A DNA stretch of 59,664 nt from a virus. Both the position numbers and the translations under genes were made by a program. Below the pieces are notes generated by a model. The model was not told where the DNA came from. It saw only the letters and a program-made list of their open reading frames with translations, and did not search any database. The DNA lies in IMG/VR virus record IMGVR_UViG_3300024581_003789, positions 1-59,664 of that record. The stretch is one strand, 5' to 3'. Shown here in pieces: positions 1 to 59,664 of this stretch. Positions within the stretch are counted from its first letter, which is position 1. Every line of letters begins with the position of its first letter.

Positions 1-51
1 TTTTTGTAAATTATCTAAAATTAGCTTTATTAATTTAGTGTCCTTATTCAT
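1..51 (-). CDS. 5' end of a putative gene running off the left edge (MNKDTKLIKLILDNLQK...)
   Basis: Minus-strand ATG at 51, open to position 1, with AAGG a few nt upstream; divergent from the yeaH-like gene. Only 17 codons are visible. Confidence 0.35.
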   Translation of the reverse strand, partial: MNKDTKLIKLILDNLQK

Positions 52-142
52 ATAGAAACCTTACTTATCTTAATATATATTAACTTAGTCATCAATAACT
101 ATATAATTAGAATAAGAAAATACTACTAAGGGTGAACAATTA

Positions 143-1315
143 ATGTCAATTTTTAAGAATCACAAAACTGTAGCGGATCGTTCTGCTTCAGATAGAAGAC
201 GTCACAAAGAAAAGATTGAAAAAGCAATTAAGGAAGGAATTCATGATATTGTTGCTGAAGAATCTATTATCGGTCAAGACGGAAAAAAGAAGATTAAGAT
301 TCCTGTTAGAGGAATAAAAGAGTACCAATTTATTCATGGCAATGGAAACGGTACTAAAGGTGTAGGTTCTGCACAGGGCCAAGATATCCAAAAAGGTCAA
401 GTTGTAAGACAAGCTAAACAGCAAGGCCAAGCAGGTGGTAAGCCTGATAAACCTGGAGACAGCAAAGGTGAAGATTACTATGATGTAGAAATTTCACTAG
501 ATGAATTAGCAAAGTACTTATTTGATGATTTAAATTTGCCTGATCTAGCCAAAAAGCATAGTGACACTGTAGAGGCTGAAAGAATTAAGAGGAAGGGTTA
601 TAGACCCAAAGGTATCAGAGCACGTCTTTCTAAAAAAGAGACACTTAAAAATAAGATTAGAAGAAAAAAGTCTGCAATTAAAAACGGCACATACGATCCT
701 GAAAGTGGAGAAAGATTTCCTTTTCACTATGATGATTTAAAATATAAACATATTGAAGTAACAAAGAAGCCTATTACTAACGCTGTTATCTTTATGATTA
801 TGGATGTTTCAGGCTCTATGGGTAAAAGAAAGAAATTTTTAGCAAGATCTTTTTACTTCTTATTATATCAATTCTTAAGATACAAATATCAGAACGTTGA
901 GATCGTATTCATTTCACATACAACCGAAGCACAAGAAGTTAATGAAGACGATTTTTTCAAAAAAGCTAGCACTGGAGGAACTTATATTTCTTCTGGATTA
1001 GAATTAGCTGAAAAAGTTGCTTATGAAAGATTTAATCCTTCGTCTTGGAACATTTATACTTTCCACTGTTCAGATGGTGAAAACTGGTCTCAAGATAATG
1101 ACAAGGCACTCTCAAAAATGGAAGAATTAATAAAGATCAGTCAATTGGCCGGATATATTCAAATCAAGCCTGAGGATTCTTTATTATGGGGAGATGAAAT
1201 GGCAGAAGTATTCGCTCCCTTAATTAACGATAAATTTAAAGTTTGCAAGATTAGAGACAAAGATGATGTTTGGCCAGAATTTGCAAAACTATTTGGAGGT
1301 AAATATGAGCTCTGA
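143..1315 (+). CDS. yeaH: YeaH/YhbH family protein (DUF444, vWA domain)
   Basis: N-terminal DRRRHKEKIEKAIKE..IVAEESII..KIKIPVRGIKEYQF; MIDAS-type MDVSGSMG; GGTYISSG; WNIYTFHCSDGENW. Confidence 0.93.
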   Translation: MSIFKNHKTVADRSASDRRRHKEKIEKAIKEGIHDIVAEESIIGQDGKKKIKIPVRGIKEYQFIHGNGNGTKGVGSAQGQDIQKGQVVRQAKQQGQAGGKPDKPGDSKGEDYYDVEISLDELAKYLFDDLNLPDLAKKHSDTVEAERIKRKGYRPKGIRARLSKKETLKNKIRRKKSAIKNGTYDPESGERFPFHYDDLKYKHIEVTKKPITNAVIFMIMDVSGSMGKRKKFLARSFYFLLYQFLRYKYQNVEIVFISHTTEAQEVNEDDFFKKASTGGTYISSGLELAEKVAYERFNPSSWNIYTFHCSDGENWSQDNDKALSKMEELIKISQLAGYIQIKPEDSLLWGDEMAEVFAPLINDKFKVCKIRDKDDVWPEFAKLFGGKYEL

Positions 1316-2630
1316 TTGGGGTGTCAACGATCTTAAAAAATGGGACGATAAAATTTGTGAGATTGCTCAAGGCTATGGATTAGACTGGCATGAAATTAGT
1401 TATGAGATATGCGACTATTATGAAATGATTGGGCATATGTCTTATCACGGCATGCCGAGTCACTATAACCACTGGACATTTGGGAAGTCATTTGAAAAGA
1501 CACACTTAAATTACAACATGGGACAAGCAGGATTACCTTATGAAATGATCATTAATTCTAATCCTTCAATTGCTTATCTGATGATGCAGAATCCACTCTA
1601 CTTGCAAGTCCTTATTATGGCTCATTGTATTGGTCACAGTGACTTTTTCAAAAACAATAGAATGTTTAAAGACACAGATCCGGACCATGTCGTTTCTAGA
1701 ATGAGAAATGCTAAAAAAAGAATCCAGAGTTATGTTGAGGATCCTCTCATTGGTCAAGAAAAAGTAGAAAATTTCTTAGATAATCTACATGCAATCAAGT
1801 ATCAGACTAATAGATACAACTCACCCAGAAAAACAAAAGAAGAGATCAAGTCTCAAGAAATCAAGAAGTTTAATAGCTACAAAAAGAAAGGAATTATTTT
1901 AGACGAATCAGTCTTAGATAGACAAAGACTTTTAAGACCTGATCATGATCTATTGGCATTTTTCCCTGAGTATTATCCAGAATTTTTCCAAGACTGGCAA
2001 TTAGATATCTTCAATATCGTAAGAGAAGATAGCTTATATTTTATGCCTCAAATTCAGACAAAAATTCTTAATGAAGGTTGGGCTTCTTTTTGGCACTACA
2101 AGATCCTGCATGATTTAAATTTAGGCGATGACATGCATTTACCGTTTTTAAAAATGCACAATGCAGTTGTAAGACCTCACTTGGGTGGAGTTAACCCTTA
2201 TCATGTTGGATTCTATATTTTCCAAAAAATTGAGAGAGAAGAAGGTCTTGAAAGATGTTTTGAAGTCAGAGAAATTCATGACGATGTATCAGCTTTGAGA
2301 ATGTTACTAGACGAAGAAGACTTTAGAGAATTAAACTTTTTTGCCTATGAAAACAAAAGAGACGGAAGTGCTGTTGTATCTGAAGTAGTAGATCATGATG
2401 ACTGGAAAGTTGTACGCAATGAATTAATTAAAAATACCGGTATTAATATGATACCACACGTATATGTAGACAGAGTTGATGCTGACAATACTTTAGTATT
2501 GAAACATGAACACGACGGAAGAGATCTAGACCTAGACTATGCTGATAAAGTAATGGATCATGTCAGAGATATCTGGCCTCACGATGCAAAACTTTTTACA
2601 ATTATTGAAGAAGAAGTTTGGGAAATTTAA
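1305..2630 (+). CDS. spoVR: SpoVR/YcgB family protein
   Basis: GMPSHYNHWTFGKSF, LPYEMIINSNPSIAYLM, AHCIGHSDFFKNN, YFMPQIQTKILNEGWASFWH, NPYHVG. Start moved from 1263 to ATG 1305 because GGAGG lies just upstream. Confidence 0.93.
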   Translation: MSSDWGVNDLKKWDDKICEIAQGYGLDWHEISYEICDYYEMIGHMSYHGMPSHYNHWTFGKSFEKTHLNYNMGQAGLPYEMIINSNPSIAYLMMQNPLYLQVLIMAHCIGHSDFFKNNRMFKDTDPDHVVSRMRNAKKRIQSYVEDPLIGQEKVENFLDNLHAIKYQTNRYNSPRKTKEEIKSQEIKKFNSYKKKGIILDESVLDRQRLLRPDHDLLAFFPEYYPEFFQDWQLDIFNIVREDSLYFMPQIQTKILNEGWASFWHYKILHDLNLGDDMHLPFLKMHNAVVRPHLGGVNPYHVGFYIFQKIEREEGLERCFEVREIHDDVSALRMLLDEEDFRELNFFAYENKRDGSAVVSEVVDHDDWKVVRNELIKNTGINMIPHVYVDRVDADNTLVLKHEHDGRDLDLDYADKVMDHVRDIWPHDAKLFTIIEEEVWEI

Positions 2631-2684
2631 TTTTACTTCAAAAAACTTACAAAATATTATTATAGTGATACAGGAGAACAATAT

Positions 2685-4625
2685 ATGGCACGCAATAAAA
2701 AAGACTTTTTAAAGCTCATTAAAGAGCAGAGAAAATCTAAAAGCAAAGAAAAATTTAGTGGTACTTTTATTGACTACTTGGAATTGGTAAAAGACAATCC
2801 AGGATCGGTAAAATTAGCCCATCGACGTCTATACGAAACTATTAATAATCGTGGCGTTGAAACGCTTGATGTTGGAAATGACGGATATCGTGATATTTTC
2901 AACGGAGACAAAATTAGAAAATATGATTACTTTGAAAAAGAATTCTTTGGTATGGAATCAGTAATCAATAAACTTATGAGATTTATGAAATCGGCAGCTT
3001 TTAAAGGTGAAGAAAGTCGCCAGGTTCTTCTCTTAATGGGTCCGGTAGGGGCAGGAAAATCAGCTCTTATTGATTCAGTTAAGCGTGCACTGGAAACTGC
3101 TGAAGACTATTACTACTTAGAAGGTTGCCCAGTGAGAGAAGAACCTCTTCATCTTTTACCTAGAAGTTTAAGAGGTGAATTTGAAGAGCTTTTGGGTGTA
3201 CATATTGAAGGTGATCTTTGTCCAGTATGTCGTCATCGATTAATGACAGAATTTGAAGGTGAATACGAAAAATTCCCAGTAAAGCAAACCGGTTTTTCTC
3301 AGCGAGGCCGAAGAGGTATCGCAGTAGTGCCACCTATGGACGCAAACTCTCAAGACGTATCAGTTTTGATTGGTACTGAAGATATTTCAAAACTAGATCT
3401 TTATCCTGAAGATGACCCACGTGTTTTGTCACTTAATGGTGCGTTTAACGTTGGTAATCGCGGTATCGTTGAGTTTGTTGAGGTATTTAAGAATGAGATT
3501 GAATTCTTACATACAATGTTAACAGCAACGCAAGAGAAACGTGTGCCTACCCCAGGTAAAAACGATATGCTTTATTTTGACGGGGTGATATTATCCCATT
3601 GTAATGAGTCAGAGTGGAACAGATTTAAATCTGAACACACTAACGAGGCTATTCTGGACAGGGTATTGAAGATTGAAGTTCCTTATGTTTTAGAATTGGA
3701 TCAAGAACAAAAGATTTACGAAAAAATTATTGGAAGATCTGACTTCCGAGGTGCACATATCGCCCCTCATACATTAAAGGTAGCATCAATGTTCTCAGTT
3801 ATGTCGCGTTTGCAAAACTCTAGAAAGTGTGACTTATTGACGAAGATGAAAATCTACAATGGTGAAGCCATTATTGAAAAAGGTCGAGTTAAGAAAGTAG
3901 ATATTCGTGACTTGAAAGCTGAAGCTAAACATGAAGGAATGGAAGGTATTTCTACTCGTTTCATTATGAAAGCTTTGGATGCAGCATTGTCAGACTCAGA
4001 TGACGGTATGATTACTCCAATCAATGTTGTTGATTCTTTGATTAAGCAAGTAAAAGAGCAAATTATTGACGAAGATGCTCAAACACGATATTTGGAAATT
4101 TTGCAAAAAATTATTCGAGAAGAGTACTTACGAATTCTTGAAACAGAAATTGCCAAAGCATTTATCACTGCTTATGAAGAACAAGCACAATCTTTGTTTG
4201 ATTCCTACTTGGATAATGCTGAATGTTATACAACTAATTCAAAAGTTAAAAACAGAATCACACGCGAAGAAACAGAACCAGATGAAAAATTCATGAGAAC
4301 AATTGAAGAAATGATTGGTGTTGTTGGTTCATCTCGTGATGGATTTAGAAATGATGTTACTGCATTTATGTTTGCAAAACTCCGTAAAGGCGAAACAGTC
4401 GATTATAAGTCTTACGGTCCTTTGAAGGAAGCAATCGAGCAATACTTGATTTCATCAGTTAAAGATATCGCAAGAATCGTAACTCGATCTAAGTCTCGTG
4501 ATGATGATCAGCGACGTAAATATTCAGATATGATTCAAACTTTAATTGAAGAATACGGTTATAATGAAGCTTCAGCTGAGGAGATCTTAACATATGCAAG
4601 CAACAATTTGTGGCGTGACTCCTAA
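2685..4625 (+). CDS. prkA: PrkA/YeaG family AAA+ serine protein kinase
   Basis: FFGME, Walker A LLLMGPVGAGKS, GCPVREEPLHL, IEGDLCPVCR, GNRGIVEFVEVFK, NEAILDR, HIAPHTL, EGMEGISTRF; AGGAG RBS. Confidence 0.95.
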   Translation: MARNKKDFLKLIKEQRKSKSKEKFSGTFIDYLELVKDNPGSVKLAHRRLYETINNRGVETLDVGNDGYRDIFNGDKIRKYDYFEKEFFGMESVINKLMRFMKSAAFKGEESRQVLLLMGPVGAGKSALIDSVKRALETAEDYYYLEGCPVREEPLHLLPRSLRGEFEELLGVHIEGDLCPVCRHRLMTEFEGEYEKFPVKQTGFSQRGRRGIAVVPPMDANSQDVSVLIGTEDISKLDLYPEDDPRVLSLNGAFNVGNRGIVEFVEVFKNEIEFLHTMLTATQEKRVPTPGKNDMLYFDGVILSHCNESEWNRFKSEHTNEAILDRVLKIEVPYVLELDQEQKIYEKIIGRSDFRGAHIAPHTLKVASMFSVMSRLQNSRKCDLLTKMKIYNGEAIIEKGRVKKVDIRDLKAEAKHEGMEGISTRFIMKALDAALSDSDDGMITPINVVDSLIKQVKEQIIDEDAQTRYLEILQKIIREEYLRILETEIAKAFITAYEEQAQSLFDSYLDNAECYTTNSKVKNRITREETEPDEKFMRTIEEMIGVVGSSRDGFRNDVTAFMFAKLRKGETVDYKSYGPLKEAIEQYLISSVKDIARIVTRSKSRDDDQRRKYSDMIQTLIEEYGYNEASAEEILTYASNNLWRDS

Positions 4626-5832
4626 AGTTGATGTATATAAAAGAGAAGTCTTAGTTGACTTTTTAAAAAAAGAAAAAGAGCATTTTTTGAACATTGCTGA
4701 TAAAGGTGCTCTTTATCAAAACAAAGCCTTGATAGAAACATCAGGGCTTAATTATTTTAATATACTACCAGTTGGAAAAATCAATACAGCTCTAAAGAAT
4801 CTTATCTTAAAAGAATACGACGATTGTGAAAAAAGATATCCCTACTTAGGAGAATATTTTATAAGCACTTTCTTTGGAGAGAAAGTCAAGACAAAAACCA
4901 ATTTAAGAAAATTTGAAAAGAGATACCAAAAAGACTTTTTGAATTCTATTTCTAATAAAGATGTAAAGATTATTATTGAATGGATGTTTGATAATGTCAA
5001 CCTTGAAAGATCGATTAACATAGACAGGCACGAAGGAAAAGATATCTGCCTGGAAAAAGAAGACAGTTTTTCTCTCAATCTATCATATGACTACGACTTC
5101 TTTAATCCGATGAATAACGTTACTTTTAGAGATTACAAATTTATCATAATCAATGGTTACATAGAGTCAGTTGGCGAAGTCCATCATTTATTTACTAAAG
5201 CAAACGAAACTAAAATCCCTTATGTTATTTTTTGCTATGGAATGTCTGAAGAAGTTAAACACAATATTATGGTCAATAATAAAAGAGGTTCTTTTGTTGT
5301 TCTACCCGTTTCACTAGATTCTAATGATGAAAACACTTTAAATATTTTGAATGATATCGCTGTTCTTCACGACGGAGATATTGTCAGCAGTGACATGGGA
5401 CAAACAATATCACAAGAGGTGAGAAAAGAGCTTAAAACAGGAAAGAAAATATCTTTTAAAGAAGGTAGAATTTATTTAGATCCTGTTGCTAGCAATGAAA
5501 AACTTGACTCACATAAAAAGTTTTTAATTAAAAGATTGGAAGATGCGCTTAATAAGCCTGACGTCAACGTTGATCCTATTAGAAATCGAGTTAAAAACTT
5601 TTCAGTTAAGAGCTTAAACATTTACGTCCCTGATGAAGTAGCCAGACACAATAGTTTCCAAAGAGACATGACTTATTGTCTAGGTTTTTTAAAAAATATT
5701 GATAAAGAATATAAAATTTTATCGATAGGGAAAAAAGATTATTATATACCAAAGGTTTTGGTTAGATACGCTGATGAAAAGCGTAAAAGCCTAGAATCTA
5801 TATTAGAAAACATAGATATAATTTTATCATAG
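4594..5832 (+). CDS. Degenerate GroEL/Cpn60-like protein (intermediate and apical domains kept, ATP-binding motif lost)
   Basis: FIIINGYIESVGEVHHLFTKANETKIPYVIFCYGMSEEVKHNIMVNNKRGSFVVLPV..ILNDIAVLHDGDIVSSDMG aligns by eye with the GroEL apical domain ([77 protein letters not shown]). No GDGTTT. Start overlaps prkA and is uncertain. Confidence 0.8.
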   Translation: MQATICGVTPKVDVYKREVLVDFLKKEKEHFLNIADKGALYQNKALIETSGLNYFNILPVGKINTALKNLILKEYDDCEKRYPYLGEYFISTFFGEKVKTKTNLRKFEKRYQKDFLNSISNKDVKIIIEWMFDNVNLERSINIDRHEGKDICLEKEDSFSLNLSYDYDFFNPMNNVTFRDYKFIIINGYIESVGEVHHLFTKANETKIPYVIFCYGMSEEVKHNIMVNNKRGSFVVLPVSLDSNDENTLNILNDIAVLHDGDIVSSDMGQTISQEVRKELKTGKKISFKEGRIYLDPVASNEKLDSHKKFLIKRLEDALNKPDVNVDPIRNRVKNFSVKSLNIYVPDEVARHNSFQRDMTYCLGFLKNIDKEYKILSIGKKDYYIPKVLVRYADEKRKSLESILENIDIILS

Positions 5833-5843
5833 GAGATAATATC

Positions 5844-6092
5844 ATGGCAAAATCAACAAAGAGTACTACTAGTACAGCAACAACAGTTAATAGAACAAAA
5901 GTAATGCGATCAGTTGCTTCATCAATTGAATTCATTAAAAGTCAAATTGCTAATGATTTAATGACCGCAAAAAACAATAAAATGATCGATCTTTCTATCG
6001 AGGATTTGCAAAAAGTTTCTTCTTTGGTAGAAGCAAGCATTTCAAACTCTTTTGTTAAGACCTCAGGACAGATTGAGACACAACTTAAGTAA
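5844..6092 (+). CDS. Hypothetical small helical protein
   Basis: AGGAG RBS; tightly packed in the operon. Confidence 0.7.
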   Translation: MAKSTKSTTSTATTVNRTKVMRSVASSIEFIKSQIANDLMTAKNNKMIDLSIEDLQKVSSLVEASISNSFVKTSGQIETQLK

Positions 6093-6097
6093 AAAGA

Positions 6098-6562
6098 ATG
6101 CTAGGTCAGAAACATTTAGTTGAGTGTCATTGTGTACTTCCTCTATATAAGGGGAAAGACCCAATTGTGTACCATAAGTTTACCGTTTACAGCAAAATTG
6201 ACGAAAGAGGAAGTATTATTCCTAAATATGTCAATTGCAATAACTGTGGAATCACACATCATGTATACGAAATATGTCGATCAGATATTAAGGTGGGCAA
6301 AGAAGATATTCCCTCTGTAAGATCTGTTGAAGACATATCTATTTCATTACCCGAAAGATTAGTAAAAATCTTAAAAGATAATGAAAGAGACGTTTCTGAC
6401 TATGAAATGATTGAAGATGCTTTTGAGCAAGATATATTCCCAATAAACATTATTGTGTCTAGGGAGATAATTGATGAAGAGTATCAGATAAAAATATTAG
6501 AAATTAAATCAAAAAATAGTTTTAAGATATCCTCTGAAACAATTAAAACAATTATTAGGTGA
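6098..6562 (+). CDS. Hypothetical protein, probable Zn-binding (CHC...CNNC..H...C)
   Basis: ECHC and CNNCGITHHVYEIC motifs. Confidence 0.7.
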   Translation: MLGQKHLVECHCVLPLYKGKDPIVYHKFTVYSKIDERGSIIPKYVNCNNCGITHHVYEICRSDIKVGKEDIPSVRSVEDISISLPERLVKILKDNERDVSDYEMIEDAFEQDIFPINIIVSREIIDEEYQIKILEIKSKNSFKISSETIKTIIR

Positions 6563-6565
6563 AAT

Positions 6566-6823
6566 ATGAGCTACTCAATACAAATGGAACGTCTAGCACG
6601 TCAAAAACAACAAGCTAGGGAGATAGTAAGAGAAGTACTTAATTTTGGTGTAACCGAACAGCAAAAATTAGATATCATTAACGGTATTGTTGTTTCTTTA
6701 GAAAACAACGCTGCACTTAAAGAGTTATCAGAAGTTATTAAAAAGTACAGAGAGACTATTAACAAAGAAGAAGAAACAGAAAATAATAATAATGCTAAGC
6801 AAAATAAAATTATTCTAGAATAA
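6566..6823 (+). CDS. Hypothetical protein
   Basis: AGGTG RBS; operon packing. Confidence 0.7.
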   Translation: MSYSIQMERLARQKQQAREIVREVLNFGVTEQQKLDIINGIVVSLENNAALKELSEVIKKYRETINKEEETENNNNAKQNKIILE

Positions 6824-6837
6824 ACGAGGAGGAAATC

Positions 6838-7029
6838 ATGTCGTTAAATGAAAGTTTATTAGCACAATTTGAAGAACTTAAGCTCTTGGTGGAGACTTTG
6901 CAAAGCGATGTTGTAAAGAACGCACAGGGAAACAAATCTGCAGGTATTAGAGCGCGTAAAGGATTGCGCGAAGCCAAAAAAATGGCCTCGGCAATCGTTA
7001 AAACCTCTCTAGAATCTGACAAAGCTTAA
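6838..7029 (+). CDS. Histone H1-like (Hc1 family) small DNA-binding protein
   Basis: GNKSAGIRARKGLREAKK matches the Hc1-family GNKAAGxRARK signature; strong GAGGAGG RBS. Confidence 0.8.
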   Translation: MSLNESLLAQFEELKLLVETLQSDVVKNAQGNKSAGIRARKGLREAKKMASAIVKTSLESDKA

Positions 7030-7049
7030 ATAAGTTTTTAAATTTGAGA

Positions 7050-7298
7050 TTAAAGGCTTAGAGATGATAATTTGTCTCTAAGCTTTTTTATTGCATTCTT
7101 TTCAATTTGGCAAATTCTCATTCTTGTTACACCAAATAAATCACCTACATCTTGTAGTGTGATTTTGTTTTCATTAAAGCCCTTGTCTTTGAGAAGTAAA
7201 ACACAACAGTTGTTTGATTTACCACAATCAATCCAATACCGACATTGTGTATTTTCGCAAGATTTTTTATTCTTTTGATTATAATTAAAACATTTCAT
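7050..7298 (-). CDS. Stand-alone sigma70 region-4 HTH protein with Cys-rich N-terminus
   Basis: TLQDVGDLFGVTRMRICQIEKNAIKKLR resembles RpoD region 4.2 ([28 protein letters not shown]); six Cys in the N-terminal half; GAGGA RBS. Confidence 0.85.
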   Translation of the reverse strand: MKCFNYNQKNKKSCENTQCRYWIDCGKSNNCCVLLLKDKGFNENKITLQDVGDLFGVTRMRICQIEKNAIKKLRDKLSSLSL

Positions 7299-7326
7299 AT
7301 TATACTTTCCTCATTTGATATTTATG

Positions 7327-7355
7327 ATTATACATCGATATCTTAAAATTAACAA
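7327..7355 (-). promoter_or_regulatory. sigma70-like promoter for the sigma region-4 gene
   Basis: Minus strand TTGTTA-N17-TATAAT, about 30 nt upstream of the ATG at 7298. Confidence 0.6.
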
Positions 7356-7365
7356 AAGGATGATT

Positions 7366-8733
7366 ATGACAGATAGAAAAATATTTATTATCGACACAAG
7401 TGTTTTGTTGTACGATAAGAACTCAATCCACTCCTTTCCTGGAAATGACGTATTAATCCCTTTGGTTGTCTTAGATGAATTAGACAGATTCAAGGACAAA
7501 AAAGGTTTAATTGGCGAAAACGCAAGATACGTCAACAGGTTTTTAGATGATTTGAGAAAAGAAGGTACTTTGCATGACGGTATAGGTATCGATGGTGATC
7601 AAACAATCAAAGTTGCATTGACAGGATTTAACGAAGTACCTGCTGGATTAGATGCCAACTATGCTGACAACAAAATGATCTCTTTGGCTCTGGATGTACA
7701 GAAGAACTCAGATCAAAAGGTAACCTTAGTAACTAAGGACATTAACTTCAGAGTTAAGTGTGATTCTCTAGGAATACATTCTGAAGATTATTACAAAGAT
7801 AAATTAACAATAGCAGACGGAAAAACTTTTAAAGGTTATAGCGAAGTTGAAGCTTATGACCCGTTTATGATTGACTCTCTTTATGAATACGTTAAATCAC
7901 AAGAAAAAGACGGGGATGAAGAAAGGGAAACAGTTGAGTCGTTTTTAGCTTTGTTTGTTGAGCAACACAATCGTGATCCGTATGAAAACGAATATTTTTG
8001 CATTAAATACGAATCAAAATCATTTATTGGAAAGTACGAAGAAGGATCGATAGTAAGAGTTAGACAACCTCAAGACATGCTAGATACATTTGCACGTTTA
8101 GATATTAAGGCTAAGAATAGAGAACAACTTTATGCATTTAATGCTTTACTAGACCCATCAATGCCTTTGGTTACTATTTCTGGATTAGCCGGTAGTGGAA
8201 AAACTTTTATTGCTTTGATGGCGGCTTATTCTCTTGTTCAAGCTGGATATTATGATAGAATTGTTTTTACAAGAAATGTTCAACCTGTAGGCCGTGACAT
8301 TGGTTTCTTGCCTGGAACTGCAGAAGAAAAGATGGCACCGTGGATTGCACCAATCATGGACAACTTAAGAGTAGGACTAAAAGACAGTAATCTATCCCTA
8401 TTCAATACTTTGATGTCGCAAGGAGTTATTGAAATTGCACCGCTGTCTTATATTCGTGGAAGAACCTTTAATGACAGTATACTTATCATGGACGAAGCAC
8501 AAAATGCAACAATACATGAATTGAAAACTGTGATTACGCGAATGGGAGAAAATTCAAAAATTATTCTTCTTGGTGATGTTGATCAGATCGATACACCTTA
8601 CATTGATGCGTTGTCTAACGGTTTGACAATTGTTGCTGAAAAATTCAAAAATCAAGAATGTGCTTCACACATTGCACTTAAGAGGGGAGAAAGATCTCAT
8701 TTGAGTGCGGTGGCAGCTTCAATCTTAGGATAA
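7366..8733 (+). CDS. phoH: PIN-PhoH fusion (PhoH2/YlaK type)
   Basis: PIN: IIDTSVLL, VVLDELD, ADNKMI, LVTKDINFRVK. PhoH: GLAGSGKT, IGFLPG, YIRGRTF, MDEAQN, GDVDQID. Start moved to ATG 7366 after AAGGA. Confidence 0.92.
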   Translation: MTDRKIFIIDTSVLLYDKNSIHSFPGNDVLIPLVVLDELDRFKDKKGLIGENARYVNRFLDDLRKEGTLHDGIGIDGDQTIKVALTGFNEVPAGLDANYADNKMISLALDVQKNSDQKVTLVTKDINFRVKCDSLGIHSEDYYKDKLTIADGKTFKGYSEVEAYDPFMIDSLYEYVKSQEKDGDEERETVESFLALFVEQHNRDPYENEYFCIKYESKSFIGKYEEGSIVRVRQPQDMLDTFARLDIKAKNREQLYAFNALLDPSMPLVTISGLAGSGKTFIALMAAYSLVQAGYYDRIVFTRNVQPVGRDIGFLPGTAEEKMAPWIAPIMDNLRVGLKDSNLSLFNTLMSQGVIEIAPLSYIRGRTFNDSILIMDEAQNATIHELKTVITRMGENSKIILLGDVDQIDTPYIDALSNGLTIVAEKFKNQECASHIALKRGERSHLSAVAASILG

Positions 8734-8736
8734 AAA

Positions 8737-9054
8737 ATGAGCTTAAGAGACTTAAATAGATTTAGAAAAATATATTCTTTCATTAGAAGAAAACCATTTA
8801 ACATAACAGAGGGCAGCGTGACATACGAATCAGGAGAAGCAACTGTAACAAGTAGTGATACAGTTACAATTAATTTTACAACAGTTTTTACTTCTGCACC
8901 ACATGTAACAGCAACAGCACACGACGCTAATTCAAACGGAACTGCAAACGTCAATGCATATATCGAGTCAGTATCTTTAACATCTGTAACGATTGGTTTT
9001 TCAGCACCCTTTACAGGAAAAGTCCAATATCACGCAATTCAGTCAGCTAATTAA
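8737..9054 (+). CDS. Small fibre-associated beta protein (H-type lectin / gp53-C-like fold)
   Basis: VTINFTTVFTSAPHVTAT...SVSLTSVTI...VQYHAI pattern typical of fibre-tip domains. Confidence 0.55.
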   Translation: MSLRDLNRFRKIYSFIRRKPFNITEGSVTYESGEATVTSSDTVTINFTTVFTSAPHVTATAHDANSNGTANVNAYIESVSLTSVTIGFSAPFTGKVQYHAIQSAN

Positions 9055-9065
9055 GGAGAATTTAA

Positions 9066-10217
9066 ATGGCATCAATTTTTAGAGCATCAAACGCAGAACT
9101 AACAGGAAGTTTGACAGAGCTGGCAAATGGTGATCCTTATCTCTTGGCTGGATCTGGTATTGACATTACAACCGGGTCAAACGGGCAAGTAACAATTGCA
9201 GCAACTGGAGGTGGTTCTGGAACAATAACTGAAGTTATTGCAGGATCAGGTCTAACTGGAGGCGGAACAACAGGAGCTGTTACTCTTAATGTAGGTTCCG
9301 GAACAGGAATAACAGTCAATGCAGACAGCATTCAGACAAATGACAGTCAAATTGTTCATGACAGTCTATTAGGTTTTTTTCCTAATGAACACATTGACCA
9401 TTCTGCGGTTTCGATTAGCGCAGGATCAGGTCTAACTGGAGGCGGAGATATAACTGCAAATAGAACGCTAAACGTTGATGGCACATTAATACCTTTTTTA
9501 GGAAATGCAAATACTTTTACGAAAATAAACACTTTTCAATCTGATGTAACAGTTGATGGTGCTAATGTTGTATTGCAAGTTTCTGATTCCAATTTAAATT
9601 TTTACTCCAATCCAACTTCTGGATTGACTTTGATTGGCGAGACTGAAGGTACTTTACTCTCATCTCCTGGGAATGCAAGCGATGTAAGAATACTTCTTTC
9701 AGGTTCAGCAGGCTCAAAAGATGGAGCGACTAGAGGTGTAACTTTGGTCACTGGTGATCTTGTTGTTAGTGGATCTGTATACGGAAACACATTGATAGAG
9801 AGAGGACTTTTTCAAAATCCAACGCTGTCTGGCGCAGGTTCATTTTTTCCTCCAGACGATTCAATTAATGAAGGAGGGGCAAATAATTTAAACTTTTATC
9901 TTGCTGATTCTAAAATAATTGTTGAAAAAGTAAAGATAAGATTTAACTCGTATACTGCTGGTGGCGCGCCAGTCGATAATTTAACTCTATCGTTGCATGT
10001 TGGATCCAACGGAGACGTTACTGTTAGTGGGACTGCACAAGATACAAGCAGCATAGATTCTGCAAGCTTCGCAACGAATACAATTCATACTTTCGAGTTT
10101 ACCGGAAACAATATTGTTGAAGAAGATCAAATTTGGACAATATCAATAAAAAGTACGACAGGCATTATTATGTCATCTACAAATGTGCACTTTTTAATAT
10201 ATTATAGAAGAATTTAA
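9066..10217 (+). CDS. Tail/head fibre-like structural protein
   Basis: Gly/Thr/Ser-rich; repeated AGSGLTGGG..(VT/RT)LNV units; ANTFTKINTF fibre motif. Confidence 0.7.
   Translation: MASIFRASNAELTGSLTELANGDPYLLAGSGIDITTGSNGQVTIAATGGGSGTITEVIAGSGLTGGGTTGAVTLNVGSGTGITVNADSIQTNDSQIVHDSLLGFFPNEHIDHSAVSISAGSGLTGGGDITANRTLNVDGTLIPFLGNANTFTKINTFQSDVTVDGANVVLQVSDSNLNFYSNPTSGLTLIGETEGTLLSSPGNASDVRILLSGSAGSKDGATRGVTLVTGDLVVSGSVYGNTLIERGLFQNPTLSGAGSFFPPDDSINEGGANNLNFYLADSKIIVEKVKIRFNSYTAGGAPVDNLTLSLHVGSNGDVTVSGTAQDTSSIDSASFATNTIHTFEFTGNNIVEEDQIWTISIKSTTGIIMSSTNVHFLIYYRRI
9240..9446 (+). repeat. Exact 27-bp direct repeat GCAGGATCAGGTCTAACTGGAGGCGGA (9240-9266 and 9420-9446)
   Basis: Read directly; both copies encode AGSGLTGGG and lie 180 bp apart. 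Confidence 0.9.
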
Positions 10218-10281
10218 AGTCAAAATAATTATTTTAACTTCTTAGATCATAGTGTACAATTAATAGATTTAGGAGTACACT

Positions 10282-12183
10282 ATGACCAATTTCCAAGATG
10301 CAGACGTTGTTTTTGTTGCTGATTTATTTATAAACGAATATGGCGGAGGAGCCGAAAGATCAACAGAGGCTTTATTTGAAACCGCAACTTATAAAACAGT
10401 TAAAGTAAAATCATCTGAAGTTACACAAGAGTTGTTGCAACAAGGAATTGCAAAACATTGGGTATTTTTTAATTATCGCGGAATGGATCACAACTTAATC
10501 CCTCTTATTGTTGGAAGCCTTTACTATTCTGTCGTTGAATACGACTATAAGTTTTGCTCGTATCGATCCATGGATCTTCATAAGCGAGAAACAGGAGGAG
10601 ATTGTGATTGTCATGAGTCAAATCTTGGAAAGTTAATCTCAGCCTTTCTTCATGGTTCTGAGCACATTTTTTGGATGTCACAAAAGCAGGCAGAAATATA
10701 CCATGAAAGATTTCCGTTTCTTAAAGAACACAAGCAAACAATACTTAGTTCTATTTTTAGTTTAAAAGACATAGAATTCATGGATCAGCTTTACAAAAAC
10801 AAGTCTGAGGAAAATAACGGAAAATGGGCTGTTATTGACGGTAACAGCTGGATTAAAGGTGTAGTAGAGAGCAAAAAGGTTGTAACAGATTATCTCAGAG
10901 GAGAAGCAGAAGTCCTTTCAAATCTTCCTTATTATGATTTATTAAGAAGATTAACAGAGTTCAAAGGATTGTCATTTCATCCACTTGGCGCTGATACGTG
11001 CCCAAGAACTGTAATTGAGGCGAGACTTTTAGGATTAGAACTCTCAATTGGTACAAATGTTCAGCACTATTACGAAGACTGGTTTCAAAATACTAGAGAA
11101 GATGTCGAAGATTATCTGTTGTCTAGACATTCAGCTTTTTGGGATGTTATCGAATCGTTTTTCAATCGAGAAATTACAGTTAGCGGTTATACAACAACAC
11201 ACAACGTCGTGGACGCAGATTACCCGTGGGAAGCTTCTGTTTCTTCGCTATTGGGTTTTTGCAATGAAGTTGTTGTAGTTGACGGAGGATCATCTGACGG
11301 AACGTGGGATAAACTCCAAGCTTGGGCTAAAGAAGAACCAAAACTAAAAATTAAGCAAATTAAAAGAAACTGGGATTCTGAAAGGTTTGCTCTATTCGAC
11401 TTCCAACAAAAAGCCGAGGCCCGTAAACTTTGCACATCTGACTGGTGCTGGCAAATGGATATCGATGAAATTGTTCATGAAAACGACTATGATAAAGTCC
11501 GGAATCTTATTAGAAACTTACCTAAAGCTTCTAAAGTTATTTGCTTGCCTGTAGTTGACTTTTGGGGGAATCAAGATAAAGTTAGACTGGATGTGCATCC
11601 ATGGAAGTGGCGATTGAGTCGAAACTATGATTATATTACTCATGACTTGCCCAAAGAGCATCGTGCCTTTGACGAAAAAGGCAGACTTTACTCAAAAGGA
11701 TCTGATGGCTGTGATTATGTCAACTCTGAGACTTTTGAATATATTCCAAATATTAATTTTTACACAAGAGAGATTGATGCTTTTAGACAGCGTCTTCTAG
11801 TTGATAGTGAATTCAGAGGAGATAATTTAGAAAAGTATGAAGACTTTATTAATTCTTCGCTAGAACAGCTGCCTTCTGTTTATCACTATTCTTGGTTTGA
11901 TATTAAAAGAAAAATATACAATTATCGTGACTTCTGGTCAAAGTTTCATGCAAGTCTTTACAATAGAAAAGTAGAAGACAATGCTGAAAACAATAAGTTT
12001 TTTGACAAGCCATGGTCAGAAGTAAGTGAAAAAGAAATTGTAAATATGGCAGAAAAATTGAATAATAGTATGGGAGGCTGGATATTTCACTCTAGAGTAG
12101 ATTTTACGAAACCCACGCCTTGGTATTTTATTAAACGCGACCATCCAGCACTAATTAAGCCATGGTTGGAAAAGAGGAGATAA
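10282..12183 (+). CDS. Two-domain glycosyltransferase (GT-B/GT4-like N-terminus, GT2 C-terminus)
   Basis: GGAERS and DTCPRTVIEARLLG (GT-B type); EVVVVDGGSSDGT and WQMDIDE (GT-A DxD). Confidence 0.8.
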   Translation: MTNFQDADVVFVADLFINEYGGGAERSTEALFETATYKTVKVKSSEVTQELLQQGIAKHWVFFNYRGMDHNLIPLIVGSLYYSVVEYDYKFCSYRSMDLHKRETGGDCDCHESNLGKLISAFLHGSEHIFWMSQKQAEIYHERFPFLKEHKQTILSSIFSLKDIEFMDQLYKNKSEENNGKWAVIDGNSWIKGVVESKKVVTDYLRGEAEVLSNLPYYDLLRRLTEFKGLSFHPLGADTCPRTVIEARLLGLELSIGTNVQHYYEDWFQNTREDVEDYLLSRHSAFWDVIESFFNREITVSGYTTTHNVVDADYPWEASVSSLLGFCNEVVVVDGGSSDGTWDKLQAWAKEEPKLKIKQIKRNWDSERFALFDFQQKAEARKLCTSDWCWQMDIDEIVHENDYDKVRNLIRNLPKASKVICLPVVDFWGNQDKVRLDVHPWKWRLSRNYDYITHDLPKEHRAFDEKGRLYSKGSDGCDYVNSETFEYIPNINFYTREIDAFRQRLLVDSEFRGDNLEKYEDFINSSLEQLPSVYHYSWFDIKRKIYNYRDFWSKFHASLYNRKVEDNAENNKFFDKPWSEVSEKEIVNMAEKLNNSMGGWIFHSRVDFTKPTPWYFIKRDHPALIKPWLEKRR

Positions 12184-12185
12184 AA

Positions 12186-12491
12186 ATGAATAACACGGAA
12201 AATCTATTCCAATTATTCTCTCAAGTCTTTATTGAAAGTCAACAAGCATTCAGTAAATGTGATGTAGAATTAAGATCTAAATGTAGAACTCTTGCAGAAA
12301 CACTAAATAAGCTAGCAGGTGATCTGGAAGCTGATCCCTTCCAGGCAAATTTAGCAGTTGTAAATTTAATCGAAGACGAAGTCAACAAGATATCTAAAGC
12401 AGCTTCAGAGCTTGACTCAAGACGAGAATTCATCAAGGAATCTGTAAATTCACTTCAAAAATCAACAAAAGTAATGATAGGGAAAAGCTAA
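12186..12491 (+). CDS. Hypothetical coiled-coil protein
   Basis: GAGGAG RBS before ATG 12186; heptad-like helix. Confidence 0.6.
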   Translation: MNNTENLFQLFSQVFIESQQAFSKCDVELRSKCRTLAETLNKLAGDLEADPFQANLAVVNLIEDEVNKISKAASELDSRREFIKESVNSLQKSTKVMIGKS

Positions 12492-12835
12492 TGAAAATTG
12501 TAGAAAAACCATGGGGCTACGAAGAAATATGGGCAAAAACTGACAATTATGTAGCAAAAAGGCTAGTAATTAATTCCGGTCATAGGCTCAGTCTTCAATA
12601 TCACGAAAAAAAAGAAGAGACAATATATGTTTCCAGTGGGTGTCTAAGAATTTGGGAAAGTGAAAATGATGACGAATACAAAGATTATACAGCAGGGTCT
12701 GTTTATCACGTAATTCCAGGTAAAATTCATAGATTCGGAGCACCAGCTGGTGCATGTGATAAGACTATTTTAATGGAAGTTAGCACCGTAGAAATAGATG
12801 ATGTTATACGTATCAAGGATGATTACCAAAGATGA
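12491..12835 (+). CDS. Cupin (mannose-6-phosphate isomerase type II-like)
   Basis: VEKPWGYEEIW, RLSLQYHEKKEETIYV, IHRFGA, LMEVST..DDVIRIKDDYQR. Confidence 0.85.
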   Translation: MKIVEKPWGYEEIWAKTDNYVAKRLVINSGHRLSLQYHEKKEETIYVSSGCLRIWESENDDEYKDYTAGSVYHVIPGKIHRFGAPAGACDKTILMEVSTVEIDDVIRIKDDYQR

Positions 12836-13593
12836 ATTTGCATGTAATATCAACAAACTACAACTCTTTAAACTTTTGCGTAAACAATATAAACTCAATA
12901 GCTTCGCAAACATTTAAACCAGCATCTCATGTTTTTATTGACGAGTCTGATGATGAAAACACAAGAAATATTTTAAAACAAGTAAAAAATAGTGATTTTT
13001 ATAATCAAGCTCATGAATTGTATGGGTTAGAAATTATTTTAAAAGAAAGCAGAAGCTTTAAAATTAAAAACTTGCTTGATCAAATAAACAAACCTCTTTA
13101 TGATGACAATGACATAATATGTATTGTTGACGGAGACGACTGGTTAAGTAATAATTATGTACTTAAGACTATTTATGATAGCTATAACCACAATAGTTAT
13201 GACTATCTATATACAAATTGGGTATACTCTAACGCTAACTTACTTGGATGTTCTAAAAAAATACCTGACAACAATTGGGATCCTTACAAGGACAGCTGGA
13301 TAACTAGTCACATGAGTACGTTTAAGGTAAGTTGTTTCCGAAACATAAACCCAGAAAACTTTTTAGACGAAAATAAAAATTGGTTTGAAATGGGTTGTGA
13401 TCAAGCCTACATTCTCCCTATTCTTTACAATTCTAAAGAAAATCATGGCAGTTATGATCGTGTTGGTCATATAGACTTTCCTTGTTATGTCTATCAGCAC
13501 TCGGAAAACCCACTTAGAAAACGAGATGGTGTGCTTGGAAAAAAAGCACATGATGCCGTAAGCATTATTAGAAAAAGAGGATATATAAAATGA
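12832..13593 (+). CDS. GT2-family glycosyltransferase
   Basis: SIASQT, FIDE, ICIVDGDDWL, SHMSTFK, CDQAYILP. Confidence 0.8.
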   Translation: MNLHVISTNYNSLNFCVNNINSIASQTFKPASHVFIDESDDENTRNILKQVKNSDFYNQAHELYGLEIILKESRSFKIKNLLDQINKPLYDDNDIICIVDGDDWLSNNYVLKTIYDSYNHNSYDYLYTNWVYSNANLLGCSKKIPDNNWDPYKDSWITSHMSTFKVSCFRNINPENFLDENKNWFEMGCDQAYILPILYNSKENHGSYDRVGHIDFPCYVYQHSENPLRKRDGVLGKKAHDAVSIIRKRGYIK

Positions 13594-14987
13594 AATTAGA
13601 AAAAGTAACTATAATTATGCCTACATTTAAAAGAAATGATTATCTTTCCAGAGCAGATCATCCATCTTTAAATATTGCAAAAGAAAGTTTTGTTGACAAA
13701 CTTTTGATTGTTTGGCAAAATATAGGAGAAAAAGTTCCTGAAAACGTTATTACAAACTTAGAAAGTATTTGTCCGGGTAAGTATGAAATAGTTTTTCCGG
13801 AAAAGAATTCTTTAAATAATAGATTTAAACCTTTCGATCAAATTAAGACAAGTTTGGTGATGAACTTAGACGATGATTATAACGTAACAAAGGAGTCAGT
13901 TATTTCAATGATAGAGATTATGATGAAAAACAATGACAACTTTGTAGGAAGCGTTCCTAGAAACATATACACAGACGAAAAGGGAGAGTTTAAGTATGAA
14001 TATTCTCCAGAATTCAATAATGAAAGTTATAACTTTCTTCTAACAGGATATTCAATGTTTCATAAGAAATATCTAAATATATATCATAGCAAGAAAGATG
14101 AAATGGAAATGGTAGACAGTCTATTTAATAGCGAGGACATTCTCTTCAATCACGTGTATGAAAAATATTCTACCACAGGAGAAAAATTCTTAGTATCTGA
14201 TATAAATGTTAAAACTTGGCAGTATGAAAAAGGAAGATCAATATCAGATCGATCTGATCATCTACTAAATAGACAAAAAATGTGTTCATTTTTAAAAACA
14301 AAAGGCTATTCTCTCCCTGCCAAGTCGAACAGAAGAGTCTCGCTTAACAATAAAAGAATCAAAATAAAAAATGCCTATTGGATCAACTTAGAAAAATCAA
14401 AGGACAGAAGAGAAAACTTTGAACGAGAAGTAATTAGCACTCTAAAGGAAAGAATCAACTTTTTCCGCTTTCCTGCTGTTGATTTGACTGCTGAGTCATA
14501 CATTGGAAGAAGATCTGCTGGTTGCTCTTTTTCACACTTGAGCTGCTGGAACCACGCAATCAATTCTGGAGAAGAATACGTAATTATTTTTGAAGATGAT
14601 TTTAAACCAATATGTGACCCTGGAGTTTTTAGTAAAACAATTGACGATTTAGTTGATAATCACCCGGGATTTCTTTTGTGTAACATAGCATACAATCAAA
14701 TTAAAGATCCAAGAGACGTTCATCTTCACACAGGTTTTAAAAATTTTCACAATATCCAGACGACTTCTGGTTATATTGTGAAAACAGAATTTCTTAAGCA
14801 ATTATATCCCTACGTATTGCAAGGCGCTATGAATCTTTTATTGGGCGGACAAACTAATCAAAATGCAATCGACGTTGTTTGGAAAATGTTCCAAGGGTCT
14901 GATCGTTGGCTTTGTTCTAAGAAGCTAGGTGTTCAGAGAGAATCTTTTTCTGAAATTGAAAAAAGAATTGTCAAGTATGAGGTTTGA
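13590..14987 (+). CDS. Exostosin-like GT64 domain fused to a GT25 domain
   Basis: N-terminal TFKR, KLLIVWQN, NSLNNRFKPFDQIKTSLVMNLDDD, VGSVPR, YNFLLTG..FHKKYL, NSEDILFN, R..C (GT64); C-terminal YWINLEKSKDRR, RFPAVD, GCSFSH..CW, IIFEDD, TTSGYIV (GT25). Confidence 0.82.
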   Translation: MKLEKVTIIMPTFKRNDYLSRADHPSLNIAKESFVDKLLIVWQNIGEKVPENVITNLESICPGKYEIVFPEKNSLNNRFKPFDQIKTSLVMNLDDDYNVTKESVISMIEIMMKNNDNFVGSVPRNIYTDEKGEFKYEYSPEFNNESYNFLLTGYSMFHKKYLNIYHSKKDEMEMVDSLFNSEDILFNHVYEKYSTTGEKFLVSDINVKTWQYEKGRSISDRSDHLLNRQKMCSFLKTKGYSLPAKSNRRVSLNNKRIKIKNAYWINLEKSKDRRENFEREVISTLKERINFFRFPAVDLTAESYIGRRSAGCSFSHLSCWNHAINSGEEYVIIFEDDFKPICDPGVFSKTIDDLVDNHPGFLLCNIAYNQIKDPRDVHLHTGFKNFHNIQTTSGYIVKTEFLKQLYPYVLQGAMNLLLGGQTNQNAIDVVWKMFQGSDRWLCSKKLGVQRESFSEIEKRIVKYEV

Positions 14988-15628
14988 TTATTATGCCTGT
15001 TGACTTTCAAAATCGATTAATTTTTATACACGTTCCAAAGAATGGAGGTACAGCTATATCTAACACTCTAGGCATGAAACTTTTAGGTCATCATGATATT
15101 AAATTTTATAAAAATAGATTAGCAAATTTTTCTGATTTTAAAACATTAGCAGTATCTAGAAGTCCTTATGACAGGATAATATCTTGTTATGAATATGCAA
15201 AAATGGATGAAAGTTACTGGCATTCTTCTCTAAATAGTAATAAATCAATTTATGGAAAACATCCAGACTTTGAAGTTTGTAAAAAGAATAAACTTGAGGA
15301 ATTAGTTTTTAAAAATTTTGTCAGTAAAGAAATTAACTTGTTACACCCGGGATGGAAAAGTCAGCACACATATTATTGTGACAAAAACTTTAATTTAATT
15401 GTTAATGAGTTAATAGACTTCGACTACTTAAACGAATGGTTCCTTAAAAACTATAATGTAAAAATAAAAAAAATTAATGCTTCAAAAAGAAAAAAAAGAA
15501 AAATAGATGAAAATCTTTTTTGCAATCTTTACGGTGAAGAATGTTGCAAAATAGTAAAAGAAGTTTATGAAAAAGATATTGAAATATTTAAAAAATTAAA
15601 AGGTAAATTTAACGGGGGTGTATTTTGA
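14984..15628 (+). CDS. Sulfotransferase (Sulfotransfer_2-like)
   Basis: FIHVPKNGGTAI (5'-PSB loop), RSPYDRIISCYEY (3'-PB), YEKDIEIF. Start is TTG 14984 or ATG 14993. Confidence 0.85.
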   Translation: MIIMPVDFQNRLIFIHVPKNGGTAISNTLGMKLLGHHDIKFYKNRLANFSDFKTLAVSRSPYDRIISCYEYAKMDESYWHSSLNSNKSIYGKHPDFEVCKKNKLEELVFKNFVSKEINLLHPGWKSQHTYYCDKNFNLIVNELIDFDYLNEWFLKNYNVKIKKINASKRKKRKIDENLFCNLYGEECCKIVKEVYEKDIEIFKKLKGKFNGGVF

Positions 15629-16134
15629 GTAAAAGGAAGTGTATAATTGATCTAGTAAGCGAAGATAGTGTTGTTGTTGAAGTAGGAGTATGGAAAGGTG
15701 AATTTTCTAACCTTTTATATAATAAAAAACCGAAAGAAATGATATTGATTGACCCGTGGGAGTCTTTTCCTGATTTGACCGGTCGGTGGTATAGCACTAC
15801 TCAAAAAGAAATGGACCAAATATACAACCAAGTAAAAAATAGATTTTCACAATGTAAAAATGTAAAAATAATAAGAGACTTTTCTTTGAATGTAATTCTT
15901 GACAGCAAAGCTGACTTGGTCTATATTGACGGTAATCACTCTTATGAAAGCGTCAAAAAAGACTTAAGTCACTGGTGGCCACAGATCAACACCGGTGGCT
16001 ACATGACAGGTGACGATTTCAATTGGTCAGACAAGCATTGTAAAATAGGGCCTAAAAAAGCAATCGAGGAATTTTGCAAAGAAAAAAATGTAAAGATAAG
16101 GGTTGAAAATAATCAGTGGATAATTAAAAAGTAA
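15625..16134 (+). CDS. Class I SAM-dependent methyltransferase (Methyltransf_24-like)
   Basis: VEVGVWKGEFS, LIDPW, DLVYIDGNHSYESVKKDL, GGYMTGDDF. Confidence 0.85.
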   Translation: MSKRKCIIDLVSEDSVVVEVGVWKGEFSNLLYNKKPKEMILIDPWESFPDLTGRWYSTTQKEMDQIYNQVKNRFSQCKNVKIIRDFSLNVILDSKADLVYIDGNHSYESVKKDLSHWWPQINTGGYMTGDDFNWSDKHCKIGPKKAIEEFCKEKNVKIRVENNQWIIKK

Positions 16135-16149
16135 AGTAATTAAATTATT

Positions 16150-16178
16150 TTGTATTGTTTGATCTGTCTAGTTAGAAT
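16150..16178 (+). promoter_or_regulatory. sigma70-like promoter upstream of the PD-(D/E)XK nuclease gene
   Basis: TTGTAT-N17-TAGAAT in the intergenic gap. Confidence 0.5.
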
Positions 16179-16204
16179 ATAAAATAAAAAAGCAAGGATA
16201 GCTC

Positions 16205-17053
16205 ATGACAAACTTAGAAGACATTAAATTCCCTAACGGGAAACCTCACGTTTCTTTCTCAGAAATTAAAACTTGGAAAGAGTGTAGTTACAGACATAAA
16301 TTAACGCACATTGACAAAATTGACACATTCCAAGACAGCCCATATCTTCACTTTGGAACAGCTGTTCACGAAGGTTGCGAGAACCTATTAGAAGGACGTG
16401 ATATCGACCGTGATAAAATACTAGGGGTCATGAAAGAAAGCTGGGAGAAAGCTGGATTTGAGAACGAGGAGTGGTATTCTAAACAGCCCGGATGGTACAA
16501 ACACGAACCTGTGGAAACATGGGAACAGTGGGCTAACAATATGTGGAATGAGGTTAACGACTTCTTAGATAAAGAATTTCCGGGATGGGAGTGCTTTAAG
16601 GCAGAGGAAGAGCTATACGAGCCAATCGAAGATCTAGACTCTCCTCTCTACTTCAAGGGATTTGTCGACGGAATTCTTAAAGTTCCCAAAAAACGAGGAA
16701 AGGGTCACGAATACTGGATTATTGACTGGAAAACAGCAGGTGCCTATGGCTGGCGTCGTGATAAAAAACAAGACCTAGGAATGACAGCACAGTTAATCCT
16801 TTATAAACACTTTTGGGCAAAGAAGCACGGAATTGATCTTAAAGATGTGCGTTGTGCATTTATTCTTCTAAAGAGAGGTGCTAAGCCTGGAAAGGTGTGC
16901 GACATTGTAAAAGTTTCAGTCGGTCCTAAAACCTATGAGAAGGGTATGAAGCTTATGAGAAGCATGATCAAAACTGTTCGAAGAGGTTTGTTTCTTAAAA
17001 ATAGAGATAGCTGTAAATTCTGTCCATTTTTAGACACAGAACACTGTAAATAG
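16205..17053 (+). CDS. PD-(D/E)XK exonuclease, AddB/Cas4-like, with probable Fe-S cysteines
   Basis: HVSFSEIKTWKECSY, FGTAVHE, FKGFVDG, IIDWKT, QLILY, CKFCPF....C. Confidence 0.85.
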   Translation: MTNLEDIKFPNGKPHVSFSEIKTWKECSYRHKLTHIDKIDTFQDSPYLHFGTAVHEGCENLLEGRDIDRDKILGVMKESWEKAGFENEEWYSKQPGWYKHEPVETWEQWANNMWNEVNDFLDKEFPGWECFKAEEELYEPIEDLDSPLYFKGFVDGILKVPKKRGKGHEYWIIDWKTAGAYGWRRDKKQDLGMTAQLILYKHFWAKKHGIDLKDVRCAFILLKRGAKPGKVCDIVKVSVGPKTYEKGMKLMRSMIKTVRRGLFLKNRDSCKFCPFLDTEHCK

Positions 17054-17108
17054 TTTACTTTTATCATTCTAGATATAGTATTGTTCATATAACAAGAGGA
17101 AAAATCTT

Positions 17109-18359
17109 ATGACTGAAGACGGTAAATTTAAAGTTGTTGTTCTATCTGACCATGCACTTTCCACTAGCGGGGTAGGAACTCAAAGTCGACACTTAATCGA
17201 AGGCCTTCTTAAAAAAGGAAATTGGTCTTTTAGACAGTTCGGAGCTGCAGTTAAGCATGCAGATTATCGCACGGTTGTAGTTAACGAAGACTTTATCATT
17301 AAACCTATTGATGGGTTCGGTAGCCCTGAATTAATTCGTGTTACGCTAGCAACAGAAAAACCTGATGTGCTTTTTATTTTTACGGATCCAAGGTTTTTTA
17401 CTTGGCTCTTTGAAATTGAAGATGAAGTGCGTCAAATCTGCCCTATTGTTTGGTGGCACGTTTGGGACAACTACCCATACCCAACATTCAATGACAAATA
17501 TTACCAAGCAACTGATTTAATCAATTGTCATAGTCACATGACTTATACAATGCTTAAAGAAAAGTATCCAGAAAAAACCAATTTTATTCCGCATGCTCTG
17601 CCCAGTTCAATGTTTTCTAGGTTAGAAAAAACAGAAATTTCTAACTTTAAGAAGTCTCTTCTTGGTGAAGACAGAGAAGATCACTTCGTAGGTATTTGGG
17701 TCAATAGGAATGCTAAGAGAAAAAGACCGTCAGATCTTTTAGCAGCATGGAAAGAGTTTTTAGATAATTTAGAACAGAAAGAAGGGCATAGAAAAGGAAC
17801 TCTGATTATGCATACAGAACCCTTGGATGGTGAAGGGCCGAATCTATTTAAAGTTGCTGAAATGTTAGAAATTCAAGACAATGTTTTCTTTTCTAGAGAC
17901 CGTTTAGAATTTGATAAAATGAACGTTCTCTACAATATTAGCGACTTTTGCATCAATACGTCCTATGCTGAAGGATTTGGCTTGGCAACACTTGAGGCAA
18001 TGATGACCGGAACGCCTATTATTGCGCCTAAAACAGGTGGTCTAACAAGACAGGTCGTTGATCACAGAGACGGGACAGAAAATGGCGTTGCATGTGAAGT
18101 TGAACTTAAAACACTCGTAGGTAGTCAATCAGTTCCCTACATTTACGAAGACTATACTTCAACAAAGACTTTTGCCGAAGCAATGATGAAATTATATCAA
18201 ATGCCTGATCAAGAAAAAACTAAGCTTTCTAAAAAAGTTTGGGATTATGCACATGAAGAATTTTCTTTGCAGAAGACAGTTGACATGTGGAATGATACAA
18301 TGATAGAAACAATTAATAAATTTAAAAATATGGATAAATGGAGTATTGAAGAAGTATGA
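17109..18359 (+). CDS. GT4-family glycosyltransferase
   Basis: SGVGTQ, IPHAL, VNRNAKRKR, LYNISD..INTSYAEGFGLATLEAMMTGTPII. Confidence 0.88.
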   Translation: MTEDGKFKVVVLSDHALSTSGVGTQSRHLIEGLLKKGNWSFRQFGAAVKHADYRTVVVNEDFIIKPIDGFGSPELIRVTLATEKPDVLFIFTDPRFFTWLFEIEDEVRQICPIVWWHVWDNYPYPTFNDKYYQATDLINCHSHMTYTMLKEKYPEKTNFIPHALPSSMFSRLEKTEISNFKKSLLGEDREDHFVGIWVNRNAKRKRPSDLLAAWKEFLDNLEQKEGHRKGTLIMHTEPLDGEGPNLFKVAEMLEIQDNVFFSRDRLEFDKMNVLYNISDFCINTSYAEGFGLATLEAMMTGTPIIAPKTGGLTRQVVDHRDGTENGVACEVELKTLVGSQSVPYIYEDYTSTKTFAEAMMKLYQMPDQEKTKLSKKVWDYAHEEFSLQKTVDMWNDTMIETINKFKNMDKWSIEEV

Positions 18360-19543
18360 CAACAAAAGTATTATTGAGAGCACCACTATTAACTAATAGT
18401 GGTTATGGCGTTCATTCTAGGCAAGTATTCTCTTGGTTGTATCACAGGGAAGATGTAGAATTAACAGTAGAATGTCTTAATTGGGGTCGAACTTCTTGGG
18501 TTCTCGATGGAGATAAAGAAAACGGTCTTTATAGAAAAATCATGTCATGTTCAAACCCAGTGACTCCGGGATCATATGACGTTTCTTTTCAAGTAATTCT
18601 TCCTGATGAGTGGAATACAGAATACGCAACTAAGAATGTAGGTGTCACGGCGCTTGTAGAAACTGATCGATGTACTGCAAGGTGGGTTGAAAAATGCAAC
18701 AAAATGGACGTAGTTGTCTTACCCTCACAGTTCACACTGGATGTTCTTAAGAGATCAGGCCCCGTAACAACAGAAACTCTAGTTATTCCAGAGTGGTTTA
18801 ACGGAGATCTTCTAGATAGAAGCAAGATGTCAAAAACGCAATCAGATAAAAGATACGACACTATTAAGACTGACTTCAATGTTTTGACAATTGGTGCCTT
18901 AACTAGCCTTAAAAAAGAAGATGATAGAAAGAATACTGAAAACACTTTAAAGTGGCTTTTTGAAGAATTTTCTGACGAAGAAGACGTTGGTGTTGTTATT
19001 AAAACAACTATGGGTAAAGGTAGTGAATCAGATAAACAGCTATGTAGAGACTATTTAAAATCAGCAGTTAACAATTATCGCAAAGGAGAATTTCCTAAAG
19101 TGTATTTAATTCATGGCAACATGGACAAAGAAGAAGTTGCTGGATTAGTTTCGCATAGAAAAATTAAACTTTATGCAACAGCAACTAGAGGGGAAGGATA
19201 TGGGTTACCATTGGTCGAAGCTGCAGCCGCTGGAGTACCAATTGTAGCAACTGGTTGGTCAGGACACTTGCAATTCTTGCAGAAAGAAAATTTTGGTGTT
19301 GTTGACTATGATTTAGTAGAAATTAGCGAAACAAAAGTTGATGAAAGAATCTTCAAAAAAGGTTTTAAGTGGGCAGAACCGTCTGAAGAAAGCTTTAAAA
19401 GAGAAGTGAGAAAAGCTTTTGAAAACTATGAAGACGCAAAAGCCAAAGCAAAAAATCTTAAAAAACACATTCAGTTTAATTATAACAGTGCAATCATCAA
19501 GAAACAATACGACAAACTATTAGAAAAGGTACTTGAAAAATGA
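18356..19543 (+). CDS. GT4-family glycosyltransferase
   Basis: APLLTNSGYGVHSR, DRKN, TRGEGYGLPLVEAAAAGVPIVATGWSGH, WAEP. Confidence 0.88.
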   Translation: MTTKVLLRAPLLTNSGYGVHSRQVFSWLYHREDVELTVECLNWGRTSWVLDGDKENGLYRKIMSCSNPVTPGSYDVSFQVILPDEWNTEYATKNVGVTALVETDRCTARWVEKCNKMDVVVLPSQFTLDVLKRSGPVTTETLVIPEWFNGDLLDRSKMSKTQSDKRYDTIKTDFNVLTIGALTSLKKEDDRKNTENTLKWLFEEFSDEEDVGVVIKTTMGKGSESDKQLCRDYLKSAVNNYRKGEFPKVYLIHGNMDKEEVAGLVSHRKIKLYATATRGEGYGLPLVEAAAAGVPIVATGWSGHLQFLQKENFGVVDYDLVEISETKVDERIFKKGFKWAEPSEESFKREVRKAFENYEDAKAKAKNLKKHIQFNYNSAIIKKQYDKLLEKVLEK

Positions 19544-19863
19544 CAAGCTTAAGCATACTTATGATTTTGTGTTGTCTGTTGTTTTTGCTTTCATGTTTTT
19601 TGGCTTGGAAGCTATATAAGTTTTCTTTGATAATAATTGATATGGAAGATGCTATTGATGATTCGCTTAGTATTTTGGATGAGAGATATAGGAGTATGTA
19701 CGAAGTACTGCAAAAACCTATATTCTTCGATTCAATCGAAGTACGGCAAGTTATCGCTGACATTAAAGAATGTCACCGGGCAATACTTATTATTGCTAAT
19801 AGCTTGACAAGACAAACAAGGGAACTAGAAGACAATGGCGAAACTACGAAAGAAGACAGTTAA
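19540..19863 (+). CDS. Hypothetical membrane-anchored protein
   Basis: N-terminal hydrophobic helix followed by coiled coil. Confidence 0.65.
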   Translation: MTSLSILMILCCLLFLLSCFLAWKLYKFSLIIIDMEDAIDDSLSILDERYRSMYEVLQKPIFFDSIEVRQVIADIKECHRAILIIANSLTRQTRELEDNGETTKEDS

Positions 19864-20593
19864 GAAAAACGGAACTGCAAAAAAGACAAAACAAAAATTA
19901 TATTTTGGAAAAGAAGCACACGATGCAATCATAGAATATCAATCTGCTAATTCCAAACTAGAAAAGCACAAGATTTATGAAGATAAAATTAGAAACTCTT
20001 TTCATAAGCTAGCAGAGAATTTAATTTTTATTCATGGGTTTGCAAGAGACGCGAATACATTTGATCAGCTTAAATCTGATTGTGTGTCTTTTCTATACGA
20101 GACATTAGAAAAATTTGACCCTGAAAGAGGCTCAAAAGCATTCTCGTATTTTAACGTCTGTGCAAAGCATTATTTAATCATTCAAACAAACAAGAGAAAC
20201 AAGCGAAATAATCGCCAAGTAAGCTTAGATAATTTTGCCGGAATGAGCAACAGAGACAAGAAGTCTGTAGAGACGTTTAGTTATATTCCTTCTCCTGAAA
20301 CACAAATGATACAAAAAGAAGACAGAGAAAGAATGTTTCAAGTTTTAAAAATAATTGAAAATAGAACTAGAAACCAAAATGAAAAACTTTGTATCAAAGC
20401 TGTCGAAAAGTTATTCATTGACATTGATAAGCTTGAATTCTTAAACAAGAGAGCAATATTTGTTTATCTTAGAGAGATATCTGGTTTAAATCCTAAACAA
20501 TTGTCAGTTGCAATGTCAAACGTAAGAAAGAACTTTAGAGACGTTGTTGGCAACAATGAGGAATTTAAGCACATGTTCAACTTGAGGTTTTAA
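19835..20593 (+). CDS. Phage sigma factor, T4 gp55-like (late transcription)
   Basis: KLAENL...DCVSFLYETLEKFDPERGSKAFSYFNVCAKHYL is a sigma region-2 signature; lies just upstream of the structural block. Confidence 0.7.
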   Translation: MAKLRKKTVKKNGTAKKTKQKLYFGKEAHDAIIEYQSANSKLEKHKIYEDKIRNSFHKLAENLIFIHGFARDANTFDQLKSDCVSFLYETLEKFDPERGSKAFSYFNVCAKHYLIIQTNKRNKRNNRQVSLDNFAGMSNRDKKSVETFSYIPSPETQMIQKEDRERMFQVLKIIENRTRNQNEKLCIKAVEKLFIDIDKLEFLNKRAIFVYLREISGLNPKQLSVAMSNVRKNFRDVVGNNEEFKHMFNLRF

Positions 20594-20931
20594 TGACTAA
20601 AAAGACAAAAGAACAAAAACTTGAAGAGTTTTCTGATCTCCTAGACAGTTTAGAAAATACTGAAGATAAGAAAAAAATGCTTTGGCGAGAAGCCTATCAG
20701 AATGCTGTTGACGATAGAGAGAGTGCATCTCTTTTATTAAACGACCTTTTGATGATGATTCCTGGAAGTTCAGGAAATCATTCAACACACGGCGGCTTGG
20801 CCACAAAATATCTAGAAAGAATGTCTAAGTCTAATGATCAAGTACTTAAGCTTGCAGAACTTATTGCTAAAGAACAGGAAAAAGAGGCATCAGTTTCACC
20901 TGATGACATATTTAGCTCTATAGAGGGTTAA
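20593..20931 (+). CDS. Hypothetical helical protein (small-terminase-like pattern possible)
   Basis: Coupled to the sigma gene; helical hairpin only loosely reminiscent of T4 gp16, so function is weakly supported. Confidence 0.55.
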   Translation: MTKKTKEQKLEEFSDLLDSLENTEDKKKMLWREAYQNAVDDRESASLLLNDLLMMIPGSSGNHSTHGGLATKYLERMSKSNDQVLKLAELIAKEQEKEASVSPDDIFSSIEG

Positions 20932-20933
20932 AC

Positions 20934-22754
20934 ATGTCACTAAGCGATCATAGGTTCTTAAAAGGCTTTCGAGGTAAAATTGCAGGTCATCGTCTACTTC
21001 AGGATGAAGACGTCCAAGTAGAGATCAATTCAAAATATAACTACGTAACAGGTATCGTCAAAGACGTTATATCGAATCCTTACGAGTACTTAAATCGATC
21101 ATTCCCTGAAACTAATTACACGTTCAAGGAAGTTTTAAGCGGTGTTGTTAAACCTGAAATCTCTTTTAACGGAGAGCCTCCTAGTCAATATGATTTTTCT
21201 GCTGATATAGAAAACGCACCATTAATTGAATCGATGCCAATTAATTCAATATTTGCCTATATCGTCGACAATAAGAAGTCTAGAGATACCGGACGGTATG
21301 TTATATGTTATCCTTTTTTTCCGCCACATATGTCGCTACCTCTCAAACCAGGCGAATATGTCTGGATAATAACAGAGAAGATTGGTGCATTAACATACTA
21401 TTATTGGCTTTGTAGGAAAGTGGGTCCATTACAGCTTGATGATGTTAATTTAACTAACTACGAAAGGTTGCCATACGTCAATCAATTAATTGACTTTTCT
21501 AGAAACAACAACACATCTAATCTTGATTTGGATAATGTATATTCACTAAACGAATTGACTGATAGATATCAAAATAAGATCAAAGGAAGCGCTGAAAGTG
21601 GAACAAACTTTCCTGAGCCTATGTCTTTAATCTTCAAGCATTCTTATGCATACAATAAAGAATTTACAGGCGAACCGGTTCCAAGAGTTGCAAAAGATTG
21701 TGGCGACTTGCTCTTGCAAGGTTCGAATAATGCAGGTATACACTTAACAACAGAAAAGTTTTTAGACGTATCATCACAGTTTAGCCCTTATAATTTAGGC
21801 AACAACAATAACGTCAATTTAAAAGCTGATGCTGCTGCTATCGATTTATTTGTTGGTAGAAAAAAGAATTCTAAAAATCAAGTAAGGTATGCAGGCAAAT
21901 CTTTCTTTTTTGATGAAAAAAGAGGCGTAAATGGAAAAATGAATTTTGCAGCGAATAACTCTTTTGATTCAAATTTAGAGTTCATAGAGAATGATAAAGT
22001 TGCAGATTTGAGAACTGGTGATCCAGAGATATACAACGAAGAACTAAATGACAGCGCCGGCGATGCAATGGACGTCGCAGCAAGACTTTACTTGTCACAC
22101 AATTCTAGCCCTGACTTTTTATTCGGCTCTGCTTTTGATGTCCTATCGGCACGAGCAGGTGAAAGCATTGTGACGTATGCAGATCACAATAGAGTTGTTG
22201 GTAATGTTGATACCAGAATAGTTTCTCGTGCAGGACAATCTTTTATTGATCTAGACCCGCTAGGAAACATTGTCATGAAATCATCAATTGACAATGGACA
22301 ACAATTCTTAAGTCTAATAAATAATGGTGTAACTAGGCTCCAAGCCAGAGACAAATTAGAACTGGCTGTAAGAAGTAACAATGAGTCTCCAGAAGAACCC
22401 TACATTTTATATAGTGAACTTAAGACAATTCTAGATAAAATAATGTCTAACTTATTAATTTTAAATAATCTATATATCGATAATATGGGATCCACTTTAG
22501 CTAAAGCATCCCAAGCATCGATTGCAGCGTCAGCAGCTGCTGTAGCTGCAGGTAATCCCGTAGGATCACCAACGCATGACGAGGCTGTAAATACCGGTGT
22601 CGCAGTAGCTTTAGGTGCAGATCTATTCGATGCAATCGCAGGGGCGGTCTCAGCAACAGGTGAAACAAAAATTGAAGATAGTGATGCGTCCAGAACGGGA
22701 GAATCAAAATCATCACCAGCTCCACTTGGTTCCACTAAAATTTTCGGTGAGTGA
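20934..22754 (+). CDS. Baseplate hub/spike protein (gp5/gpV-like)
   Basis: CYPFFP..LPLKPGEYVWII OB-fold-like motif; GDLLLQGSNNAGIHL; short beta-repeats; directly upstream of gp25- and gp6-like genes. Confidence 0.55.
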   Translation: MSLSDHRFLKGFRGKIAGHRLLQDEDVQVEINSKYNYVTGIVKDVISNPYEYLNRSFPETNYTFKEVLSGVVKPEISFNGEPPSQYDFSADIENAPLIESMPINSIFAYIVDNKKSRDTGRYVICYPFFPPHMSLPLKPGEYVWIITEKIGALTYYYWLCRKVGPLQLDDVNLTNYERLPYVNQLIDFSRNNNTSNLDLDNVYSLNELTDRYQNKIKGSAESGTNFPEPMSLIFKHSYAYNKEFTGEPVPRVAKDCGDLLLQGSNNAGIHLTTEKFLDVSSQFSPYNLGNNNNVNLKADAAAIDLFVGRKKNSKNQVRYAGKSFFFDEKRGVNGKMNFAANNSFDSNLEFIENDKVADLRTGDPEIYNEELNDSAGDAMDVAARLYLSHNSSPDFLFGSAFDVLSARAGESIVTYADHNRVVGNVDTRIVSRAGQSFIDLDPLGNIVMKSSIDNGQQFLSLINNGVTRLQARDKLELAVRSNNESPEEPYILYSELKTILDKIMSNLLILNNLYIDNMGSTLAKASQASIAASAAAVAAGNPVGSPTHDEAVNTGVAVALGADLFDAIAGAVSATGETKIEDSDASRTGESKSSPAPLGSTKIFGE

Positions 22755-22762
22755 TACTTATA
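22754..22762 (+). promoter_or_regulatory. Putative late promoter core ATACTTATA
   Basis: Identical 9-mer at 38202-38210; both are in short gaps shortly before structural genes. Confidence 0.4.
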
Positions 22763-22786
22763 AAATAATAAATAAGGATAAAAAAC

Positions 22787-23278
22787 ATGGGTCATTCACA
22801 GTTTAGATTTAAAAGTAGTGGAATAAGATCAGATGATAGAAAATTCGTTGCAAAACAATCATCAGTATCACGTCCGTTCGGTATTAAAACACCTCTCGAA
22901 GTGGGCGACGACATATTTAAAATGCACGTTAATCCCGTTAGGCAAATAGCTGACAATTTCAGAAACCTTGTAATGACAAATCATGGGGAGCGAATAGGGA
23001 TTCACGACTACGGCGCGAACTTAAATGCCATCACATTTGAGTATAGTAACTCACCAAACTTCAAAGAAATAGTTAGCTCTTCTATTATTAATGCGACAAG
23101 CAAATTTATTCCAAGTGTAACTATATCTAACGTAGAAATAATAAAAAATGATGTAAACGAGAAAAACGAGTTAAATAAATTAGGACTAACAAAAGTAACG
23201 ATCAAAATAGAATACTATATACCTCAGCTTAGCTCTCCTAAACTAGGGATAGAAGTAGATATAATAGTAGGCGGGTGA
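22787..23278 (+). CDS. Baseplate wedge subunit gp25-like
   Basis: GIKTPL, QIADNFRNLVMTNHGERIG..DYGANL..FE, FIPSVTISNVEI. Confidence 0.85.
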   Translation: MGHSQFRFKSSGIRSDDRKFVAKQSSVSRPFGIKTPLEVGDDIFKMHVNPVRQIADNFRNLVMTNHGERIGIHDYGANLNAITFEYSNSPNFKEIVSSSIINATSKFIPSVTISNVEIIKNDVNEKNELNKLGLTKVTIKIEYYIPQLSSPKLGIEVDIIVGG

Positions 23279-23282
23279 TAAA

Positions 23283-25130
23283 TTGGCTAAAAACGTTAAA
23301 AAAGAAATTAAAAAATACAAAGAAGTAAGCTATACGAATAAAGACTTTAACTCTTTAAGAAATGAGCTCAGAAGATATATGCAAACACACTTCAGTGATA
23401 GCATTGTTGATTTTTCAGACTCGAGTCTTGGCGGTATGCTAGTTGATTTAGGCGCTTATGTAGGTGATATCATGACTTACTACCTAGATCACCAGTTCAA
23501 TGAAATTAATATTGAAACTGCAATTGAGCGCGAAAACATAGAAAGGCTAATCAGGGACGCGGGAGTTAAAATACCAGCAGCTGCTCCTGCATACTGCGAA
23601 GTTAATATAACAATTAATGTTCCAGCCGTAGTATCAGGCGGGGAATATGTGCCTGATCCGCTAGCATTGCCTATTATAAAAGCCAATTCAGTTTTTTCAA
23701 CATCAGGAGGAATTAAGTTTTATTTGCTAGACAGTTTGGATTTCTCTGAAACAAACGATCTAGGAAACCTTGTTGCTGAAAAGAGCATAGCTAATATTAC
23801 TTCATCAGGAATTGTTAATAATTTTTTCTTAACTAGAAAAGCACTAGTTTCCAGCGCAGAAGTTACATCGGAATCATTTTCTATAGAGAATAAATTAGTA
23901 CCTTTTAGAAGAATTACACTAAAAGAAGACAATGTCAATGAAATAATTTCTGTCATTGATAGTAGTGGTGACAATTATTATGAAGTTGACAGTCTATCAC
24001 AAGATACTGTTTTTTATGCTGCAACAAACATAGAAAACGACAGAGACGACGCACCTTATCGAATGGAATTGAGACATGCACCTAAAAGGTTTATTACTTC
24101 TAGAAGCATCAACACAGGAAAGACAACATTAAGGTTTGGCTCAGGTGACGAAGATAGTTTCGACGAAGATGTTGTTCCAGATCCTAGTGAACATTCAATT
24201 AGTCTTTATGGTGATAAAAAAAGCTTTCATAGTATAACAATTGACCCAAACAGCTTTCTAACAACACAGACGTTAGGAATAGCGCCTAGAGATACTACTT
24301 TAACCATTACATATAGGTATGGTGGTGGAGTTAACCACAATGTCTCTGCGGGATCGATTAACTCCGTCAAAACATTAACAACTCAGTTTCCAAACGGAAC
24401 TCCACCTTCAGTTGAAAATTCTGTTAGAGGCTCTTTGCGAGTAATTAATCTTAAAAATGCTTCAGGTGGAGAAGACGAACCAACCCTAGACTCAATGAGG
24501 CAAGTCGCAATCTTTAATAGAAGTTCTCAAAATAGAATTGTTACAAGAGAGGATTTGATTGCAAGAATATATTCGCTACCTTCAAAGTTTGGTAGAGTAT
24601 TTCGTGCAGCTGTATCTGACAATCCTCAGAATTATCAGTCAGCACAACTCCACATTATCTCAAGAAATAGCAAAAATAAACTTAGCTTGTCATCAGACAC
24701 ACTTAAGAAAAATTTGGCTAAATACCTTAATGAGTTTAGAATCATATCAGACGCAATTGACATTCTTGATGCAATCATCGTTAATATATCGATAAGATAT
24801 AGCGTAACAGTTGAAAAGGGTTACAGGCAAGATATTGTTATTGCTGATCTAAATAATAAAATTAAAAACTTGCTTAAAATTGAAAATATGCAAATTAACA
24901 AACCAATTGTTGTCAGCGAGATAGAAAACATCATTATAAACACACCTGGTGTTGTTAGCTTGTTGAATTTGAATATTGCTAGTAGGTCAGGTATATATAA
25001 CGGAAACATGTACAGCGATTATCAATTCAATGTTATGCAAAATATTGACAGAGGAATGTTATTTCCTCCTTTGGGCGGCATGTTTGAAATAAAATATCCA
25101 GGTGATGATATTGTAGGGAGCGTAGTCTAA
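23283..25130 (+). CDS. Baseplate wedge subunit gp6 / baseplate J-like
   Basis: YTNKDFNSLRNEL, DFSDSSLGGMLVDLGAYVGDIMTYYLD, LRFGSG, ITYRYGGG, ASGGEDE, SQNRIVTREDL; TTG start. Confidence 0.88.
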   Translation: MAKNVKKEIKKYKEVSYTNKDFNSLRNELRRYMQTHFSDSIVDFSDSSLGGMLVDLGAYVGDIMTYYLDHQFNEINIETAIERENIERLIRDAGVKIPAAAPAYCEVNITINVPAVVSGGEYVPDPLALPIIKANSVFSTSGGIKFYLLDSLDFSETNDLGNLVAEKSIANITSSGIVNNFFLTRKALVSSAEVTSESFSIENKLVPFRRITLKEDNVNEIISVIDSSGDNYYEVDSLSQDTVFYAATNIENDRDDAPYRMELRHAPKRFITSRSINTGKTTLRFGSGDEDSFDEDVVPDPSEHSISLYGDKKSFHSITIDPNSFLTTQTLGIAPRDTTLTITYRYGGGVNHNVSAGSINSVKTLTTQFPNGTPPSVENSVRGSLRVINLKNASGGEDEPTLDSMRQVAIFNRSSQNRIVTREDLIARIYSLPSKFGRVFRAAVSDNPQNYQSAQLHIISRNSKNKLSLSSDTLKKNLAKYLNEFRIISDAIDILDAIIVNISIRYSVTVEKGYRQDIVIADLNNKIKNLLKIENMQINKPIVVSEIENIIINTPGVVSLLNLNIASRSGIYNGNMYSDYQFNVMQNIDRGMLFPPLGGMFEIKYPGDDIVGSVV

Positions 25131-26644
25131 TGCATAGAGTATTAACGTCTTCAAAAGACACTTATATAACTAATAAAATTATTAATAATTCTTTTAGAGC
25201 ACTAAACGCAAATGTAGGTAGTGCTGGAACTTTAGACTTGTTTAAACTGTATAGCGAAAATTCAGTCCCAGGTGAAAGTGACCCAATTGAACTATCACGT
25301 CTTTTGATTAAATTTCCAATTGAAGAATTATCACGAATGGATGATCTTGGTTTAATTGACATTACTGATCCTAGTTTTAAATGTTATCTTAAACTTCATG
25401 ACGTTTACGGAGGGCAAACAACTCCTAGAAATTTCAAAGCTATTGTTTTTCCTTTGGCACAGGAATTCACAGAAGGGACAGGCTTGAATGTTGTATCATT
25501 TACAGACTTAGATGCTACAAATTATATGACAGCGTCAATCCAGAACGGTACTGCTGTATTATGGAATGAACCGGGAGCCATGGCCTCTGGAAGTTTAGGT
25601 GATTCGAATATTGATGTCATTGTTAGTGGATCACTATCAGGTACAAATACTTCTCTTTGTGTTGAACAACTTTTTGTAACAGGCGAAGAAGATCTAAATG
25701 TTGACATCACAACAATTGTATCAGGGACAGTTTCAAATCAAATTCCTAATCATGGATTTTTGATTGGTCTATCAGGAAGTTATGAAAATAATGACAAGTC
25801 ATACTTTGTAAAGCGTTTTGCATCAAGAAACGTTCAGGTTGCTTCACTAAGACCCAAACTTAGTGTTCATTTTGATGACAGTATGCAAGACAGTCACACA
25901 GACATGATTTTTAACGTGACAGGTGCTCTGTATTTAAGAAACTATCATCAAGGAAACTTAGAGAATATTCTGTCCGGTTCTTCAGCTTCTGAATTGTCTG
26001 GAGAGAACTGCATGATTTTAAAAATCGAGTCAGGAGACTTTAAAAAGACATTTAACGTGTCACAGGCAATGAGAGGAAGACATAGAATTCCAGGTGTATA
26101 TTCATCATCTTTTGCCATTTCTAGTTTTGACCCACTTTTATACGATGAAGTTAATGCATCCGGATCGATTACATTTAACGAAATATGGACCAACCCGGAA
26201 GAAACTGTGACATATCTTTCTTCCTCGATAGAAGTTAAAAGAGAATCAAGAAGAAAGTCAAATACGCAAAACCAAAACAACCTCTTAGTAACTGTATTAA
26301 ATGTCAATGAAGAATACAGACAAGGGGAGATTGTCAATATTCGAGTTTTTGCTGAAGCTCGCGATAGAGCAATTGTATATGCGCGTTCTCCGATTGAAAA
26401 GAAGAGTCAAATATTTAAAGAGATGTACTATAGAGTAAGAGATGTCAATGACGGAGAAGTAATTATTGACTTTGACAAGGTTAATCATTCAACTAAACTA
26501 TCGACAGATGAAGACGGTATGTTTTTTATATTTTTTACAGACTCTTTGGTGAAAGGTAGAACTTATACGTTTGATTTTCTCATTAGAAGAAACGGAGCTG
26601 ACACAGTAATCAAGGACGCAACATCTAAATTCAGGATTGTATAA
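25130..26644 (+). CDS. Virion structural protein with DNRLRE/CBM-like N-terminal domain
   Basis: SSKDTYI...NVG...SRLLIKF...LKL...W...NHGFLI...F.SR...RPKL pattern; baseplate context. Confidence 0.6.
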   Translation: MHRVLTSSKDTYITNKIINNSFRALNANVGSAGTLDLFKLYSENSVPGESDPIELSRLLIKFPIEELSRMDDLGLIDITDPSFKCYLKLHDVYGGQTTPRNFKAIVFPLAQEFTEGTGLNVVSFTDLDATNYMTASIQNGTAVLWNEPGAMASGSLGDSNIDVIVSGSLSGTNTSLCVEQLFVTGEEDLNVDITTIVSGTVSNQIPNHGFLIGLSGSYENNDKSYFVKRFASRNVQVASLRPKLSVHFDDSMQDSHTDMIFNVTGALYLRNYHQGNLENILSGSSASELSGENCMILKIESGDFKKTFNVSQAMRGRHRIPGVYSSSFAISSFDPLLYDEVNASGSITFNEIWTNPEETVTYLSSSIEVKRESRRKSNTQNQNNLLVTVLNVNEEYRQGEIVNIRVFAEARDRAIVYARSPIEKKSQIFKEMYYRVRDVNDGEVIIDFDKVNHSTKLSTDEDGMFFIFFTDSLVKGRTYTFDFLIRRNGADTVIKDATSKFRIV

Positions 26645-29600
26645 TGTCAAAAAATTTATTTACTAGGCAAAAAGGAAGACTTTTTGAGCCTAAATTTACA
26701 CGCCAAAACAAACCCTCGTCTAATTTTTTGAGAGAGCAATTGAATGTTTCAGACAATCAAGAATTTTTAAAAAATACAAACATAGAAAGCAGCTCTTCAT
26801 TTAGATATGGAAATAATACCGGTATTGTGTCCTCCCAGCAATTAAGAGTTGATTATTCTAGATTTGAAAATCATATATTCTTTCATTCTGCTGTTGCTAG
26901 CGTAAATGAAGCATTTGATAAAATAGTCAACTTTTATCCGTATGAAAAAAATAGAAAAGGTCTTGAACAATACGAGGATGAGTTAACCGGTTTTGAAAAA
27001 TACATTCTGGATCAATTTCCAAAAAATGTGGGTTACTTAAATTTTTCTGGATCTTTGGTAGGTGAGCCTTTAAGTAACGGAAGTCAAATTAATGTTCAAG
27101 ACATGTCCGGCGGAACACTTTTAGAAATTTCAGATAAAACATCTGGCGCTCCAGTTCTAGATCCTAACTGTTCTCCTTTCTGCTTGGAAATGTTTCTAAA
27201 GATTCCTGATCAAGCAAACGATAATCAAGTAATACTCCAAAAATATAGCAGTCTATCAAATAACTTTACATTGGCTCTGTCAGAATCAGCATCAACATCT
27301 GCGTGCGAAATTAGATTTTCTATCTCATCCGGATCAAATTATTTGATGGCGTCTGGGTCGATTGAAAAAGGCAGTTTTAATCATGTAAGCGCTTTATACG
27401 ATCCACATAGCGGAGGCACTTTAGAGTTAATGATCAATCAATCTGTGCATACTTCAAGCAACAATGTGGTATTTCAAAGGTTGAATTACAATGCTTCAGA
27501 CTTAACTATAGGGACTGGTGAGACACACAGATCTAATGGCGAAATATTTACAAATAAGCAGTCATTCTCTGGGTCGATTGATGATTTAAGATTTTTTCAT
27601 AAAGTTTTTCCAAAAGAAGAAATACAAGAAAGACGCATTAAAAGCTATTATCCACAAGAAGGTGACAACCTTAAACTTTACTTTAGATTTAATGAACCAT
27701 ACGGCGACTATTCAGGTAATGACTTGGTTTTTGATGCATCTGGTAATTCTTTACACTCAAGAATAGAAAATTTTGATATTGATTTGAGAAGTACAGGATC
27801 AGATGTTCCAGTTTTATCAGAAAATTTATATAGAAACCCAGTTCTATTTCCGACTTATGATGGTATTATTGATTTAAATACAAATCTTTTAACAACAGCA
27901 TCTCTCTATGATGAGTATAACCCGAACTTAATTACAAAATTAGTACCCCAGCATTACTTCCAAGAGGCAACCAATTATAGGGATTATAGTCAGGAACTTG
28001 AGCAGCTTGAAAGAAACTTCCATACATTTTCACAGAACAACCCAGGACAAAACAAGTCAGATATCCCCGCTGTTCAGTTGCTAATGAAGCTTCTGTTAAG
28101 TTATGCGAAGTTTTTTGACGAGCTTAAGCTCTTTATTGATGCAGTAACTAGCTATGCAAATACTGATTACGAAGATTATGACACAACTCCTGACCCTTTT
28201 CTTATTAGAAAGGCAAAAAGACACAATATAAAGCTTCCGCAGTTATTTTCTAATGCTAATATTGAGCAAGAGCTTGAGGGCGTTAACTTGTCTAGCGATG
28301 GAGGATTGTCTGTATTAAGCTTAAATCAAATCCAGAATTTAATTTGGCGAAGAATATTAAGTGAAGCCCCTAAGGTCAACAAGTCAAAAGGAACAATTAA
28401 TTCAATTAAAGGAATGTTTAGAAGCACCGGCATTGAACCAGACAATATTATGAATTTTAGAGAATACGGCGGATCTAAAGAAAAATCACTGGAAGCTTCA
28501 AGAGAAATATCTAGAGACGTTTATAGATTTTTAGACTTTTCTAGAATTTATGATTATCAGGTGACATCATTAGACGACAATGGTTACCCAATTGATTCAG
28601 GATTTGGGAGAATCAAAGGCGGGTATTTATCCGGATCCAGAACAGAAGTAGGCCTTCCCTTAGCAGCAGGAACATTTGTCAATAAAACGCTAGATAATCC
28701 AAACGGTGAAAGCGACAACCCTAACGATGGTTTATATACATCTGGAAGTTTTACCTATGAAGCTTTATATAAATGGGACTACGGTTATAAAAATCAGCCG
28801 GAGAGCTTAGTTAGAATGCATGTGACAGGTACTTTGGCGCCATCGTCAAAAGAGGCATGCCTTGTCAATCTTGTTGCGACTGATGAAGATATTACGCTTT
28901 ATATGAGAGACAATACTGAGGATTTAAAAAGCATTACCATTGGAGATGTTAATGTTTTTGACGGTGATATATGGAATGTTTCTTTTGGAAAAAAAGATGC
29001 ACATGACATGTCAACATCATCCACAGGGAGTTTCTTTTTAAGAGTTGGGAAGCAATTTAGTGGTGATATTATTGATCAGAGAGAAAATACGCTTCTTGTT
29101 CCGGAACCAGCTGCTAGTGTCTTTAAAAACATAAGCGAATACAATACCTCAGGAAGCTTTTTTGTAATAGGCGAACAAGATTTTCAAGAAACAGGCAAGG
29201 GTTCTTTTTTAAATGATAATACATTGACAGAACAAAACGCATTCGAAACTCATTTTTACGGAACTGTATCTAATATTAGATTTTATTCAAAAAACATTAC
29301 TGATCAAGAATTCTTAAATCATGTCAAGAATTATGATTCATTCGGTGTTCAAGACCCCAGAGTTAACTACGGATTTTCAACTTTGACGACAGGATCTTTT
29401 GAAAGACTAATAGCATATACAGATGGAAAACAAAATACAAATACAACAGACTCATTAGGCAGTATTAGGCTTTTCGACTTAAGTCAAAATAACTTACATT
29501 TTGAAGGATCTAATTTTGACCCGGAATCAACAATACTACTAAATAAGAGAGTAAATTTTGAAGTACTTTCTGATAAGTTTGACTTAAATCAAACAAAAGA

Positions 29601-30132
29601 AAAAATAAGAATTAGATCTTTTCAAAATGCTAATAATATTAATCAATCATACTTTTCAACGACTGCACCCGTTGACAAAGTACTTCCAAGTCATCAAAGC
29701 ACAGACGATAATAGATTTTCAATTGATATGTCAGTAATGTCTGGGTTAAATAAAAATATGATGAAAATATTTAGTGATCTAAGTTCATTTGAAGACTCGC
29801 TAGGGCACCCAAATGTTATTTTTGGAGATAGATATCAGGATCTTAAGTATTTAAGAGAGATATACTTCAATAATGTTTTAAGTGATCTGGATTTAGAAAA
29901 GTATAGAAGTCTATTTAAATGGATAGACAATTCTTTCTCTGATATCGTTTACTCAATGTTACCTCGAACTACTAGTTTCTTAGGTATTAATTTTATATAT
30001 GAATCACATGTCTTAGAAAGAAACAGATATAGATACTTATATGACGAAATCTATATGATGGCTAATCAAAGAGAAAATCAAAGAAGTGATATATACATGT
30101 CGCTCTTCGAAGGCAGAGCTAAGAGACACTGA
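26644..30132 (+). CDS. Large baseplate protein with LamG/ConA-like domains and a gp7/P2-gpI-like segment
   Basis: FNHVSALYD, FSGSIDDLRFF, LKLYFRFNE..DASGNSLH (LamG); KSKGTINSIKGMFRSTGI (tail-I-like). Confidence 0.7.
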   Translation: MSKNLFTRQKGRLFEPKFTRQNKPSSNFLREQLNVSDNQEFLKNTNIESSSSFRYGNNTGIVSSQQLRVDYSRFENHIFFHSAVASVNEAFDKIVNFYPYEKNRKGLEQYEDELTGFEKYILDQFPKNVGYLNFSGSLVGEPLSNGSQINVQDMSGGTLLEISDKTSGAPVLDPNCSPFCLEMFLKIPDQANDNQVILQKYSSLSNNFTLALSESASTSACEIRFSISSGSNYLMASGSIEKGSFNHVSALYDPHSGGTLELMINQSVHTSSNNVVFQRLNYNASDLTIGTGETHRSNGEIFTNKQSFSGSIDDLRFFHKVFPKEEIQERRIKSYYPQEGDNLKLYFRFNEPYGDYSGNDLVFDASGNSLHSRIENFDIDLRSTGSDVPVLSENLYRNPVLFPTYDGIIDLNTNLLTTASLYDEYNPNLITKLVPQHYFQEATNYRDYSQELEQLERNFHTFSQNNPGQNKSDIPAVQLLMKLLLSYAKFFDELKLFIDAVTSYANTDYEDYDTTPDPFLIRKAKRHNIKLPQLFSNANIEQELEGVNLSSDGGLSVLSLNQIQNLIWRRILSEAPKVNKSKGTINSIKGMFRSTGIEPDNIMNFREYGGSKEKSLEASREISRDVYRFLDFSRIYDYQVTSLDDNGYPIDSGFGRIKGGYLSGSRTEVGLPLAAGTFVNKTLDNPNGESDNPNDGLYTSGSFTYEALYKWDYGYKNQPESLVRMHVTGTLAPSSKEACLVNLVATDEDITLYMRDNTEDLKSITIGDVNVFDGDIWNVSFGKKDAHDMSTSSTGSFFLRVGKQFSGDIIDQRENTLLVPEPAASVFKNISEYNTSGSFFVIGEQDFQETGKGSFLNDNTLTEQNAFETHFYGTVSNIRFYSKNITDQEFLNHVKNYDSFGVQDPRVNYGFSTLTTGSFERLIAYTDGKQNTNTTDSLGSIRLFDLSQNNLHFEGSNFDPESTILLNKRVNFEVLSDKFDLNQTKEKIRIRSFQNANNINQSYFSTTAPVDKVLPSHQSTDDNRFSIDMSVMSGLNKNMMKIFSDLSSFEDSLGHPNVIFGDRYQDLKYLREIYFNNVLSDLDLEKYRSLFKWIDNSFSDIVYSMLPRTTSFLGINFIYESHVLERNRYRYLYDEIYMMANQRENQRSDIYMSLFEGRAKRH

Positions 30133-31232
30133 TGGCAAACAAATACTATTATAACAAAGGGTTTTCTGATAGACCGGGAGACGTAAAAAACTCAAACTTA
30201 ATTTACACAGGGAGTGTAACTGTTGACGGGAAGTATGTTGTTGGTGACATACCATCAAATGTTTTTACCTCTCCTATGCAAAGGCTGGGAAAAACAATTG
30301 GCGTACCCAAGCCAAATTTGACTCCAACAGATCGAGAAGAGAACGGTGTGGGTGGAATTAAGTTTGAAACGGTCACAGTATTTGGTGACTTAGAACCAGA
30401 AGCACAGATAACGTTGCGATCTCTAGATGGTTATAGGGTTGGAAAAAACATTAAGTCATATGATCATTTTGCATCACCAGTTTTTAGGCCGATCATAAGA
30501 ATATCACCTGAAGGTTTTTTTGAAGAAGATACAAGCGGTGTAGTTAATCACTATGCAAGTTTAAACTCTTTTGGCTTTGGACAATCTTACAAGACAGTTA
30601 ACGAAGATTATGAATTAATTCCTTTTAATGACTTTGGTAAACTAGACCCTGTCAAGCTAATAACTGAAGGAGAAAACTTAGCATATCCAATAGTCTACAA
30701 AGGAACAAATAATATAGAACACTACACAGATCCTTCTCATCCAGCTAGCGATGGTGCAATTGACGTTTTTGATGTTAGAAGCTATATGACTACAATGTCT
30801 CCATCTGACATCCACATCCACGGTATTAAAGGTGACTACCAAGGTGGCGGAATCGAAGATGTCCGAGCAGGAAGTAAGAAAATTGACAGCAAGCATGAAA
30901 TTTCCGGAAAGAGAACACATTCAACATTTTTAGATAGTCAAGAAATAGCCTTTAGCGAGTATAATTTTTCTGCTGTGGGAAAAACAACAAATTTAGCAAA
31001 TAGAAAATTTGCTTATCCCGGTTTTGTCACAGTTGAAAAAGAGACAATGTCACCTTTTTCAGAAGAAAATACGTACGGAGAAAATAACTCAACTGATTCT
31101 TTTCTTTTGGGGAAAATAGATAACGTAAGTGAAATCGGAACACGTTTTAAATCTGCAACAAACGGATTAATATTTGGAGAAAGCAACCCGCTAGGGACAG
31201 ACTCAATTGCTTTCGGAGGTTTAAAAAAGTAA
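30132..31232 (+). CDS. Putative structural protein
   Basis: Coupled by 1-nt overlaps within the tail operon. Confidence 0.6.
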   Translation: MANKYYYNKGFSDRPGDVKNSNLIYTGSVTVDGKYVVGDIPSNVFTSPMQRLGKTIGVPKPNLTPTDREENGVGGIKFETVTVFGDLEPEAQITLRSLDGYRVGKNIKSYDHFASPVFRPIIRISPEGFFEEDTSGVVNHYASLNSFGFGQSYKTVNEDYELIPFNDFGKLDPVKLITEGENLAYPIVYKGTNNIEHYTDPSHPASDGAIDVFDVRSYMTTMSPSDIHIHGIKGDYQGGGIEDVRAGSKKIDSKHEISGKRTHSTFLDSQEIAFSEYNFSAVGKTTNLANRKFAYPGFVTVEKETMSPFSEENTYGENNSTDSFLLGKIDNVSEIGTRFKSATNGLIFGESNPLGTDSIAFGGLKK

Positions 31233-34200
31233 TGCCTAAGAAAAATAATAACTTTCCAGAACAGTATGTGTTAGCAAATTTAACCAATTTTCCTAAACCT
31301 GCTTTATATGTTGACTTTTCTAATAACCCTTCTGACATGTCAATTAATCAAGCAGTTGTGGAATACGAATCTCAAATCGGGTATAATGTTGAGTCTTATT
31401 CAGAAAATGTGGGCCCTAATGATAATTCAATTTTTAACTATGCAGAATTTTCAAATTTAAGAAACAAACGTGCTTTGATTGATTATGGCGATGCTGATCC
31501 TCAAAATCCGTTATCTTTTGGTGTCTCCGGAACGGGTGAAAATAGACCTTTCACAGTTTCTTTTTGGTTTCAGACTCGTGTTAGTCAAACGTTTTATGGG
31601 CTATTTAGCTACCAAACACGCGCTTATACTGACGATTCCGGAGCTATAACATGTAGATACTATAGCTCGACTAAAACTTATGAATTTGTTATTAGTAGTG
31701 ATACTGTAGGACGTCAATTAATATGTACATGTACTCCGGATTCTGGGAGGGGATTGGACCCGTTTGAAACATGGACACACGTCACCATTACATATGATGG
31801 TACAAATACTGGTGGGTTTGGAGAAGATCGTGCTATTAAGTTCTTTATTAATGGCGAAGAAATCAACAGGAGTGGAGATTCTTTTCTTGTAAACAATGTC
31901 AGTAGTTTTACTCACTCCCCGCAAGATCCAACTAGACTTTTTGTAGGGGGTTGGGAAGATGGTGACGATGAATTATCTGGGTATATGTCTCAATTTATGT
32001 GGTTCAGCACTGCTCTAGATAACGACCAAATTAATCAAATTTACAACGGTCAACTAAATAATTTTTACTCTTCTGGTAGGCTAAGTAATCCTTCAAGAAC
32101 TATCATAAGAGAACAAGATGCATGGTCAGGAAAATACCCGACAGTTCACAGAATGAATAGAAAGGGCACCAGCGGTATATTATCTAATATTTTATTTGAT
32201 GATGCAAAGACAGTTAAATTTGGGACCCGTATATACGACAACTTTGATATAAAAGATTATGAAGTCTATACGAAAGAAGTCAATGGAGATGTTTGGGAGG
32301 TCTCTGAGGGCGTCATAATCAAAAGAGAATTTGACCCCAATGAAATTAATTCTGCATCAACAGGCGCAGTTGTTTTAGCGGGTGAAGGTGACAGCGATGG
32401 AAGATGGATTCAGACAAAAAATAAAATATCGATGCCTACTGTTTATCTAGACGTTCTTAGAGGCCCTTATAATGACCAAGGTGGTTTGTTGGGTTCATTA
32501 AAGCTGGGATTGGTAGAAGGAGGCCTAAATGAAACTCTTTTTATTCAAGCAAAAACTGAAGGTGGATCTTGGGAAAATATTACTATTGAAGAAAGTTTTA
32601 TTGGATCTGACGTTAATAGTGATCTTTTAAGAGCAGGCGGCTTGAATGCAGGAAGTTTTCTTTTTGGTGTTAACATCGATCAGCAGAATAGCTTAACTAG
32701 TCAAGTTAAAAAGGATAATCGACCGGTAATGTCATTAAAGATACCAATGGAAGCCTTTGCCAAAGCAGGATTTACTAGTGAACCCTTTTATTTAAGAATT
32801 GCACAATCTCAAGTCAACAGTGCGTCACGAAACGTTTGGGCAATAGGAAAAATTGATATCATCTCTAGGGATGAACAGGTGACTTATCCTGCATTAAACA
32901 AAGGCGTAACTGCTGATTTATTTCATCTGTCACAAAAAATAGCTTCACCTAATATTGTAAGTTACTTAACCACAACTGGAAGCGCAATTGAGGGAATTAC
33001 AGATTCAGAGTATAGTTTTATCGATTCTAGCTTGGAGCAGAAGAACACTCCTTTTGATGAATTACTAGTCACAAATTATCAAAACAATGAATTTCATAGG
33101 GTAGGAACAGATCCAAATGTACTGCCTGGGTTTGATTTGCCTTTGTTAGATAAGACAAAAATAAGCATAACTTTGTCTGCTAGTTCAGAAACTCGGATAG
33201 GATTAGTATACCCCCCACCAAAAAACACACTAACATCATACCAAAATATGATGTGTTATTATAATTTTAAAGATAAAATTTGGGATCTTGGTGCCTTGCA
33301 GGGCCCTCAAAGATTTGGTCAGACTTTTGATGACATGATAGTGTCTTCATCGATTGGCTTTGGATCACTTAATCCAATAGGAGAGTCAAGCTCTACCACG
33401 ATTGGAACACCAACTATACATGACAATTTTCAGTATAATGGAGACTTTTTCGTCAATTCCAGTGTAAGGCCCACAAATGCATTTGGGTTTCCTTCGCACG
33501 TAAAATTTGCACCTGAAGAATATTCTGGTCAGACGATTAAAGCATCTGAGTTAGGGATAACAAAGCCATTTCTTTTGGAAAAAATAAAAATGTCTTTCGA
33601 TGCATCAATGCAGTTTGCAGATATTGAAGATGGTGGGACATCTAATCAGTACTACTCTTTAGAATTTATGACTATTCCAGGTAGTAACTACCAAGTTAGT
33701 TATTTTGAAAATACTGAAGTATACATACCTACTTTTTTTATTTTGAGGAATTTTAAAGACTCGTTAAATGTAATCAATAACGTTCAAAAAATTGATCAGT
33801 CGTTAGGTTCTGTTGTTGAAAATTTCGACTTCAATATTAACATTCCAGACAGTAGATATATTTGGGATCGAACAACAGGATTACCAGATACATATAACGA
33901 TTATGTCACAACTAATAGAGAACTAATAACATACGGACAATTTTCTGTATATCGATCAGGTAGTGAAGAAAATAATCAATTTATAAGAGTCGAAGGTGAC
34001 ACCAACAATTATACGCTTATTGACGCGCCATTTAGTGACAATGTTTTAAATTCTTTAACGAGAGACTCAAAAATTCTAACCATAACCTCAAGTATTAACA
34101 GCCTAGATTTAAATCAGCACACAATAGAATTTCCGTGTAGGTCACCTATAATTTCTCAAAACGTCTTTTCAACTTTTGACAGCTATGAAGGTGCTGGAAA

Positions 34201-35521
34201 CGGAAATACAGTAATTTTAAACTCAGAAAATGGAAAAACCATCCCGGTGTTGGCCGGATCTAGTCGTAACGTAGGCTCAGCTTTTACGCCAAACTTGGTT
34301 GAATCTGATCAAATAGAAATAAATGTATCTGATGGATTAACAGAAAGATTAACAAAAACATCAATAGTTTCAAATCCAAATGAGTTTGATAGACCCGCAC
34401 CTTATTTGATATTACCTGAAGACGAACTTATTTTTGGTTGGCAATACCCATTACCTAGGCAGGCCGCGGCAGGAATTAGCAGTGGTGATGATGTCAATGA
34501 TGAATTTGCAATGACACTCAAAGGTATAACCAATATTGAGTTTTTTGGGAGCCAGATTAGAAACGGAAAAGAATTTCACGAAGGAATCAATCAAAACTTA
34601 ACATCTAATGCAATTCATGAAGTAATCGGAAGTGATTCTATTATTGATCAATGGCAAGTTAATCTTAGAGGCGAAATGACAGGTAGCCTATCAGATCAAT
34701 TCATGTTTGGGAATAGTCAGAATGCAACCCCAGATAGTTTTAGTTTAGGTAGTATAATAATACCAGAAAACTCACTCAAGAATAATTTTGTTACAAATGA
34801 AAGACAGTCTATTTTATTTGAAGGAACCAAACCTGTCAATAGAATCAATGCAAGATACTATAGATCTTCTGAGAGAGAATTTGGCAATTTAAGTATTTTA
34901 GGTAACACATACGAATTTTTGACTGCAGCCGGCGCCAATGAAAACGTTTTTAACAACCTAGATCCAGCTGGATCTTGGACACATGGGATTAATCGGTTTA
35001 TTAATATTTCTAATTATTCTTCCACCTTTAAAGACTCAAACGTTTTTAATCTAAGAGGGCCTTCTGTATCTAACAAGGTCGACTCTACATACGGTAGCAG
35101 TCAAAACTTTACAAGATACTCTCTAAGCTTTGCCAGCTCAACTGTTGTAAAATTAGGTGGTTATCCAAAATATTATTATGGCAATAGACATTACGGTCAC
35201 TTGGCGGACAGTATAAGACAAGGCTTAGACGGAAACTTTGAAACAAACTTAACTATTCAAAATAGAAATAACGACGCGTCTTCTTTTGTTGTTACCTCTC
35301 CCGCCGTTAAAACACAATTTGTGTCATCCGAGTATGACAATGCTGATCTTAACTTTAGAATATTTAAAAAGACAAAACCTGAAGATATTAACGGATCTAG
35401 TTATATTAGTTATCAGAGCTCAAACTTAGATGAGTTTTCTAGATCTTTTAAGCCTTTTTACGACGATGGAATTGTTTTAAACAGAGAATATGGCGAAGAT
35501 ACAATAACAGTAACTATTTAA
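31232..35521 (+). CDS. Large structural protein with N-terminal LamG domain
   Basis: FTVSFWF, WTHVTITYDG, KFFINGEE, LFVGG, LSGYMSQFMWFSTALDNDQINQIYN. Confidence 0.7.
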   Translation: MPKKNNNFPEQYVLANLTNFPKPALYVDFSNNPSDMSINQAVVEYESQIGYNVESYSENVGPNDNSIFNYAEFSNLRNKRALIDYGDADPQNPLSFGVSGTGENRPFTVSFWFQTRVSQTFYGLFSYQTRAYTDDSGAITCRYYSSTKTYEFVISSDTVGRQLICTCTPDSGRGLDPFETWTHVTITYDGTNTGGFGEDRAIKFFINGEEINRSGDSFLVNNVSSFTHSPQDPTRLFVGGWEDGDDELSGYMSQFMWFSTALDNDQINQIYNGQLNNFYSSGRLSNPSRTIIREQDAWSGKYPTVHRMNRKGTSGILSNILFDDAKTVKFGTRIYDNFDIKDYEVYTKEVNGDVWEVSEGVIIKREFDPNEINSASTGAVVLAGEGDSDGRWIQTKNKISMPTVYLDVLRGPYNDQGGLLGSLKLGLVEGGLNETLFIQAKTEGGSWENITIEESFIGSDVNSDLLRAGGLNAGSFLFGVNIDQQNSLTSQVKKDNRPVMSLKIPMEAFAKAGFTSEPFYLRIAQSQVNSASRNVWAIGKIDIISRDEQVTYPALNKGVTADLFHLSQKIASPNIVSYLTTTGSAIEGITDSEYSFIDSSLEQKNTPFDELLVTNYQNNEFHRVGTDPNVLPGFDLPLLDKTKISITLSASSETRIGLVYPPPKNTLTSYQNMMCYYNFKDKIWDLGALQGPQRFGQTFDDMIVSSSIGFGSLNPIGESSSTTIGTPTIHDNFQYNGDFFVNSSVRPTNAFGFPSHVKFAPEEYSGQTIKASELGITKPFLLEKIKMSFDASMQFADIEDGGTSNQYYSLEFMTIPGSNYQVSYFENTEVYIPTFFILRNFKDSLNVINNVQKIDQSLGSVVENFDFNINIPDSRYIWDRTTGLPDTYNDYVTTNRELITYGQFSVYRSGSEENNQFIRVEGDTNNYTLIDAPFSDNVLNSLTRDSKILTITSSINSLDLNQHTIEFPCRSPIISQNVFSTFDSYEGAGNGNTVILNSENGKTIPVLAGSSRNVGSAFTPNLVESDQIEINVSDGLTERLTKTSIVSNPNEFDRPAPYLILPEDELIFGWQYPLPRQAAAGISSGDDVNDEFAMTLKGITNIEFFGSQIRNGKEFHEGINQNLTSNAIHEVIGSDSIIDQWQVNLRGEMTGSLSDQFMFGNSQNATPDSFSLGSIIIPENSLKNNFVTNERQSILFEGTKPVNRINARYYRSSEREFGNLSILGNTYEFLTAAGANENVFNNLDPAGSWTHGINRFINISNYSSTFKDSNVFNLRGPSVSNKVDSTYGSSQNFTRYSLSFASSTVVKLGGYPKYYYGNRHYGHLADSIRQGLDGNFETNLTIQNRNNDASSFVVTSPAVKTQFVSSEYDNADLNFRIFKKTKPEDINGSSYISYQSSNLDEFSRSFKPFYDDGIVLNREYGEDTITVTI

Positions 35522-35535
35522 ATTAGGTATCATAA

Positions 35536-38184
35536 ATGGCACAAACTAAATCAATCAACAAAAACAAAGTCGAAAAAAAAGAGTATTTAGTTGTAAAAGA
35601 CGATACAGGAAAAGTAGTCAAAGTTATATTTCCTCATAGCGTAGAGTTTGGTGTAGAAGGATTAACATCTTCTGTAACGCTATCATCTGACATGTTACCT
35701 GATAGTGATGCATCTAGATCCTTAGGTTCACCGGAAAAGCAGTGGAAAGATCTTTATGTAAGTAAAGGAACCATATATGTTGGAGGAGCTAGAATCGGAC
35801 TGTCAGAAGATGGAAAGCTTCAGTTCAGAGATAGAGGTTCAGAAACCGACACTATCCTAAGCGAAGCTGCTGTTGTTAACAATCAATCAGTTCTGAACGC
35901 ATTAGGATATCAGCCGGCAAACGGAACGTTATCTAATTTAGCAGACGCAGAAGCCGCAAGGATTGCCCTAGGGCTTTCTAGCTTTACAACTGGATCATTA
36001 TCTGACATATTTGATGAAGCACCAGCAAACATGAAGAATAGCAACTTAATTTTTGGTAAAAGTGAAGATGGCTCAATTTATCTTGATAAAGGCGACGGTG
36101 CTGTCTTAGCTGTCGCAGTTGACAAAAATGATATCGGATTAGGTAATGTTGTTAACAAGACACCCAGTGAAATGGTCGCTGCTGCAGGAGGATTTTTTGA
36201 GTCTGACTTTGACAATACATTTAATTTAAAGTTTGATGGGAAAAACCCAGTAACAGATGATAATATCAATGCCAAAATGGCAGCAAACGCTATTAGCTTT
36301 AGAAGCAGTTTAGGATTAGGAACTGCTGCAACAAGAAGTGAAGCAGACTTTAGAGACGCGTCATGGACACCCTCAATAACTGACTTACCCGGAACTATAT
36401 ATCATGACGGGCGAAAGCCTTCAAAGTCTGACATAGGATTAGGGAATGTTGTAGATAAGTCTCCTTCAGAATTGTCAGTAGATGCAGCTTTCACATCTGC
36501 TGACTTTAGAGGGTTAATTCATGCACATTTTAAAGATAATGATGCAGACTGGACTTCACGTGGTGGTGCAATTCAATCAAATTCAGACGCTGTTGCAGAA
36601 AATCAAAGCCGGCTAGGGTTTGTCGAAGGACAAGAAAGAAATAAAGGAAAGTCTAAACTAGGATTGCTTGACAATGGTAAAATGTTGTCTGCTGAAACTT
36701 ATCAAGACTCATCAGGAAAAGTTATACAGCCTGCTGGTTGGGTTACTTCTAGAGGTAATGCAGGATATTCTGGTATTAGCTACGAAGATAGCACAAACAA
36801 AGTTGCAAAAATAAGCATTTCAAACACTGATTCTGCCATCGGAATTACATCACCTGCATTTGAAATTAAAGAAGAGATATACAATATTAAAGTAAGAATG
36901 AAAACTTCTTTTATTAACAACCCATATTACCCACAGCTGTTTATTATATGTACATCTGATGAAGATCTAACCGGTGAATATATTACTAGTCAATATATTT
37001 ACCCAGTTGAACCAAAACACAACAGCAATATAACATTTTATAACAAAAAAATCAACGGGGATGGATCATCTCAAATAACAAAATTGTCCGGACCATCATC
37101 AACTAGTCAGACTTTCGCTGTATACGAATATCAATTTATTCCGCCGACGAACGCAAAATGGGCTTCAATTGAACTTTATAAAGCCTCAGGTGATCTATAT
37201 GTAGACTGGATATCTGTAACTGAAGATACTAAGTCTGCTCGTCCTACAGTTAGTAGCTTGCAACTCTCTAACTTTGCAGGTAGAACTTTTTCAGATATTG
37301 CAAATAGTTCAGAAATAAATAATGTGTTACCTACTGCTTCCTCTTTAAATCTCTCCAATTTTGTTGGCAAGACACTGCAGAGTGCATATAATGATGGAAG
37401 AGCAGCAGCAACATCATACTATTCAAGTTTGGAAAAAAGATCACTGAGCAAAACATTATCCACCAGTGACTATTCAGACTTAGCAATTAATGAAGATTGG
37501 CAGCTTCGAAGCTCACCTTTTACCACCGTCTTCTCAACGACATCAACCTCAAAATTAAGATTTACAGTAAAAGATAGCACGACAGGAGGCTGGGTTAGCA
37601 AAGGCTATATTAACGACTCAGGTAATGATACTACAATTAACTTTACAGGGCAACACCGCTGCGAAGATATTGATGACGAGCTTTCAACAGCTGAAGTTGG
37701 TTTAATTGTTTCGTCAACAGGTGATTATAACAACCTTGTTGAAAATGATATTCCTACTATTAACTCTGCCCTACCTATTGTTAAGTTGTCATCAGCGGAA
37801 AAAGACAAAGCTTGTTTTGGTGTAATATCAGATAAAGAAGACTTAGAAAATTTTGGAAGAGAGTACTCTTTTGGAAATTTTGTTACTGAATCTGATTCTG
37901 AAGGTGATGTCAATCGTCTCATTATCAATTCTTTGGGTGAGGGTGGAATATGGATCACAAACATCAACGGGAATCTTGAAAATGGAGATTACATAACGAC
38001 TTCAAATATTCCAGGTTATGGCATGAAGCAGGATGATGACATATTAAGAAATTATACTGTTGCAAAAATTACACAAAATTGTGATTTTCAACTTACCGGC
38101 TCAAATTATAAGTGCGAAGAGCTAATTTTTAGTGGGTCTACATATCGCAGAGCGTTTGTGGGTTGCACGTATCATTGTGGATAA
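35536..38184 (+). CDS. Tail fibre/receptor-binding protein with CBM-like domain and C-terminal intramolecular chaperone/autoprotease-like domain
   Basis: DMLPDSDASRSLGSPEKQWKDLYV; K.DIGLGNV repeats; LGLGTAATR; PTNAKWASI..LYVDWISV; C-terminal FTGQHR...NSLGEGGIW...ENGDYITTS...GCTYHCG. Confidence 0.75.
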   Translation: MAQTKSINKNKVEKKEYLVVKDDTGKVVKVIFPHSVEFGVEGLTSSVTLSSDMLPDSDASRSLGSPEKQWKDLYVSKGTIYVGGARIGLSEDGKLQFRDRGSETDTILSEAAVVNNQSVLNALGYQPANGTLSNLADAEAARIALGLSSFTTGSLSDIFDEAPANMKNSNLIFGKSEDGSIYLDKGDGAVLAVAVDKNDIGLGNVVNKTPSEMVAAAGGFFESDFDNTFNLKFDGKNPVTDDNINAKMAANAISFRSSLGLGTAATRSEADFRDASWTPSITDLPGTIYHDGRKPSKSDIGLGNVVDKSPSELSVDAAFTSADFRGLIHAHFKDNDADWTSRGGAIQSNSDAVAENQSRLGFVEGQERNKGKSKLGLLDNGKMLSAETYQDSSGKVIQPAGWVTSRGNAGYSGISYEDSTNKVAKISISNTDSAIGITSPAFEIKEEIYNIKVRMKTSFINNPYYPQLFIICTSDEDLTGEYITSQYIYPVEPKHNSNITFYNKKINGDGSSQITKLSGPSSTSQTFAVYEYQFIPPTNAKWASIELYKASGDLYVDWISVTEDTKSARPTVSSLQLSNFAGRTFSDIANSSEINNVLPTASSLNLSNFVGKTLQSAYNDGRAAATSYYSSLEKRSLSKTLSTSDYSDLAINEDWQLRSSPFTTVFSTTSTSKLRFTVKDSTTGGWVSKGYINDSGNDTTINFTGQHRCEDIDDELSTAEVGLIVSSTGDYNNLVENDIPTINSALPIVKLSSAEKDKACFGVISDKEDLENFGREYSFGNFVTESDSEGDVNRLIINSLGEGGIWITNINGNLENGDYITTSNIPGYGMKQDDDILRNYTVAKITQNCDFQLTGSNYKCEELIFSGSTYRRAFVGCTYHCG
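36124..36471 (+). repeat. Degenerate tail-fibre repeat pair KNDIGLGNVVNKTPSE (36124-36171) and KSDIGLGNVVDKSPSE (36424-36471)
   Basis: Seen in translation, 300 bp apart. Confidence 0.8.
37243..37374 (+). repeat. Internal peptide duplication PTVSSLQLSNFAGRT / PTASSLNLSNFVGKT
   Basis: Seen in translation; codons have diverged. Confidence 0.7.
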
Positions 38185-38201
38185 TGTTTTTCACAATGTG
38201 A

Positions 38202-38210
38202 ATACTTATA
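38202..38210 (+). promoter_or_regulatory. Putative late promoter core ATACTTATA
   Basis: Intergenic; identical to 22754-22762. Confidence 0.4.
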
Positions 38211-38227
38211 ACTAACAAAGGACAAAT

Positions 38228-39277
38228 ATGGGAATTCTAGATAAAAGAACAAGATTTATCGATCTTGTTGTTACTCAGGAAGGAAAAAGACAGATTGCAA
38301 ATGGGCAACTAAGAGCTGAGTTTGCTTCTCTTTCTGACAGCAACTTATATTACGATTCTTCAAACAAAGAAGACATCAGTCAAAGAATTTACTTTGAAGT
38401 TATGGAACGTCCAGAGAATTCAATAGTATTAGAAAAAGACGACAGTGGGAATTTAATCAATCTAGATATGTCTCCTACAGGATCTATAGTAGGTAATGCA
38501 ATCTTTCTTAAAGATCAACAAGAGGCTGCTAGGTTGTCTCTAAATGCTGTCACTGGCAGTGATTTTAAAATCGGAATGCAAAGTGTACTAGACTCTTCTC
38601 TTGATCATTTTAGAAAGAACTATTTTATTGGAACTTTTGATACTAATGGATCGAATGAATTCTCGTTGGATAAAGACAAAGTAACATTTACTATAACAAA
38701 CGATACTCCTTTTTCTGGATCACCTTACAAAGAAGTAATTAACGTTAACGATGCTGAGCCTTTCTTTTTAGACTCAAAATTGGCACATTTAGATAATTTT
38801 CAATACCTTCCTCCTGTTTCAAATACAACTGGTGCTACAATAGGTGACTATGAAGACATTAGAAGTACTAAAAGAGATAGCTGGGAAGATATTAAAAAAT
38901 TATTGGCAGGTGCTAAGAATAAAAGATCTCAAAAAAATGCTAACTATTCTGAAAACCTTGTTTCAAAAAATAGAGTAGAATACAAAAGTGAAAAGTTAAT
39001 AAAAAATGGAAAAGTTCCAGAAATAGAAGAATATACTCCAGTAGAAATTATAAGATTTGATAAAACATCGACTGACAACAACCTAATTCTTCAAGTATAC
39101 GAAGACAGCATTGGTCCTGAGATGAATAAATTAGATGTTATAGATGCTGGAACTTTCTATGACTATGAAGATAATATGGGACGCCAAGAAAAAAGAGTTT
39201 TTTATGTAGGAAAAGTCTATTACGATGACTTTAATATGCCTACATTCGTAAATATATTTACAATTGTGATGGATTAA
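38228..39277 (+). CDS. Structural protein, N-terminal paralogue of 48598..49311
   Basis: MGILDKRTRFIDLVVTQEGKRQIA..F..LSD..Y versus MGFLDHSTNNIIVDAVLTDAGRRALA..FALGD..Y. Confidence 0.65.
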   Translation: MGILDKRTRFIDLVVTQEGKRQIANGQLRAEFASLSDSNLYYDSSNKEDISQRIYFEVMERPENSIVLEKDDSGNLINLDMSPTGSIVGNAIFLKDQQEAARLSLNAVTGSDFKIGMQSVLDSSLDHFRKNYFIGTFDTNGSNEFSLDKDKVTFTITNDTPFSGSPYKEVINVNDAEPFFLDSKLAHLDNFQYLPPVSNTTGATIGDYEDIRSTKRDSWEDIKKLLAGAKNKRSQKNANYSENLVSKNRVEYKSEKLIKNGKVPEIEEYTPVEIIRFDKTSTDNNLILQVYEDSIGPEMNKLDVIDAGTFYDYEDNMGRQEKRVFYVGKVYYDDFNMPTFVNIFTIVMD

Positions 39278-39279
39278 TC

Positions 39280-42036
39280 ATGTACGTTGCTAAAAAGAAT
39301 ACAAATAGATCAAAAATACTAAAAAATAACGACGTCAGAAAGCCAATACTTCTGTCAAAAAAATCTCATACAGATAGAGACGGAAACAGTGATACAATGC
39401 TCGAATTAGAATTTTTTTGCTTAGTCAACAATACAGCAAGAAGCGCAAATAAAAATTTACACACTTCAAATCAAGCAGCTTCAATTGAATTAAGGCTCTC
39501 AAAGAACAGTCTTTTCTATTACAAGACGTCAGGAAAAAAATCTGCTAGCAGTAAATTTATTAGTGACAATATCAAAAAAAACAAACCTGAACCGGGCGTA
39601 AGAAAAGTAAGAGGATCATATAAAAGTTATGAGACTAATTCTGATAACCCGCTTAATAAAGATCTTTCAACCCCCGGGAATAGACGCTATTCTAATCAGT
39701 TAAATCTAGAACAATCTAATTACATAGTCAATAGCATCCCAGGACACAAAAATAAAAATACAAAATCAATATTGTCTGATACAATTAAAATCGGCTCAAT
39801 TAGTCTGGTCAATGCTGAGATGATTGATTCTCAAGGTAAAAAATTAGTCATTACAAATCAAGTTCAAGTAAATAACAATCTCAACCAAGCAAATGCACTC
39901 AATTCTTTCTCTTTTAGAAATACCTATATGTCACTAGTTGAAATGGGAGTTGATCCTGCTCAGCTATTTCAAGGGCCATACAAGAAAAAGTCTTTTGGGT
40001 ATCAGAAAAGAGGAATATTTGAAAAAATCAAATCAATAACAAGAGATCAAAAGTTCGTCAAAGATGTCGTACCTGTTATTGACAACGCTTTTTTAAAAAT
40101 CAAAGGCTCAAAAGAAACCGAAATAAAGTATGAAAATGAATCAACTGATCAGACGCAATCATACGTTAGCACAAAAGTAAACATCAGTCTTAAAAAACTA
40201 CAATCACTAGGCGAAAACATTAATGTACTGATGTTTTGCAAAAACAAGCAAGGTGTATACTTAGAAGCTTCAGACTACACAATAAGCTTAAAAGACATCA
40301 AAGATCAATTAGTCCCAAAAGGGATTGAATATGAAGTTAATAGCAGTCGACTCAATTCAGGCGTCTCTATTTTGTCTTTAAATAACAACAATTTAGGCGT
40401 TGTTGATGTTGTTGTTCACGCAAAAAAAACAAAAAGAAATTCACCCTCTGAATATAATGTATTTAACAAGTACGATACTGTCACTCTAAAAAAAGAAAGT
40501 AGAAAAGTCTTAAGAGATGGTTCGCTTGATAATTCAAATAAAAACTTTCCTAAAAATTTCAAAAGATCAGAAAATATCATTTACAGAACTACTGTTAATT
40601 TACGAGGAAAAAGCTATAGTAATTTCAAAACATGTTCTGACAAAGGAAAGTTTAAACAAGAAAATACACCTCATTGTACTATATTTACAAAGACTAGTAG
40701 TACGAAAAACAGTATTGAAGTATACGTTCAAAATATTTCTAACAATGTAGTTGCTGTAAGGCCAAAAAAATATAGATATAAAGGATCAGCTAAAAGTGAA
40801 AAACTTCCTCTTATTAACAAGTTGGATAATGGCTTTCCAAAAGAGTTAAATACTTTTACTAAAGTCAAAGGCTCTTTAACATCTATTCGCTTTGAAGATT
40901 TTGACGTTTATCGATCAAAAAAATACATGTATGTTGTTGAATGTATGATGAAAAACGGAGAGATCAAAGATGCAGCTGCATTTTTTATTCATGACTATAG
41001 TGAAAGAGATGGAACTGTTCTGATCAACAATGTCAAAGTTGAAACAAATCAACCAAATATTACATCTACAGACGCAACTCCCCTCACAAGCAATAGCATT
41101 AATAGAAAAGTAACGTTAACTTTCAATATCAAGAAAATTGAAACTGAAATAGACAAGATTTTAAAAAATCTATTTGGTGGCTTGTTTGACATATTCAAAG
41201 ATGATTTATCAAACATTAGAGACTTACAAGGTCTGGTATACTCAGTTGAAGTTATTAGAATCAATAAAATGACAGGAGAGAATACAACAGTCGGTAAAGT
41301 AACTGCTGATGAAAGCGGAAATTGTGTCTTTGTTGATAATGAAAATCCTGCTTTTAGCGATACTTGCTATATGCTTTCTCCGAGAGTTTCTCCGACGTCT
41401 AGTTTGATCAGCAGTGTTAACGAAACTATAGAAAAGATGGGTAAAAAGACTATTTTTGACTCAATCAACTATGTTGATGCTGCAAATAAAAGAAAATACA
41501 AAAACAGAGATAAAGAAATACACACAACAGTAGGAAACAAGTACTCAAGAAGAAATTCTTTTTTAAAGGGTTTGATCGAAACACCCAATTTTGTTTTAAA
41601 TCAATCAAATTTTGATATATTCTTAAACTCTAAGACAGGAGATATTGAATATGTTGACGTTCCTGCTGGAAACACCTCTTTTGACAAAAATATTAGCGTC
41701 AAAACAGACTCAGTAAAGGAAGTTATTCTTGCAAAAAGCACACTGAATCCTGAAGAATCAAAAAATATAATGACAAAGAAATATTATGATGTGAGTTTTA
41801 CCATTACAAATGATTTCTTTGTTGACTTTTATATAATTTTTATTAAAGAATCAGGCAATGTATACTTAGATGGTGTAATGCATAGTACAGATTCTTTTTT
41901 GCAAGAGAATAAGTATTCTTATATAGTGGAGCATACTGGAAGTTTTGGCAAAGTTGAATATTATATTGTGCCTGTCTTTAAAGACGGAATGATATCATCT
42001 CCTAAACTAGTAGCTGCACAATTAATTAATAGCTGA
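39280..42036 (+). CDS. Hypothetical basic protein with Fn3/Ig-like beta segments
   Basis: FEDFDVYRSKKYMYVVE, CVFVDNE, VEYYIVPVFKDG patterns; 918-aa ORF. Confidence 0.55.
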   Translation: MYVAKKNTNRSKILKNNDVRKPILLSKKSHTDRDGNSDTMLELEFFCLVNNTARSANKNLHTSNQAASIELRLSKNSLFYYKTSGKKSASSKFISDNIKKNKPEPGVRKVRGSYKSYETNSDNPLNKDLSTPGNRRYSNQLNLEQSNYIVNSIPGHKNKNTKSILSDTIKIGSISLVNAEMIDSQGKKLVITNQVQVNNNLNQANALNSFSFRNTYMSLVEMGVDPAQLFQGPYKKKSFGYQKRGIFEKIKSITRDQKFVKDVVPVIDNAFLKIKGSKETEIKYENESTDQTQSYVSTKVNISLKKLQSLGENINVLMFCKNKQGVYLEASDYTISLKDIKDQLVPKGIEYEVNSSRLNSGVSILSLNNNNLGVVDVVVHAKKTKRNSPSEYNVFNKYDTVTLKKESRKVLRDGSLDNSNKNFPKNFKRSENIIYRTTVNLRGKSYSNFKTCSDKGKFKQENTPHCTIFTKTSSTKNSIEVYVQNISNNVVAVRPKKYRYKGSAKSEKLPLINKLDNGFPKELNTFTKVKGSLTSIRFEDFDVYRSKKYMYVVECMMKNGEIKDAAAFFIHDYSERDGTVLINNVKVETNQPNITSTDATPLTSNSINRKVTLTFNIKKIETEIDKILKNLFGGLFDIFKDDLSNIRDLQGLVYSVEVIRINKMTGENTTVGKVTADESGNCVFVDNENPAFSDTCYMLSPRVSPTSSLISSVNETIEKMGKKTIFDSINYVDAANKRKYKNRDKEIHTTVGNKYSRRNSFLKGLIETPNFVLNQSNFDIFLNSKTGDIEYVDVPAGNTSFDKNISVKTDSVKEVILAKSTLNPEESKNIMTKKYYDVSFTITNDFFVDFYIIFIKESGNVYLDGVMHSTDSFLQENKYSYIVEHTGSFGKVEYYIVPVFKDGMISSPKLVAAQLINS

Positions 42037-42050
42037 AGGATAAGATAAAA

Positions 42051-45000
42051 ATGGCAAAGAATACTGCGGACATCAATATCAGTCTTGAATCATCTTCAAA
42101 AGTGGCAGAATTTCCTAGCTCTGCAGGAAAATTATTAGAAATTTTAATTGCTGAGCAAAAAAGTAGTGATATCAATGAAGAAGCATATGAAGCTTTTACT
42201 TCGCCAGGAAATACAGAAATTTATAAAAGGTTGCAGTCGAAAGGCCTAAATAATTTGAGATCTGAGATTATTAGCATCTGTGAGTTCATACCTATATCAA
42301 CAGAGAACATAGATGAGTCAGCGTCTATGCATAATAAGAAATTAGGGGAAAATACTTCCATCAGCGTTTCTAACATTTCTAGAGTAATTGAACTACATCG
42401 ACAAATAAGAGAATATATTTATACAGCATCACAACTAGTTCTTGACGCTGAATACCCGGGATTGTCTGACCCTGAATTTTTAAAAGAGCTTAGCAGGTGT
42501 GTCAACAGAGGCTTTAATACTAGTGCAGATACGTCAACTAAGAAAACTGTAGATAATATCATTACTGCGATTTTAAGTAATGAAGTCAATAAAGTGGGCC
42601 CTGCCTCTAATAAAACTGTTGAGCTTATTTCTACTAACAGAAACAATCCATATTTTCTTGGCTTGGTTGAATATTTTGTTTATCGTCGTCTAGTAGATGA
42701 AATATCTAAATATCTTTATAGGATATCAGAAATAGAAAACAATCTTTCTGGTTATATAAACATCGACAATTTTAGAAATTTAAAAACTTTTAATCCTGCC
42801 AGCGCTTTTGAAGACGTGGATGATAGAGCTAAAAACAGTTTTAATTCAGAAACACAAACGCTGCTTTACGATGATAATCTTTCTTTATCTTTGATGGCAC
42901 TAGATACTTTGACAGACAATGTTTCAGGAGATATCTACGTCAATGCGATCGGGCAGCTAATTAATGCTTGCACATTTAGAGATTCTGCTAGAACTCTGTC
43001 TTCGCTTTCATCCGCAGATCGATCGCTAACTAGAGTTCAAACTGGCAAAATGAGAGTAGGTATTCAGTCAGACTTATCAGAAACTATCGCGAATATAAAG
43101 TCGATACCGCTAAAAGGTTTTTTAACCTTACTGGGTGATAACACACAAGAAGAAATCAATTCTTTCGGAGTTAATTACGAATCAGAAAAAGAATTGACGC
43201 TGGAAAAATTTTACTCTTATTTTAAAAACATAAGAAACGCTTCCGGTGATGGATTTGATGAGGTGGAAGAGGGAGCAAAGGAGCTCATGGCTGCTTTAAG
43301 CTACGATATCATGTCGTGGTACATAACTAGAATTGGTGGTGAAGAAGCAGGTACATCATCAAGCTTAACAGAGGGTTCAGTATCTTCTGAATCAACTGAC
43401 CTAGGTTACTCTATTGCTGATTCACTTCACTCTTTTAGGCTTAGTGAAAGACAATCCGGAGTTACAAACAACAATAATCAATATGTTCGTTATTCCAAAG
43501 AACTTGCAAAAGAAGGTAACAATATATACTTTGATTATCTACAAAAGAATTTTGGAATTGATAAAAATATTCTCGATATTAATGAAGCTGAATCAGGATC
43601 AAAAATAGTAGACATTTCAGAGTCTTTAGTCTCTACACCCGGTAATACTTCTATTAGTAGCGAACCAAATAGTGTAGGTTTTGGAGACTTTACAAGAAAT
43701 ACATACGGTTACAGAAAAGGAACGTTTTATAGCGAGAGTCAAAATAATTCTGTCAATTACCTACCTCTAGAGTCTTCAAATACAACAGACAACGCTGTTC
43801 CAGGTGCCAAGTTTTTTGTAGAAAGCAAACTCCAAGACTTGGCTTTATCTAACAATTCGCAAGAAAATTCTGAGTATTCAAAATTTGTAAAAGATTACAA
43901 AAAGCTATCTAATTTTTTGTTTGAGGACATTCTTACTCTTTACCCACACAGTGAGATAACCAAACAATATAATAGTCAAGAAAACGAAGATAATAGAGGA
44001 AAAGGTGAGCATCGCTTGACACCTCTAGGGCTGGGATCTGCAAAAACTATGTTATTCAATATGATCCAAGGTTTGATTCTAGATTTAGAAGATATAATAA
44101 GCCAATCAAATGATGAAAAAACTTCTTTGATTCCTTTGTTGGCAATTGTTTTAAAAGCTAGCAATAATGAAACAGAAAAAAGCATTTTTCCTTTTTTAAG
44201 CTCTTTGTGGGGTGAAGTTTATCTGGATCCAGCAAAGGAATCCAGCGCAAAAATAAAAATAGGGCGTTATTTAGAGTATTATACAGAAATATGTGCAATT
44301 AACTTTTTTAAGTCGTTAGGATTGTCTCCAAGAGAGCAAGGTAGTGACGCAACAAGAGAGTTTATGGGTGGCTCCGGTCAATCTTACAATTTGTGGCTAG
44401 GGGACAATAATGATTTATTTTATAAGGGCAATATTGCAAATAAGTTTAATAGAGGAAAAGACCTAAACAAAAAAATTGAAAATGATAGCAAAACAGGAAG
44501 TACAACTGTATTGAAAATTCAGGCTAAAAAAATAGATAATGTTTTTGATAATACTTTAGGCGGTGGAGAACGATTATCTAAAGTTAGTGAAGGGCATGAA
44601 AGTGACAGTGTCAAATACGGGATTCACAGATTATTTTCAAAGCTTTATGAAGCAGCAAATAACTTAGAAATTCATGAAAGTCTAAATGGAAAAACTAATA
44701 TATCATGGGTAGATCCTGAATTTACTAATACGAATTCAGGAAAAAGAAAATACATTGACCACACTAGTGCAAATATGCTTGAAAACGGGAGAGGGTATCC
44801 TGGTGAAGATTTTGTAAACCCTAACGGTGTTAACGGAGAGTTGATCAATTTTTCTGGACAACATGCAATGTTAATAGCATATCAATGGGCTACAAAGTTA
44901 ATTCAAAAAACAATTCAAGTATTTGCTCAAACAACTTCTGACGGAACTTTTAGTCTTAAAATATATGACGATCAAATCCAGGGAACAATAGACGGATTAA

Positions 45001-46511
45001 AGAGTGTAATGATAGACAGCTCAAATAGTGATCTATCAGGAAATTTTAGCGAAAATTATATCAACTCATACCAAATTGCAAAAAATTATGCAGAAGACAC
45101 TGTATCTAAAATTACTATCAGAGAGAACTTTATAAGAGATATTGCAGGTCTATTTTCAGCGCATAGTGATGCTATTAAAAATCTAGATAGTAAAATTGAC
45201 AACATCTTTGAAGGTGACACTGGAAGCTTGGCTGTTAATACTCTTAAAGAAAATAATGTTTTTAAAGACAGCGTCATTGCTATTGATAGTCTAGGTGTAG
45301 GTGAGTTGATTAAATCAAAAAATAAGTTTTTTGAACTGTCAAAAGATTCTTTAATTTTTAGAAACACTAAGCATGTCTTACCTAAGATAAATTTAATGGA
45401 AAAAGTTTTTTCAAGAAGCGGGTATGGGTTCTTAAAGTCTGAAAAACTTGGTCAAAAGTCCATGATAAATGTTGGGATTCCAAAGACAATGATCAGCACT
45501 TTGCAATCACTAGCTTTTAGAGAGACAAGCGACCCAAGATATATTGACTCTCCTTTTGTTTGCATTTCTGTTTTTAAGAAAAACCACCTTGACCCAGAGG
45601 CGGAATACTATCCTAAGAATTTTATTTTTGATGTGTCTGCAAACATTCTGGACTATAAAATAGACAATAGCGATTTAGGGAAGTTGACTAATCATTTAGA
45701 AAATTTAAAAACTGACATGTCTTTCAGTAACATACTTAAGTCTATAGAGTTGCAAAGATTCTTGCCCGGGGGTAAAGATATAAAAATTCATACTTCTTTT
45801 GGGTATGGAGAGTCTGGTATGTTTTCTAAAGAAGTTTTAATTAATCATCTTCACGACTACCTTTTGAAAGAATATATCAAAATGACTACCGGTTTTTTAA
45901 TTGATGAAAGTTCTTTTCTTCTTGCAGAAAAGCCAATCAACTATCAAAACGTGGAAACAACTCAAAATTTAGGAACTAGACTCAATAATGAGTACCAAAG
46001 AGTCTTAGAAAACATTAGAAAAAGATATCCTAAAATAGAAGTTGATGATCAACTCAAGAGTGAAGTCTTTAGAATGATAAGTATGATTAAGCAGTCTGCA
46101 CCTTTTTCTTTTGTCAATCGATTCAAACAAACAATAACACCTAATAGTTTTGATAAAGTTTATACAGTTTTGATCAATGAAAAAGATTTTGTAAGAATTC
46201 CTCCCGCAGGTATGACATCAGACAATCACATACTTTCTATAGACGGATCGTTGACAAGAAAACTAGTCTCTAGTTATCAAATTAGCGAAGACGGGTCTTT
46301 AAGTTACGGAAATACAATAAGCGTATTGAATGAGTCAGACAATAACACGCCTTCTGTATATAACTACTATACACAAGTCTCTATTCTTCCGATCGGGTTT
46401 GTCGAAGGAGCACAACCTGTGACTATCGATGGCGGAACAACTAGTTCAATTTCTTTTGCATCGCCCATTCAATCTACAGGCCCGGTGACGGTTCCTGTTG
46501 GACTATTTTAA
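42051..46511 (+). CDS. Very large hypothetical protein (1486 aa), probably virion-associated
   Basis: Long ORF with AAGGA RBS inside the structural block; no motif recognised. Confidence 0.6.
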   Translation: MAKNTADINISLESSSKVAEFPSSAGKLLEILIAEQKSSDINEEAYEAFTSPGNTEIYKRLQSKGLNNLRSEIISICEFIPISTENIDESASMHNKKLGENTSISVSNISRVIELHRQIREYIYTASQLVLDAEYPGLSDPEFLKELSRCVNRGFNTSADTSTKKTVDNIITAILSNEVNKVGPASNKTVELISTNRNNPYFLGLVEYFVYRRLVDEISKYLYRISEIENNLSGYINIDNFRNLKTFNPASAFEDVDDRAKNSFNSETQTLLYDDNLSLSLMALDTLTDNVSGDIYVNAIGQLINACTFRDSARTLSSLSSADRSLTRVQTGKMRVGIQSDLSETIANIKSIPLKGFLTLLGDNTQEEINSFGVNYESEKELTLEKFYSYFKNIRNASGDGFDEVEEGAKELMAALSYDIMSWYITRIGGEEAGTSSSLTEGSVSSESTDLGYSIADSLHSFRLSERQSGVTNNNNQYVRYSKELAKEGNNIYFDYLQKNFGIDKNILDINEAESGSKIVDISESLVSTPGNTSISSEPNSVGFGDFTRNTYGYRKGTFYSESQNNSVNYLPLESSNTTDNAVPGAKFFVESKLQDLALSNNSQENSEYSKFVKDYKKLSNFLFEDILTLYPHSEITKQYNSQENEDNRGKGEHRLTPLGLGSAKTMLFNMIQGLILDLEDIISQSNDEKTSLIPLLAIVLKASNNETEKSIFPFLSSLWGEVYLDPAKESSAKIKIGRYLEYYTEICAINFFKSLGLSPREQGSDATREFMGGSGQSYNLWLGDNNDLFYKGNIANKFNRGKDLNKKIENDSKTGSTTVLKIQAKKIDNVFDNTLGGGERLSKVSEGHESDSVKYGIHRLFSKLYEAANNLEIHESLNGKTNISWVDPEFTNTNSGKRKYIDHTSANMLENGRGYPGEDFVNPNGVNGELINFSGQHAMLIAYQWATKLIQKTIQVFAQTTSDGTFSLKIYDDQIQGTIDGLKSVMIDSSNSDLSGNFSENYINSYQIAKNYAEDTVSKITIRENFIRDIAGLFSAHSDAIKNLDSKIDNIFEGDTGSLAVNTLKENNVFKDSVIAIDSLGVGELIKSKNKFFELSKDSLIFRNTKHVLPKINLMEKVFSRSGYGFLKSEKLGQKSMINVGIPKTMISTLQSLAFRETSDPRYIDSPFVCISVFKKNHLDPEAEYYPKNFIFDVSANILDYKIDNSDLGKLTNHLENLKTDMSFSNILKSIELQRFLPGGKDIKIHTSFGYGESGMFSKEVLINHLHDYLLKEYIKMTTGFLIDESSFLLAEKPINYQNVETTQNLGTRLNNEYQRVLENIRKRYPKIEVDDQLKSEVFRMISMIKQSAPFSFVNRFKQTITPNSFDKVYTVLINEKDFVRIPPAGMTSDNHILSIDGSLTRKLVSSYQISEDGSLSYGNTISVLNESDNNTPSVYNYYTQVSILPIGFVEGAQPVTIDGGTTSSISFASPIQSTGPVTVPVGLF

Positions 46512-46522
46512 AAAGGAAAATC

Positions 46523-48529
46523 ATGTCTAATATTATTAAAAACTCTCTAGAAAAAGCAAAATTTTATAACAAAGACGATAATTCCCCTAGAGCGTCCTTT
46601 AGTTCACGCCCGGCAAATAAAATTAATATACCTGAGGTCAAAGGTGCAAAAGTAGATTTTGTCTACAATTATTTTACAAGAGATGAAAGAGTTAGACCGG
46701 ACAGTATAAATAATGTTGATAAAGTTTTAGAATTAGACGCTTCAAATACTGATGAAATATACTACAGGACAGTCAACGACAAACTAGCTAGATATGTTAA
46801 AATAACCTTTTCACCGCCTAAAATTCCCAAGATTTTCTACGATGAAGACGTTAATATAAATACATTAGACGTAGACATAAATTCAATTGTTAACAAAATA
46901 ATGATTGAAGGAGCAACTTCAAATACAGTCTTTTCAGGAGTAGAACTTATTGACACGGGTAAGGAAAACAAACTTTATAATATGTTAGATAGTTCAATGT
47001 ATTTTATGAACATATCAAGAGAAAGAGAGTCTAACTTAGGTGCTGTTTCTAATCTGTATAACGTGCTAGAACAAAAAGGTGGACTGCGAGGAAAAGATAA
47101 AAAAATACTGAGAGAAGCTTTTAAAAATTTATCTTCTAATAATTATAGGCTAGCAAAATCAGATGTATCACCAGAAATTGCTAAGTCATCTCAAGACCCT
47201 ATATCTAAACAGTCTTTTTCAGTACAGTTCAATAATCTTCTGATGGAAGAAATGGTAAATTCGTCTAACATCATACCTGATACTGTCTATCAAGATGAAA
47301 TAAGATCCTTGTCAGATGTTGCTAGTAACATTAGATCTAGTCTGATAGAGACGATCCCTCCTGCTCACCAGTATAATGAGTTAGACTACGATTTAGAAGT
47401 AAAGGCTGTTGACGTAAAGGCAATACCAGAGTCTACAAATCTAAATACGTCAAACTACCCAGAAATTAGATTTGTCGGGTATATTCTAGAAAAGTATGAA
47501 GTTCTACCGGACGAGACTATTGAATTGGTTGGGAGAAGATATATTAGCAATCACAATAGTTATTTTGCAATTGATGATCAAGTAAGATATGGTGGCTTAT
47601 ATTTTTATAAGATAAGAACAGTCTGTAGGGTTAAATTTATAGGAACAATCGACAATCCAATCAACCCAGCGATTAATCAACTTGGTATTATAACTTGTTT
47701 CATGGGTTCGTCAGGCGTAATTGAAACTGTAAGATGTATTGAAAAGACTGCGCCACCACCGCCTGCAAATTTAAAAGTTAAATTTGATTTTGAGTCTTCA
47801 CTTCCTAAACTTTATTGGGAATTCCCATTCAACAAGCAGAGAGATATCAAAGGTTTTCAGATATTTAAAAGAAACAGCATTAATGAACCTTTTAGACTTT
47901 TAAAAGAATATAATTTTGACAACTCTTTGATTAAAAGTGAACCACAAGAATTGATCCCTAGCGAAGATATAATCCAAACTAAGATTCCTAGAACAATATT
48001 TATTGACAATTCGCACAACGAGGGAGAAAAACCAATATATGCTGTAGCTTCTATTGATGCGCATGGAATGACTTCTAATTATAGTCGTCAAGTAAAAGTT
48101 GAGAGAAATCCCTACATAAACAAGGTCAAGCAAACAGTGATTAGTCGCGAAGGTGCGCCTAAACCCTATCCAAATATGTTTCTAAATAATGATACTTTTA
48201 TCGATGCAATCAAAACTAGCAAATACGATAGAATTAGTTTGGTTTTTGATCCGGAATATTATGACGTTGTCAAGACAGAAAAAGGCAGACAGACTCAACC
48301 TGGGATGACAACAGATGTAGTTAGAGAGAGATCTTTGAATCTATTGGCAATTGATGAAAATATTTACAGATATAAGTTTCATTTTATAAACATTGACAAT
48401 CAAAAAGATAAAGTTTTAGAAGTTAAGCTAGCAACCAAAGCTTCACCCGGAACTACCGAAGAACAATTTAAAGTATCGGCTGCCAGTTTTTCTAAAAACA
48501 ATATGAGTTTTCAATACGGGGTAGAATAA
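46523..48529 (+). CDS. Structural protein with Fn3-like domains
   Basis: GYILEK..IDDQVRYGGLYFYKIR; APPPPANLKV..LYWE..DIKGFQIFKR..FIDN..YAVASIDAHG.TSNYS. Confidence 0.65.
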   Translation: MSNIIKNSLEKAKFYNKDDNSPRASFSSRPANKINIPEVKGAKVDFVYNYFTRDERVRPDSINNVDKVLELDASNTDEIYYRTVNDKLARYVKITFSPPKIPKIFYDEDVNINTLDVDINSIVNKIMIEGATSNTVFSGVELIDTGKENKLYNMLDSSMYFMNISRERESNLGAVSNLYNVLEQKGGLRGKDKKILREAFKNLSSNNYRLAKSDVSPEIAKSSQDPISKQSFSVQFNNLLMEEMVNSSNIIPDTVYQDEIRSLSDVASNIRSSLIETIPPAHQYNELDYDLEVKAVDVKAIPESTNLNTSNYPEIRFVGYILEKYEVLPDETIELVGRRYISNHNSYFAIDDQVRYGGLYFYKIRTVCRVKFIGTIDNPINPAINQLGIITCFMGSSGVIETVRCIEKTAPPPPANLKVKFDFESSLPKLYWEFPFNKQRDIKGFQIFKRNSINEPFRLLKEYNFDNSLIKSEPQELIPSEDIIQTKIPRTIFIDNSHNEGEKPIYAVASIDAHGMTSNYSRQVKVERNPYINKVKQTVISREGAPKPYPNMFLNNDTFIDAIKTSKYDRISLVFDPEYYDVVKTEKGRQTQPGMTTDVVRERSLNLLAIDENIYRYKFHFINIDNQKDKVLEVKLATKASPGTTEEQFKVSAASFSKNNMSFQYGVE

Positions 48530-48556
48530 AAATTTACCACGAAACTTATTAGTGGT

Positions 48557-48565
48557 ATATTTATC
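48557..48565 (+). promoter_or_regulatory. Putative late promoter core ATATTTATC
   Basis: Variant of ATAYTTAT in the gap before a structural gene. Confidence 0.3.
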
Positions 48566-48597
48566 TAATAAGAAATATATAGAACGGAGAGTTTAAA

Positions 48598-49311
48598 ATG
48601 GGTTTTTTGGATCACAGTACTAACAATATTATTGTTGATGCCGTACTTACTGATGCTGGTCGACGTGCGCTAGCAAGAAATGATGGTTCATTTCAAGTAT
48701 ATCAGTTTGCATTAGGTGATGATGAGGTTGACTATTCAATTATTACAACTTTTGGAAAGACAGTTGGAAAAGAAAAAATTGAAAAGAATACACCAATTAT
48801 GGAAGCACTGACTGCGGGTAGTTTAGCGCTTAAAAATAAAATTGTATCAATTGACAATGAATATGTTTCTTATTTTCCTATTTTCACCATTAATGCAGGT
48901 GCAAGTGATGGAAATTCTTATACAACTTACCAAAGAACGGGAACAGCAACAAATAGTAAAACAAAATCTATTTCAATTGAAGTACAGCCTGCGGCAGGTA
49001 CACCAGAGATTGACCCACAACTAATTGATAGCGCATTTAGAGTCGAAATGAATCACATCTTTTTAAAGATCGACGGAGATCAACCAGATGTAATTTATTC
49101 GGACAACATTGCTGTCTATGAAGTTGATGCCGAGCCCGGTTCTAGCAATATTACGTCCACTGCTTCATTTAATATGTCCCTAAAGGGCATTACAGATACG
49201 ACGTTTAACATCTACGCCACTTCTTCTGGAAACTTTATTAAAACATATGTTAAAGTAACTGGAATTAATTCTGGTATCTCTCAGACGTTCGAAGTAAGAA
49301 TCAATAACTAA
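48598..49311 (+). CDS. Structural protein with N-terminus resembling the first half of the tail-collar fibre (DUF3751) domain
   Basis: AVLTDAGRRALA..QVYQFALGDD; GGAGAG RBS. Confidence 0.65.
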   Translation: MGFLDHSTNNIIVDAVLTDAGRRALARNDGSFQVYQFALGDDEVDYSIITTFGKTVGKEKIEKNTPIMEALTAGSLALKNKIVSIDNEYVSYFPIFTINAGASDGNSYTTYQRTGTATNSKTKSISIEVQPAAGTPEIDPQLIDSAFRVEMNHIFLKIDGDQPDVIYSDNIAVYEVDAEPGSSNITSTASFNMSLKGITDTTFNIYATSSGNFIKTYVKVTGINSGISQTFEVRINN

Positions 49312-49329
49312 TAAAGAGGAAAATTAATA

Positions 49330-50553
49330 ATGGCAACTTTTAAAACAATCACTAGTGACGATATCAAAACAACAACATCAGTTTTGAATCAGTTAGTAGA
49401 CTTTGTAGAGTCTGATGTATCAGGTTCAAATACACGAAAAAAATATCAAGTATTTGTTACCAGCTCTGGCGATAATGCAGTTACTTCTTCTTTGTTTCAC
49501 ACTGTATACGATCAAAACTACACTTTGCAAACATCAAACGAACTTTTTGACATGACAATGGGTATTTTTGAAGGATCTGATACTGTTGTTGATGCTCAAG
49601 CTGGTTTGTCTCCGGACGCAAATGGAAAACTTTTGTTCCCGTCACAGTCTCTAATGATGAGAGAAAAAATTAGTATCTATAAGCAACATGCACAATTACT
49701 TTTAGGTGATTCCAGTCAAAGATTCACTGCTCCGTTCACTCAATCAACTGTTCTTGACTCTAACAATATTGATGAAGCACTTTTTATTAACTTTAAAAGA
49801 CTTTTTGTTCGCGACGGAATTAAAAGAGAAACTTTTGCTGTTAAAATGTGGCAAAGTTCTTCATTTGGTGACTTTGACGAAGCTGGTTTTATTGCAAGTC
49901 ATGCAGGTGAGCAAAACTTAATTGTGACTGAATTGCACCCACCAACAGGATCTTTTATTTATACAGACGTTGGATCATCAACCAGCGTAGAAAGATCTCC
50001 TACAGGAGGAGACGTTGGCAATATTGTTAATGCCTCAGACACTTCTGAAGTTGTGGGAACAATGTTCTACCAACAAGGTATTGCAGTATTTGATATGAAA
50101 AAGATCTTTAATGCAGATCAGTTTATTACAGGCTCTATTCAGTCTGTGGGTGACAAGCAAAACACTGATGTACATGATTCATTCATTCCTGGTTTTGTTG
50201 TTTCTGCATCAATGGATCAGATTTTAGATCACGTTGCATCAACTAGATTTGGTAGCGGTTCAAACACTGTCATGACTTTCCAAAATAATACAAAAATTAA
50301 CTCTACACTCTATTTTTGTAGAGCAACTGCTGATGAATTTAATTACTCAACAAACCCATCTTATACTAACGAAGAAGGAAGAATTAGAGTTATCTCTGCT
50401 GGGCAAGAAGGTGTTGAGAAGTCATTTTCATTCATTACAACAGTAGGGCTTTATGACGCAAACGAAGAATTACTGGCAGTTGCAAAATTAAGTCGTCCTG
50501 TTGAAAAGAACGACGAAAAGGATATGACTTTCAGAGTACGTCTAGACTTTTAA
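49330..50553 (+). CDS. Structural protein with C-terminus resembling the second half of the tail-collar fibre domain
   Basis: EFNYSTNPSY..FITTVGLYDANEELLAVAKLSRPVEK..FRVRLDF; GAGGA RBS. Confidence 0.7.
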   Translation: MATFKTITSDDIKTTTSVLNQLVDFVESDVSGSNTRKKYQVFVTSSGDNAVTSSLFHTVYDQNYTLQTSNELFDMTMGIFEGSDTVVDAQAGLSPDANGKLLFPSQSLMMREKISIYKQHAQLLLGDSSQRFTAPFTQSTVLDSNNIDEALFINFKRLFVRDGIKRETFAVKMWQSSSFGDFDEAGFIASHAGEQNLIVTELHPPTGSFIYTDVGSSTSVERSPTGGDVGNIVNASDTSEVVGTMFYQQGIAVFDMKKIFNADQFITGSIQSVGDKQNTDVHDSFIPGFVVSASMDQILDHVASTRFGSGSNTVMTFQNNTKINSTLYFCRATADEFNYSTNPSYTNEEGRIRVISAGQEGVEKSFSFITTVGLYDANEELLAVAKLSRPVEKNDEKDMTFRVRLDF

Positions 50554-50561
50554 GGAAAATA

Positions 50562-52940
50562 ATGTCATTTGTTAAAATAGACAGAAATAATTTTGAGTAT
50601 GTCACACTAAATGTTAAGCCGGAGTTATCTTTTATTTCGTCTTCGCTTGGTGTGACAGGTTCAGAATATATCGCTCCAATTAGATCTAAATGTTTAAAAA
50701 ATTTAATTCCAACAACATTTGATTTAAACGGCGACGGAGAAACAACTTTTGGAGAAGCTATTTTTGCAGTTGCTTCATCCCCCGCCGGAACTTTGCACTC
50801 AATGCAAAATAATCCGCTTTCATATGATTTAGCAAATGCTCATTTGAGTGCAGTTAATAATGCAAATACTATAGCTAAATTTGATAAAACAATAGATGTT
50901 TTTAGAATCGATCAGCCAGGAACGTTTAACAAAAACAAGGTTGTAAAAAACGTAGTTAAAAATGTCTTAATGAAACAACATCAACATAGATACGAAAACT
51001 GCAATTTTACATATACAAATTATAATTCTCTTAACTTTTTTACATCAGAGACGATACCTACAGGCTCTGCTTTAATTTATCCTAACGTAGAGTTACCAGC
51101 ATTAGGACGAGGTGCATACGACCTACCTGATAGTTTTAGTGTAAACTTTTGGATTAATCCTAGATATTCTTCAACAAGTGAATATCATCCCGGAACAATA
51201 CTGCACATATCATCTTCAATTGCTATTAGTCTGATTACAGGATCATCTCCTACTAGAAATGAGTTTAACGAGTACAAAGATTTTAAAATATTGGTTCAGC
51301 TTAGTCAGAGTGCTGATATACCTCCGTCTTCACTTGATACTAACAATCTTAGTAAAGTTTTCCCCGCAGACTTAATCTTTACTTCTTCTTTCAGCTTAAG
51401 CAAAAATCATTGGCACCATGTATGTGTACAATGGGGTAACGCCTATCATAATAGTTCTGGTTCTATTATTATTGATGACGGTGAAACATTTTTTCATGTA
51501 CCATCTGCTTCTTTGCACGCAGACCCTAATAACACGCCCTCTGGGATTATCATAGGGAACTTCTACGATGGTTCTGTTACAAACTTAGCTGATATCCTAA
51601 ATGATGATATAGCCGCACTGGAAGGATTTACTGGTGTAGGCCCTGCAATCCCTGGTGCACCGGGTATTAACGAGAATACTTTTTCTCACCCGCTCAATGC
51701 CGAGATTCATGAACTAAAAATATTTGACATTCCCCTTAAAACAGAAGTGTCATGCGAGAACAGCAATTTAGTTACGCCAAGTGAATATGAATTAGTAAAG
51801 AGTCAAGGTGTAAGTAGTTTAGATAATTTACGTTTCTATTTACCTCCTTTCTTTTATCCGGAGACGTCAACTAGAGAGGTCTTAAACACACCATTTCAAA
51901 CAGTGACAAGTACTACAGACGACCCTATCAATGTAGGATTTTCTTTTGGTGTTAATGGTAAACTAATAAATCTAGAAAACTTTACAAGAGAATTTGTTAT
52001 AGGGCAACAGCCTAGACTTTTAGGATTAGTACCAGAGATTATAAGCACTTACACATCAGATTTGACTCCTGACGAGTATGTTTATGACAGCGGTGCTAAC
52101 AAAAAAAGAAATATGACAATTCTTCCTAATGACAACGGTCTATTTAAGCCAAATTATTTTGTATTGTCTAGTTCACCAATGTCTGAAAGCATCAAGTTTT
52201 ATTCTTCTGGCAACAAGTCAATAGGCTTACCCGACTATTCAATCGTATCACTGGAAAATTTAATCCCAACTAGTTCTTTATTTCCGGGTCTAGTTCAGTC
52301 TACAGGGTCTATGTTCGATGCTGTTGTTGAGGCAGGAGCTCAAAACCCGGGTGTCAATCAAGGTGAAGTTCTTACAATTGCCCAAAGAACAAAAGACGTA
52401 AGCAGTAATGAAGTAACAATATATGATATATCTAACATTTATTACGGAAACAGAATCCACCCAGGTAGCTTTGAAGTATTTGAAGAAGATTTGACCGGAT
52501 CTGATGGTAAAATTAAAATTAGATTGAGAGATAATGAAAGAGGATCTTTGTATCGAGCAGACTGCTTAACAGAACAAGCAAAATGGAACAATGTAGGAAG
52601 TATATTCTATGATGAGGGAATTGCAATGATTAAGTCACCTCATTTGTTCTATTTCAATAAAGATAAAACTCATATATCGTTTAAGGGCGAACAGAATATT
52701 CATACAATGATGCTAAATATTCCTGCCTATAAAGAACTATTTAATTCATCATCAAATCCAACATATCAAAAATACACCCCTAGTGACAATATAAATGATC
52801 AGCACCTAAGTGCTGTCTATGTATCAACAGTTAACATTCATGATAATAACTTTAATATTATAATGAAAGCAAATTTTGCTCAGCCTATTTTAAAGACTGA
52901 AGAAGATGAATTTGTCATTAGACTAAAAGAGGATTTTTAA
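50562..52940 (+). CDS. LamG-containing structural protein, C-terminal paralogue of 49330..50553
   Basis: FSVNFWINP, WHHVCVQW, AEIHELKIF; VGSIFYDEGIA; FNSSSNPTY..YVSTVNIHDNNFNIIMKANFAQPILK..IRLKEDF. Confidence 0.7.
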   Translation: MSFVKIDRNNFEYVTLNVKPELSFISSSLGVTGSEYIAPIRSKCLKNLIPTTFDLNGDGETTFGEAIFAVASSPAGTLHSMQNNPLSYDLANAHLSAVNNANTIAKFDKTIDVFRIDQPGTFNKNKVVKNVVKNVLMKQHQHRYENCNFTYTNYNSLNFFTSETIPTGSALIYPNVELPALGRGAYDLPDSFSVNFWINPRYSSTSEYHPGTILHISSSIAISLITGSSPTRNEFNEYKDFKILVQLSQSADIPPSSLDTNNLSKVFPADLIFTSSFSLSKNHWHHVCVQWGNAYHNSSGSIIIDDGETFFHVPSASLHADPNNTPSGIIIGNFYDGSVTNLADILNDDIAALEGFTGVGPAIPGAPGINENTFSHPLNAEIHELKIFDIPLKTEVSCENSNLVTPSEYELVKSQGVSSLDNLRFYLPPFFYPETSTREVLNTPFQTVTSTTDDPINVGFSFGVNGKLINLENFTREFVIGQQPRLLGLVPEIISTYTSDLTPDEYVYDSGANKKRNMTILPNDNGLFKPNYFVLSSSPMSESIKFYSSGNKSIGLPDYSIVSLENLIPTSSLFPGLVQSTGSMFDAVVEAGAQNPGVNQGEVLTIAQRTKDVSSNEVTIYDISNIYYGNRIHPGSFEVFEEDLTGSDGKIKIRLRDNERGSLYRADCLTEQAKWNNVGSIFYDEGIAMIKSPHLFYFNKDKTHISFKGEQNIHTMMLNIPAYKELFNSSSNPTYQKYTPSDNINDQHLSAVYVSTVNIHDNNFNIIMKANFAQPILKTEEDEFVIRLKEDF

Positions 52941-53482
52941 TGTTATTGTCTTTAGATATATCAACTAGCTGCACTGGGTATTGTATTTTTAATGATCAAA
53001 ATGAATTAGAAGTAATTGACTATATTGATTTAAGTAAATTTAAAGGCTTTTATGAAAAAGCATATGAAATTAAAAGAGTAATGAAAAACATTAAAGAGAA
53101 TTACTTAATTAATAATATAGCTGTTGAAGAAAATTTACAAGCTTTTAGGCCAGGTTTGTCCTCAGCAAAGACTTTAATGACTTTGGCACAATTTAACGGA
53201 ACTACTTGTTGGATATGCAAAGAAGTCTTTGACATTGAACCTATATCAATAAATGTAAATGCTGCTAGAAAAGCAATAGGATTAAAGGTTGATAGAAAAT
53301 CAAAAGAAAGTACTAAAGATCAAGTAAGAAAATGGGTTTTTGACAACGAGACAAATATACAGGACTGGCCTACAAAAACACTTAAGTCTGGAAGAAACAA
53401 AGGTCAAGTAAGAATCATAAAAGAAAGCTACGACATGGCTGACGCTTACGTTATTGGAAAGGCATATTTCAATTTAAATTGA
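52940..53482 (+). CDS. RuvC-like Holliday junction resolvase
   Basis: LSLDISTSCTGYCI, IAVEE, LAQFNG, KDQV, DMADAYVIG. Confidence 0.85.
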   Translation: MLLSLDISTSCTGYCIFNDQNELEVIDYIDLSKFKGFYEKAYEIKRVMKNIKENYLINNIAVEENLQAFRPGLSSAKTLMTLAQFNGTTCWICKEVFDIEPISINVNAARKAIGLKVDRKSKESTKDQVRKWVFDNETNIQDWPTKTLKSGRNKGQVRIIKESYDMADAYVIGKAYFNLN

Positions 53483-53517
53483 TATATATAATCACAATAC
53501 ATTAGCGTGAGAATTAA

Positions 53518-54429
53518 ATGAGAATTAAGAAAAGAAATCTTGTAATGATCATTGAATCTTTTTTAAAAGAAGAAAATGAAACAGATGATAGAAGTAACGA
53601 AGACCAGCTTCAATCTTTAATTGATAGTTACAGATCTAAGTCAGTAGAAGAAAAAAGGACAATTGCTTTTTTTATAAGAGATGCGTTAAGAAAATCAAAT
53701 TCTCTGGAAGGAGAAGCAATATCAATAATTGATGCAGTGATTAAGCATTTAATTAATGAAGAACCGATGACACCTGAGTCGATTGCGACAACTCAAAAGC
53801 TTATAATTGCTTTTATTTGCACAGTGTATGACGCAAAAGATGAAACAAAACGCGCTTTAATTAGTTTTTGGGATGATTATGCACGTCATGTTTTAAATCC
53901 TGCTGCTCCATTTGCAGTTATATCTACACTGGCTGGAGTCCCCGGCCTATCTGTAGTTTTGTATTTTTTAATGGAAGCAGTATGGTTTATCGATCAAGAT
54001 TTATACTACGAACTTTCCGACCTAGATGCAAAATCAATGAAAGCATTAGCTAACGCTGTTACGCTAGGTGGTTTTGAAACTGCAATTGATAATGTAAACG
54101 CTCAAATAGCCGCAAATGACATAGAGTTAATTTTATCAATTTTACAAATGTATTCAAACCCCGCGATCGCTAATCCTGTTACACTAACTGTCGATGGAAA
54201 GTCGTATGTAATAGACGGGACAGCTAAAACTAAAACTGAAGCAAAAGAAAATATTAAAAGATTGATTACGAAAGAGATAATTCCAAATTCTATCTCTTCT
54301 GCTATAAAATCAACAGCAGTAAATTATCTGTCTACTGATCCTGAAAAGTTGCACAAACAAGAAAAAGAGTCTATTGAAAAAAGTAGTGGTACAACTGCAG
54401 CTAAATTTAATGTTCTAGATAGAATATAA
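53518..54429 (+). CDS. Hypothetical protein with internal hydrophobic segment; possible head-internal/ejected protein
   Basis: N-terminal MRIKKRNLVMIIESFLKEE; hydrophobic PFAVISTLAGVPGLSVVLYFLMEAVWFI. Confidence 0.6.
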   Translation: MRIKKRNLVMIIESFLKEENETDDRSNEDQLQSLIDSYRSKSVEEKRTIAFFIRDALRKSNSLEGEAISIIDAVIKHLINEEPMTPESIATTQKLIIAFICTVYDAKDETKRALISFWDDYARHVLNPAAPFAVISTLAGVPGLSVVLYFLMEAVWFIDQDLYYELSDLDAKSMKALANAVTLGGFETAIDNVNAQIAANDIELILSILQMYSNPAIANPVTLTVDGKSYVIDGTAKTKTEAKENIKRLITKEIIPNSISSAIKSTAVNYLSTDPEKLHKQEKESIEKSSGTTAAKFNVLDRI

Positions 54430-54478
54430 TTTTTAATTAAAAATTGAAAATACCTACTCTTTAAGTTATGTTTCCTAT

Positions 54479-55444
54479 ATGGAAATCACGACTAAACAAG
54501 AAAAAATCGATCTTATTGAATCAGCATTTGGTGAATCATTGCTGGCAAATAGCGGAAAAAATGTATCCGTATCATGCCCAGTTTGTAAACAAAATAGCAG
54601 AACCAATTCTAAAAAGAAAAAACTCTCTATCTGTTTAGAGAAGGGTATATATCATTGCTGGGTGTGTGAGTCGAAAGGTAAAAATGTTGCCTCGTTTGCA
54701 TTTCGTTTTGCTAATGCTGATTCTGTGACAAGACAAAGACTGATAGAATCATTCAATCTTTCGCAAGAAGTTGAAGAAGATAAAAAAGTAGTGATTAAGT
54801 TACCAGAAGACTTCTCTCTGCTGTATTTTGATAATTCACGTCAAGGAGTAATCGCCAAACGTTATTTACACAAACGAGGTTGCAATCCTGATGATCTTTT
54901 AAGATATAAAATAGGAATAAGTAACGATCCAGAATACGTTAACAGAATAATCATTCCTTCATTCTCAGAAGACATGAAGCTTAATTTTTATTTATCTAGA
55001 TCATATGATGAAAGTTCAATTAGAAAATACAAAAACTGTGATGCTAAAAAAACAGAAGTGATCTTTAACGAGTATTTGACTAACTGGAATAAGCCTGTCG
55101 TGCTTGTTGAAGGAGTTTTTGATGCAATCAAAGCAGGTGATAATGCAATTCCTGTTTTGGGAAGCTGGATTGACGAAACTCACTTAATATTTCAAAAAAT
55201 AGTATCAAAAAAGTCAAAAGTAATACTAGGGTTTGATCCGGATGCAATAGAAAAAACAATGAAAATTGCTAAAAACTTATCTTCTTTCGGCATCGATGTA
55301 AGCATATGTGAACACAAAGAGACCGACTTTGGTGACATGAGCAAAGAAGAAGTAAAATTTTATATAGAAAACTCCAAGAAATATGAAATATCTGATAGAA
55401 TTACATATTTAATTAAGAATATTAGTTCAGGATCAATATTTTAG
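54479..55444 (+). CDS. DnaG-type DNA primase (Zn finger and TOPRIM)
   Basis: CPVC..YHCWVC, YLHKRG, NRIIIPS, KYKN, VLVEGVFDAI, GFDPDA, DFGDM. Confidence 0.9.
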   Translation: MEITTKQEKIDLIESAFGESLLANSGKNVSVSCPVCKQNSRTNSKKKKLSICLEKGIYHCWVCESKGKNVASFAFRFANADSVTRQRLIESFNLSQEVEEDKKVVIKLPEDFSLLYFDNSRQGVIAKRYLHKRGCNPDDLLRYKIGISNDPEYVNRIIIPSFSEDMKLNFYLSRSYDESSIRKYKNCDAKKTEVIFNEYLTNWNKPVVLVEGVFDAIKAGDNAIPVLGSWIDETHLIFQKIVSKKSKVILGFDPDAIEKTMKIAKNLSSFGIDVSICEHKETDFGDMSKEEVKFYIENSKKYEISDRITYLIKNISSGSIF

Positions 55445-55452
55445 GAGATAAA

Positions 55453-56058
55453 ATGAATAAATTATCCAAAAGTGCAATTAGAGATATGATTGTACAAGAA
55501 ATCGCTAAAATGGTAGGAGAAGACGCTTTAGTTTCTGGTGATAAAGACATGTATAGAAATACAGGGTTGAATCCTAACGCAAGAACGCCTCATAACATTT
55601 CAACAGTCAAACAATCAGATTCTTACGCAGACTTCGGAGGAGCTTCTACTAGCTCTAGCTGCAGTATTTGCGGTTGCACAGATTTTAACGAAGGTAGCTG
55701 CATGGAGTGTGGATATGTAAAAGAAGAAGTCTTGCAAGAAGCAGGCTGCGGATGCGGAAGTGTATCTTTGCCTGCCGGAAATGACTATTCAATTGAAACA
55801 ATGGGAATGGGAATGTTAAGTAATGTTATGAACGACATGAACGTTTTTGATAAAGCTAATCATGAGAAAGGTCATAATGATTACATGGCAAAACCGTCCT
55901 TATATAAGGTTGCCAAGTATGCACAAAAACTTTTACAAATGATCCCTGACGGTTATGAATTAGACGACTGGCAACGTACAAAAATTGCACAAATTTCTGA
56001 TGATATATCTGAAGTATATCATTCATTAGATTATGACTTTTATAATGACGAGTTTTAA
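55453..56058 (+). CDS. Hypothetical protein with Cys clusters; possible head-internal protein
   Basis: MNKLSKSAIRDMIVQEI; CSICG..CMECG; GCGCG; C-terminal MAKPSLYKVAKYA..L..ELDDWQRTKIAQ..D.IS.VYH.LDY helical module; AGGAG RBS. Confidence 0.6.
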   Translation: MNKLSKSAIRDMIVQEIAKMVGEDALVSGDKDMYRNTGLNPNARTPHNISTVKQSDSYADFGGASTSSSCSICGCTDFNEGSCMECGYVKEEVLQEAGCGCGSVSLPAGNDYSIETMGMGMLSNVMNDMNVFDKANHEKGHNDYMAKPSLYKVAKYAQKLLQMIPDGYELDDWQRTKIAQISDDISEVYHSLDYDFYNDEF

Positions 56059-57326
56059 TGAAATCAATATTAAGCTTATTTGAAGAAACAAAAAAAGATT
56101 GTGTTCCTGATCATTCAGATAGAATGTTAAGAGGATACAAATATCTACCTGCTCAATTCAAAGAGTTTCTTCCTGTAATGCGTCATCCAAATGAAAACTC
56201 TAAAGAGTTCAAAAAAGACATAGAAATTGTTTTAGACTGTCACAAAAACCCTAGCATGACAACTTCTTTTTTGAGAGATGCTGACGAATCTGTCGAAGAT
56301 ATCTTTAAAACATTTTGTGAAGAAAGCGGTTATAAAAACATTGATTGGAAAAAAATAAGTGACGTTTTAAAAGAAGTCGACTCAATTGTTCTTAATCTTA
56401 AGTATGAAAACAATCGACCCAGACCCATACATTATCTCAAAGGTATTGATGACACCATCAAGGCTAAATATAAAAAGTCGCCAAGCTTTCCTTCCGGGCA
56501 CACAACAATGGCGTACTTTATATGTGATGTTGTTTCAAATGCTATTCCTGATTTAAGGCAAGACCTTCAAACCCTTGCCTCGCTAATAGGACAGTCTAGA
56601 ATTGAAAATGCTGTTCACTTTCCAACTGATATTGAATACGGAAGACTAGTCGGCGAAACTTTAGCTGACATATTTTCGAGCGGAAAAGAGAATAGCATCA
56701 ACAAGCACTTAACAAGAAAATGCTACAAATCGCTAGCTGAGAAAATTATTTCAAAAAGCAGTTCAGTCAAAGATGCGATATATGACTTAGCTTATTTTCT
56801 GAATAGAAGCGCAGAGATAGAAAGCGCTAGCATTAATATAGATGATTGCTTTGAAGCTTCAAAATATTTAATGATGGGTATCCCGCCAAAAAATATAACT
56901 AGTTGTCCTCACATTAACTCACACATTGATTCACTTGCCATGGCAAATAATCTTGGTAAGATAGACAGCAATTACAAAGTCCATAATATTCACAAGTGCT
57001 TTGATGAAAAAGTATTAGACAGGGGCCTTCCGGGCGAATTTAGAAATTTCTCACATAGTTCACCCTCAGGTTGCAAATATCCAGAACCTTACGATTTAAA
57101 TCAGAAGCTTAAAAAATGTCACACTTTCAAAGATCAGCCGTGGTTAAGGCATGTTGTTTATGAATACATTCATCCTTTTTGTGACGGAAATGGAAGATCA
57201 GGAAGGGTGATCTTAGTTTCTGATCTAGACTTTGATATTGCAAAGGCTAATTCTTTAATTGGCGATAACTACATTAATAATATTATTGCCCACATACAAC
57301 CTGACAAAATTGAAAAGTTTTTGTAA
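56058..57326 (+). CDS. PAP2/haloperoxidase-superfamily phosphatase fused to a Fic (AMPylase) domain
   Basis: PAP2 motifs K-YENNRP-RP, PSFPSGH, SR-IENAV-H-FPT-D; Fic GEFR and HPFCDGNGRSGR. Confidence 0.88.
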   Translation: MKSILSLFEETKKDCVPDHSDRMLRGYKYLPAQFKEFLPVMRHPNENSKEFKKDIEIVLDCHKNPSMTTSFLRDADESVEDIFKTFCEESGYKNIDWKKISDVLKEVDSIVLNLKYENNRPRPIHYLKGIDDTIKAKYKKSPSFPSGHTTMAYFICDVVSNAIPDLRQDLQTLASLIGQSRIENAVHFPTDIEYGRLVGETLADIFSSGKENSINKHLTRKCYKSLAEKIISKSSSVKDAIYDLAYFLNRSAEIESASINIDDCFEASKYLMMGIPPKNITSCPHINSHIDSLAMANNLGKIDSNYKVHNIHKCFDEKVLDRGLPGEFRNFSHSSPSGCKYPEPYDLNQKLKKCHTFKDQPWLRHVVYEYIHPFCDGNGRSGRVILVSDLDFDIAKANSLIGDNYINNIIAHIQPDKIEKFL

Positions 57327-57328
57327 AG

Positions 57329-57356
57329 TGTAACAGTACCTTCTAAGATATATAAT
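57329..57356 (+). promoter_or_regulatory. Phage early-type promoter TGTAAC-N16-TATAAT (copy 1)
   Basis: Same elements and spacing at 57918 and 58401. Confidence 0.75.
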
Positions 57357-57386
57357 AGTATCATCCAACCAAATTAGGAGGAAGTT

Positions 57387-57914
57387 TTGGCAAAATTAAC
57401 TAAACAACAACTAAGAGATATTAAACTAAAAGTCCGTCAACAAAAAGCTGAAGAAGAAGTTCAAAACAAGCTTGAAGAGCTTAAATTAAAAGAATCAGGA
57501 AACGCTCAAAGCAATGAGGCTGAAAAAGCTCCTACAACTTTGGCAGAGGTTAAAGAAGCTCTGCAAAAACAAAAACAAGAAGCAGCTCAATCCGGTCAAG
57601 CTCAACAAACTCAAAAACAAAAGCTTAAAAAGATTAAGAGGGAAGTTAGAGACAAGTTACCTCAAAATAAAGGTAAGCAGATGACATGGAATTGTACAAT
57701 CGGAGACTTGGTTGAAGTTCCTAGCCGTTGGACTGGTACAAATGAAAACCTGATAGGTATAGTTGTTAAAGAATCAATTGATAAAAATGGCGATGGTATT
57801 AGAATTGGAGCAGGTGCCGGTATAGCAACTGACAGTACTCAATTTCAAATATTAACAACCGGTGGTTTTAAATGGGTATATGCTAAAGGCCTTAAGAAAA
57901 TTGAAGTTGACTAA
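57387..57914 (+). CDS. Hypothetical protein (Gln/Lys-rich coiled coil, SH3/KOW-like C-terminus)
   Basis: TTG start after AGGAGG; IGDLVEV..IGIVVK..FQIL..KWV. Confidence 0.65.
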   Translation: MAKLTKQQLRDIKLKVRQQKAEEEVQNKLEELKLKESGNAQSNEAEKAPTTLAEVKEALQKQKQEAAQSGQAQQTQKQKLKKIKREVRDKLPQNKGKQMTWNCTIGDLVEVPSRWTGTNENLIGIVVKESIDKNGDGIRIGAGAGIATDSTQFQILTTGGFKWVYAKGLKKIEVD

Positions 57915-57917
57915 AAA

Positions 57918-57957
57918 TGTAACCACACTAAACATTGTATATAATATAACCACAACC
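57918..57957 (+). promoter_or_regulatory. Phage early-type promoter (copy 2) with TATATAATATAACCACAACC leader
   Basis: TGTAAC 57918, TATAAT 57940; the 20-mer at 57938-57957 is identical to 58421-58440. Confidence 0.8.
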
Positions 57958-57969
57958 AATGGAGAAAAT

Positions 57970-58413
57970 ATGAGTAATATATCACTTAACAAACCTAGAT
58001 TTATTGGAAGGCCACATAATGAAAACTTATATTACTACCTTAAAAGTCTAGGCTGGGATATGACGTTACATAGAGGTAATGAATACTTTATAAGAAACGG
58101 TAAAGACTTTAGAGGGCCTAAGTCAAACGATGGCCTATTTAAAGGAAGTGATGGAAAATACTACTATTGTTCATTCCAAGAACACCTTAAAGAAGACGGA
58201 TCTTTTCACTTCTTCCAGTATACTATACAAAAAAAGTCTAGAACTAGCGGTAATTATAAAGTTCTAATGGCAGGTACTTTAACAACAGACAAATATGAGC
58301 CTTTACCACCTGGCTGGCCTGAAGACCCAAATTTTGTGCATGATGTGACACCTAAGATGGTTGATAAAAAGATCAATGAAATTAAGACACTAATCAAAAG
58401 TGTAACAGCTTAA
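57970..58413 (+). CDS. Hypothetical protein
   Basis: Start moved from 57862 to ATG 57970, after GGAG and the promoter. Confidence 0.7.
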   Translation: MSNISLNKPRFIGRPHNENLYYYLKSLGWDMTLHRGNEYFIRNGKDFRGPKSNDGLFKGSDGKYYYCSFQEHLKEDGSFHFFQYTIQKKSRTSGNYKVLMAGTLTTDKYEPLPPGWPEDPNFVHDVTPKMVDKKINEIKTLIKSVTA

Positions 58414-58440
58414 CCAGTATTATATAATATAACCACAACC
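58401..58440 (+). promoter_or_regulatory. Phage early-type promoter (copy 3)
   Basis: TGTAAC 58401, TATAAT 58423, ACCACAACC leader. Confidence 0.8.
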
Positions 58441-58459
58441 TAATCATCCAGGAGAAATA

Positions 58460-59524
58460 ATGGATATCAAAACCTTCGTAAAAGTAGTATCAAACCTTCC
58501 ACCAGAAATTTCAGTATTAGTAAAAGGACCAACCGGTATTGGTAAATCACACATCTTTCACCAGATTGGTAAAGAAATCGGACTAGAAGTATTGGATCGT
58601 CGCCTTTCATACATGACTGAAGGTGACCTTATTGGTCTTCCAGAACTAGTTGATGGTACAACAAGGTTTGCACCAGTTAATTGGTTTATTGAAGCTTGTA
58701 ATGAACCCCGCGTTTTATTCTTTGATGAGCTTAACCGTGCTACATTGGAAGTTCAACAATGTGCTTTCCAAATTGTACTGGATCGAGAGCTTAATGGTCA
58801 TAAACTTCATCCTGAAACCCGTGTCTATGCAGCAGTTAACGAAGGTAGTGATTACCAAGTTACTGAAATGGACCCTGCTCTTCTTCGTCGCTTCTGGTCT
58901 ATTGACTTAGAACCAACAACAGAAGACTGGTTAGAATGGGCTGAAACTATTGGCAATATCGATCCACTTACTATTGGTTTTATTAAGAAATATCCTGCTC
59001 GTCTTCGTCACACAGGTACTTTTGAACCGGGTATTGTTTATCCTAATCCTGCTTCTTGGGCTCGTTTTGACAAAGCGCTTAAATATGCAAATCTTGACCC
59101 ATCTACAAACTCTGGTGAAGATTATAATAGTCTTATCTTTTCTATCGGGTTAGGTTTTATTGGAGAATCAGGAACAATTGCATTTAGTGATTATGTTAAA
59201 AATTATCTAACAAAGTTTAGCCCTGAAGACTTGCTTAATCGATATCACACTAAAAAAGGCGGCGTCAAGTCTAAAATTGACAAGCTCACAAATGACAAAA
59301 AGAACGATTTGATGAGTATCACAATTACATACTTGAAAGATAATAATATTTCTCTGACTCAAGCAAAAACAGCATCTGATTTTATTGCTAGCTGTTCTGA
59401 TGAAATGCTGGTTAATTTCATGAACATGCTTATGGAAACCAAACATCTTGAAAATATTAAAAAGTTTCATCGATATCTTGGTGGTAAGGTTGTAGAAGTA
59501 GTTAACGCAGCGAATAACGTCTAA
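58460..59524 (+). CDS. MoxR-like AAA+ ATPase
   Basis: GPTGIGKS, EGDLIGLP, LFFDELNRA, AAVN, MDPALLRRF, PNPASW. Confidence 0.88.
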   Translation: MDIKTFVKVVSNLPPEISVLVKGPTGIGKSHIFHQIGKEIGLEVLDRRLSYMTEGDLIGLPELVDGTTRFAPVNWFIEACNEPRVLFFDELNRATLEVQQCAFQIVLDRELNGHKLHPETRVYAAVNEGSDYQVTEMDPALLRRFWSIDLEPTTEDWLEWAETIGNIDPLTIGFIKKYPARLRHTGTFEPGIVYPNPASWARFDKALKYANLDPSTNSGEDYNSLIFSIGLGFIGESGTIAFSDYVKNYLTKFSPEDLLNRYHTKKGGVKSKIDKLTNDKKNDLMSITITYLKDNNISLTQAKTASDFIASCSDEMLVNFMNMLMETKHLENIKKFHRYLGGKVVEVVNAANNV

Positions 59525-59533
59525 GAGGTGGAT

Positions 59534-59664
59534 ATGGATACACAAACACAACACTATGTAGATATTTGTATACGATGGATTGAGTCACACCCTGAAAGAT
59601 ATGGACAAAAGGAGTTGCTGCAGGACATGCGAGAGTTCTTTGCTCATAACATCCCGTGGAACAT
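59534..59664 (+). CDS. Partial hypothetical gene running off the right edge (MDTQTQHYVDICIRW...)
   Basis: GAGGTG RBS; open to the window end. Confidence 0.55.
   Translation, partial: MDTQTQHYVDICIRWIESHPERYGQKELLQDMREFFAHNIPWN

Follow-up and report, generated by a model that had tools for sequence, protein, structure and literature searches.

A probable degenerate chaperonin lacking the GroEL nucleotide site in uncultured aquatic jumbo phages

To our knowledge every phage chaperonin so far characterised is a full-length ATPase, and chaperonins in general have been regarded as machines that cannot work without ATP. The isolated apical domain of GroEL, the 'minichaperone', has ATP-independent chaperone activity in vitro, and the chaperonin-like proteins BBS6/10/12 have the chaperonin fold without the canonical folding cycle. 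Among the jumbo phages, EL gp146, OBP gp246 and AR9 gp228 are full-length ATPases of about 540-560 aa (PMC7185714, PMC9598537). The protein described here, P0001, has 412 aa and has lost the residues of the ATP site; we shall call it a pseudo-chaperonin. Its gene is found directly after prkA in the window, that is, in the whole stretch of 59,664 nucleotides of viral DNA that was analysed. In a search of the literature neither a truncated GroEL from a phage nor a connection of PrkA with a chaperonin was found to have been described. The locus is organized as follows.

143..4625, plus strand: yeaH (143-1315), spoVR (1263-2630) and prkA (2685-4625), given as context; their linkage to the pseudo-chaperonin gene is not conserved family-wide
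4578..4583, plus strand: ribosome-binding site GAGGAG, 10 nt before the pseudo-chaperonin ATG and inside the 3′ end of prkA
4594..5832, plus strand: pseudo-chaperonin gene P0001, 412 aa, very probably a group I Cpn60 in degenerate form, all three domains being present and the equatorial base reduced
4594..4917, plus strand: N-terminal equatorial remnant, residues 1-108, from the model, profile alignment and MAFFT
4828..4857, plus strand: degenerate site of the GDGTTT phosphate loop, residues 79-88 (E-K-R-Y-P-Y-L-G-E-Y)
4918..5061, plus strand: intermediate domain, N-terminal part, residues 109-156 (equivalents of GroEL helices F and G)
5062..5607, plus strand: apical domain, residues 157-338 (match to 1kid with Z 18.9, rmsd 3.0 Å over 184 residues)
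5608..5694, plus strand: intermediate domain, C-terminal part, residues 339-367 (helix M equivalent)
5695..5832, plus strand: C-terminal equatorial remnant, residues 368-412 and stop codon (beta-hairpin, last helix and C-terminal strand)
6098..6562, plus strand: orf154, a CxC...CxxC zinc-ribbon protein downstream of the pseudo-chaperonin, given as context

The open reading frame at 4594-5832 is unbroken and overlaps the 3′ end of prkA, as the preliminary description of this DNA had it; the overlap extends to the prkA stop and amounts to 32 nt. A scan for promoters and terminators was uninformative, with 44 promoter-like sites against 35 expected. Residues 1-108 retain the N-terminal strand, the stem-loop and the equivalents of helices A-C, while T30-P33 are deleted and helices D and E are shortened. 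Close relatives never differ at E79, P83 and G86, where the phosphate loop used to be. The apical domain carries the family motifs GEIHHL, PYVIFCYGMSEEVK, NILNDIA and GQTISQE, and Y361 takes the position of the catalytic D398 of GroEL. All that follows residue 368 in the model of P0001 is a hairpin, a single helix and a single strand.

The relationship to GroEL is found in both sequence and structure, with scores that greatly exceed what chance would give. A phmmer search of the PDB aligns residues 121-333 of P0001 with GroEL 154-368 (E = 6e-7), the PHROG family phrog_5725 ('chaperonin groEL') matches P0001 (E = 1.6e-14), and the family profile A2 matches PDB GroEL at E = 6.7e-29, with profile positions 42-377 lying on GroEL 47-399. 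The preliminary description had placed the intermediate and apical domains of GroEL in register with this protein. This is confirmed by hhalign against E. coli GroEL, which with a probability of 98% sets residues 118-349 on GroEL 152-385 and recovers both of the alignments that had been quoted. Run against a single GroEL sequence, hhalign reached the central 230 residues only, and for this reason the equatorial domain is mapped from the HMMER profile alignment, MAFFT and the structural matches. The single-chain AlphaFold model of P0001 has a pLDDT of 90.2 and a pTM of 0.75. A structural comparison with Cpn60 had been proposed as a check, and the match is plain: Foldseek returns E = 5e-19 with a probability of 1.00, the top matches all being GroEL or Hsp60. 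In VIA-align residues 10-412 of the model are matched by whole chaperonin chains, with Z scores of 15.3 for phage EL gp146 (6tmt) and 12.0 for OBP (6hdd). By both methods the three-domain equatorial-intermediate-apical fold of the group I chaperonins is present in the model. The Pfam family PF00118 (Cpn60_TCP1) matches neither P0001 (E up to 1) nor 96 family members (E up to 0.01). We conclude that P0001 is very probably a real, conserved and degenerate homologue of the group I chaperonins.

The nucleotide site is lost throughout the family. We aligned 127 family members and 8 full-length Cpn60 controls to GroEL numbering. At least 125 of the 127 members have lost T30-P33 and N479/A480 by deletion; D87 is replaced by G, Y, F or N, T89-T91 are lost, D398 is replaced by Y, E, N or R, and D495 is a gap or I, V or L. 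All 8 controls retain every nucleotide residue that is lost in the pseudo-chaperonins. D52 is retained as D in 22/127 members, within an uncertain part of the alignment. The motif GDG[TS][TS] is present in none of 130 family members. GroEL 86-91 (GDGTTT) aligns to P83-Y-L-G-E-Y, and the first reading of the degenerate phosphate loop, as roughly RYPYLGE, came close to this. GroEL-type ATP binding or hydrolysis by the pseudo-chaperonin is predicted to be impossible.

The equatorial base is also reduced. The C-terminal equatorial part had been described as missing; GroEL 410-495 is indeed 82% gaps family-wide, but the last helix and strand are retained. A further region, GroEL 100-135, has 52% gaps in the family alignment. 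The helices through which the two rings of GroEL touch each other are lost as a block, and so is the R197/E386 pair. Of the elements that bear on assembly into a heptameric ring or tetradecamer, both terminal strands and the stem-loop are present in the single-chain prediction for P0001. R368, a structural residue of GroEL, is R in 125/127 members.

How widespread is the pseudo-chaperonin? At 90% identity the family falls into 159 clusters, and at 50% identity it has 828 representatives. With few exceptions these representatives are 370-470 aa in length (303-480 aa among the surveyed loci). They come from viral metagenome contigs, and the family was seen here only on viral contigs; a pattern scan of cellular genome contigs with the family alignment A3 found no relative. 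When P0001 and the distant member P0197 were compared with 50,697 records of cultured phages by tblastn, only true full-length GroELs were found, and these, where examined, have an adjoining GroES gene. The first 12 kb of the window gave no match to cultured phages by megablast. The clade that carries the pseudo-chaperonin is one of uncultured aquatic jumbo phages with genomes of about 240-340 kb. The family stands about equally far (roughly 16-30% identity) from the clade's Cpn60, from other phage GroELs and from E. coli GroEL, distances that speak neither for nor against an origin by duplication.

The pseudo-chaperonin is under purifying selection. The ratio dN/dS had been put forward as a check, with a value near 1 counting against the chaperonin reading; omega is about 0.18-0.41 across homologues, values that are rough because synonymous sites are saturated (pS about 0.7). 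The large deletions, the lost catalytic residues and an evolution faster than that of the neighbouring genes are what might be expected of a decaying, functionless remnant of a chaperonin. Yet the frame is intact in 130 distinct loci and in clusters that number in the hundreds, its length stays at about 370-470 aa, there are invariant motifs, omega is well below 1 and the predicted fold is confident, and we regard decay as very improbable indeed.

Does the pseudo-chaperonin belong with PrkA? The preliminary description had suggested a four-component YeaH-SpoVR-PrkA-pseudoGroEL system, in which the pseudo-chaperonin would bind substrates and the PrkA AAA+ ring would supply the power. Its position after prkA implies co-transcription and possibly translational coupling, and most relatives tested carry prkA somewhere in the genome. 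Moreover, PrkA has been reported as an ATP-dependent protease (PMC9512850), so that a substrate-presenting partner of PrkA is conceivable. However, the linkage does not extend to the whole family. While prkA lies within 10 kb upstream in 39/102 related loci, there is none within 10 kb in the other 63. In the window, as in 28 of the 102 related loci, prkA is immediately followed by the pseudo-chaperonin gene, which starts ~30 nt inside prkA in 17 of those 28. The linkage to prkA follows the family tree with about 3 changes, and is thus inherited, not repeatedly selected. In the complete 298-kb relative G001 prkA is roughly 136 kb from the pseudo-chaperonin gene, and in G009 (340 kb, 99% complete) prkA is absent while the pseudo-chaperonin is intact at 385 aa. 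Conversely, PrkA-bearing phages of other groups (Thermus YS40/TMA, RsoM2USA and the LR75xxxx huge phages) gave no pseudo-chaperonin match. Nor are the two proteins evolving in step, since PrkA is 80-93% identical where the pseudo-chaperonin is 37-64% identical. The family is likely to be independent of prkA. An obligate YeaH-SpoVR-PrkA-pseudo-chaperonin system is largely refuted, and we consider it improbable that the pseudo-chaperonin is a fourth component of this machine.

The clade has a second chaperonin gene, which was missed earlier. A full-length Cpn60 with an intact GDGTTT motif is found in 5/5 related genomes that are at least 77% complete; among the relatives this protein is 536-584 aa in length, and in one the motif reads GDGTST. 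Thus P0001 is an extra, degenerate paralogue and not the sole chaperonin of the phage. The two genes are not adjacent. One of the five genomes, of 237 kb, is that of a marine relative in which the pseudo-chaperonin has 48% identity and adjoins prkA. The 134-kb record containing the window, which is 46% complete, has no PF00118 match and no full-length Cpn60. The co-occurrence of Cpn60 and pseudo-chaperonin may result from shared ancestry within one phage clade. The window had been said to contain no groES, and no match to Cpn10 (PF00166) was found in the window, in the whole 134-kb record or in three relatives, one of them complete. The pseudo-chaperonin could use the GroES of the host.

The model of P0001 is nearest to the GroES-bound open conformers of GroEL (Foldseek TM by query 0.68-0.69, against 0.41 to apo GroEL), and judged from this single-chain model the pseudo-chaperonin may be constitutively 'open'. 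It might then act as a decoy or poison, a nucleotide-free GroEL mimic locked in the open state that would sequester host GroES or join host GroEL rings. Host folding would stop, and the phage Cpn60, having no co-chaperonin, would keep working. The relatives do encode a full-length Cpn60 themselves, those that were checked have no Cpn10, and at the end of helix I the equivalents of N265 and R268 (N228 and R231-G232) are conserved, as is L237 (L in 107/127 members). We nevertheless doubt this mechanism strongly. It is weakened because the binding-groove residues are only partly retained: among those that touch substrates or the GroES mobile loop L234 has become H, N or D, V263 is mostly K, Y199 is variable and F204 is often deleted. 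The equatorial interface for mixing into host rings is lost (T30-P33, R197/E386 and the helices in 410-495), and such fast evolution (37-64% identity, against >80% for PrkA) would not be expected of a protein imitating an interface as strongly conserved as that between GroEL and GroES.

The best-conserved positions of the family are its own, and not the functional residues of GroEL. They are E79/P83/G86 in the former phosphate loop, E195/H197/H198/C214 and G269-Q274. GroEL has no function that corresponds to the top-conserved motifs GEIHHL and GQTISQE or to the YPYLGD loop, and these could be the sign of a different activity. In an exapted, non-chaperone role the fold might act on the neighbouring early/middle genes as their scaffold or regulator, or bind a small ligand or metal through the family-specific motifs. 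Non-folding domains derived from chaperonins exist, and one of these, the CCT-like domain of PIKfyve, matches the model at Z 7.1. The surroundings of the gene are constant: orf154 lies within 5 kb downstream in 109/113 loci and is the most constant neighbour, and the others are a small helical protein, an Hc1 histone-like protein and PIN-PhoH, with no chaperones. Against exaptation, no specific other activity is indicated, preservation is best in the apical domain (Z 18.9), and the neighbours carry little functional signal because they are syntenic across the whole clade. We therefore regard such a role as unlikely.

The model of orf154 (pLDDT 93) comprises a zinc ribbon and an alpha/beta domain, with no significant match in the PDB (best Z 4.2), no Foldseek match at E up to 0.001 and no sequence match. 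The possibility that orf154 is a hidden GroES-like partner is ruled out by this fold and by the lack of a significant PDB match.

The explanation that we prefer, at a probability of roughly 0.55, is that the pseudo-chaperonin is a degenerate Cpn60, independent of prkA, acting as a passive protein-binding module. It would most likely be a holdase or adaptor that works independently of nucleotide, possibly as a single ring. Phage (or host) polypeptides would be captured during infection and handed to the phage Cpn60 or to an assembly pathway. The mechanism itself, whether as holdase or as chaperonin accessory, is tentative, and we place it at somewhat below even odds. Counting against it are the altered substrate-binding residues of the groove, the motifs peculiar to the family, the separate positions of the two chaperonin genes, whose co-occurrence may be one of ancestry, and the lack of a full-length Cpn60 in the 46%-complete record of the window. 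In the window lineage the gene would be co-transcribed with prkA and probably translationally coupled to it, only because a rearrangement appears to have put the yeaH-spoVR-prkA block directly upstream. There is a smaller chance of a two-gene system, in which an ATPase Cpn60 without co-chaperonin would have a nucleotide-free, constitutively open pseudo-chaperonin as its dedicated partner (as a lid, as a subunit of a hetero-oligomer or as a ring that captures substrates), or in which the pseudo-chaperonin would trap host GroES. Either of these, if true, would be a novel means of assembling a chaperonin machine or of subverting one.

What is new here is a pseudo-chaperonin, predicted to be ATPase-dead, that is accompanied by a full-length Cpn60 in the five most complete related genomes (at least 77%). 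A chaperonin fold without the nucleotide site and the inter-ring base persists under selection in hundreds of viral lineages. Nature thus offers a case in which to ask what these phages' apical and intermediate domains can do without ATP, and how jumbo phages organise protein folding without a co-chaperonin. Current annotation misses the family or mislabels its members as working chaperonins, because it is invisible to Pfam and lumped with GroEL in PHROGs. A tempting link to the poorly understood PrkA/YeaH/SpoVR module is removed.

The pseudo-chaperonin has the three-domain fold of GroEL/Cpn60 (PF00118), with the domains in the same order. Its apical and intermediate domains stand in register with those of GroEL at about 18-24% identity, and the structural R368 and the NILNDIA/AMLQDIA and NxxRG motifs are shared. 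In contrast to GroEL it is about 135 residues shorter and its nucleotide pocket is gone, together with 410-495, part of 100-135, the GGM tail, the Pfam match and the R197/E386 pair. Like EL gp146, OBP gp246 and AR9 gp228 (PMC7185714, PMC9598537) it is phage-encoded and has the same fold, with no co-chaperonin gene found in the genomes checked, but P0001 has 412 aa and has lost the ATP residues, and the equivalent of those proteins in this clade is the separate full-length Cpn60 gene. In the CCT-like domain of PIKfyve (7k2v, Z 7.1) the chaperonin fold is similarly reused outside the canonical folding cycle; PIKfyve and BBS6/10/12 are, however, eukaryotic, derived from group II chaperonins and placed inside larger proteins or complexes, with no sequence relationship beyond the fold. 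The best structural match of all is a GroEL minichaperone (1kid, Z 18.9; see also 1jon). The minichaperones are engineered fragments, whereas P0001 is a natural protein in which the apical domain, its groove partly altered, is accompanied by the intermediate domain and a small equatorial base.

The pseudo-chaperonin of the window is encoded on the + strand by an unbroken open reading frame of 412 aa (4594-5832), which starts 32 nt ahead of the prkA stop and has GAGGAG 10 nt 5' of its ATG. The protein (P0001) gives zero matches in Pfam; it matches phrog_5725 'chaperonin groEL' with E = 1.6e-14, and GroEL chains in the PDB with E = 6e-7, residues 121-333 lying on GroEL 154-368. Using a profile of 96 family members, the match to GroEL-type chaperonins reaches E = 6.7e-29, with profile positions 42-377 on GroEL 47-399. 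Within the PDB the ancestral Fibrobacteres-Chlorobi-Bacteroidetes chaperonin is the top match at this value, and E. coli GroEL scores 1.4e-20. Alignment with E. coli GroEL by hhalign (probability 98%, residues 118-349 on 152-385) reproduces the register of the two GroEL alignments quoted in the preliminary description.

AlphaFold2, given the 96-sequence alignment, models P0001 with confidence (pLDDT 90.2, pTM 0.75). The structural match to GroEL that had been proposed as a check is clear: every top Foldseek match in the PDB is a GroEL or Hsp60 (E ~5e-19, probability 1.00), with TM-scores by query of 0.68-0.69 to GroES-bound open conformers (6mrc, 9es0, 8wuw) and ~0.41 to apo GroEL. In an exhaustive VIA-align comparison the GroEL apical domain 1kid ranks first (Z 18.9, rmsd 3.0 Å over 184 residues), while whole-chain alignments over model residues 10-412 are found with P. 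falciparum Cpn60 (Z 18.3), phage EL gp146 (Z 15.3) and the OBP chaperonin (Z 12.0). Thus the protein is predicted to have all three chaperonin domains, on a shrunken equatorial base. Its matches in BFVD are full-length phage GroELs only, and the closest clusters in the ESM Atlas are unnamed and 94-100% viral.

The ATP site has been lost. We aligned 127 family members with eight full-length Cpn60s, from E. coli, two GenBank phage GroELs and five related jumbo-phage contigs. All eight keep T30-L-G-P33, D52, the phosphate loop at 86-91 (GDGTTT, or GDGTST in one), D398, G415 and D495. In the family T30-P33 and N479/A480 are deleted, D87 is replaced by G, Y, F or N (Y84 in the window protein), T89-T91 by unrelated residues, and D398 by Y, E, N or R (Y361 in the window protein, invariant among close relatives); D495 is not kept either. 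Across GroEL 410-495 gaps account for 82% of the family alignment, and about half of 100-135 is deleted, while the last helix and C-terminal strand are still present. The motif GDG[TS][TS] occurs in none of 130 distinct family proteins. The earlier observation of a chaperonin homologue lacking ATP motifs is therefore confirmed, and the name pseudo-chaperonin is justified.

The equivalents of R197 and E386 are also missing. Of the residues through which GroEL classically binds substrates and GroES, L237 persists in 107/127 members and V264 is often retained, but L234 has become H, N or D, K usually replaces V263, and deletion of F204 is common. This diverged groove, together with the lost equatorial interfaces, weakens the proposal that the protein is a decoy for host GroES or GroEL, which we consider unlikely. 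Conservation is highest at positions peculiar to the family: E79, P83 and G86, where the phosphate loop used to be, the motif GEIHHL in the counterpart of helix H, and the motifs FCYG, NILNDIA and GQTISQE. Exaptation to a non-chaperone role using such motifs is possible, if rather doubtful.

Related jumbo-phage genomes also carry a genuine full-length Cpn60 (536-584 aa, PF00118 E 1e-56 to 1e-75), in which the phosphate loop is intact (of five examined, four read GDGTTT and one GDGTST) and the GGM tail is absent:

G001:C1:145744-147267, full-length Cpn60 (L179)
G005:C1:53477-54985, full-length Cpn60 (L182)
Related jumbo-phage genomes, full-length Cpn60 (L180, L181, L183)

The gene is present in all five related records that are at least 77% complete (G001 100%, G009 99%, G011 87%, G002 84%, G005 77%) and in three less complete ones; the records that lack it, that of the window (46%) among them, are 46-61% complete. 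G005, from a marine phage closely related to that of the window, encodes a pseudo-chaperonin that adjoins prkA and is 48% identical to the window's. In G001-G003 Cpn60 lies ~8-10 kb from yeaH-spoVR-prkA, separated by UvdE, an AAA ATPase and a GDSL lipase, with ClpP nearby. A search of three relatives, including one complete genome, found no Cpn10 gene. Where genomes are more complete, the pseudo-chaperonin thus coexists with an ATP-competent Cpn60, and is an additional paralogue rather than the sole chaperonin of the phage. Its distance to the clade's own Cpn60 is about the same as to bacterial GroEL, and in the tree the family and the full-length proteins form clearly distinct groups (support 100).

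How general is the family? Clustering at 90% identity gives 159 groups, whose proteins share 36-64% identity with that of the window and, with few exceptions, are 401-430 aa long; the contigs that carry them, of marine and other metagenomic origin, reach 237 kb. An exhaustive HMMER search gave 828 representatives at 50% identity, 469 with E up to 1e-10, nearly all of 370-470 aa, fragments aside; 173 fetched viral loci yielded the 130 distinct proteins (303-480 aa, median 399). No member was found among 50,697 cultured phage records or in a scan of prokaryote genomes. This is a conserved, currently unannotated chaperonin-fold family, known here on viral contigs only. One 2242-aa metagenomic protein (P0202), perhaps a repeat protein or the product of a chimeric gene call, is matched by the query at 19 separate places (E 1.6e-23), the best of which covers query 117-183.

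Synonymous sites are saturated, and in the least saturated pairs omega is ~0.18-0.41, compared with 0.03-0.07 for prkA. The gene is therefore constrained, yet evolves much faster than its neighbours, being 37-64% identical where PrkA is 80-93%. A functionless remnant is highly improbable.

Three genes lie upstream:

Within 143-2630, yeaH/DUF444 (E 1e-116)
Within 143-2630, spoVR (E 1.2e-111), overlapping yeaH by 53 nt (1263-1315)
2685-4625, prkA (AAA_PrkA E 5.4e-140, plus the PrkA C-terminal domain)

Their order does not vary among the related phage loci examined, with or without a pseudo-chaperonin after them. They precede it in all 22 loci found by close-family alignment; in the 20 closer, prkA runs straight into it with a ~30-nt start overlap, and in the two most distant the gap is ~0.6-1.1 kb. 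All downstream genes are also common to these loci, so the linkage reflects shared ancestry. Across the wider family, 102 loci extend at least 8 kb upstream of the gene; prkA lies within 10 kb upstream in only 39 of them (adjacent in 28), and in most of the remaining 63 its place is taken by a glycosyltransferase in divergent orientation. Linked and unlinked states require only ~3 changes among 101 labelled tips of the family tree, and thus linkage is inherited rather than repeatedly re-established. G001, a complete genome of 298 kb with direct terminal repeats, carries prkA at ~155 kb and, at ~292 kb, the pseudo-chaperonin gene, while G009 (340 kb) has an intact 385-aa pseudo-chaperonin and no prkA. 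PrkA-bearing phages of other groups (Thermus YS40/TMA, RsoM2USA, several 600-kb metagenomic phages) gave no pseudo-chaperonin match. The family is independent of prkA, and the four-component YeaH-SpoVR-PrkA-pseudoGroEL system suggested in the preliminary description is not supported; on that description's own terms, coupling in its obligate form is largely refuted. PrkA has been reported to be an ATP-dependent protease (PMC9512850). That the pseudo-chaperonin is a lineage-specific PrkA partner is conceivable but improbable.

Further genes follow downstream:

6098-6562, + strand, orf154, zinc-ribbon protein
6838-7029, 63-aa Hc1-like (chlamydial histone H1-like) protein (PF07432, E 1.3e-12), ending a tightly packed + strand gene run
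7050-7298, - strand, protein resembling a free-standing sigma region 4, its N-terminus rich in Cys
7315-8733, PIN domain fused to PhoH ATPase (PF13638 and PF02562)
8737-9054, 105-aa protein that may be a tip module of a fibre or adhesin; its H-type lectin domain match is weak (E 1e-4) and falls slightly short of the Pfam cut-off

The most constant neighbour is orf154, within 5 kb downstream in 109/113 loci. Its zinc-ribbon signature H..C.C...C..C..H (H6/C10/C12...C47/C50/H54) is invariant, and its C-terminal domain is alpha/beta. The model is confident (pLDDT 93) and finds no fold match among PDB structures (best Z 4.2); orf154 is not GroES-like. The gene at 7050-7298 is among the very few on the minus strand of the window, and its positional equivalent on another family contig matches Pfam Sigma70_r4.

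The window covers the initial 59.7 kb of an IMG/VR virus record that is linear and 134 kb long (CheckV completeness 46%); GC is ~34% and nearly all genes are on the + strand. Genes for baseplate wedge, PIN-PhoH, primase and glycosyltransferase indicate a large tailed phage; the nearest cultured homologues of its PhoH are in Rak2/GAP32-type and other jumbo phages, at ~31-35% identity. The GC content and the best profile score, to the ancestral Fibrobacteres-Chlorobi-Bacteroidetes chaperonin, hint weakly that the host or donor was of Bacteroidota type.

We infer that the pseudo-chaperonin acts without nucleotide as a protein-binding module, and the family merits structural and biochemical study. 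Isolated apical domains of GroEL type can work as ATP-independent minichaperones. Taken with the finding that the characterised jumbo-phage chaperonins function without a co-chaperonin (PMC7185714, PMC9598537), this suggests, as the most economical model, that the protein assists either the phage chaperonin or a pathway of assembly, in the role of holdase or adaptor; we give this a probability of roughly one in three.

Follow-up and report, generated by a model that had tools for sequence, protein, structure and literature searches.

A GT64-GT25 fusion glycosyltransferase encoded beside sulfate- and methyl-adding enzymes in a large uncultured phage

The window analyzed here, a 59,664-nucleotide stretch of viral DNA, is part of the genome of a large uncultured myovirus-like phage, of which 134 kb (~46% of the genome) was examined; its initial attribution to a bacteriophage was right. 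Lys-tRNA ligase, which is frequent in the published 'moraphage' lineage (PMC12619734), was not found in these 134 kb (~46% of the genome). The window contains a 9-kb glycan island whose enzymes (two GT2 glycosyltransferases, a cupin, a GT64-GT25 fusion, a sulfotransferase, a methyltransferase and two GT4 glycosyltransferases) are devoid of membrane anchors. The island is flanked by a variable fibre-like gene on one side and by baseplate genes on the other, and all of the genes described below are on the + strand. The fibre/receptor-binding-like protein directly upstream (383 aa; 9066..10217) has no Pfam family. Conservation with its 529-aa counterpart in relative L006 is limited to the N-terminal 137 aa (55%), and the counterpart in the P0006 phage is 334 aa long, a modular swap of the kind typical for fibres.

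The first island gene specifies a 633-aa protein (10282..12183) with a GT2 domain at residues ~327-470 (Pfam Glyco_tranf_2_4, 3.6e-9; Glycos_transf_2, 4.3e-7); it has no TM helix and is kept in all relatives, and its N-terminal half has no assigned function. A 109-aa helical protein follows (12162..12491; only sub-threshold coiled-coil-type Pfam matches), its gene being found in L006-L008 and missing from the gene list of the P0006 phage. The 114-aa cupin (12491..12835) resembles the C-terminal domain of type II mannose-6-phosphate isomerase/ManC (Pfam MannoseP_isomer, 2.4e-9; C-terminal part of TIGR01479, 2.6e-10). The second GT2 glycosyltransferase (253 aa; 12832..13593; Pfam Glycos_transf_2, 4.2e-7) has 4-nt overlaps at both ends of its gene, the downstream one being between its stop and the first codon of the 465-aa fusion, P0001 (13590..14987). 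Neither GT2 protein receives a specific family assignment from Pfam or NCBIfam. The 211-aa sulfotransferase (14993..15628) is followed by a 169-aa protein of SAM-dependent sugar O-methyltransferase type (15625..16134, start codon uncertain), with Pfam matches to Methyltransf_24 (1.2e-14), TylF (2e-5) and RMNT_CmcI (0.0024). None of the fusion, sulfotransferase and methyltransferase has a specific NCBIfam match. Next comes a PD-(D/E)XK nuclease-family protein (16205..17053; Pfam PDDEXK_1, 4.4e-20), 98.9% identical in L006 and in the same position in the P0006 phage, whose involvement in making the glycan is doubtful. Two GT4 glycosyltransferases complete the island, one of 416 aa with the GT-B fold (17109..18359; Pfam Glycos_transf_1, 4.2e-14; GT4-conflict, 1.2e-7) and one of 395 aa (18356..19543; GT4-conflict, 9.7e-11; Glycos_transf_1, 8e-7). 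The sole membrane-type protein adjoining the island is a 107-aa protein (19540..19863) that has a single hydrophobic helix at its N-terminus (Kyte-Doolittle maximum over 19 residues, 2.87, at residue 4); by hydropathy scan, all island enzymes lack TM helices. Nor was a priming transferase, flippase, polymerase, ligase or exporter found in the window. The packing of the genes is operon-like. Terminator-like sites (10, versus 7 in shuffled sequence) are at shuffle level, and no shared late motif is clear by eye in the intergenic regions; sigma-70 promoter-like sites (55 versus 50.5) are at chance level, leaving late timing and operon borders without support.

Within P0001 a GT64 domain (nt 13608-14297) is followed by a basic linker and a GT25 domain (about nt 14364-14984). 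That the N-terminal domain belongs to GT64 had been proposed in the preliminary description, with an ordinary GT2 as the outcome that would count against it. The assignment survives: the protein matches Pfam PF09258 (Glyco_transf_64) at 2.5e-31 and 109.3 bits (cut-off 21.3) over residues 7-236, the match covering profile positions 2-225 of 245, and the generic GT2 profile scores 20.5 bits, under its cut-off. The quoted GT64 motifs (NSLNNRF, IKT, LDDD, VG..PR, LLTG, FHKKYL, NSEDI) are all present. Mouse EXTL2 aligns with P0001 at 7.3e-22 across the whole catalytic domain (~30% identity). Residues D94-D96 (DXD), D183, H224, R228, R15 and N73, invariant in nine relatives, align respectively with EXTL2 D151-D153, D246, H289, R293, R76 and N130 (in a numbering that is presumably that of Pedersen et al. 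2003, consistent with a +37 offset relative to the 1omx chain). For residues 1-250, the ESM Atlas model superimposes on EXTL2 cluster models with a TM of 0.89 (predicted against predicted). The domain would be an EXTL2-like, metal/DXD-dependent, retaining GT-A enzyme, putatively adding an alpha-linked hexose or HexNAc taken from a nucleotide sugar.

Likeness to the alpha-1,4-N-acetylhexosaminyltransferase EXTL2 (PDB 1OMX/1ON6/1ON8) and to EXT1, EXT2 and EXTL3 extends to catalytic alignment, DXD motif and fold. On the other hand, the protein comes from a tailed phage, its fusion partner is GT25 in place of GT47, and just 6 residues precede its catalytic core (maximum 19-residue hydropathy 0.74). 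It therefore has neither the N-terminal type II membrane anchor nor the stem of the EXT/EXTL proteins, implying a cytoplasmic rather than Golgi-lumenal location; anchoring and residence in the lumen are traits of eukaryotic members and not of the catalytic family as such. The plant glycosyl inositol phosphorylceramide HexN(Ac)/Man transferases GINT1 and GMT1 belong to the same Pfam family, and in a word-based search the first match that bears a name is a plant GINT1-like protein. These plant enzymes differ in being membrane-anchored and in acting on sphingolipids, and the GINT1_N domain was not found in the 134 kb of the phage genome; on a related contig (L009) a stand-alone GINT1_N protein is encoded 2 kb from the GT64 gene.

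The assignment of the fused C-terminal domain to GT25 is likewise upheld (Pfam PF01755, Glyco_transf_25; 2.4e-8, 34.5 bits, cut-off 24). Free-standing members of PF01755 (195-233 aa) can be aligned with 95% of this domain at 1e-15 to 2e-17, and the domain's acidic E-D-D motif is invariant. Its AF2 model (pLDDT 80.4) best matches COLGALT1/GLT25D1 (PDB 9EVJ), bacterial GT25 beta-1,4-galactosyltransferases (8XC8/8XKD) and mimivirus R655 (9CRZ), with E values of 3e-9 to 8e-8, TMq of 0.55-0.66 and only 14-18% identity; PBCV-1 A064R (2P6W) is also among the fold matches. The phage domain differs from these solved structures in its placement behind a GT64 domain. Action on collagen-like repeats, as by COLGALT1, was considered and rejected, as no ORF contains a G-X-Y run of at least 5. 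Known GT25 members transfer beta-Gal or beta-Glc, and the phage domain would be an inverting GT-A enzyme, putatively adding beta-linked Gal or Glc. P0001 as a whole is most likely a soluble, cytoplasmic, bifunctional glycosyltransferase. The Pfam name of GT25 is 'LPS biosynthesis protein', and this makes a target in the host envelope equally natural for the GT25 domain.

A sulfotransferase gene does directly follow the fusion, as originally described. Its true start is probably the ATG at 14993, 5 nt past the fusion stop, and not the overlapping TTG at 14984, as judged by the GAGG upstream and by relatives that begin with MP. The match to Pfam PF03567 (Sulfotransfer_2) is marginal (23.7 bits, cut-off 22), and a six-frame genome search with PF03567 returned no match for the sulfotransferase at E<=0.01; the profile is matched by all six family members (best 9.4e-17), and the protein also falls in phrog_3347. 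P15, K16, G19 and T20, as well as R56, P58, R61 and S64, are invariant in the family alignment. The corresponding motifs, PKNxGT and RxPxxRxxS, are of the PAPS-binding type, which we take to comprise a 5'-phosphosulfate-binding loop of the PKxGxT type and a 3'-phosphate-binding motif of the RxPxxRxxS type. The AF2 model built from six sequences is poor (pLDDT 57.5). The Atlas model (pLDDT 0.78) has a TM of 0.75-0.77 to Sulfotransfer_2 clusters, the nearest of which are viral sulfotransferases; the nearest sequence relatives are short viral proteins. At E<=10, PDB searches with the protein and with its family profile gave chance hits only and not one solved sulfotransferase. The closest outside relatives belong to glycan islands of other phages, and GT64 is missing from the 10 kb around them. 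In another phage lineage, L015, the sulfotransferase is 42% identical, and the GT25 part aligns over just 80 residues at 33%; this is too partial for GT25, sulfotransferase and Methyltransf_24 to have been inherited as one block from L015, and is taken as co-occurrence instead.

The fusion is not an assembly artefact, since four more contigs, obtained from other samples, encode the same architecture (465-467 aa; 96% and 52% identity) in the same synteny. In searches for its relatives the GT64-GT25 architecture was found only in this phage clade. The high-identity tract extends from the cupin gene to the PD-(D/E)XK gene, and the movement of this 4.5-kb tract between diverged phages suggests that the type of glycan is traded between phages in the manner of a serotype cassette. 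The fusion and the sulfotransferase are 3 kb apart in the 52% relative, whose island also encodes GT11 and has sugar-nucleotide tailoring genes (for DegT, an epimerase/dehydratase and a hexapeptide acetyltransferase) that look as much like an O-antigen-type pathway as like a virion one. The phage-type GT64 clade consists of short, anchor-less metagenomic proteins, two lineages of which are on contigs with phage hallmark genes. Across these contexts the recurrent neighbour of GT64 is a methyltransferase, not a sulfotransferase. Megablast and tblastn comparison with 50,697 GenBank phage records yielded no match for the region, the fusion, its GT64 domain or the relative P0011, even at E 0.1, and none of the PHROG families matches the GT64 domain. 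A single-protein query of viral contigs gave just four short (31-residue) matches to a GT25 segment, and a pattern derived from the 4-sequence alignment matched viral and genome contigs, none of the matches being a relative. No mention of anchor-less phage GT64 enzymes was found in the literature.

In the tree the phage-type clade is sister to a group of SAR-protist GT64 enzymes of unassigned function (bipartition support 88/98), away from animal EXT/EXTL. A link to eukaryotic GT64, as suggested earlier, is plausible to that extent; a direction of transfer does not emerge from the tree, and the GC content of the fusion gene is that of the rest of the phage.

As far as its sequence can tell, the phage carries a real GT64-GT25 fusion beside sulfate- and methyl-adding enzymes, and probably makes a modified sugar chain that decorates its own particle or the host surface. 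The preferred reading, to which a probability of roughly 0.45 is given, is that a soluble phage pathway builds, in the cytoplasm, a short hetero-oligosaccharide bearing methyl and sulfate groups, likeliest on the phage's own virion proteins. The fusion is translationally coupled to the upstream GT2, the downstream sulfotransferase and the sugar O-methyltransferase. While the identities of the domains, their catalytic motifs, the conservation of the fusion, the operon-like packing, the lack of anchors and the place in the genome are observed, the donor sugars, linkages, order of steps and acceptor we infer as follows. UDP-sugars and PAPS would be drawn from the host; APS kinase, UDP-Glc dehydrogenase and epimerase were not found in 134 kb (~46% of the genome). 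The GT64 domain would add the alpha-linked hexose or HexNAc and the GT25 domain the beta-linked Gal or Glc, the oligosaccharide being assembled in the infected-cell cytoplasm straight onto its acceptor, most likely the virion proteins, a target also used in chloroviruses, mimiviruses and mycobacteriophages. It is the combined lack of anchors, exporters, a priming enzyme and nucleotide-sugar or PAPS genes that points to host-supplied cytoplasmic synthesis directly on the acceptor. (With just ~46% of the genome examined, the missing half may encode transporters, priming enzymes or sugar-nucleotide enzymes.)

The chlorovirus capsid protein provides a precedent: it is glycosylated in the cytoplasm, independently of ER and Golgi, by soluble multi-domain viral glycosyltransferases and a methyltransferase (PMC9614988). 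PBCV-1 A064R, A111/114R and A075L and the fibril clusters of giant viruses share with the phage island the combination of soluble multi-domain GT-A enzymes and a sugar methyltransferase, but belong to eukaryotic viruses and to other GT families; sulfation does not occur as a term in the chlorovirus glycosylation review (PMC9614988). Mycobacteriophage GT genes are located beside structural genes, and glycans are present on capsid and tail proteins, according to PMC12619734 in its citation of Freeman et al. 2023. The phage island resembles these virion-glycosylation systems in the location of its soluble GTs with structural genes, a likeness by which a virion target is predicted. The mycobacteriophage systems differ in lacking a sulfotransferase, in the number of their GT genes (one or two) and in the phylum of their hosts.

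A possible but less probable function is remodelling of the host envelope. A lipid-linked or lipid A-core intermediate would be modified at the cytoplasmic face of the membrane, and a host flippase would export the sulfated, methylated LPS, capsule or glycoprotein glycan, blocking superinfection or keeping progeny from re-adsorbing to debris. Bacterial GT25 enzymes are LPS core beta-Gal/Glc transferases (Pfam description; PDB 8xc8 family), soluble GTs can use membrane-embedded lipid-linked acceptors in spite of having no TM helix, and the island of the 52% relative is, as noted above, like an O-antigen cluster. Against this, the window yielded no priming transferase, flippase, polymerase or ligase, and the island lies in the virion-morphogenesis region by fibre and baseplate genes, not in an early/moron region. 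Known seroconverting systems are also mostly those of temperate phages with membrane-bound GtrABC-type enzymes. That phage GTs cause seroconversion at all is on record in a review cited in PMC12619734, and counts in favor of an envelope target.

It is unlikely, in turn, that the fusion is a true co-polymerase alternating alpha-HexNAc and beta-Gal/Glc, with the repeating polymer then sulfated and methylated by the neighbouring enzymes. The fusion does resemble glycosaminoglycan co-polymerases (EXT1/EXT2, GT47+GT64; Pasteurella heparosan synthase, GT2+GT45) in having two GT domains of opposite stereochemistry in one polypeptide, but its partner domain is GT25, no GlcA transferase or UDP-GlcA supply was found, and processivity is without support. 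If it were a co-polymerase, the phage would make a sulfated glycosaminoglycan-like polysaccharide, nearer to keratan/poly-LacNAc than to heparan, with an enzyme family that it shares with protists, and the polymer would coat the virion or the infected cell.

The preliminary description had seen in these genes a glycosaminoglycan-like toolkit, possibly for a heparan-like product. In a heparan- or heparosan-like pathway, GT64 would add alpha-GlcNAc to GlcA, another GT would add GlcA and the sulfotransferase would sulfate the chain. Among solved structures EXTL2 is indeed the closest to P0001, with the GT64 domains of EXT2, EXTL3 and EXT1 next in order. To our knowledge, all characterised GT64 enzymes (EXT/EXTL, plant GINT1, GMT1) act on a GlcA-terminated acceptor. 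The Sulfotransfer_2 family includes the HS 2-O and 6-O sulfotransferases, and glycosaminoglycan co-polymerases are usually two-domain GTs. Nevertheless, this reading is not supported and is highly improbable. No GT47 was found in 134 kb and no GlcA transferase was identified, and we know of no GlcA activity in GT25. UDP-glucose dehydrogenase (UDPG_MGDP_dh_N) and APS kinase, for UDP-GlcA and PAPS supply, were not found in 134 kb, and the island has no N-deacetylase/N-sulfotransferase or C5-epimerase. The sulfotransferase has no specific match to HS 2-O, 3-O, 6-O or N-sulfotransferases and recurs in phage islands that lack GT64, and the GT64 clade sides with SAR-protist enzymes and not with animal EXT/EXTL. 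(UDP-GlcA and PAPS could be supplied by the host or by the missing half of the genome.) The chlorovirus protein A075L, annotated as an 'exostosin', turned out to be a xylosyltransferase (PMC9614988).

Least probable of all is decoration of the phage's DNA bases against restriction by the GTs, methyltransferase and sulfotransferase, a scheme that would give the PD-(D/E)XK nuclease inside the island a place: no thymidylate-synthase-type hydroxymethylase was found in 134 kb, the Pfam matches of the methyltransferase are of sugar O-methyltransferase types (TylF, CmcI), the 5-6 GT domains far exceed the number in known DNA-glycosylation systems, and we know of no DNA substrates of GT64, GT25 or Sulfotransfer_2. 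The match of both GT4 proteins to Pfam 'GT4 in conflict systems', the methyltransferase's PHROG label of 'DNA methyltransferase' (from phrog_2675) and the glycosylation of DNA by diverse phage GTs (Pyle et al. 2024, as cited in PMC12619734) speak for it.

The case warns that 'exostosin-like' should not be read as 'heparan'. GT64 has been regarded as essentially a family of eukaryotes, represented by exostosins and plant GIPC transferases. Anchor-less GT64 enzymes are now placed in tailed phages, in one lineage of which GT64 is fused to GT25 and set beside sulfate- and methyltransferases. If the product decorates virions, as in the preferred reading, it would be the first sulfated glycan on a phage particle, and virion glycosylation, on record for giant viruses and mycobacteriophages, would reach aquatic jumbo-type phages. 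Such a virion glycan could bear on adsorption, on stickiness toward marine and freshwater polysaccharide gels, and on escape from recognition by hosts or grazers.

The 465-residue product of the ORF at 13590-14987 (+ strand; P0001) joins two glycosyltransferase domains. Its N-terminal signature reads exactly as the preliminary description quoted it, and residues 7-236 match Pfam Glyco_transf_64 at 2.5e-31, while generic GT2 scores under its Pfam cut-off; the assignment to GT64 is thus upheld against the alternative of an ordinary GT2 domain. The best solved relative of this domain is mouse EXTL2, aligned over the entire catalytic domain (7.3e-22); next in rank come the EXT2, EXTL3 and EXT1 GT64 domains. 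An ESM Atlas model of residues 1-250 superimposes on EXTL2-type models with a TM of 0.89 (predicted on predicted structure). In alignment with eight metagenomic relatives, R15, N73, N77, D94-D96, R124, N180, D183, H224 and R228 are invariant, and several of these align with EXTL2 R76, N130, D151-D153 (the DXD motif), D246, H289 and R293 (EXTL2 numbering taken from the alignment after a +37 shift of the 1omx chain), which are reported to be UDP/Mn-binding and catalytic-site residues (Pedersen et al. 2003).

The C-terminal part of P0001, also correctly named as GT25, passes the Pfam Glyco_transf_25 cut-off (2.4e-8), and fold and motif agree: E-D-D is invariant in the domain, and its AF2 model (pLDDT 80.4) has human COLGALT1, bacterial GT25 beta-1,4-galactosyltransferases and mimivirus R655 as best PDB matches. 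Stand-alone GT25 relatives of this domain are 195-233 residues long. The GT64-GT25 fusion is real and conserved: a 465-residue protein 96% identical to P0001 is found on three contigs from other samples in identical synteny, a 467-residue protein of 52% identity occurs with the same flanks on one 169-kb contig, and both retain the DXD and EDD motifs. It is also lineage-specific. (Searching 1.84 billion representatives by HMMER with the GT64 domain yields 818 proteins at E<=1e-3; among the 150 matches listed, P0005 is the only one of 465-residue size, and the other long named proteins are eukaryotic and exostosin-type, with the GT64 domain C-terminal.)

The IMG/VR record (134 kb, linear, ~46% complete by CheckV against an expected full genome of about 290 kb, the window being its first 59.7 kb) is, judged by its genes, that of a tailed phage. 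Nearly all genes lie on the + strand, and GC content ranges over 31-38% and shows no local deviation at the fusion gene. The baseplate wedge/J-type proteins have an uncultured 484-kb phage, Microcystis phage Mel-JY01 and Flavobacterium phages as nearest deposited relatives. Upstream of the glycan-enzyme island are a PrkA/YeaH/SpoVR-type triad (143-4625; PHROG matches 1e-84 to 3e-135) and a gene joining PIN and PhoH (7315-8733), all of them syntenic in every relative. PrkA shares 32-34% identity with Thermus phage and huge-phage homologues. On its 3' side the island is followed by baseplate genes and by genes for very large proteins that bear ConA-like lectin domains. On its 5' side, 9066-10217 encodes a 383-residue protein of which only the N-terminal 137 residues are kept (55% identity) in the close relative L006; the protein at this place measures 383, 529 (L006) and 334 residues in three phages, with the remainder replaced. 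Its product behaves like a fibre or receptor-binding protein whose C-terminal part is swapped.

The island itself (10282-19543) encodes, in order, a GT2-domain protein of 633 residues, a small helical protein, a cupin of the PMI type, a GT2 of 253 residues, the GT64-GT25 fusion, a sulfotransferase, a methyltransferase, a PD-(D/E)XK nuclease-family protein and two GT4 enzymes, with 4-nt stop/start codon overlaps at several junctions. None of its enzymes has a membrane-spanning hydrophobic segment; such a segment occurs only in a 107-residue protein 3' of the last GT4. No SDR epimerase was found in the 134-kb record. A tract of ~4.5 kb (12,500-17,090), comprising the genes from the cupin to the PD-(D/E)XK protein, is 91-98% identical in nucleotide sequence to positions 8900-13500 of L006, a contig from another sample, with both flanks at 60-80% and with the breaks in identity coinciding with gene borders. 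The pattern indicates that the island core, fusion included, was recently exchanged between diverged phages, in the manner of a serotype cassette. The nuclease-family gene (PDDEXK_1, 16205-17053), flanked by the tailoring enzymes on one side and the two GT4 genes on the other, keeps this position in all relatives, with 98.9% identity to its L006 counterpart.

The gene adjoining the fusion (14993-15628, +) is a sulfotransferase, as had been claimed. Taken alone it scores only marginally as Sulfotransfer_2 (23.7 bits against a cut-off of 22) and was missed by a six-frame genome search, but PF03567 matches six of six members of its small family (best 9.4e-17), in which PKNxGT and RxPxxRxxS motifs are invariant, and in the Atlas it falls among clusters of short viral sulfotransferases from Uroviricota and Nucleocytoviricota. 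Its proposed coupling to GT64 is only loose. In the 52% relative the sulfotransferase lies 3 kb downstream of the fusion, with a methyltransferase, a GT11 and further genes in between. Its nearest relatives elsewhere (40-42% identity) belong to the glycan island of another phage, on the 236-kb ENA contig L015, with no GT64 within 10 kb, and another relative is found beside GT2, GT7 and Methyltransf_21 on a contig of 6.8 kb.

The 12-kb L015 island (5872-18196), which ends at PhoH, holds a GT2, a stand-alone GT25 with a Sulfotransfer_2 directly after it, a second Sulfotransfer_2 that is 42% identical to the one in the window and a Sulfotransfer_1-like gene (two or three sulfotransferases in total, a number worth noting for one phage island), together with GT10, Methyltransf_24 and three GDP-mannose dehydratase-like SDR epimerase/dehydratase genes. 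GT25, Sulfotransfer_2 and Methyltransf_24 thus occur together in at least two phage lineages. Inheritance as one block is ruled out because their GT25 parts are no more than distant relatives.

The recurrent partner of phage-type GT64 is a methyltransferase, not a sulfotransferase. In four of five contexts of phage-type GT64, a SAM methyltransferase lies downstream of the GT64 gene: directly in the 52% relative (contig of P0006) and on the contigs L009 (5441-6115) and L010 (10753-11340), and one gene further on, behind the sulfotransferase, in the window (15625-16134). The window enzyme is of the Methyltransf_24/TylF/CmcI type (Pfam), with predicted O-methylation of sugars.

GT64 trees (fasttree, 131 domains; IQ-TREE with LG+C20 PMSF, 65 domains; both unrooted) group the query with seven other short proteins that have no N-terminal extension (ultrafast bootstrap/SH-aLRT 95/92 for the eight, 100/95 for seven of them). 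The sister group includes Plasmodiophora, the diatom Epithemia, a protist transcript from MMETSP and metagenomic proteins whose neighbours are of eukaryote type, and a joint bipartition at 88/98 supports a shared origin of phage-type and protist GT64. The preliminary suggestion of a gene from eukaryotes or their viruses is supported as far as this common origin goes; as to direction, the broad eukaryotic distribution of GT64 would favour transfer from a eukaryote (or eukaryotic virus) to phage, on an unrooted tree. Other clade members have the following settings: the contig of P0011 is that of a T4-like phage and also encodes RegA, a tail tube and a tail spike; P0010 shares its glycan island with GT11, a methyltransferase of the TylF type and a GINT1_N protein that stands alone; and P0009 adjoins a GT29 fragment. 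(Islands with phage-type GT64 hold further families typical of eukaryotes: a 617-residue TOD1/MUCI70-GT10 fusion, GT11, GINT1_N at 1.1e-32 and the GT29 fragment, at L010 7432-9285, L009 1281-2084 and 7299-8135, and L011 3197-3412. In plants, GINT1_N is fused to GT64.) Two Atlas clusters (84 and 86 members) consist of ~240-residue GT64 proteins, with known taxa mostly Uroviricota, and the named proteins among 30 looked-up GT64 matches are all eukaryotic. The family has no match in 14 model prokaryote genomes, the domain has none in deposited phage genomes (50,697 GenBank records) or any PHROG family, and literature searches yielded no description of GT64, Glyco_transf_64 or exostosin in a phage or virus.

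The function of the island and its acceptor are what we infer. GT64 enzymes are retaining (alpha product) and GT25 enzymes inverting (beta product), so the fusion is expected to attach two sugars in succession, with opposite anomeric configurations. As many as four further sugars would come from the flanking GT2 and GT4 enzymes, and hydroxyls would be capped by the sulfotransferase and methyltransferase. The island enzymes are soluble, and nothing for priming, flipping, polymerisation or export was seen; most likely, therefore, host UDP-sugars and PAPS are used to assemble the chain directly on an acceptor in the cytoplasm. Virion proteins are the favoured acceptor, tentatively (probability roughly 0.45), on account of the island's position among adsorption-apparatus genes and of two precedents: the chlorovirus capsid is glycosylated by soluble multi-domain glycosyltransferases with a methyltransferase (PMC9614988), and mycobacteriophage virions are stated, in a passage of PMC12619734 citing earlier work, to carry glycans. 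The tripeptide [S/T]-G-S occurs 95 times genome-wide against 39.8 expected from amino-acid composition, an excess that falls mainly in the largest of the presumed structural proteins (17 against 2.8 at 118828-123642 of the whole record; 10 against 1.3 at 26644-30132 and 6 against 0.8 at 50562-52940 of the window), which could equally come from Gly/Ser-rich fibre loops.

The main rival, remodelling of the host envelope, is the less likely reading; it fits the role of bacterial GT25 enzymes, and the 52% relative carries an O-antigen-like gene set. A heparan-like polymer is improbable: of the preliminary interpretation the fusion, the sulfotransferase and the phage origin stand, but the heparan or glycosaminoglycan-like toolkit is unsupported, with no GT47, UDP-glucose dehydrogenase or APS kinase found in the 134-kb, ~46% complete record. 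DNA modification by the island is slightly less probable still; the same partial record yielded no thymidylate-synthase-type enzyme. Glycosylation of virion proteins remains the preferred reading, and GT64, a family not previously noted in phages, is here located inside a viral glycan-decoration island.

Follow-up and report, generated by a model that had tools for sequence, protein, structure and literature searches.

What is the short ordered tripeptide Ser/Thr-Gly-Ser ([ST]GS) doing on the virion of an uncultured marine T4-like phage, and is it read by the glycosyltransferases (GTs) encoded beside the baseplate genes? The window analysed, a single stretch of 59,664 nt (IMGVR_UViG_3300024581_003789), was compared with relatives of the phage, and on the outward-facing virion proteins of both the tripeptide was overrepresented, occurring at 4–8 times the chance level. 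Genome-wide, 19 outer virion proteins contained 84 sites where 22.8 were expected (z = 13), and the remaining 79 ORFs contained 11 where 17.5 were expected, a depletion that was not significant (P = 0.08). A previous sequence-only reading of the window had proposed these sites as acceptors of a phage protein glycosylation system. Its manual counts for nine virion proteins (25130, 26644, 38228, 49330, 50562, 31232, 35536, 42051 and 9066, designated by the first coordinate of the gene) were all reproduced, and its total of about 43 was reached once the single sites of 30132 and 39280 were included. The two sites that it had noted among the enzymes (the DVSGS of the YeaH MIDAS motif and the primase C-terminus) were likewise the only ones found there, and its rough estimate of one expected site in each of the three richest proteins agreed with the computed 0.6, 1.26 and 0.85.

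Significance was assessed with 2000 shuffles of each protein, and the enrichment survived in five proteins, each with p≤0.0005. The outer baseplate protein 25130 (25130..26644, + strand as for all genes described here, 504 aa), located directly after the gp6-like gene, has 5 sites (positions 153, 166, 215, 282 and 344) versus 0.6 expected (p<0.0005), and its AF2 model (pLDDT 87) consists of beta-sandwich beads and a CBM-like jelly roll. The large baseplate protein 26644 (26644..30132, 1162 aa) has 10 sites versus 1.26 expected, and contains a LamG_3 domain at residues 177–328. Summed over homologues, there were 446 sites versus 63.5 expected for 25130 (n = 80) and 462 versus 76.6 for 26644 (n = 44). 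The structural protein 38228 (38228..39277, 349 aa) has 3 sites versus 0.22 expected (p = 0.0005), with 21 versus 2.6 in its homologues. Two further structural proteins, 49330 (49330..50553, 407 aa; 4 sites versus 0.58, p = 0.0005) and 50562 (50562..52940, 792 aa, with a weak LamG_3 match; 6 sites versus 0.85, p<0.0005), share a conserved C-terminal domain, which domain alignment also placed in paralogues from Mel-JY01, immuto, RM378 and LR756508. Of the large structural proteins in 31232..46511, 31232, 35536 and 42051 have 3 sites each and 39280 has one, none of them significant individually (shuffle p 0.26–0.54), and the Gly/Ser/Thr-rich fibre protein 9066 (9066..10217) was marginal, with 4 sites versus 1.36 expected (p = 0.046). 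The inner baseplate core (gp5-, gp25- and gp6-like, 20934..25130) served as internal negative control and lacks the motif, as claimed before, while the core homologues summed to 24 sites versus 48.4 expected, 0 versus 8.0 and 0 versus 3.4. The coat proposed for the outer baseplate and fibres would not be confined to these parts, as the capsid protein and each of the two sheath paralogues have sites too, located in add-on domains outside the conserved Pfam cores. No matches were obtained when cultured relatives of the 25130 and 26644 proteins were sought by tblastn, when the region was run in megablast, when PDB sequences were searched with the 25130 family profile or when PHROGs was searched with the motif-rich proteins.

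The motif was picked after viewing the data, three of eight proteins in the virion block (31232, 35536 and 42051; p 0.26–0.37) were not individually significant and the fibre was marginal, and in the marine T4-like control phage HTVC008M most of the excess came from repeats, all of which could point to an artefact, caused by choosing the motif post hoc, by stretches rich in Ser, Gly and Thr or by paralogous repeats. However, among the 12 proteins of the 25130–52940 block, TGS ranked first (20 versus 4.3 expected, p = 4e-8) and SGS second (19 versus 6.9) of all 8000 tripeptides, and the choice of motif therefore survives correction. Before GS, only Ser and Thr were enriched, and after [ST]G only Ser. 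Compositional heterogeneity was ruled out, as SGT, TGT, GGS and SGG were not enriched. In 78 further loci, pooled, TGS reached 4.8–5.4-fold, SGS 4.7–6.5-fold and [ST]AS 2.4–3.9-fold, with the reversed order SGT at 1.4–2.3-fold and NGS, DGS, AGS, SGD, GGS, STS and SNS each at about 1-fold. The ordered consensus is hydrophobic-[ST]-[G>A>S]-S-hydrophobic, and the pentapeptide with hydrophobic flanks was found 25 times versus 2.3 expected. At the sites, Ser is encoded by AGY as well as by TCN codons and Gly by all four of its codons, which places the signal at the protein level and rules out a DNA-level word. The flanks of 39 sites were no more similar than those of random positions, so that the sites are independent, paralogous repeats do not account for them in the window and the earlier statement that they are not a tandem repeat was borne out. 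With the excess recurring in ~130 further contigs and in two phages in culture, the artefact reading is already refuted, and we give it next to no probability. The concanavalin-like LamG_3 signature was also ruled out as cause of the motif, since it covers 3–5 of the 39 sites: significant LamG_3 matches contain three (just 3 of the 10 sites in 26644), and the weak match adds two.

Next to the baseplate genes lie two adjacent GT4 genes, GT4-1 (17109..18359; Pfam Glycos_transf_1, 4e-14; very highly conserved) and GT4-2 (18356..19543), which overlap by 4 bases. The EX7E motif is intact in both products (E288...E296 and E280...E288, respectively) and family-conserved. Orthologues of GT4-1 were found in Mel-JY01, immuto, RM378 and LR756508. 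Of the 50,697 records of cultured phages, only those of immuto (4 records) and Mel-JY01 contain GT4-2, which is absent from LR756508, HTVC008M and T4. The pair is syntenic with baseplate genes in every related locus having the full flank, making a GT-less contrast inside the family impossible. Accessory glycan genes (10282..16134) encode, according to Pfam, a GT2-containing protein, a cupin, a GT2, a GT64+GT25 fusion, a sulfotransferase and a methyltransferase, bringing the GT repertoire of the genome to two GT4, two GT2 and the GT64+GT25 fusion. GT2 genes are present in motif-bearing relatives; a search for GT64 in Mel-JY01, immuto and RM378 was negative. The search for the sulfotransferase in the same three relatives was also negative, a weak result since it matched no control genome either. 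None of the models of characterised protein O-GTs matched the GT4s above threshold, and a PDB sequence search with GT4-2 returned nothing. A ThyA-type base hydroxymethylase was not found in G000 (46% complete), Mel-JY01 or RM378, and glycosylation of hydroxymethylated DNA bases was therefore set aside as a not obvious alternative job for the GTs.

The motif was in 3–7-fold excess in ~130 related viral contigs, in Microcystis phage Mel-JY01 and in Flavobacterium phage immuto, giving it a broad aquatic distribution in a clade with hosts as different as these two bacteria. In immuto and Mel-JY01, both of which have GT4-2, the excess was 4.6–7.4-fold. It was modest (2.7-fold) in RM378, which has GT4-1 and a weak match for its neighbour, and 2.3-fold in LR756508, which has the same baseplate layout with GT4-1 only and no GT2; its homologue of 26644 has 2 sites versus 0.86 expected, and we grade LR756508 as showing almost no excess. 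HTVC008M, lacking GT4, fell to ~1.4-fold once its repeats were collapsed, and T4, lacking both GT4 and GT2, was at 0.8-fold. The GT4-less controls thus have no comparable independent excess, and it is the GT4 pair plus GT2 genes that track the motif, while GT64 does not. The correlation with GT4 across phages that had been proposed earlier appeared as co-occurrence across a wide clade, but it is phylogenetically confounded: the motif-rich phages are all members of a single broad lineage, so that the correlation amounts to one or two evolutionary events. Distant IMG/VR relatives are uninformative on this point because their contigs are 9–36% complete.

On outward-facing virion domains, the motif forms a conserved mark that is specific to the lineage. 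Given its enrichment, order-specificity, restriction to the outer virion, aquatic conservation and co-occurrence with the GT4 pair, the best explanation, to which we tentatively assign somewhat less than an even chance, is that it is an O-glycosylation site read by the phage's own soluble GTs. In the cytoplasm, while the proteins fold or once they have folded, the conserved GT4 pair would recognise hydrophobic-[Ser/Thr]-[Gly>Ala>Ser]-Ser-hydrophobic and glycosylate one of its two hydroxyls, with the GT2 enzymes lengthening the glycan chain. The outcome would be a sugar coat over the particle, spanning the peripheral baseplate, the fibres and the add-on domains of the capsid protein and the two sheath paralogues, which might serve shielding, stability or adhesion. 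We infer both that protein is a substrate of the GTs in the first place and that the motif is their acceptor. Of the earlier designation of the motif as acceptor for a GT/sulfotransferase cluster, the ordered, protein-level, outer-virion motif and its co-occurrence with GTs are supported, but its link with GT64 and sulfotransferase is not. The wider proposal that this aquatic T4-like clade coats its whole virion surface with O-glycans via the GT4 pair at the sequon [ST]-[G/A/S]-S is possible, although we lean slightly further against it.

A purely structural role, which we regard as only somewhat less likely than glycosylation, would make [ST]-G-S a strand-initiating or strand-capping element, with hydrogen bonds from the Ser/Thr side chains to the backbone, whose geometry the very small middle residue would permit. 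Such an element would be favoured in beta-sandwich, jelly-roll and fibre surface domains, and the GTs would have some other substrate, for instance DNA, a small molecule or the glycans of the host surface. Sites were indeed biased to loop-to-strand junctions, with 10 of 23 (43%) located 0–4 residues before a strand start versus 20% of all positions (p = 0.008), and the hydrophobic flanks fit a strand cap, but over half of the sites lie elsewhere, in strand interiors, strand ends, coil or helix. The excess is confined to inherited, semi-stable alignment columns (~13 and ~22), and sporadic sites were at or below chance (27 versus 61 and 47 versus 73 expected), so that nothing indicates current selection for additional sites. 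One site belongs to the conserved LamG_3 C-terminal FxGxIDD signature, and GT4-less HTVC008M has a motif of the I-[ST]GS-LVFEG type inside repeated fibre units, indicating that the motif can be purely structural. On the other hand, the carriers differ in fold and their flanks are unrelated, and the motif is lacking from the comparable or homologous proteins of T4 and LR756508. There is no enrichment of N-G or D-G, the common turn formers, and position 3 does not admit Thr even though Thr has the higher strand propensity. The hydroxyl positions are also better conserved than the Gly: in distant homologues of 26644, Ser/Thr at position 1 was kept in 90% versus 45% for other Ser/Thr (p = 4e-5) and Ser at position 3 in 68% versus 35% (p = 8e-4), whereas conservation of the motif Gly was not significantly above that of other Gly, and at site 794 it was kept in just 6%.

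The sharp, ordered specificity and the restriction to virion surface proteins would suit recognition by something other than a GT, either another Ser/Thr modification (phosphorylation, acylation or AMPylation by the conserved PAP2-Fic) or the docking of an assembly chaperone or decoration protein. The genome does encode a PrkA-type protein and a PAP2-Fic fusion, but the GT4 pair is the sole candidate enzyme shown inside the baseplate module family-wide, and we consider this alternative improbable. We know of no preference of Fic or PrkA for the [ST]GS motif.

If the motif is a glycosylation site, bacteriophages would have their first described system of sequon-directed protein glycosylation; to our knowledge, documented cases of phage enzymes glycosylating phage particles come only from mycobacteriophages, where terminal tails are modified. 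A literature search on glycosylation in this lineage found nothing relevant. Glycosylated virion surfaces would then be predictable from sequence alone in very abundant marine and freshwater phages, which would matter for host recognition and grazing as well as for the stability of the particles and their adsorption to marine polymers, and the motif and its enzymes might form a portable tag-and-enzyme pair for glyco-engineering. If it is structural instead, it would be a sequence rule for how beta-strands are initiated, unusually sharp and specific to this lineage. The glycosylation reading is directly testable, since two relatives are cultured: immuto (vB_FspM_immuto) on Flavobacterium sp. 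LMO8 and Mel-JY01 on Microcystis.

Of the known systems compared, the eukaryotic glycosaminoglycan analogy drawn by the sequence-only reading has in its favour a Ser beside Gly and the GT64-type enzyme and sulfotransferase encoded in this genome. It fails, however, because the flanks are hydrophobic and not acidic (acidic fraction 0.125 versus 0.123), SGxG is not enriched (11 versus 9.6) and GT64 was not found in motif-bearing relatives. The Bacteroidota O-glycosylation sequon D-[ST]-[ALIVMT] was not enriched in the virion proteins (66 versus 67.5, z = -0.2), in which N-x-[ST] was flat as well. The HTVC008M fibre repeats share hydrophobic-[ST]GS-hydrophobic in beta-rich fibre proteins, but there the sites are copies of a few paralogous units, whereas here they are independent and spread over unrelated domains.

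Parallels are found among cytoplasmic GT4-family enzymes, as the staphylococcal SdgB/SdgA and streptococcal GtfA/GtfB O-GlcNAcylate Ser in short repeated motifs of adhesins. These resemble the proposed system in that GT4s are paired and react in the cytoplasm, Ser within a short pattern is the acceptor and the substrates are exposed at the surface. In the phage, as in the case of SdgB/SdgA, the two GT4 genes are adjacent and both products appear catalytically competent judging from EX7E, unlike GtfA/GtfB, in which one partner is degenerate and non-catalytic. The substrates differ, being long low-complexity SD/SA repeats there and isolated tripeptides in folded beta domains here, and the phage GT4s fall outside NF047880, the NCBIfam model for SdgA/SdgB (16.3 bits versus a cut-off of 800), and TIGR02918, that for GtfA/GtfB (15.6 bits versus 574.6, nucleotide-binding region only). 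The second parallel is virion O-glycosylation by phage-encoded GTs in mycobacteriophages (Freeman et al. 2023, Cell Host Microbe 31:1216, as presented in PMC12619734), in which, according to PMC12619734, glycans are located at the C-termini of capsid and tail-tube subunits. Both cases would have soluble GTs of the phage itself, virion structural proteins as proposed acceptors and a surface coat as proposed purpose, but instead of C-terminal glycans, the candidate sites described here are internal, defined tripeptides, known from sequence and distributed over many proteins of the outer baseplate, the fibres and the capsid and sheath add-on domains.

Recounting the Ser/Thr-Gly-Ser tripeptide ([ST]GS) reproduced exactly every site count of the sequence-only reading, which had taken the motif for a candidate O-glycosylation sequon of virion proteins, and the enrichment is stronger and wider than that reading stated. 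In per-protein shuffles the excess was significant singly in 25130, 26644, 38228, 49330 and 50562 (proteins are named by gene start), marginal in the 9066 fibre protein, and not significant in 31232, 35536 and 42051. Since the motif had been picked after seeing the data, all 8000 tripeptides were scored in the 12 proteins of the structural block, where TGS ranked first (20 versus 4.3 expected, p=4e-8) and SGS second (19 versus 6.9 expected); X-G-S was enriched only with S or T as X, and [ST]-G-X only with S. The site codons are mixed (serine AGY and TCN, glycine all four), which places the signal at the protein level. The 30 residues around each site are no more alike than at random positions (mean between-site similarity -25.1 versus -25.6), so the sites are independent and, as had been claimed, not copies of a tandem repeat. 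Across all 134 kb of the genome, 84 sites versus 22.8 expected (z=13) fall in 19 outer virion proteins, and the remaining 79 ORFs carry 11 versus 17.5 expected (depletion P=0.08). Among the 19 are a gp23-like capsid protein, two sheath paralogues and three large proteins of fibre-like type, of which one carries 17 sites versus 2.8 expected. YeaH (143-1315) has a single [ST]GS; it forms part of DVSGS, the MIDAS metal-binding signature known from vWA domains, and has no relation to the motif of the virion proteins.

Searching viral contigs with the 25130 protein gave 241 relatives, and 80 of the loci were retrieved. Homologues of 25130 (41-79% identity) contain 446 sites versus 63.5 expected and those of 26644 contain 462 versus 76.6; the corresponding figure for homologues of both GT4 glycosyltransferases and of the baseplate core (gp6-, gp25- and gp5-like) is 29 versus 72. 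A second set of 80 loci, collected with a profile of gp6 at 31-56% identity, showed a 2.3x-7.6x excess, mostly at least 3x, in the post-gp6 proteins of every locus with enough sequence. The sites fall in semi-stable alignment columns, about 13 for 25130 homologues and about 22 for those of 26644, which switch between [ST]GS and close variants, and sporadic sites are at or below chance in both families. Among 26644 homologues, both hydroxyl positions are retained much better than other Ser/Thr of that protein (0.90 versus 0.45, p=4e-5; 0.68 versus 0.35, p=8e-4). The motif Gly has no significant advantage over other Gly in this respect, and 94% of homologues replace it at one site with both hydroxyls kept.

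Pooled ratios from 78 further loci (127,000 residues) show that the rule is ordered, namely hydroxyl, tiny residue, Ser: TGS (4.8-5.4x) and SGS (4.7-6.5x) are followed by [ST]AS (2.4-3.9x) and [ST]SS (1.5-3.0x), the reversed order is weak (SGT 1.4-2.3x, SST about 1x), and NGS, DGS, AGS, SGN, SGD, GGS, SGG, STS, TTS, SNS and TNS are not enriched (about 1x). The residue following the motif is hydrophobic in 54% of sites versus 33% background; in relatives the preceding residue is also hydrophobic, and the hydrophobic-[ST]GS-hydrophobic pentapeptide occurs 25 times versus 2.3 expected.

The source record, from an uncultured virus (CheckV completeness 46%, GC 34%), contributes its first 59.7 kb as the window, with nearly all genes on the plus strand. 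A YeaH-SpoVR-PrkA triad, PhoH and the fibre protein are followed by a glycan cluster (a GT2-containing protein, cupin, GT2, GT64+GT25 fusion, sulfotransferase and methyltransferase), a PD-(D/E)XK nuclease, GT4-1 (17109-18359) and GT4-2 (18356-19543), a sigma-70/SigF-like late sigma factor (19835-20593), the baseplate core (gp5-, gp25- and gp6-like), 28 kb of genes for large structural proteins (LamG_3 matches in three, one weak), and finally genes for primase and a PAP2-Fic fusion. Wherever the upstream flank of a family locus is complete, the genes run nuclease, GT4-1, GT4-2, sigma factor, gp5, gp25, gp6, 25130, 26644; given the sigma factor between them and the baseplate genes, a position kept family-wide, the two GT4 genes may be situated immediately outside the operon of late structural genes. 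The EX7E motif is family-conserved and intact in both GT4s, which resemble each other only around it.

Sites in the capsid and sheath proteins lie outside the conserved Pfam regions. All three in a gp23-like major capsid protein (L095:14002-15918, 638 aa) are N-terminal to its best Pfam match (residues 375-628), and all eight in two neighbouring paralogues of the tail sheath, each about 1000 aa long (L096:4453-7548 and L096:7567-10521), lie in the 700-800 or so residues of extra domains preceding the Pfam-matched conserved sheath regions, with none in the latter. A C-terminal domain (EFNYSxNP...ITTVGLYD...LLAVAKLSKP...) is conserved in 49330 (49900-50553) and 50562 (52600-52940), and also in five Mel-JY01 paralogues, two proteins of immuto, one of RM378 and two of LR756508; probably this is a shared module for attachment to the baseplate, bearing variable N-terminal parts. 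A near-exact internal repeat, SAVSGSFSGD, occurs at residues 311 and 414, 103 residues apart, in a protein of 737 aa whose bactofilin-like match is weak (L098:9388-11601).

The best single explanation, which we hold tentatively, is a candidate phage-encoded glycosylation mark, which leaves the sequence-only interpretation partly supported; the enzymes responsible would be GT2 and the two GT4s, and not the GT64/sulfotransferase part of the cluster. A structural strand-cap motif is a somewhat less likely alternative. AF2 models 25130 (pLDDT 87) as a string of beta-sandwich domains with a CBM-like jelly roll, the 26644 model being of moderate quality (pLDDT 69), and 10 of 23 window and family sites are predicted 0-4 residues ahead of a strand start, versus 20% of all positions (p=0.008) and 29% of other Gly-centred tripeptides; the rest lie inside strands, at strand ends, at a helix cap or in coil. 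In these models the bias is real yet partial. Strand capping accounts for it, for the positional inheritance of sites and for the repeats of Pelagibacter phage HTVC008M, but fits less readily with so sharp a residue specificity, with the conservation of hydroxyls over glycine, or with T4 and LR756508 lacking the motif.

GT4 content and motif excess were compared in four contrast genomes, distant IMG/VR contigs being too fragmentary for further cases. T4, without GT4 or GT2, has 7 sites versus 8.4 expected in outer baseplate and fibres. HTVC008M (GC 34%, no GT4, a sub-threshold GT2 match only) has 37 versus 18.0, carried by SGS alone with TGS flat; its fibre and baseplate proteins (L105:33435-50000, L106:61-5206) are made of a few repeated units, such as TDTIxFxGxI-[ST]GS-LVFEGS and LTTPVIAEID-SGS-TITLDATTDI, with extreme tripeptide bias (FEG 18 versus 1.2). 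About half of its sites are copies of six such units and about 1.4x remains, which shows that repeats can mimic a sequon signal. RM378, with a GT4-1 orthologue and a weak neighbouring match, has 10 versus 3.6. The most informative contrast, a natural one within this set, is LR756508, a 484 kb uncultured phage whose region L107:19968-35334 matches the window in layout (sigma factor, gp25, a gp6 with 33% identity, a 26644 homologue of 1400 aa, proteins with the 49330-type domain, primase); GT4-1 is present, GT4-2 and GT2 are absent, and there is almost no excess (7 versus 3.0 expected, 2 in the 26644 homologue). Thus these folds can do without the motif, and its excess rises with the GT4-2/GT2 complement, a correlation of very few independent events since the motif-rich genomes all belong to one broad lineage.

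No publication on the motif was found in the literature searched, and the GT4s matched characterised protein O-glycosyltransferases only far below threshold. The glycosaminoglycan analogy is rejected because no GT64 turned up in Mel-JY01, immuto or RM378, the flanks are non-acidic and the SGxG count is flat; the sulfotransferase, likewise not found in these three, is a weak negative as the same search matched no control genome. ThyA-type hydroxymethylase was not found in the source genome (46% complete), Mel-JY01 or RM378. An RM378 gene annotated as similar to UDP-galactopyranose mutase (L099:15773-16924) lies within about 2 kb of a 49330-type structural gene, a further hint of sugar chemistry tied to virion genes in the broad group. 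Of 50,697 records of cultured phages, only the four of Flavobacterium phage immuto and that of Microcystis phage Mel-JY01 have a GT4-2 orthologue. These two phages are also the closest cultured gp6 relatives; each has an adjacent GT4 pair with GT2 genes nearby, and their post-gp6 proteins carry 61 versus 13.3 and 45 versus 6.1 expected sites.

Follow-up and report, generated by a model that had tools for sequence, protein, structure and literature searches.

What might a phosphatase and a nucleotidyltransferase, joined in a single polypeptide, do for a phage? The question is raised by a gene at positions 56058..57326 (plus strand, as are all features described below) of the window analysed here, i.e. 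the whole stretch of 59,664 nucleotides, which makes up the leading 59.7 kb of one contig of 134,027 bp, where almost every gene lies on the same strand. The gene is an uninterrupted open reading frame specifying a protein of 422 amino acids (P0001), in which Pfam detects a PAP2 and a Fic domain, and it has more than 100 co-linear orthologues. Much is known about Fic AMPylases as well as about PAP2 phosphatases, and the literature searched (for PAP2 with Fic, Fic with phage, and PAP2 with virion) contained no description of their junction.

The fusion protein and its two domains

An earlier note on this DNA had described the gene as a single-ORF PAP2-Fic fusion, and this description holds: Pfam and translation of the exact sub-ranges place both domains, each with its catalytic set intact, on the one 422-residue polypeptide, and every motif named in the note is present. 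The motifs are not chance matches, being conserved across an alignment of 102 full-length orthologues (the alignment from which all residue counts below are taken), with the PAP2 site kept in all 102 and both catalytic sites in 93. Judged from its sequence, P0001 is a genuine one-gene fusion of a predicted soluble phosphatase of the PAP2 type with a predicted class II Fic protein. The solubility of the PAP2 domain, likewise proposed before, agrees with a hydropathy scan that finds no membrane helix: the protein has neither a transmembrane segment nor a signal peptide (the Kyte-Doolittle mean over 19 residues peaks at 1.04), and its N-terminus is hydrophilic, with a mean hydropathy of -0.67 across 30 residues. 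The AF2 model, calculated with the orthologue alignment as input, has a mean pLDDT of 91 and a pTM of 0.83, the weakest stretch being residues 1-20 (pLDDT 60-73).

The PAP2 domain, delimited by Pfam, a PDB profile and Foldseek, spans residues ~30-212 (56145..56693). Its first signature motif, KYENNRPRP (56400..56426; K115, R122 and P123 of K-x6-R-P), and its second, PSGH (56490..56501; P145 to H148), are invariant in 102/102 orthologues; in the third, SRIENAVHFPTD (56595..56630; S180-R181-x5-H187-x3-D191, H187 being the predicted nucleophile), the Arg, His and Asp are equally invariant (102/102), and 100 sequences have Ser or Thr at position 180. Pfam PAP2 (PF01569) matches residues 112-203 with an E-value of 7.5e-14 and 52 bits against a cut-off of 27.2. 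The best PDB matches, by profile as well as by fold, are the class A nonspecific acid phosphatases (Salmonella PhoN, 2A96/2IPB/2AKC; Escherichia blattae, 1D2T; Pseudomonas, 7F17/7F18), which, like P0001, have an all-helical fold of the PAP2 type and contain all three signature motifs: the family profile matches PhoN at 4e-17, and Foldseek with the N-terminal half of the model retrieves PhoN (probability 1.0) and Pseudomonas 7F18, with TM scores by target of 0.64-0.69. We thus assign the N-terminal domain, on sequence and model, as a predicted PAP2 histidine phosphatase of the class A nonspecific acid phosphatase type. It differs from these enzymes in being phage-encoded and joined to Fic, in its low identity to them (~20-24%), in a conserved N-terminal extension of ~30 residues and in the lack of their N-terminal secretion signal peptide, and it is therefore not periplasmic. 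Its likeliest substrates would be soluble phosphoesters, nucleotides or pyrophosphate, or phosphoproteins. That the domain is instead a vanadate-dependent haloperoxidase is highly implausible, for although the active-site motifs are common to both kinds of enzyme and some orthologues match Pfam VCPO_2nd (PF22778), all the best sequence and fold matches are acid phosphatases and, in size too, the domain corresponds to a phosphatase and not to a haloperoxidase.

The Fic domain occupies residues ~237-422 (56766..57323), as indicated by Pfam, profile comparison, Foldseek and alignment with the Fic protein of Clostridioides difficile (CdFic). Its catalytic motif, HPFCDGNGRSGR (57171..57206; H372-PFCDGNGRSG-R383), was located by Pfam, by alignment and by translation. 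The Pfam match itself (PF02661, residues 361-386) is marginal, with an E-value of 1.2e-5 and 26.4 bits against a cut-off of 24; the family profile matches CdFic at 6e-7, and Foldseek with the C-terminal half of the model retrieves FICD, Mycobacterium Fic and Coxiella Fic (7cb8 and 8cil among the targets). The motif HxFx[D/E]GN[G/K]RxxR is intact in 93/102 orthologues, and its His, Asn and Arg residues are retained in 94-100 of the 102. Pairwise alignment with CdFic sets RSAEIES opposite HSNKIEGS, the class II inhibitory helix, so that the motif SAEIES (56808..56825; S251, E255) corresponds to SNKIEG and E255 lies 117 residues ahead of the catalytic His. With respect to the pattern [S/T]-x-x-x-E-[G/N], the residue following E255 is Ser in P0001 and Gly or Asn in 41/102 orthologues; stand-alone viral Fic homologues have the canonical RSNEIEGY. 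The Glu is present in 94/102 sequences; of the nine orthologues with a decayed Fic site (see below), eight have another residue or an alignment gap in its place, and this joint loss of the Glu and the Fic His ties E255 to the Fic active site. A predicted flap, PGEFRNF...SGCKY (57030..57080), with conserved G326, R329 and G338, forms short beta elements in the model and is proposed by comparison with the Fic family.

The aligned inhibitory helix together with the fold match indicates a complete class II Fic domain of ~185 residues and not a motif alone, and the C-terminal half of P0001 is accordingly annotated as a predicted class II Fic nucleotidyl (AMP) transferase with a putative inhibitory Glu of its own. 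Characterised representatives of the class (CdFic, 4X2E; Shewanella SoFic, 3EQX/3ZCN; human FICD/HYPE, 4U04/6I7G) have in common with it the motif HPFx[D/E]GNGRxxR and have an N-terminal inhibitory helix, to which the helix with E255, aligned with the Glu of CdFic, would correspond. Unlike them, P0001 has Ser after the Glu and carries PAP2 in place of TPR or wHTH partner domains, and its identity to them is low (14-18%).

A core gene of uncultured marine phages

A search of 5.8 billion proteins gave 161 matches to the fusion, representing at least 161 clusters at 90% identity. The best 120 of the 161 are almost all 405-443 amino acids long, cover the whole query at 36-68% identity and contain both Pfam domains; they stem from metagenome assemblies (JGI, ENA, Tara, Logan and NCBI), with contigs of up to 220 kb. 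Altogether, the more than 100 co-linear orthologues, 28-68% identical to P0001, originate from independent marine metagenomes. Exhaustive HMMER searching of 1.84 billion cluster representatives recovered ~30 full-length representative clusters, along with stand-alone PAP2 proteins, stand-alone Fic proteins and larger fusions, and IMG/VR contains nine full-length copies on contigs of up to 236 kb. The JGI label of one orthologue reads 'acid phosphatase (class A)'.

The search for the PAP2+Fic architecture that the earlier note had recommended yielded, in the ESM Atlas, two clusters, of 54 and 156 members, that combine the domains (the fusion is auto-named there), and all their members with a taxonomic record are viral. 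A pattern scan of 185,579 prokaryotic genomes, one per species, gave among the matches listed only single-domain proteins of modest identity and no full-length copy, and no PAP2-Fic fusion was found in GenBank phages. The gene was thus found only in viral sequence. The possibility that it is an assembly artefact or chimera is ruled out by the more than 100 co-linear orthologues in the independent assemblies from JGI, ENA, Tara and Logan, and by the same synteny in four lineages. As to the supposition that the architecture is undescribed, the fusion is indeed uncharacterised as far as the literature searched goes, but it is widespread; by its domain content, we regard it as a new, uncharacterised domain architecture made of two known enzyme families.

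The genome that carries the gene is that of a T4-type myophage, encoding TerL, portal, two sheath paralogues and baseplate wedge proteins as well as UvsX, DnaB, RNR, PhoH, a gp21-type prohead protease (Peptidase_S77, E 1.4e-28) and a Gp23 capsid protein (E 4.6e-77). The closest TerL proteins from cultured phages, those of Microcystis phage Mel-JY01 and Flavobacterium phage immuto, are just 41% identical. The fusion sits in a conserved gene order, namely RuvC, primase, a small Zn-knuckle protein, PAP2-Fic, a ~150-aa protein, AAA_5, DUF2201/VWA, a single-chain SbcCD, two small genes and TerL. Since the same order recurs at loci of four lineages whose fusions are 29-55% identical, PAP2-Fic belongs to the vertically inherited core of an uncultured clade of marine T4-type myophages.

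The gene immediately upstream (55453..56058) specifies a Cys-rich protein of 201 amino acids with an N-terminal helix, a Zn-knuckle (CxxC..CxxC..CGC) and a near-invariant C-terminal segment of ~65 residues, the remainder being predicted to be disordered. Its adjacency to the fusion, pointed out before, is confirmed down to the junction: the TAA stop overlaps the ATG of the fusion by one base (TAATG), as it does at the orthologous loci L005 and L013 and on the contig of P0064, the exception being the P0134 lineage, where a pseudo-Fic gene is preceded by a 19-nt gap. The protein has 171 homologues, many of them on contigs that carry the fusion, and its AF2 model is poor (pLDDT 56). A role as a FicA-type antitoxin is ruled out by the presence of the inhibitory Glu in cis within the fusion; moreover, the T-x3-E-G string of the upstream protein falls in its unconserved part.

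Downstream, a promoter-like TGTAAC-N16-TATAAT sequence (57329..57356) starts 3 nt past the stop of the fusion. It is the first of four exact sites that precede each of the following genes, a number reached in 0/100 shuffles, and a scan of the window found no such site in the 57 kb upstream of the four. Because these sites begin right after the stop, PAP2-Fic appears to close a long unit starting in the baseplate and fibre genes. The T4 late promoter TATAAATA showed no enrichment, and scans for generic sigma-70 promoters and terminators gave background levels.

Relatives, natural variants and the N-terminal leader

Both domains also occur in other company. The viral relatives of the PAP2 domain constitute a signal-less soluble family with extra conserved positions (D76, F83 and P164), and they stand alone (~205-235 aa) or are joined to HNH, to CTP_transf_like and NTP_transf_2, to NUDIX, DUF4269 and AAA_33, or to Topoisomerase IB. 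In one case (P0190) the PAP2 domain forms the C-terminus of a bona fide portal protein, encoded beside the large terminase gene; this fusion is present on four contigs, with a second cluster at 48% identity, which suggests that, in some phages at least, the capsid encloses a PAP2 domain of the signal-less viral type. For the Fic domain, relatives occur in fusion with a PolyA_pol head domain or with LRV/HEAT repeats. No partner domain adjoins the stand-alone Fic loci (L014-L016, L108 and L109) or the stand-alone PAP2 loci (L017/L018); L108 lies next to a HAD-like and CCA-adding gene, the 217-aa gene that follows P0163 is not Fic, and P0146 and P0150 are on 1-kb contigs that are uninformative on neighbours. 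Such combinations resemble the polyvalent, virion-delivered proteins of phages and conjugative elements, multi-effector proteins in which several unrelated catalytic modules are often combined in one polypeptide, some of them on head proteins (Iyer, Burroughs & Aravind 2017, PMC5512222), as is the portal-PAP2 relative here. That survey names neither PAP2 nor Fic, and PAP2-Fic departs from the polyvalent proteins in having just two modules and in being a stable core gene rather than a variable cassette.

Natural variants bear on which half of the fusion is needed. Nine divergent orthologues have lost Fic His/Arg residues and kept all PAP2 residues, and one of them, P0134, occupies the standard slot. 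In a maximum-likelihood tree the Fic-decayed sequences, the exact placement of which is unsure owing to their long branches, are divided between the two sides of a split with full support, indicating that Fic catalysis decayed at least twice. In addition, a PAP2-only orthologue of 205 amino acids (P0164) retains the N-terminal leader and is found in three independent assemblies in the slot primase, small gene, PAP2. None of the 102 orthologues combines an intact Fic site with a damaged PAP2 site. The invariance of PAP2, the repeated loss of Fic and the existence of a PAP2-only orthologue argue that the phosphatase is the indispensable activity and Fic an optional addition. The writer/eraser pair envisaged in the earlier note fits this pattern poorly, as does the notion of PAP2 as a mere helper of Fic, given that PAP2 is kept where Fic is dead or absent.

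The same note had also raised the possibility that the protein is packaged through its leader as an analogue of T4 Alt, for which there is circumstantial support. The conserved, leader-like N-terminal decapeptide MKSILSLFEE (56058..56087) resembles the N-termini of the capsid-packaged ADP-ribosyltransferase Alt (MELITELFDE) and of IpII/IpIII (MKTYQEFIAE), both taken from the T4 record, in the pattern of Met, a hydrophobic pair at positions 7-8 and Glu at position 10. Five of the ten residues are identical to those of Alt (M1, I4, L7, F8 and E10), the best match among 110 ORFs of the genome, and the positions that match are those conserved in the family (out of 102 sequences, S3 in 71, I/L4 in 89, L7 in 77, F8 in 82, E10 in 64 and T11 in 71, with E/D9 also conserved). 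The decapeptide also lies in the least confident stretch of the model, and a gp21-type protease is encoded by this genome too. On the other hand, about half of the orthologues depart from the strict tag pattern, with its hydrophobic-x-Glu ending, and roughly 15-20% are without Glu at leader position 9 or 10, so that cleavage of the leader is not assured. With the protease present, loading of P0001 into the capsid and subsequent clipping are plausible; the N-terminal helix may, alternatively, just belong to the folded domain. Even as a candidate for packaging, P0001 would differ from Alt in its chemistry, which is predicted to be AMP transfer and phosphate hydrolysis in place of ADP-ribosylation.

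Possible roles in infection

The interpretation we favour, with confidence falling somewhat short of even, is that P0001 is a bivalent host-directed effector, the two activities of which are largely independent and possibly delivered with the DNA. Its effector character is suggested by the fold and motif evidence and by the conservation of the two sites described above. The independence of the domains is argued by the decay of Fic in at least two clades and by the PAP2-only orthologue in three assemblies. A link to the virion is suggested by the two clusters in which this PAP2 type is attached to a portal protein next to TerL, and late timing by the place of the gene, which closes a unit coming after the baseplate and fibre genes and is directly followed by a new class of promoter. 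The PAP2 half would be a constant phosphatase, either cytoplasmic or virion-borne, to which the Fic half would add a gated and dispensable activity that AMPylates (or de-AMPylates) a host protein. P0001 would probably be made late, with the virion genes, and be translationally coupled to the Zn-knuckle protein; it may enter the prohead through its Alt-like decapeptide and be clipped by the gp21-type protease, and would then accompany the DNA into the cell, acting from the first moments of infection. The packaging step, taken on its own, is advanced more tentatively.

An unlikely rival is that both sites serve one pathway, with PAP2 clearing the pyrophosphate or nucleotide by-product released by Fic and thereby driving AMPylation onwards, or dephosphorylating the residue that Fic AMPylates. 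Class A acid phosphatases use pyrophosphate, and the pTM of 0.83 suggests a fixed two-domain body. Viral PAP2 domains are, furthermore, found repeatedly on nucleotidyltransferases of unrelated folds (Fic, CTP_transf_like with NTP_transf_2, and DUF4269), a recurrence that hints at coupling and not at independence. What speaks against such coupling is that PAP2 remains invariant where the Fic site is dead and in the PAP2-only orthologue, and that stand-alone viral Fic homologues have no PAP2 neighbour.

The composition of the related fusions raises another scenario, which we judge distinctly improbable, in which PAP2 would be a 3' or 5' polynucleotide phosphatase and Fic would attach a nucleotide to the end of an RNA or DNA, or to a repair protein, as a counter to host nucleases. 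In T4 such a 3'/5' polynucleotide phosphatase role falls to one half of Pnkp, its phosphatase; PAP2 relatives are joined to kinase-like AAA_33, NUDIX, HNH and Topoisomerase IB, Fic relatives to the PolyA_pol/CCA-adding head domain, the stand-alone Fic at L108 adjoins the HAD-like and CCA-adding gene, and RuvC, primase and SbcCD are neighbours of the fusion itself. To our knowledge, however, all characterised Fic enzymes modify proteins. The conserved flap-like segment suits a protein substrate as well, the fusion has no ligase or kinase, and multi-domain phage proteins often join unrelated effectors (PMC5512222).

We give little credence to the view that P0001 is a non-packaged auxiliary metabolic enzyme, its phosphatase freeing phosphate or reshaping nucleotide pools in hosts living in phosphate-poor seawater and its Fic domain acting as a nucleotide-sensing regulator. 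The phage is marine and also encodes PhoH, the JGI label mentioned above would suit such an enzyme, and the inhibitory Glu points to a Fic domain that is gated or has a regulatory role. Yet the fusion is a strict core gene, fixed beside head-packaging genes, unlike mobile auxiliary genes; it has no export signal, and release of phosphate inside the cell would bring no obvious gain; and its portal-joined relatives point to the virion.

A bolder variant of the favoured effector reading, and very much a long shot, is that both activities act on one host molecule as the DNA enters: the capsid-delivered phosphatase would remove either a phosphate with a regulatory function or one at a nucleic-acid end, and Fic would then cap the freed group with AMP. 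If true, a host defence or signalling protein would be locked off, and P0001 would represent a new kind of injected erase-and-rewrite effector as well as the first physiological role for a soluble PAP2 inside virions. We know of no phage Fic protein of this kind with a known target, nor of a soluble PAP2 that has been assigned a part in the life cycle of a phage.

In this abundant, uncultured T4-type clade of the sea, whose contigs reach 236 kb, the fusion belongs to the stable core, and its Fic-dead, PAP2-only and portal-joined forms are natural experiments on which half is indispensable. The gene is small and its product soluble and easy to express. Its substrates could expose a new step of host takeover or counter-defence, and the protein could serve to test whether T4-like capsid-targeting tags work far outside the T-even phages.

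Genes flanking the PAP2-Fic fusion

The 201-aa protein encoded just upstream of the fusion (window 55453-56058) carries a Zn-knuckle and is largely disordered. Its C-terminal ~65 residues are nearly invariant among 39 homologues, the fusions neighbouring these homologues have diverged to 40% identity, and the counterpart in L013, an orthologous locus with the fusion, is missing the N-terminal helix.

Downstream of the fusion we found four exact promoter-like sites, TGTAAC-N16-TATAAT (window 57329, 57918 and 58401; genome 59847, that is, L001:847, in a stretch of the same contig beyond the window), each immediately 5' of one of four successive genes (175 aa, a small ORF, AAA_5 and DUF2201/VWA), and none across the 57 kb before the first site. 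The true start of the ORF listed from 57862 is probably downstream of the second site. The last two genes, encoding a MoxR-like AAA_5 ATPase (window 58460-59524) and a DUF2201_N/VWA protein (genome 59897-61315), are kept as a pair directly downstream of the fusion in all related loci. Beyond them, a 1043-aa ORF (genome 61327-64458; L001:2327-5455) combines Metallophos (Mre11/SbcD-like) and SbcC/Rad50-like parts, a single-ORF form recurring in every related locus seen, and two tail-sheath paralogues of ~1000 aa each lie in tandem at genome 84117-90185 (L002:6117-12182).

An N-terminal tag shared by unrelated proteins

Unrelated proteins have in common an N-terminal tag in which basic residues are followed by hydrophobic-x-Glu, exemplified by MRIKKRNLVMIIES, MKIKKRDLLALVES, MRITKNDLRKIIVES and MKITKQNLKKIIREE (window 53518-53580; genome 112522, or L003:15522; positions 660, 3019 and 3648 of L109, a locus with a stand-alone Fic gene; proteins P0169 and P0177). 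Stand-alone viral Fic homologues bear it as well. It may represent a second class of capsid-targeting-like tag.

Other viral fusions with PAP2 or Fic domains

The same domain types occur in further viral fusions (P0208, P0212 and P0170), namely PAP2+NUDIX+DUF4269+AAA_33, PAP2+Topoisomerase IB and PolyA_pol head+Fic. In L108 (2974-6358), the gene that comes after a stand-alone Fic gene combines a HAD-like DFDGT motif with a CCA-adding/polyA-polymerase head, and this second gene appears to be split by a homing-endonuclease-like ORF (4650-5450).

In protein P0190 (L181:5145-7676; P0283 represents a second cluster), a PAP2 domain with the full set of catalytic motifs forms the C-terminus of a bona fide portal protein (Phage_portal/Portal_Mu), the gene adjoining that of the large terminase. 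Such an architecture would place 12 phosphatase copies within the capsid.
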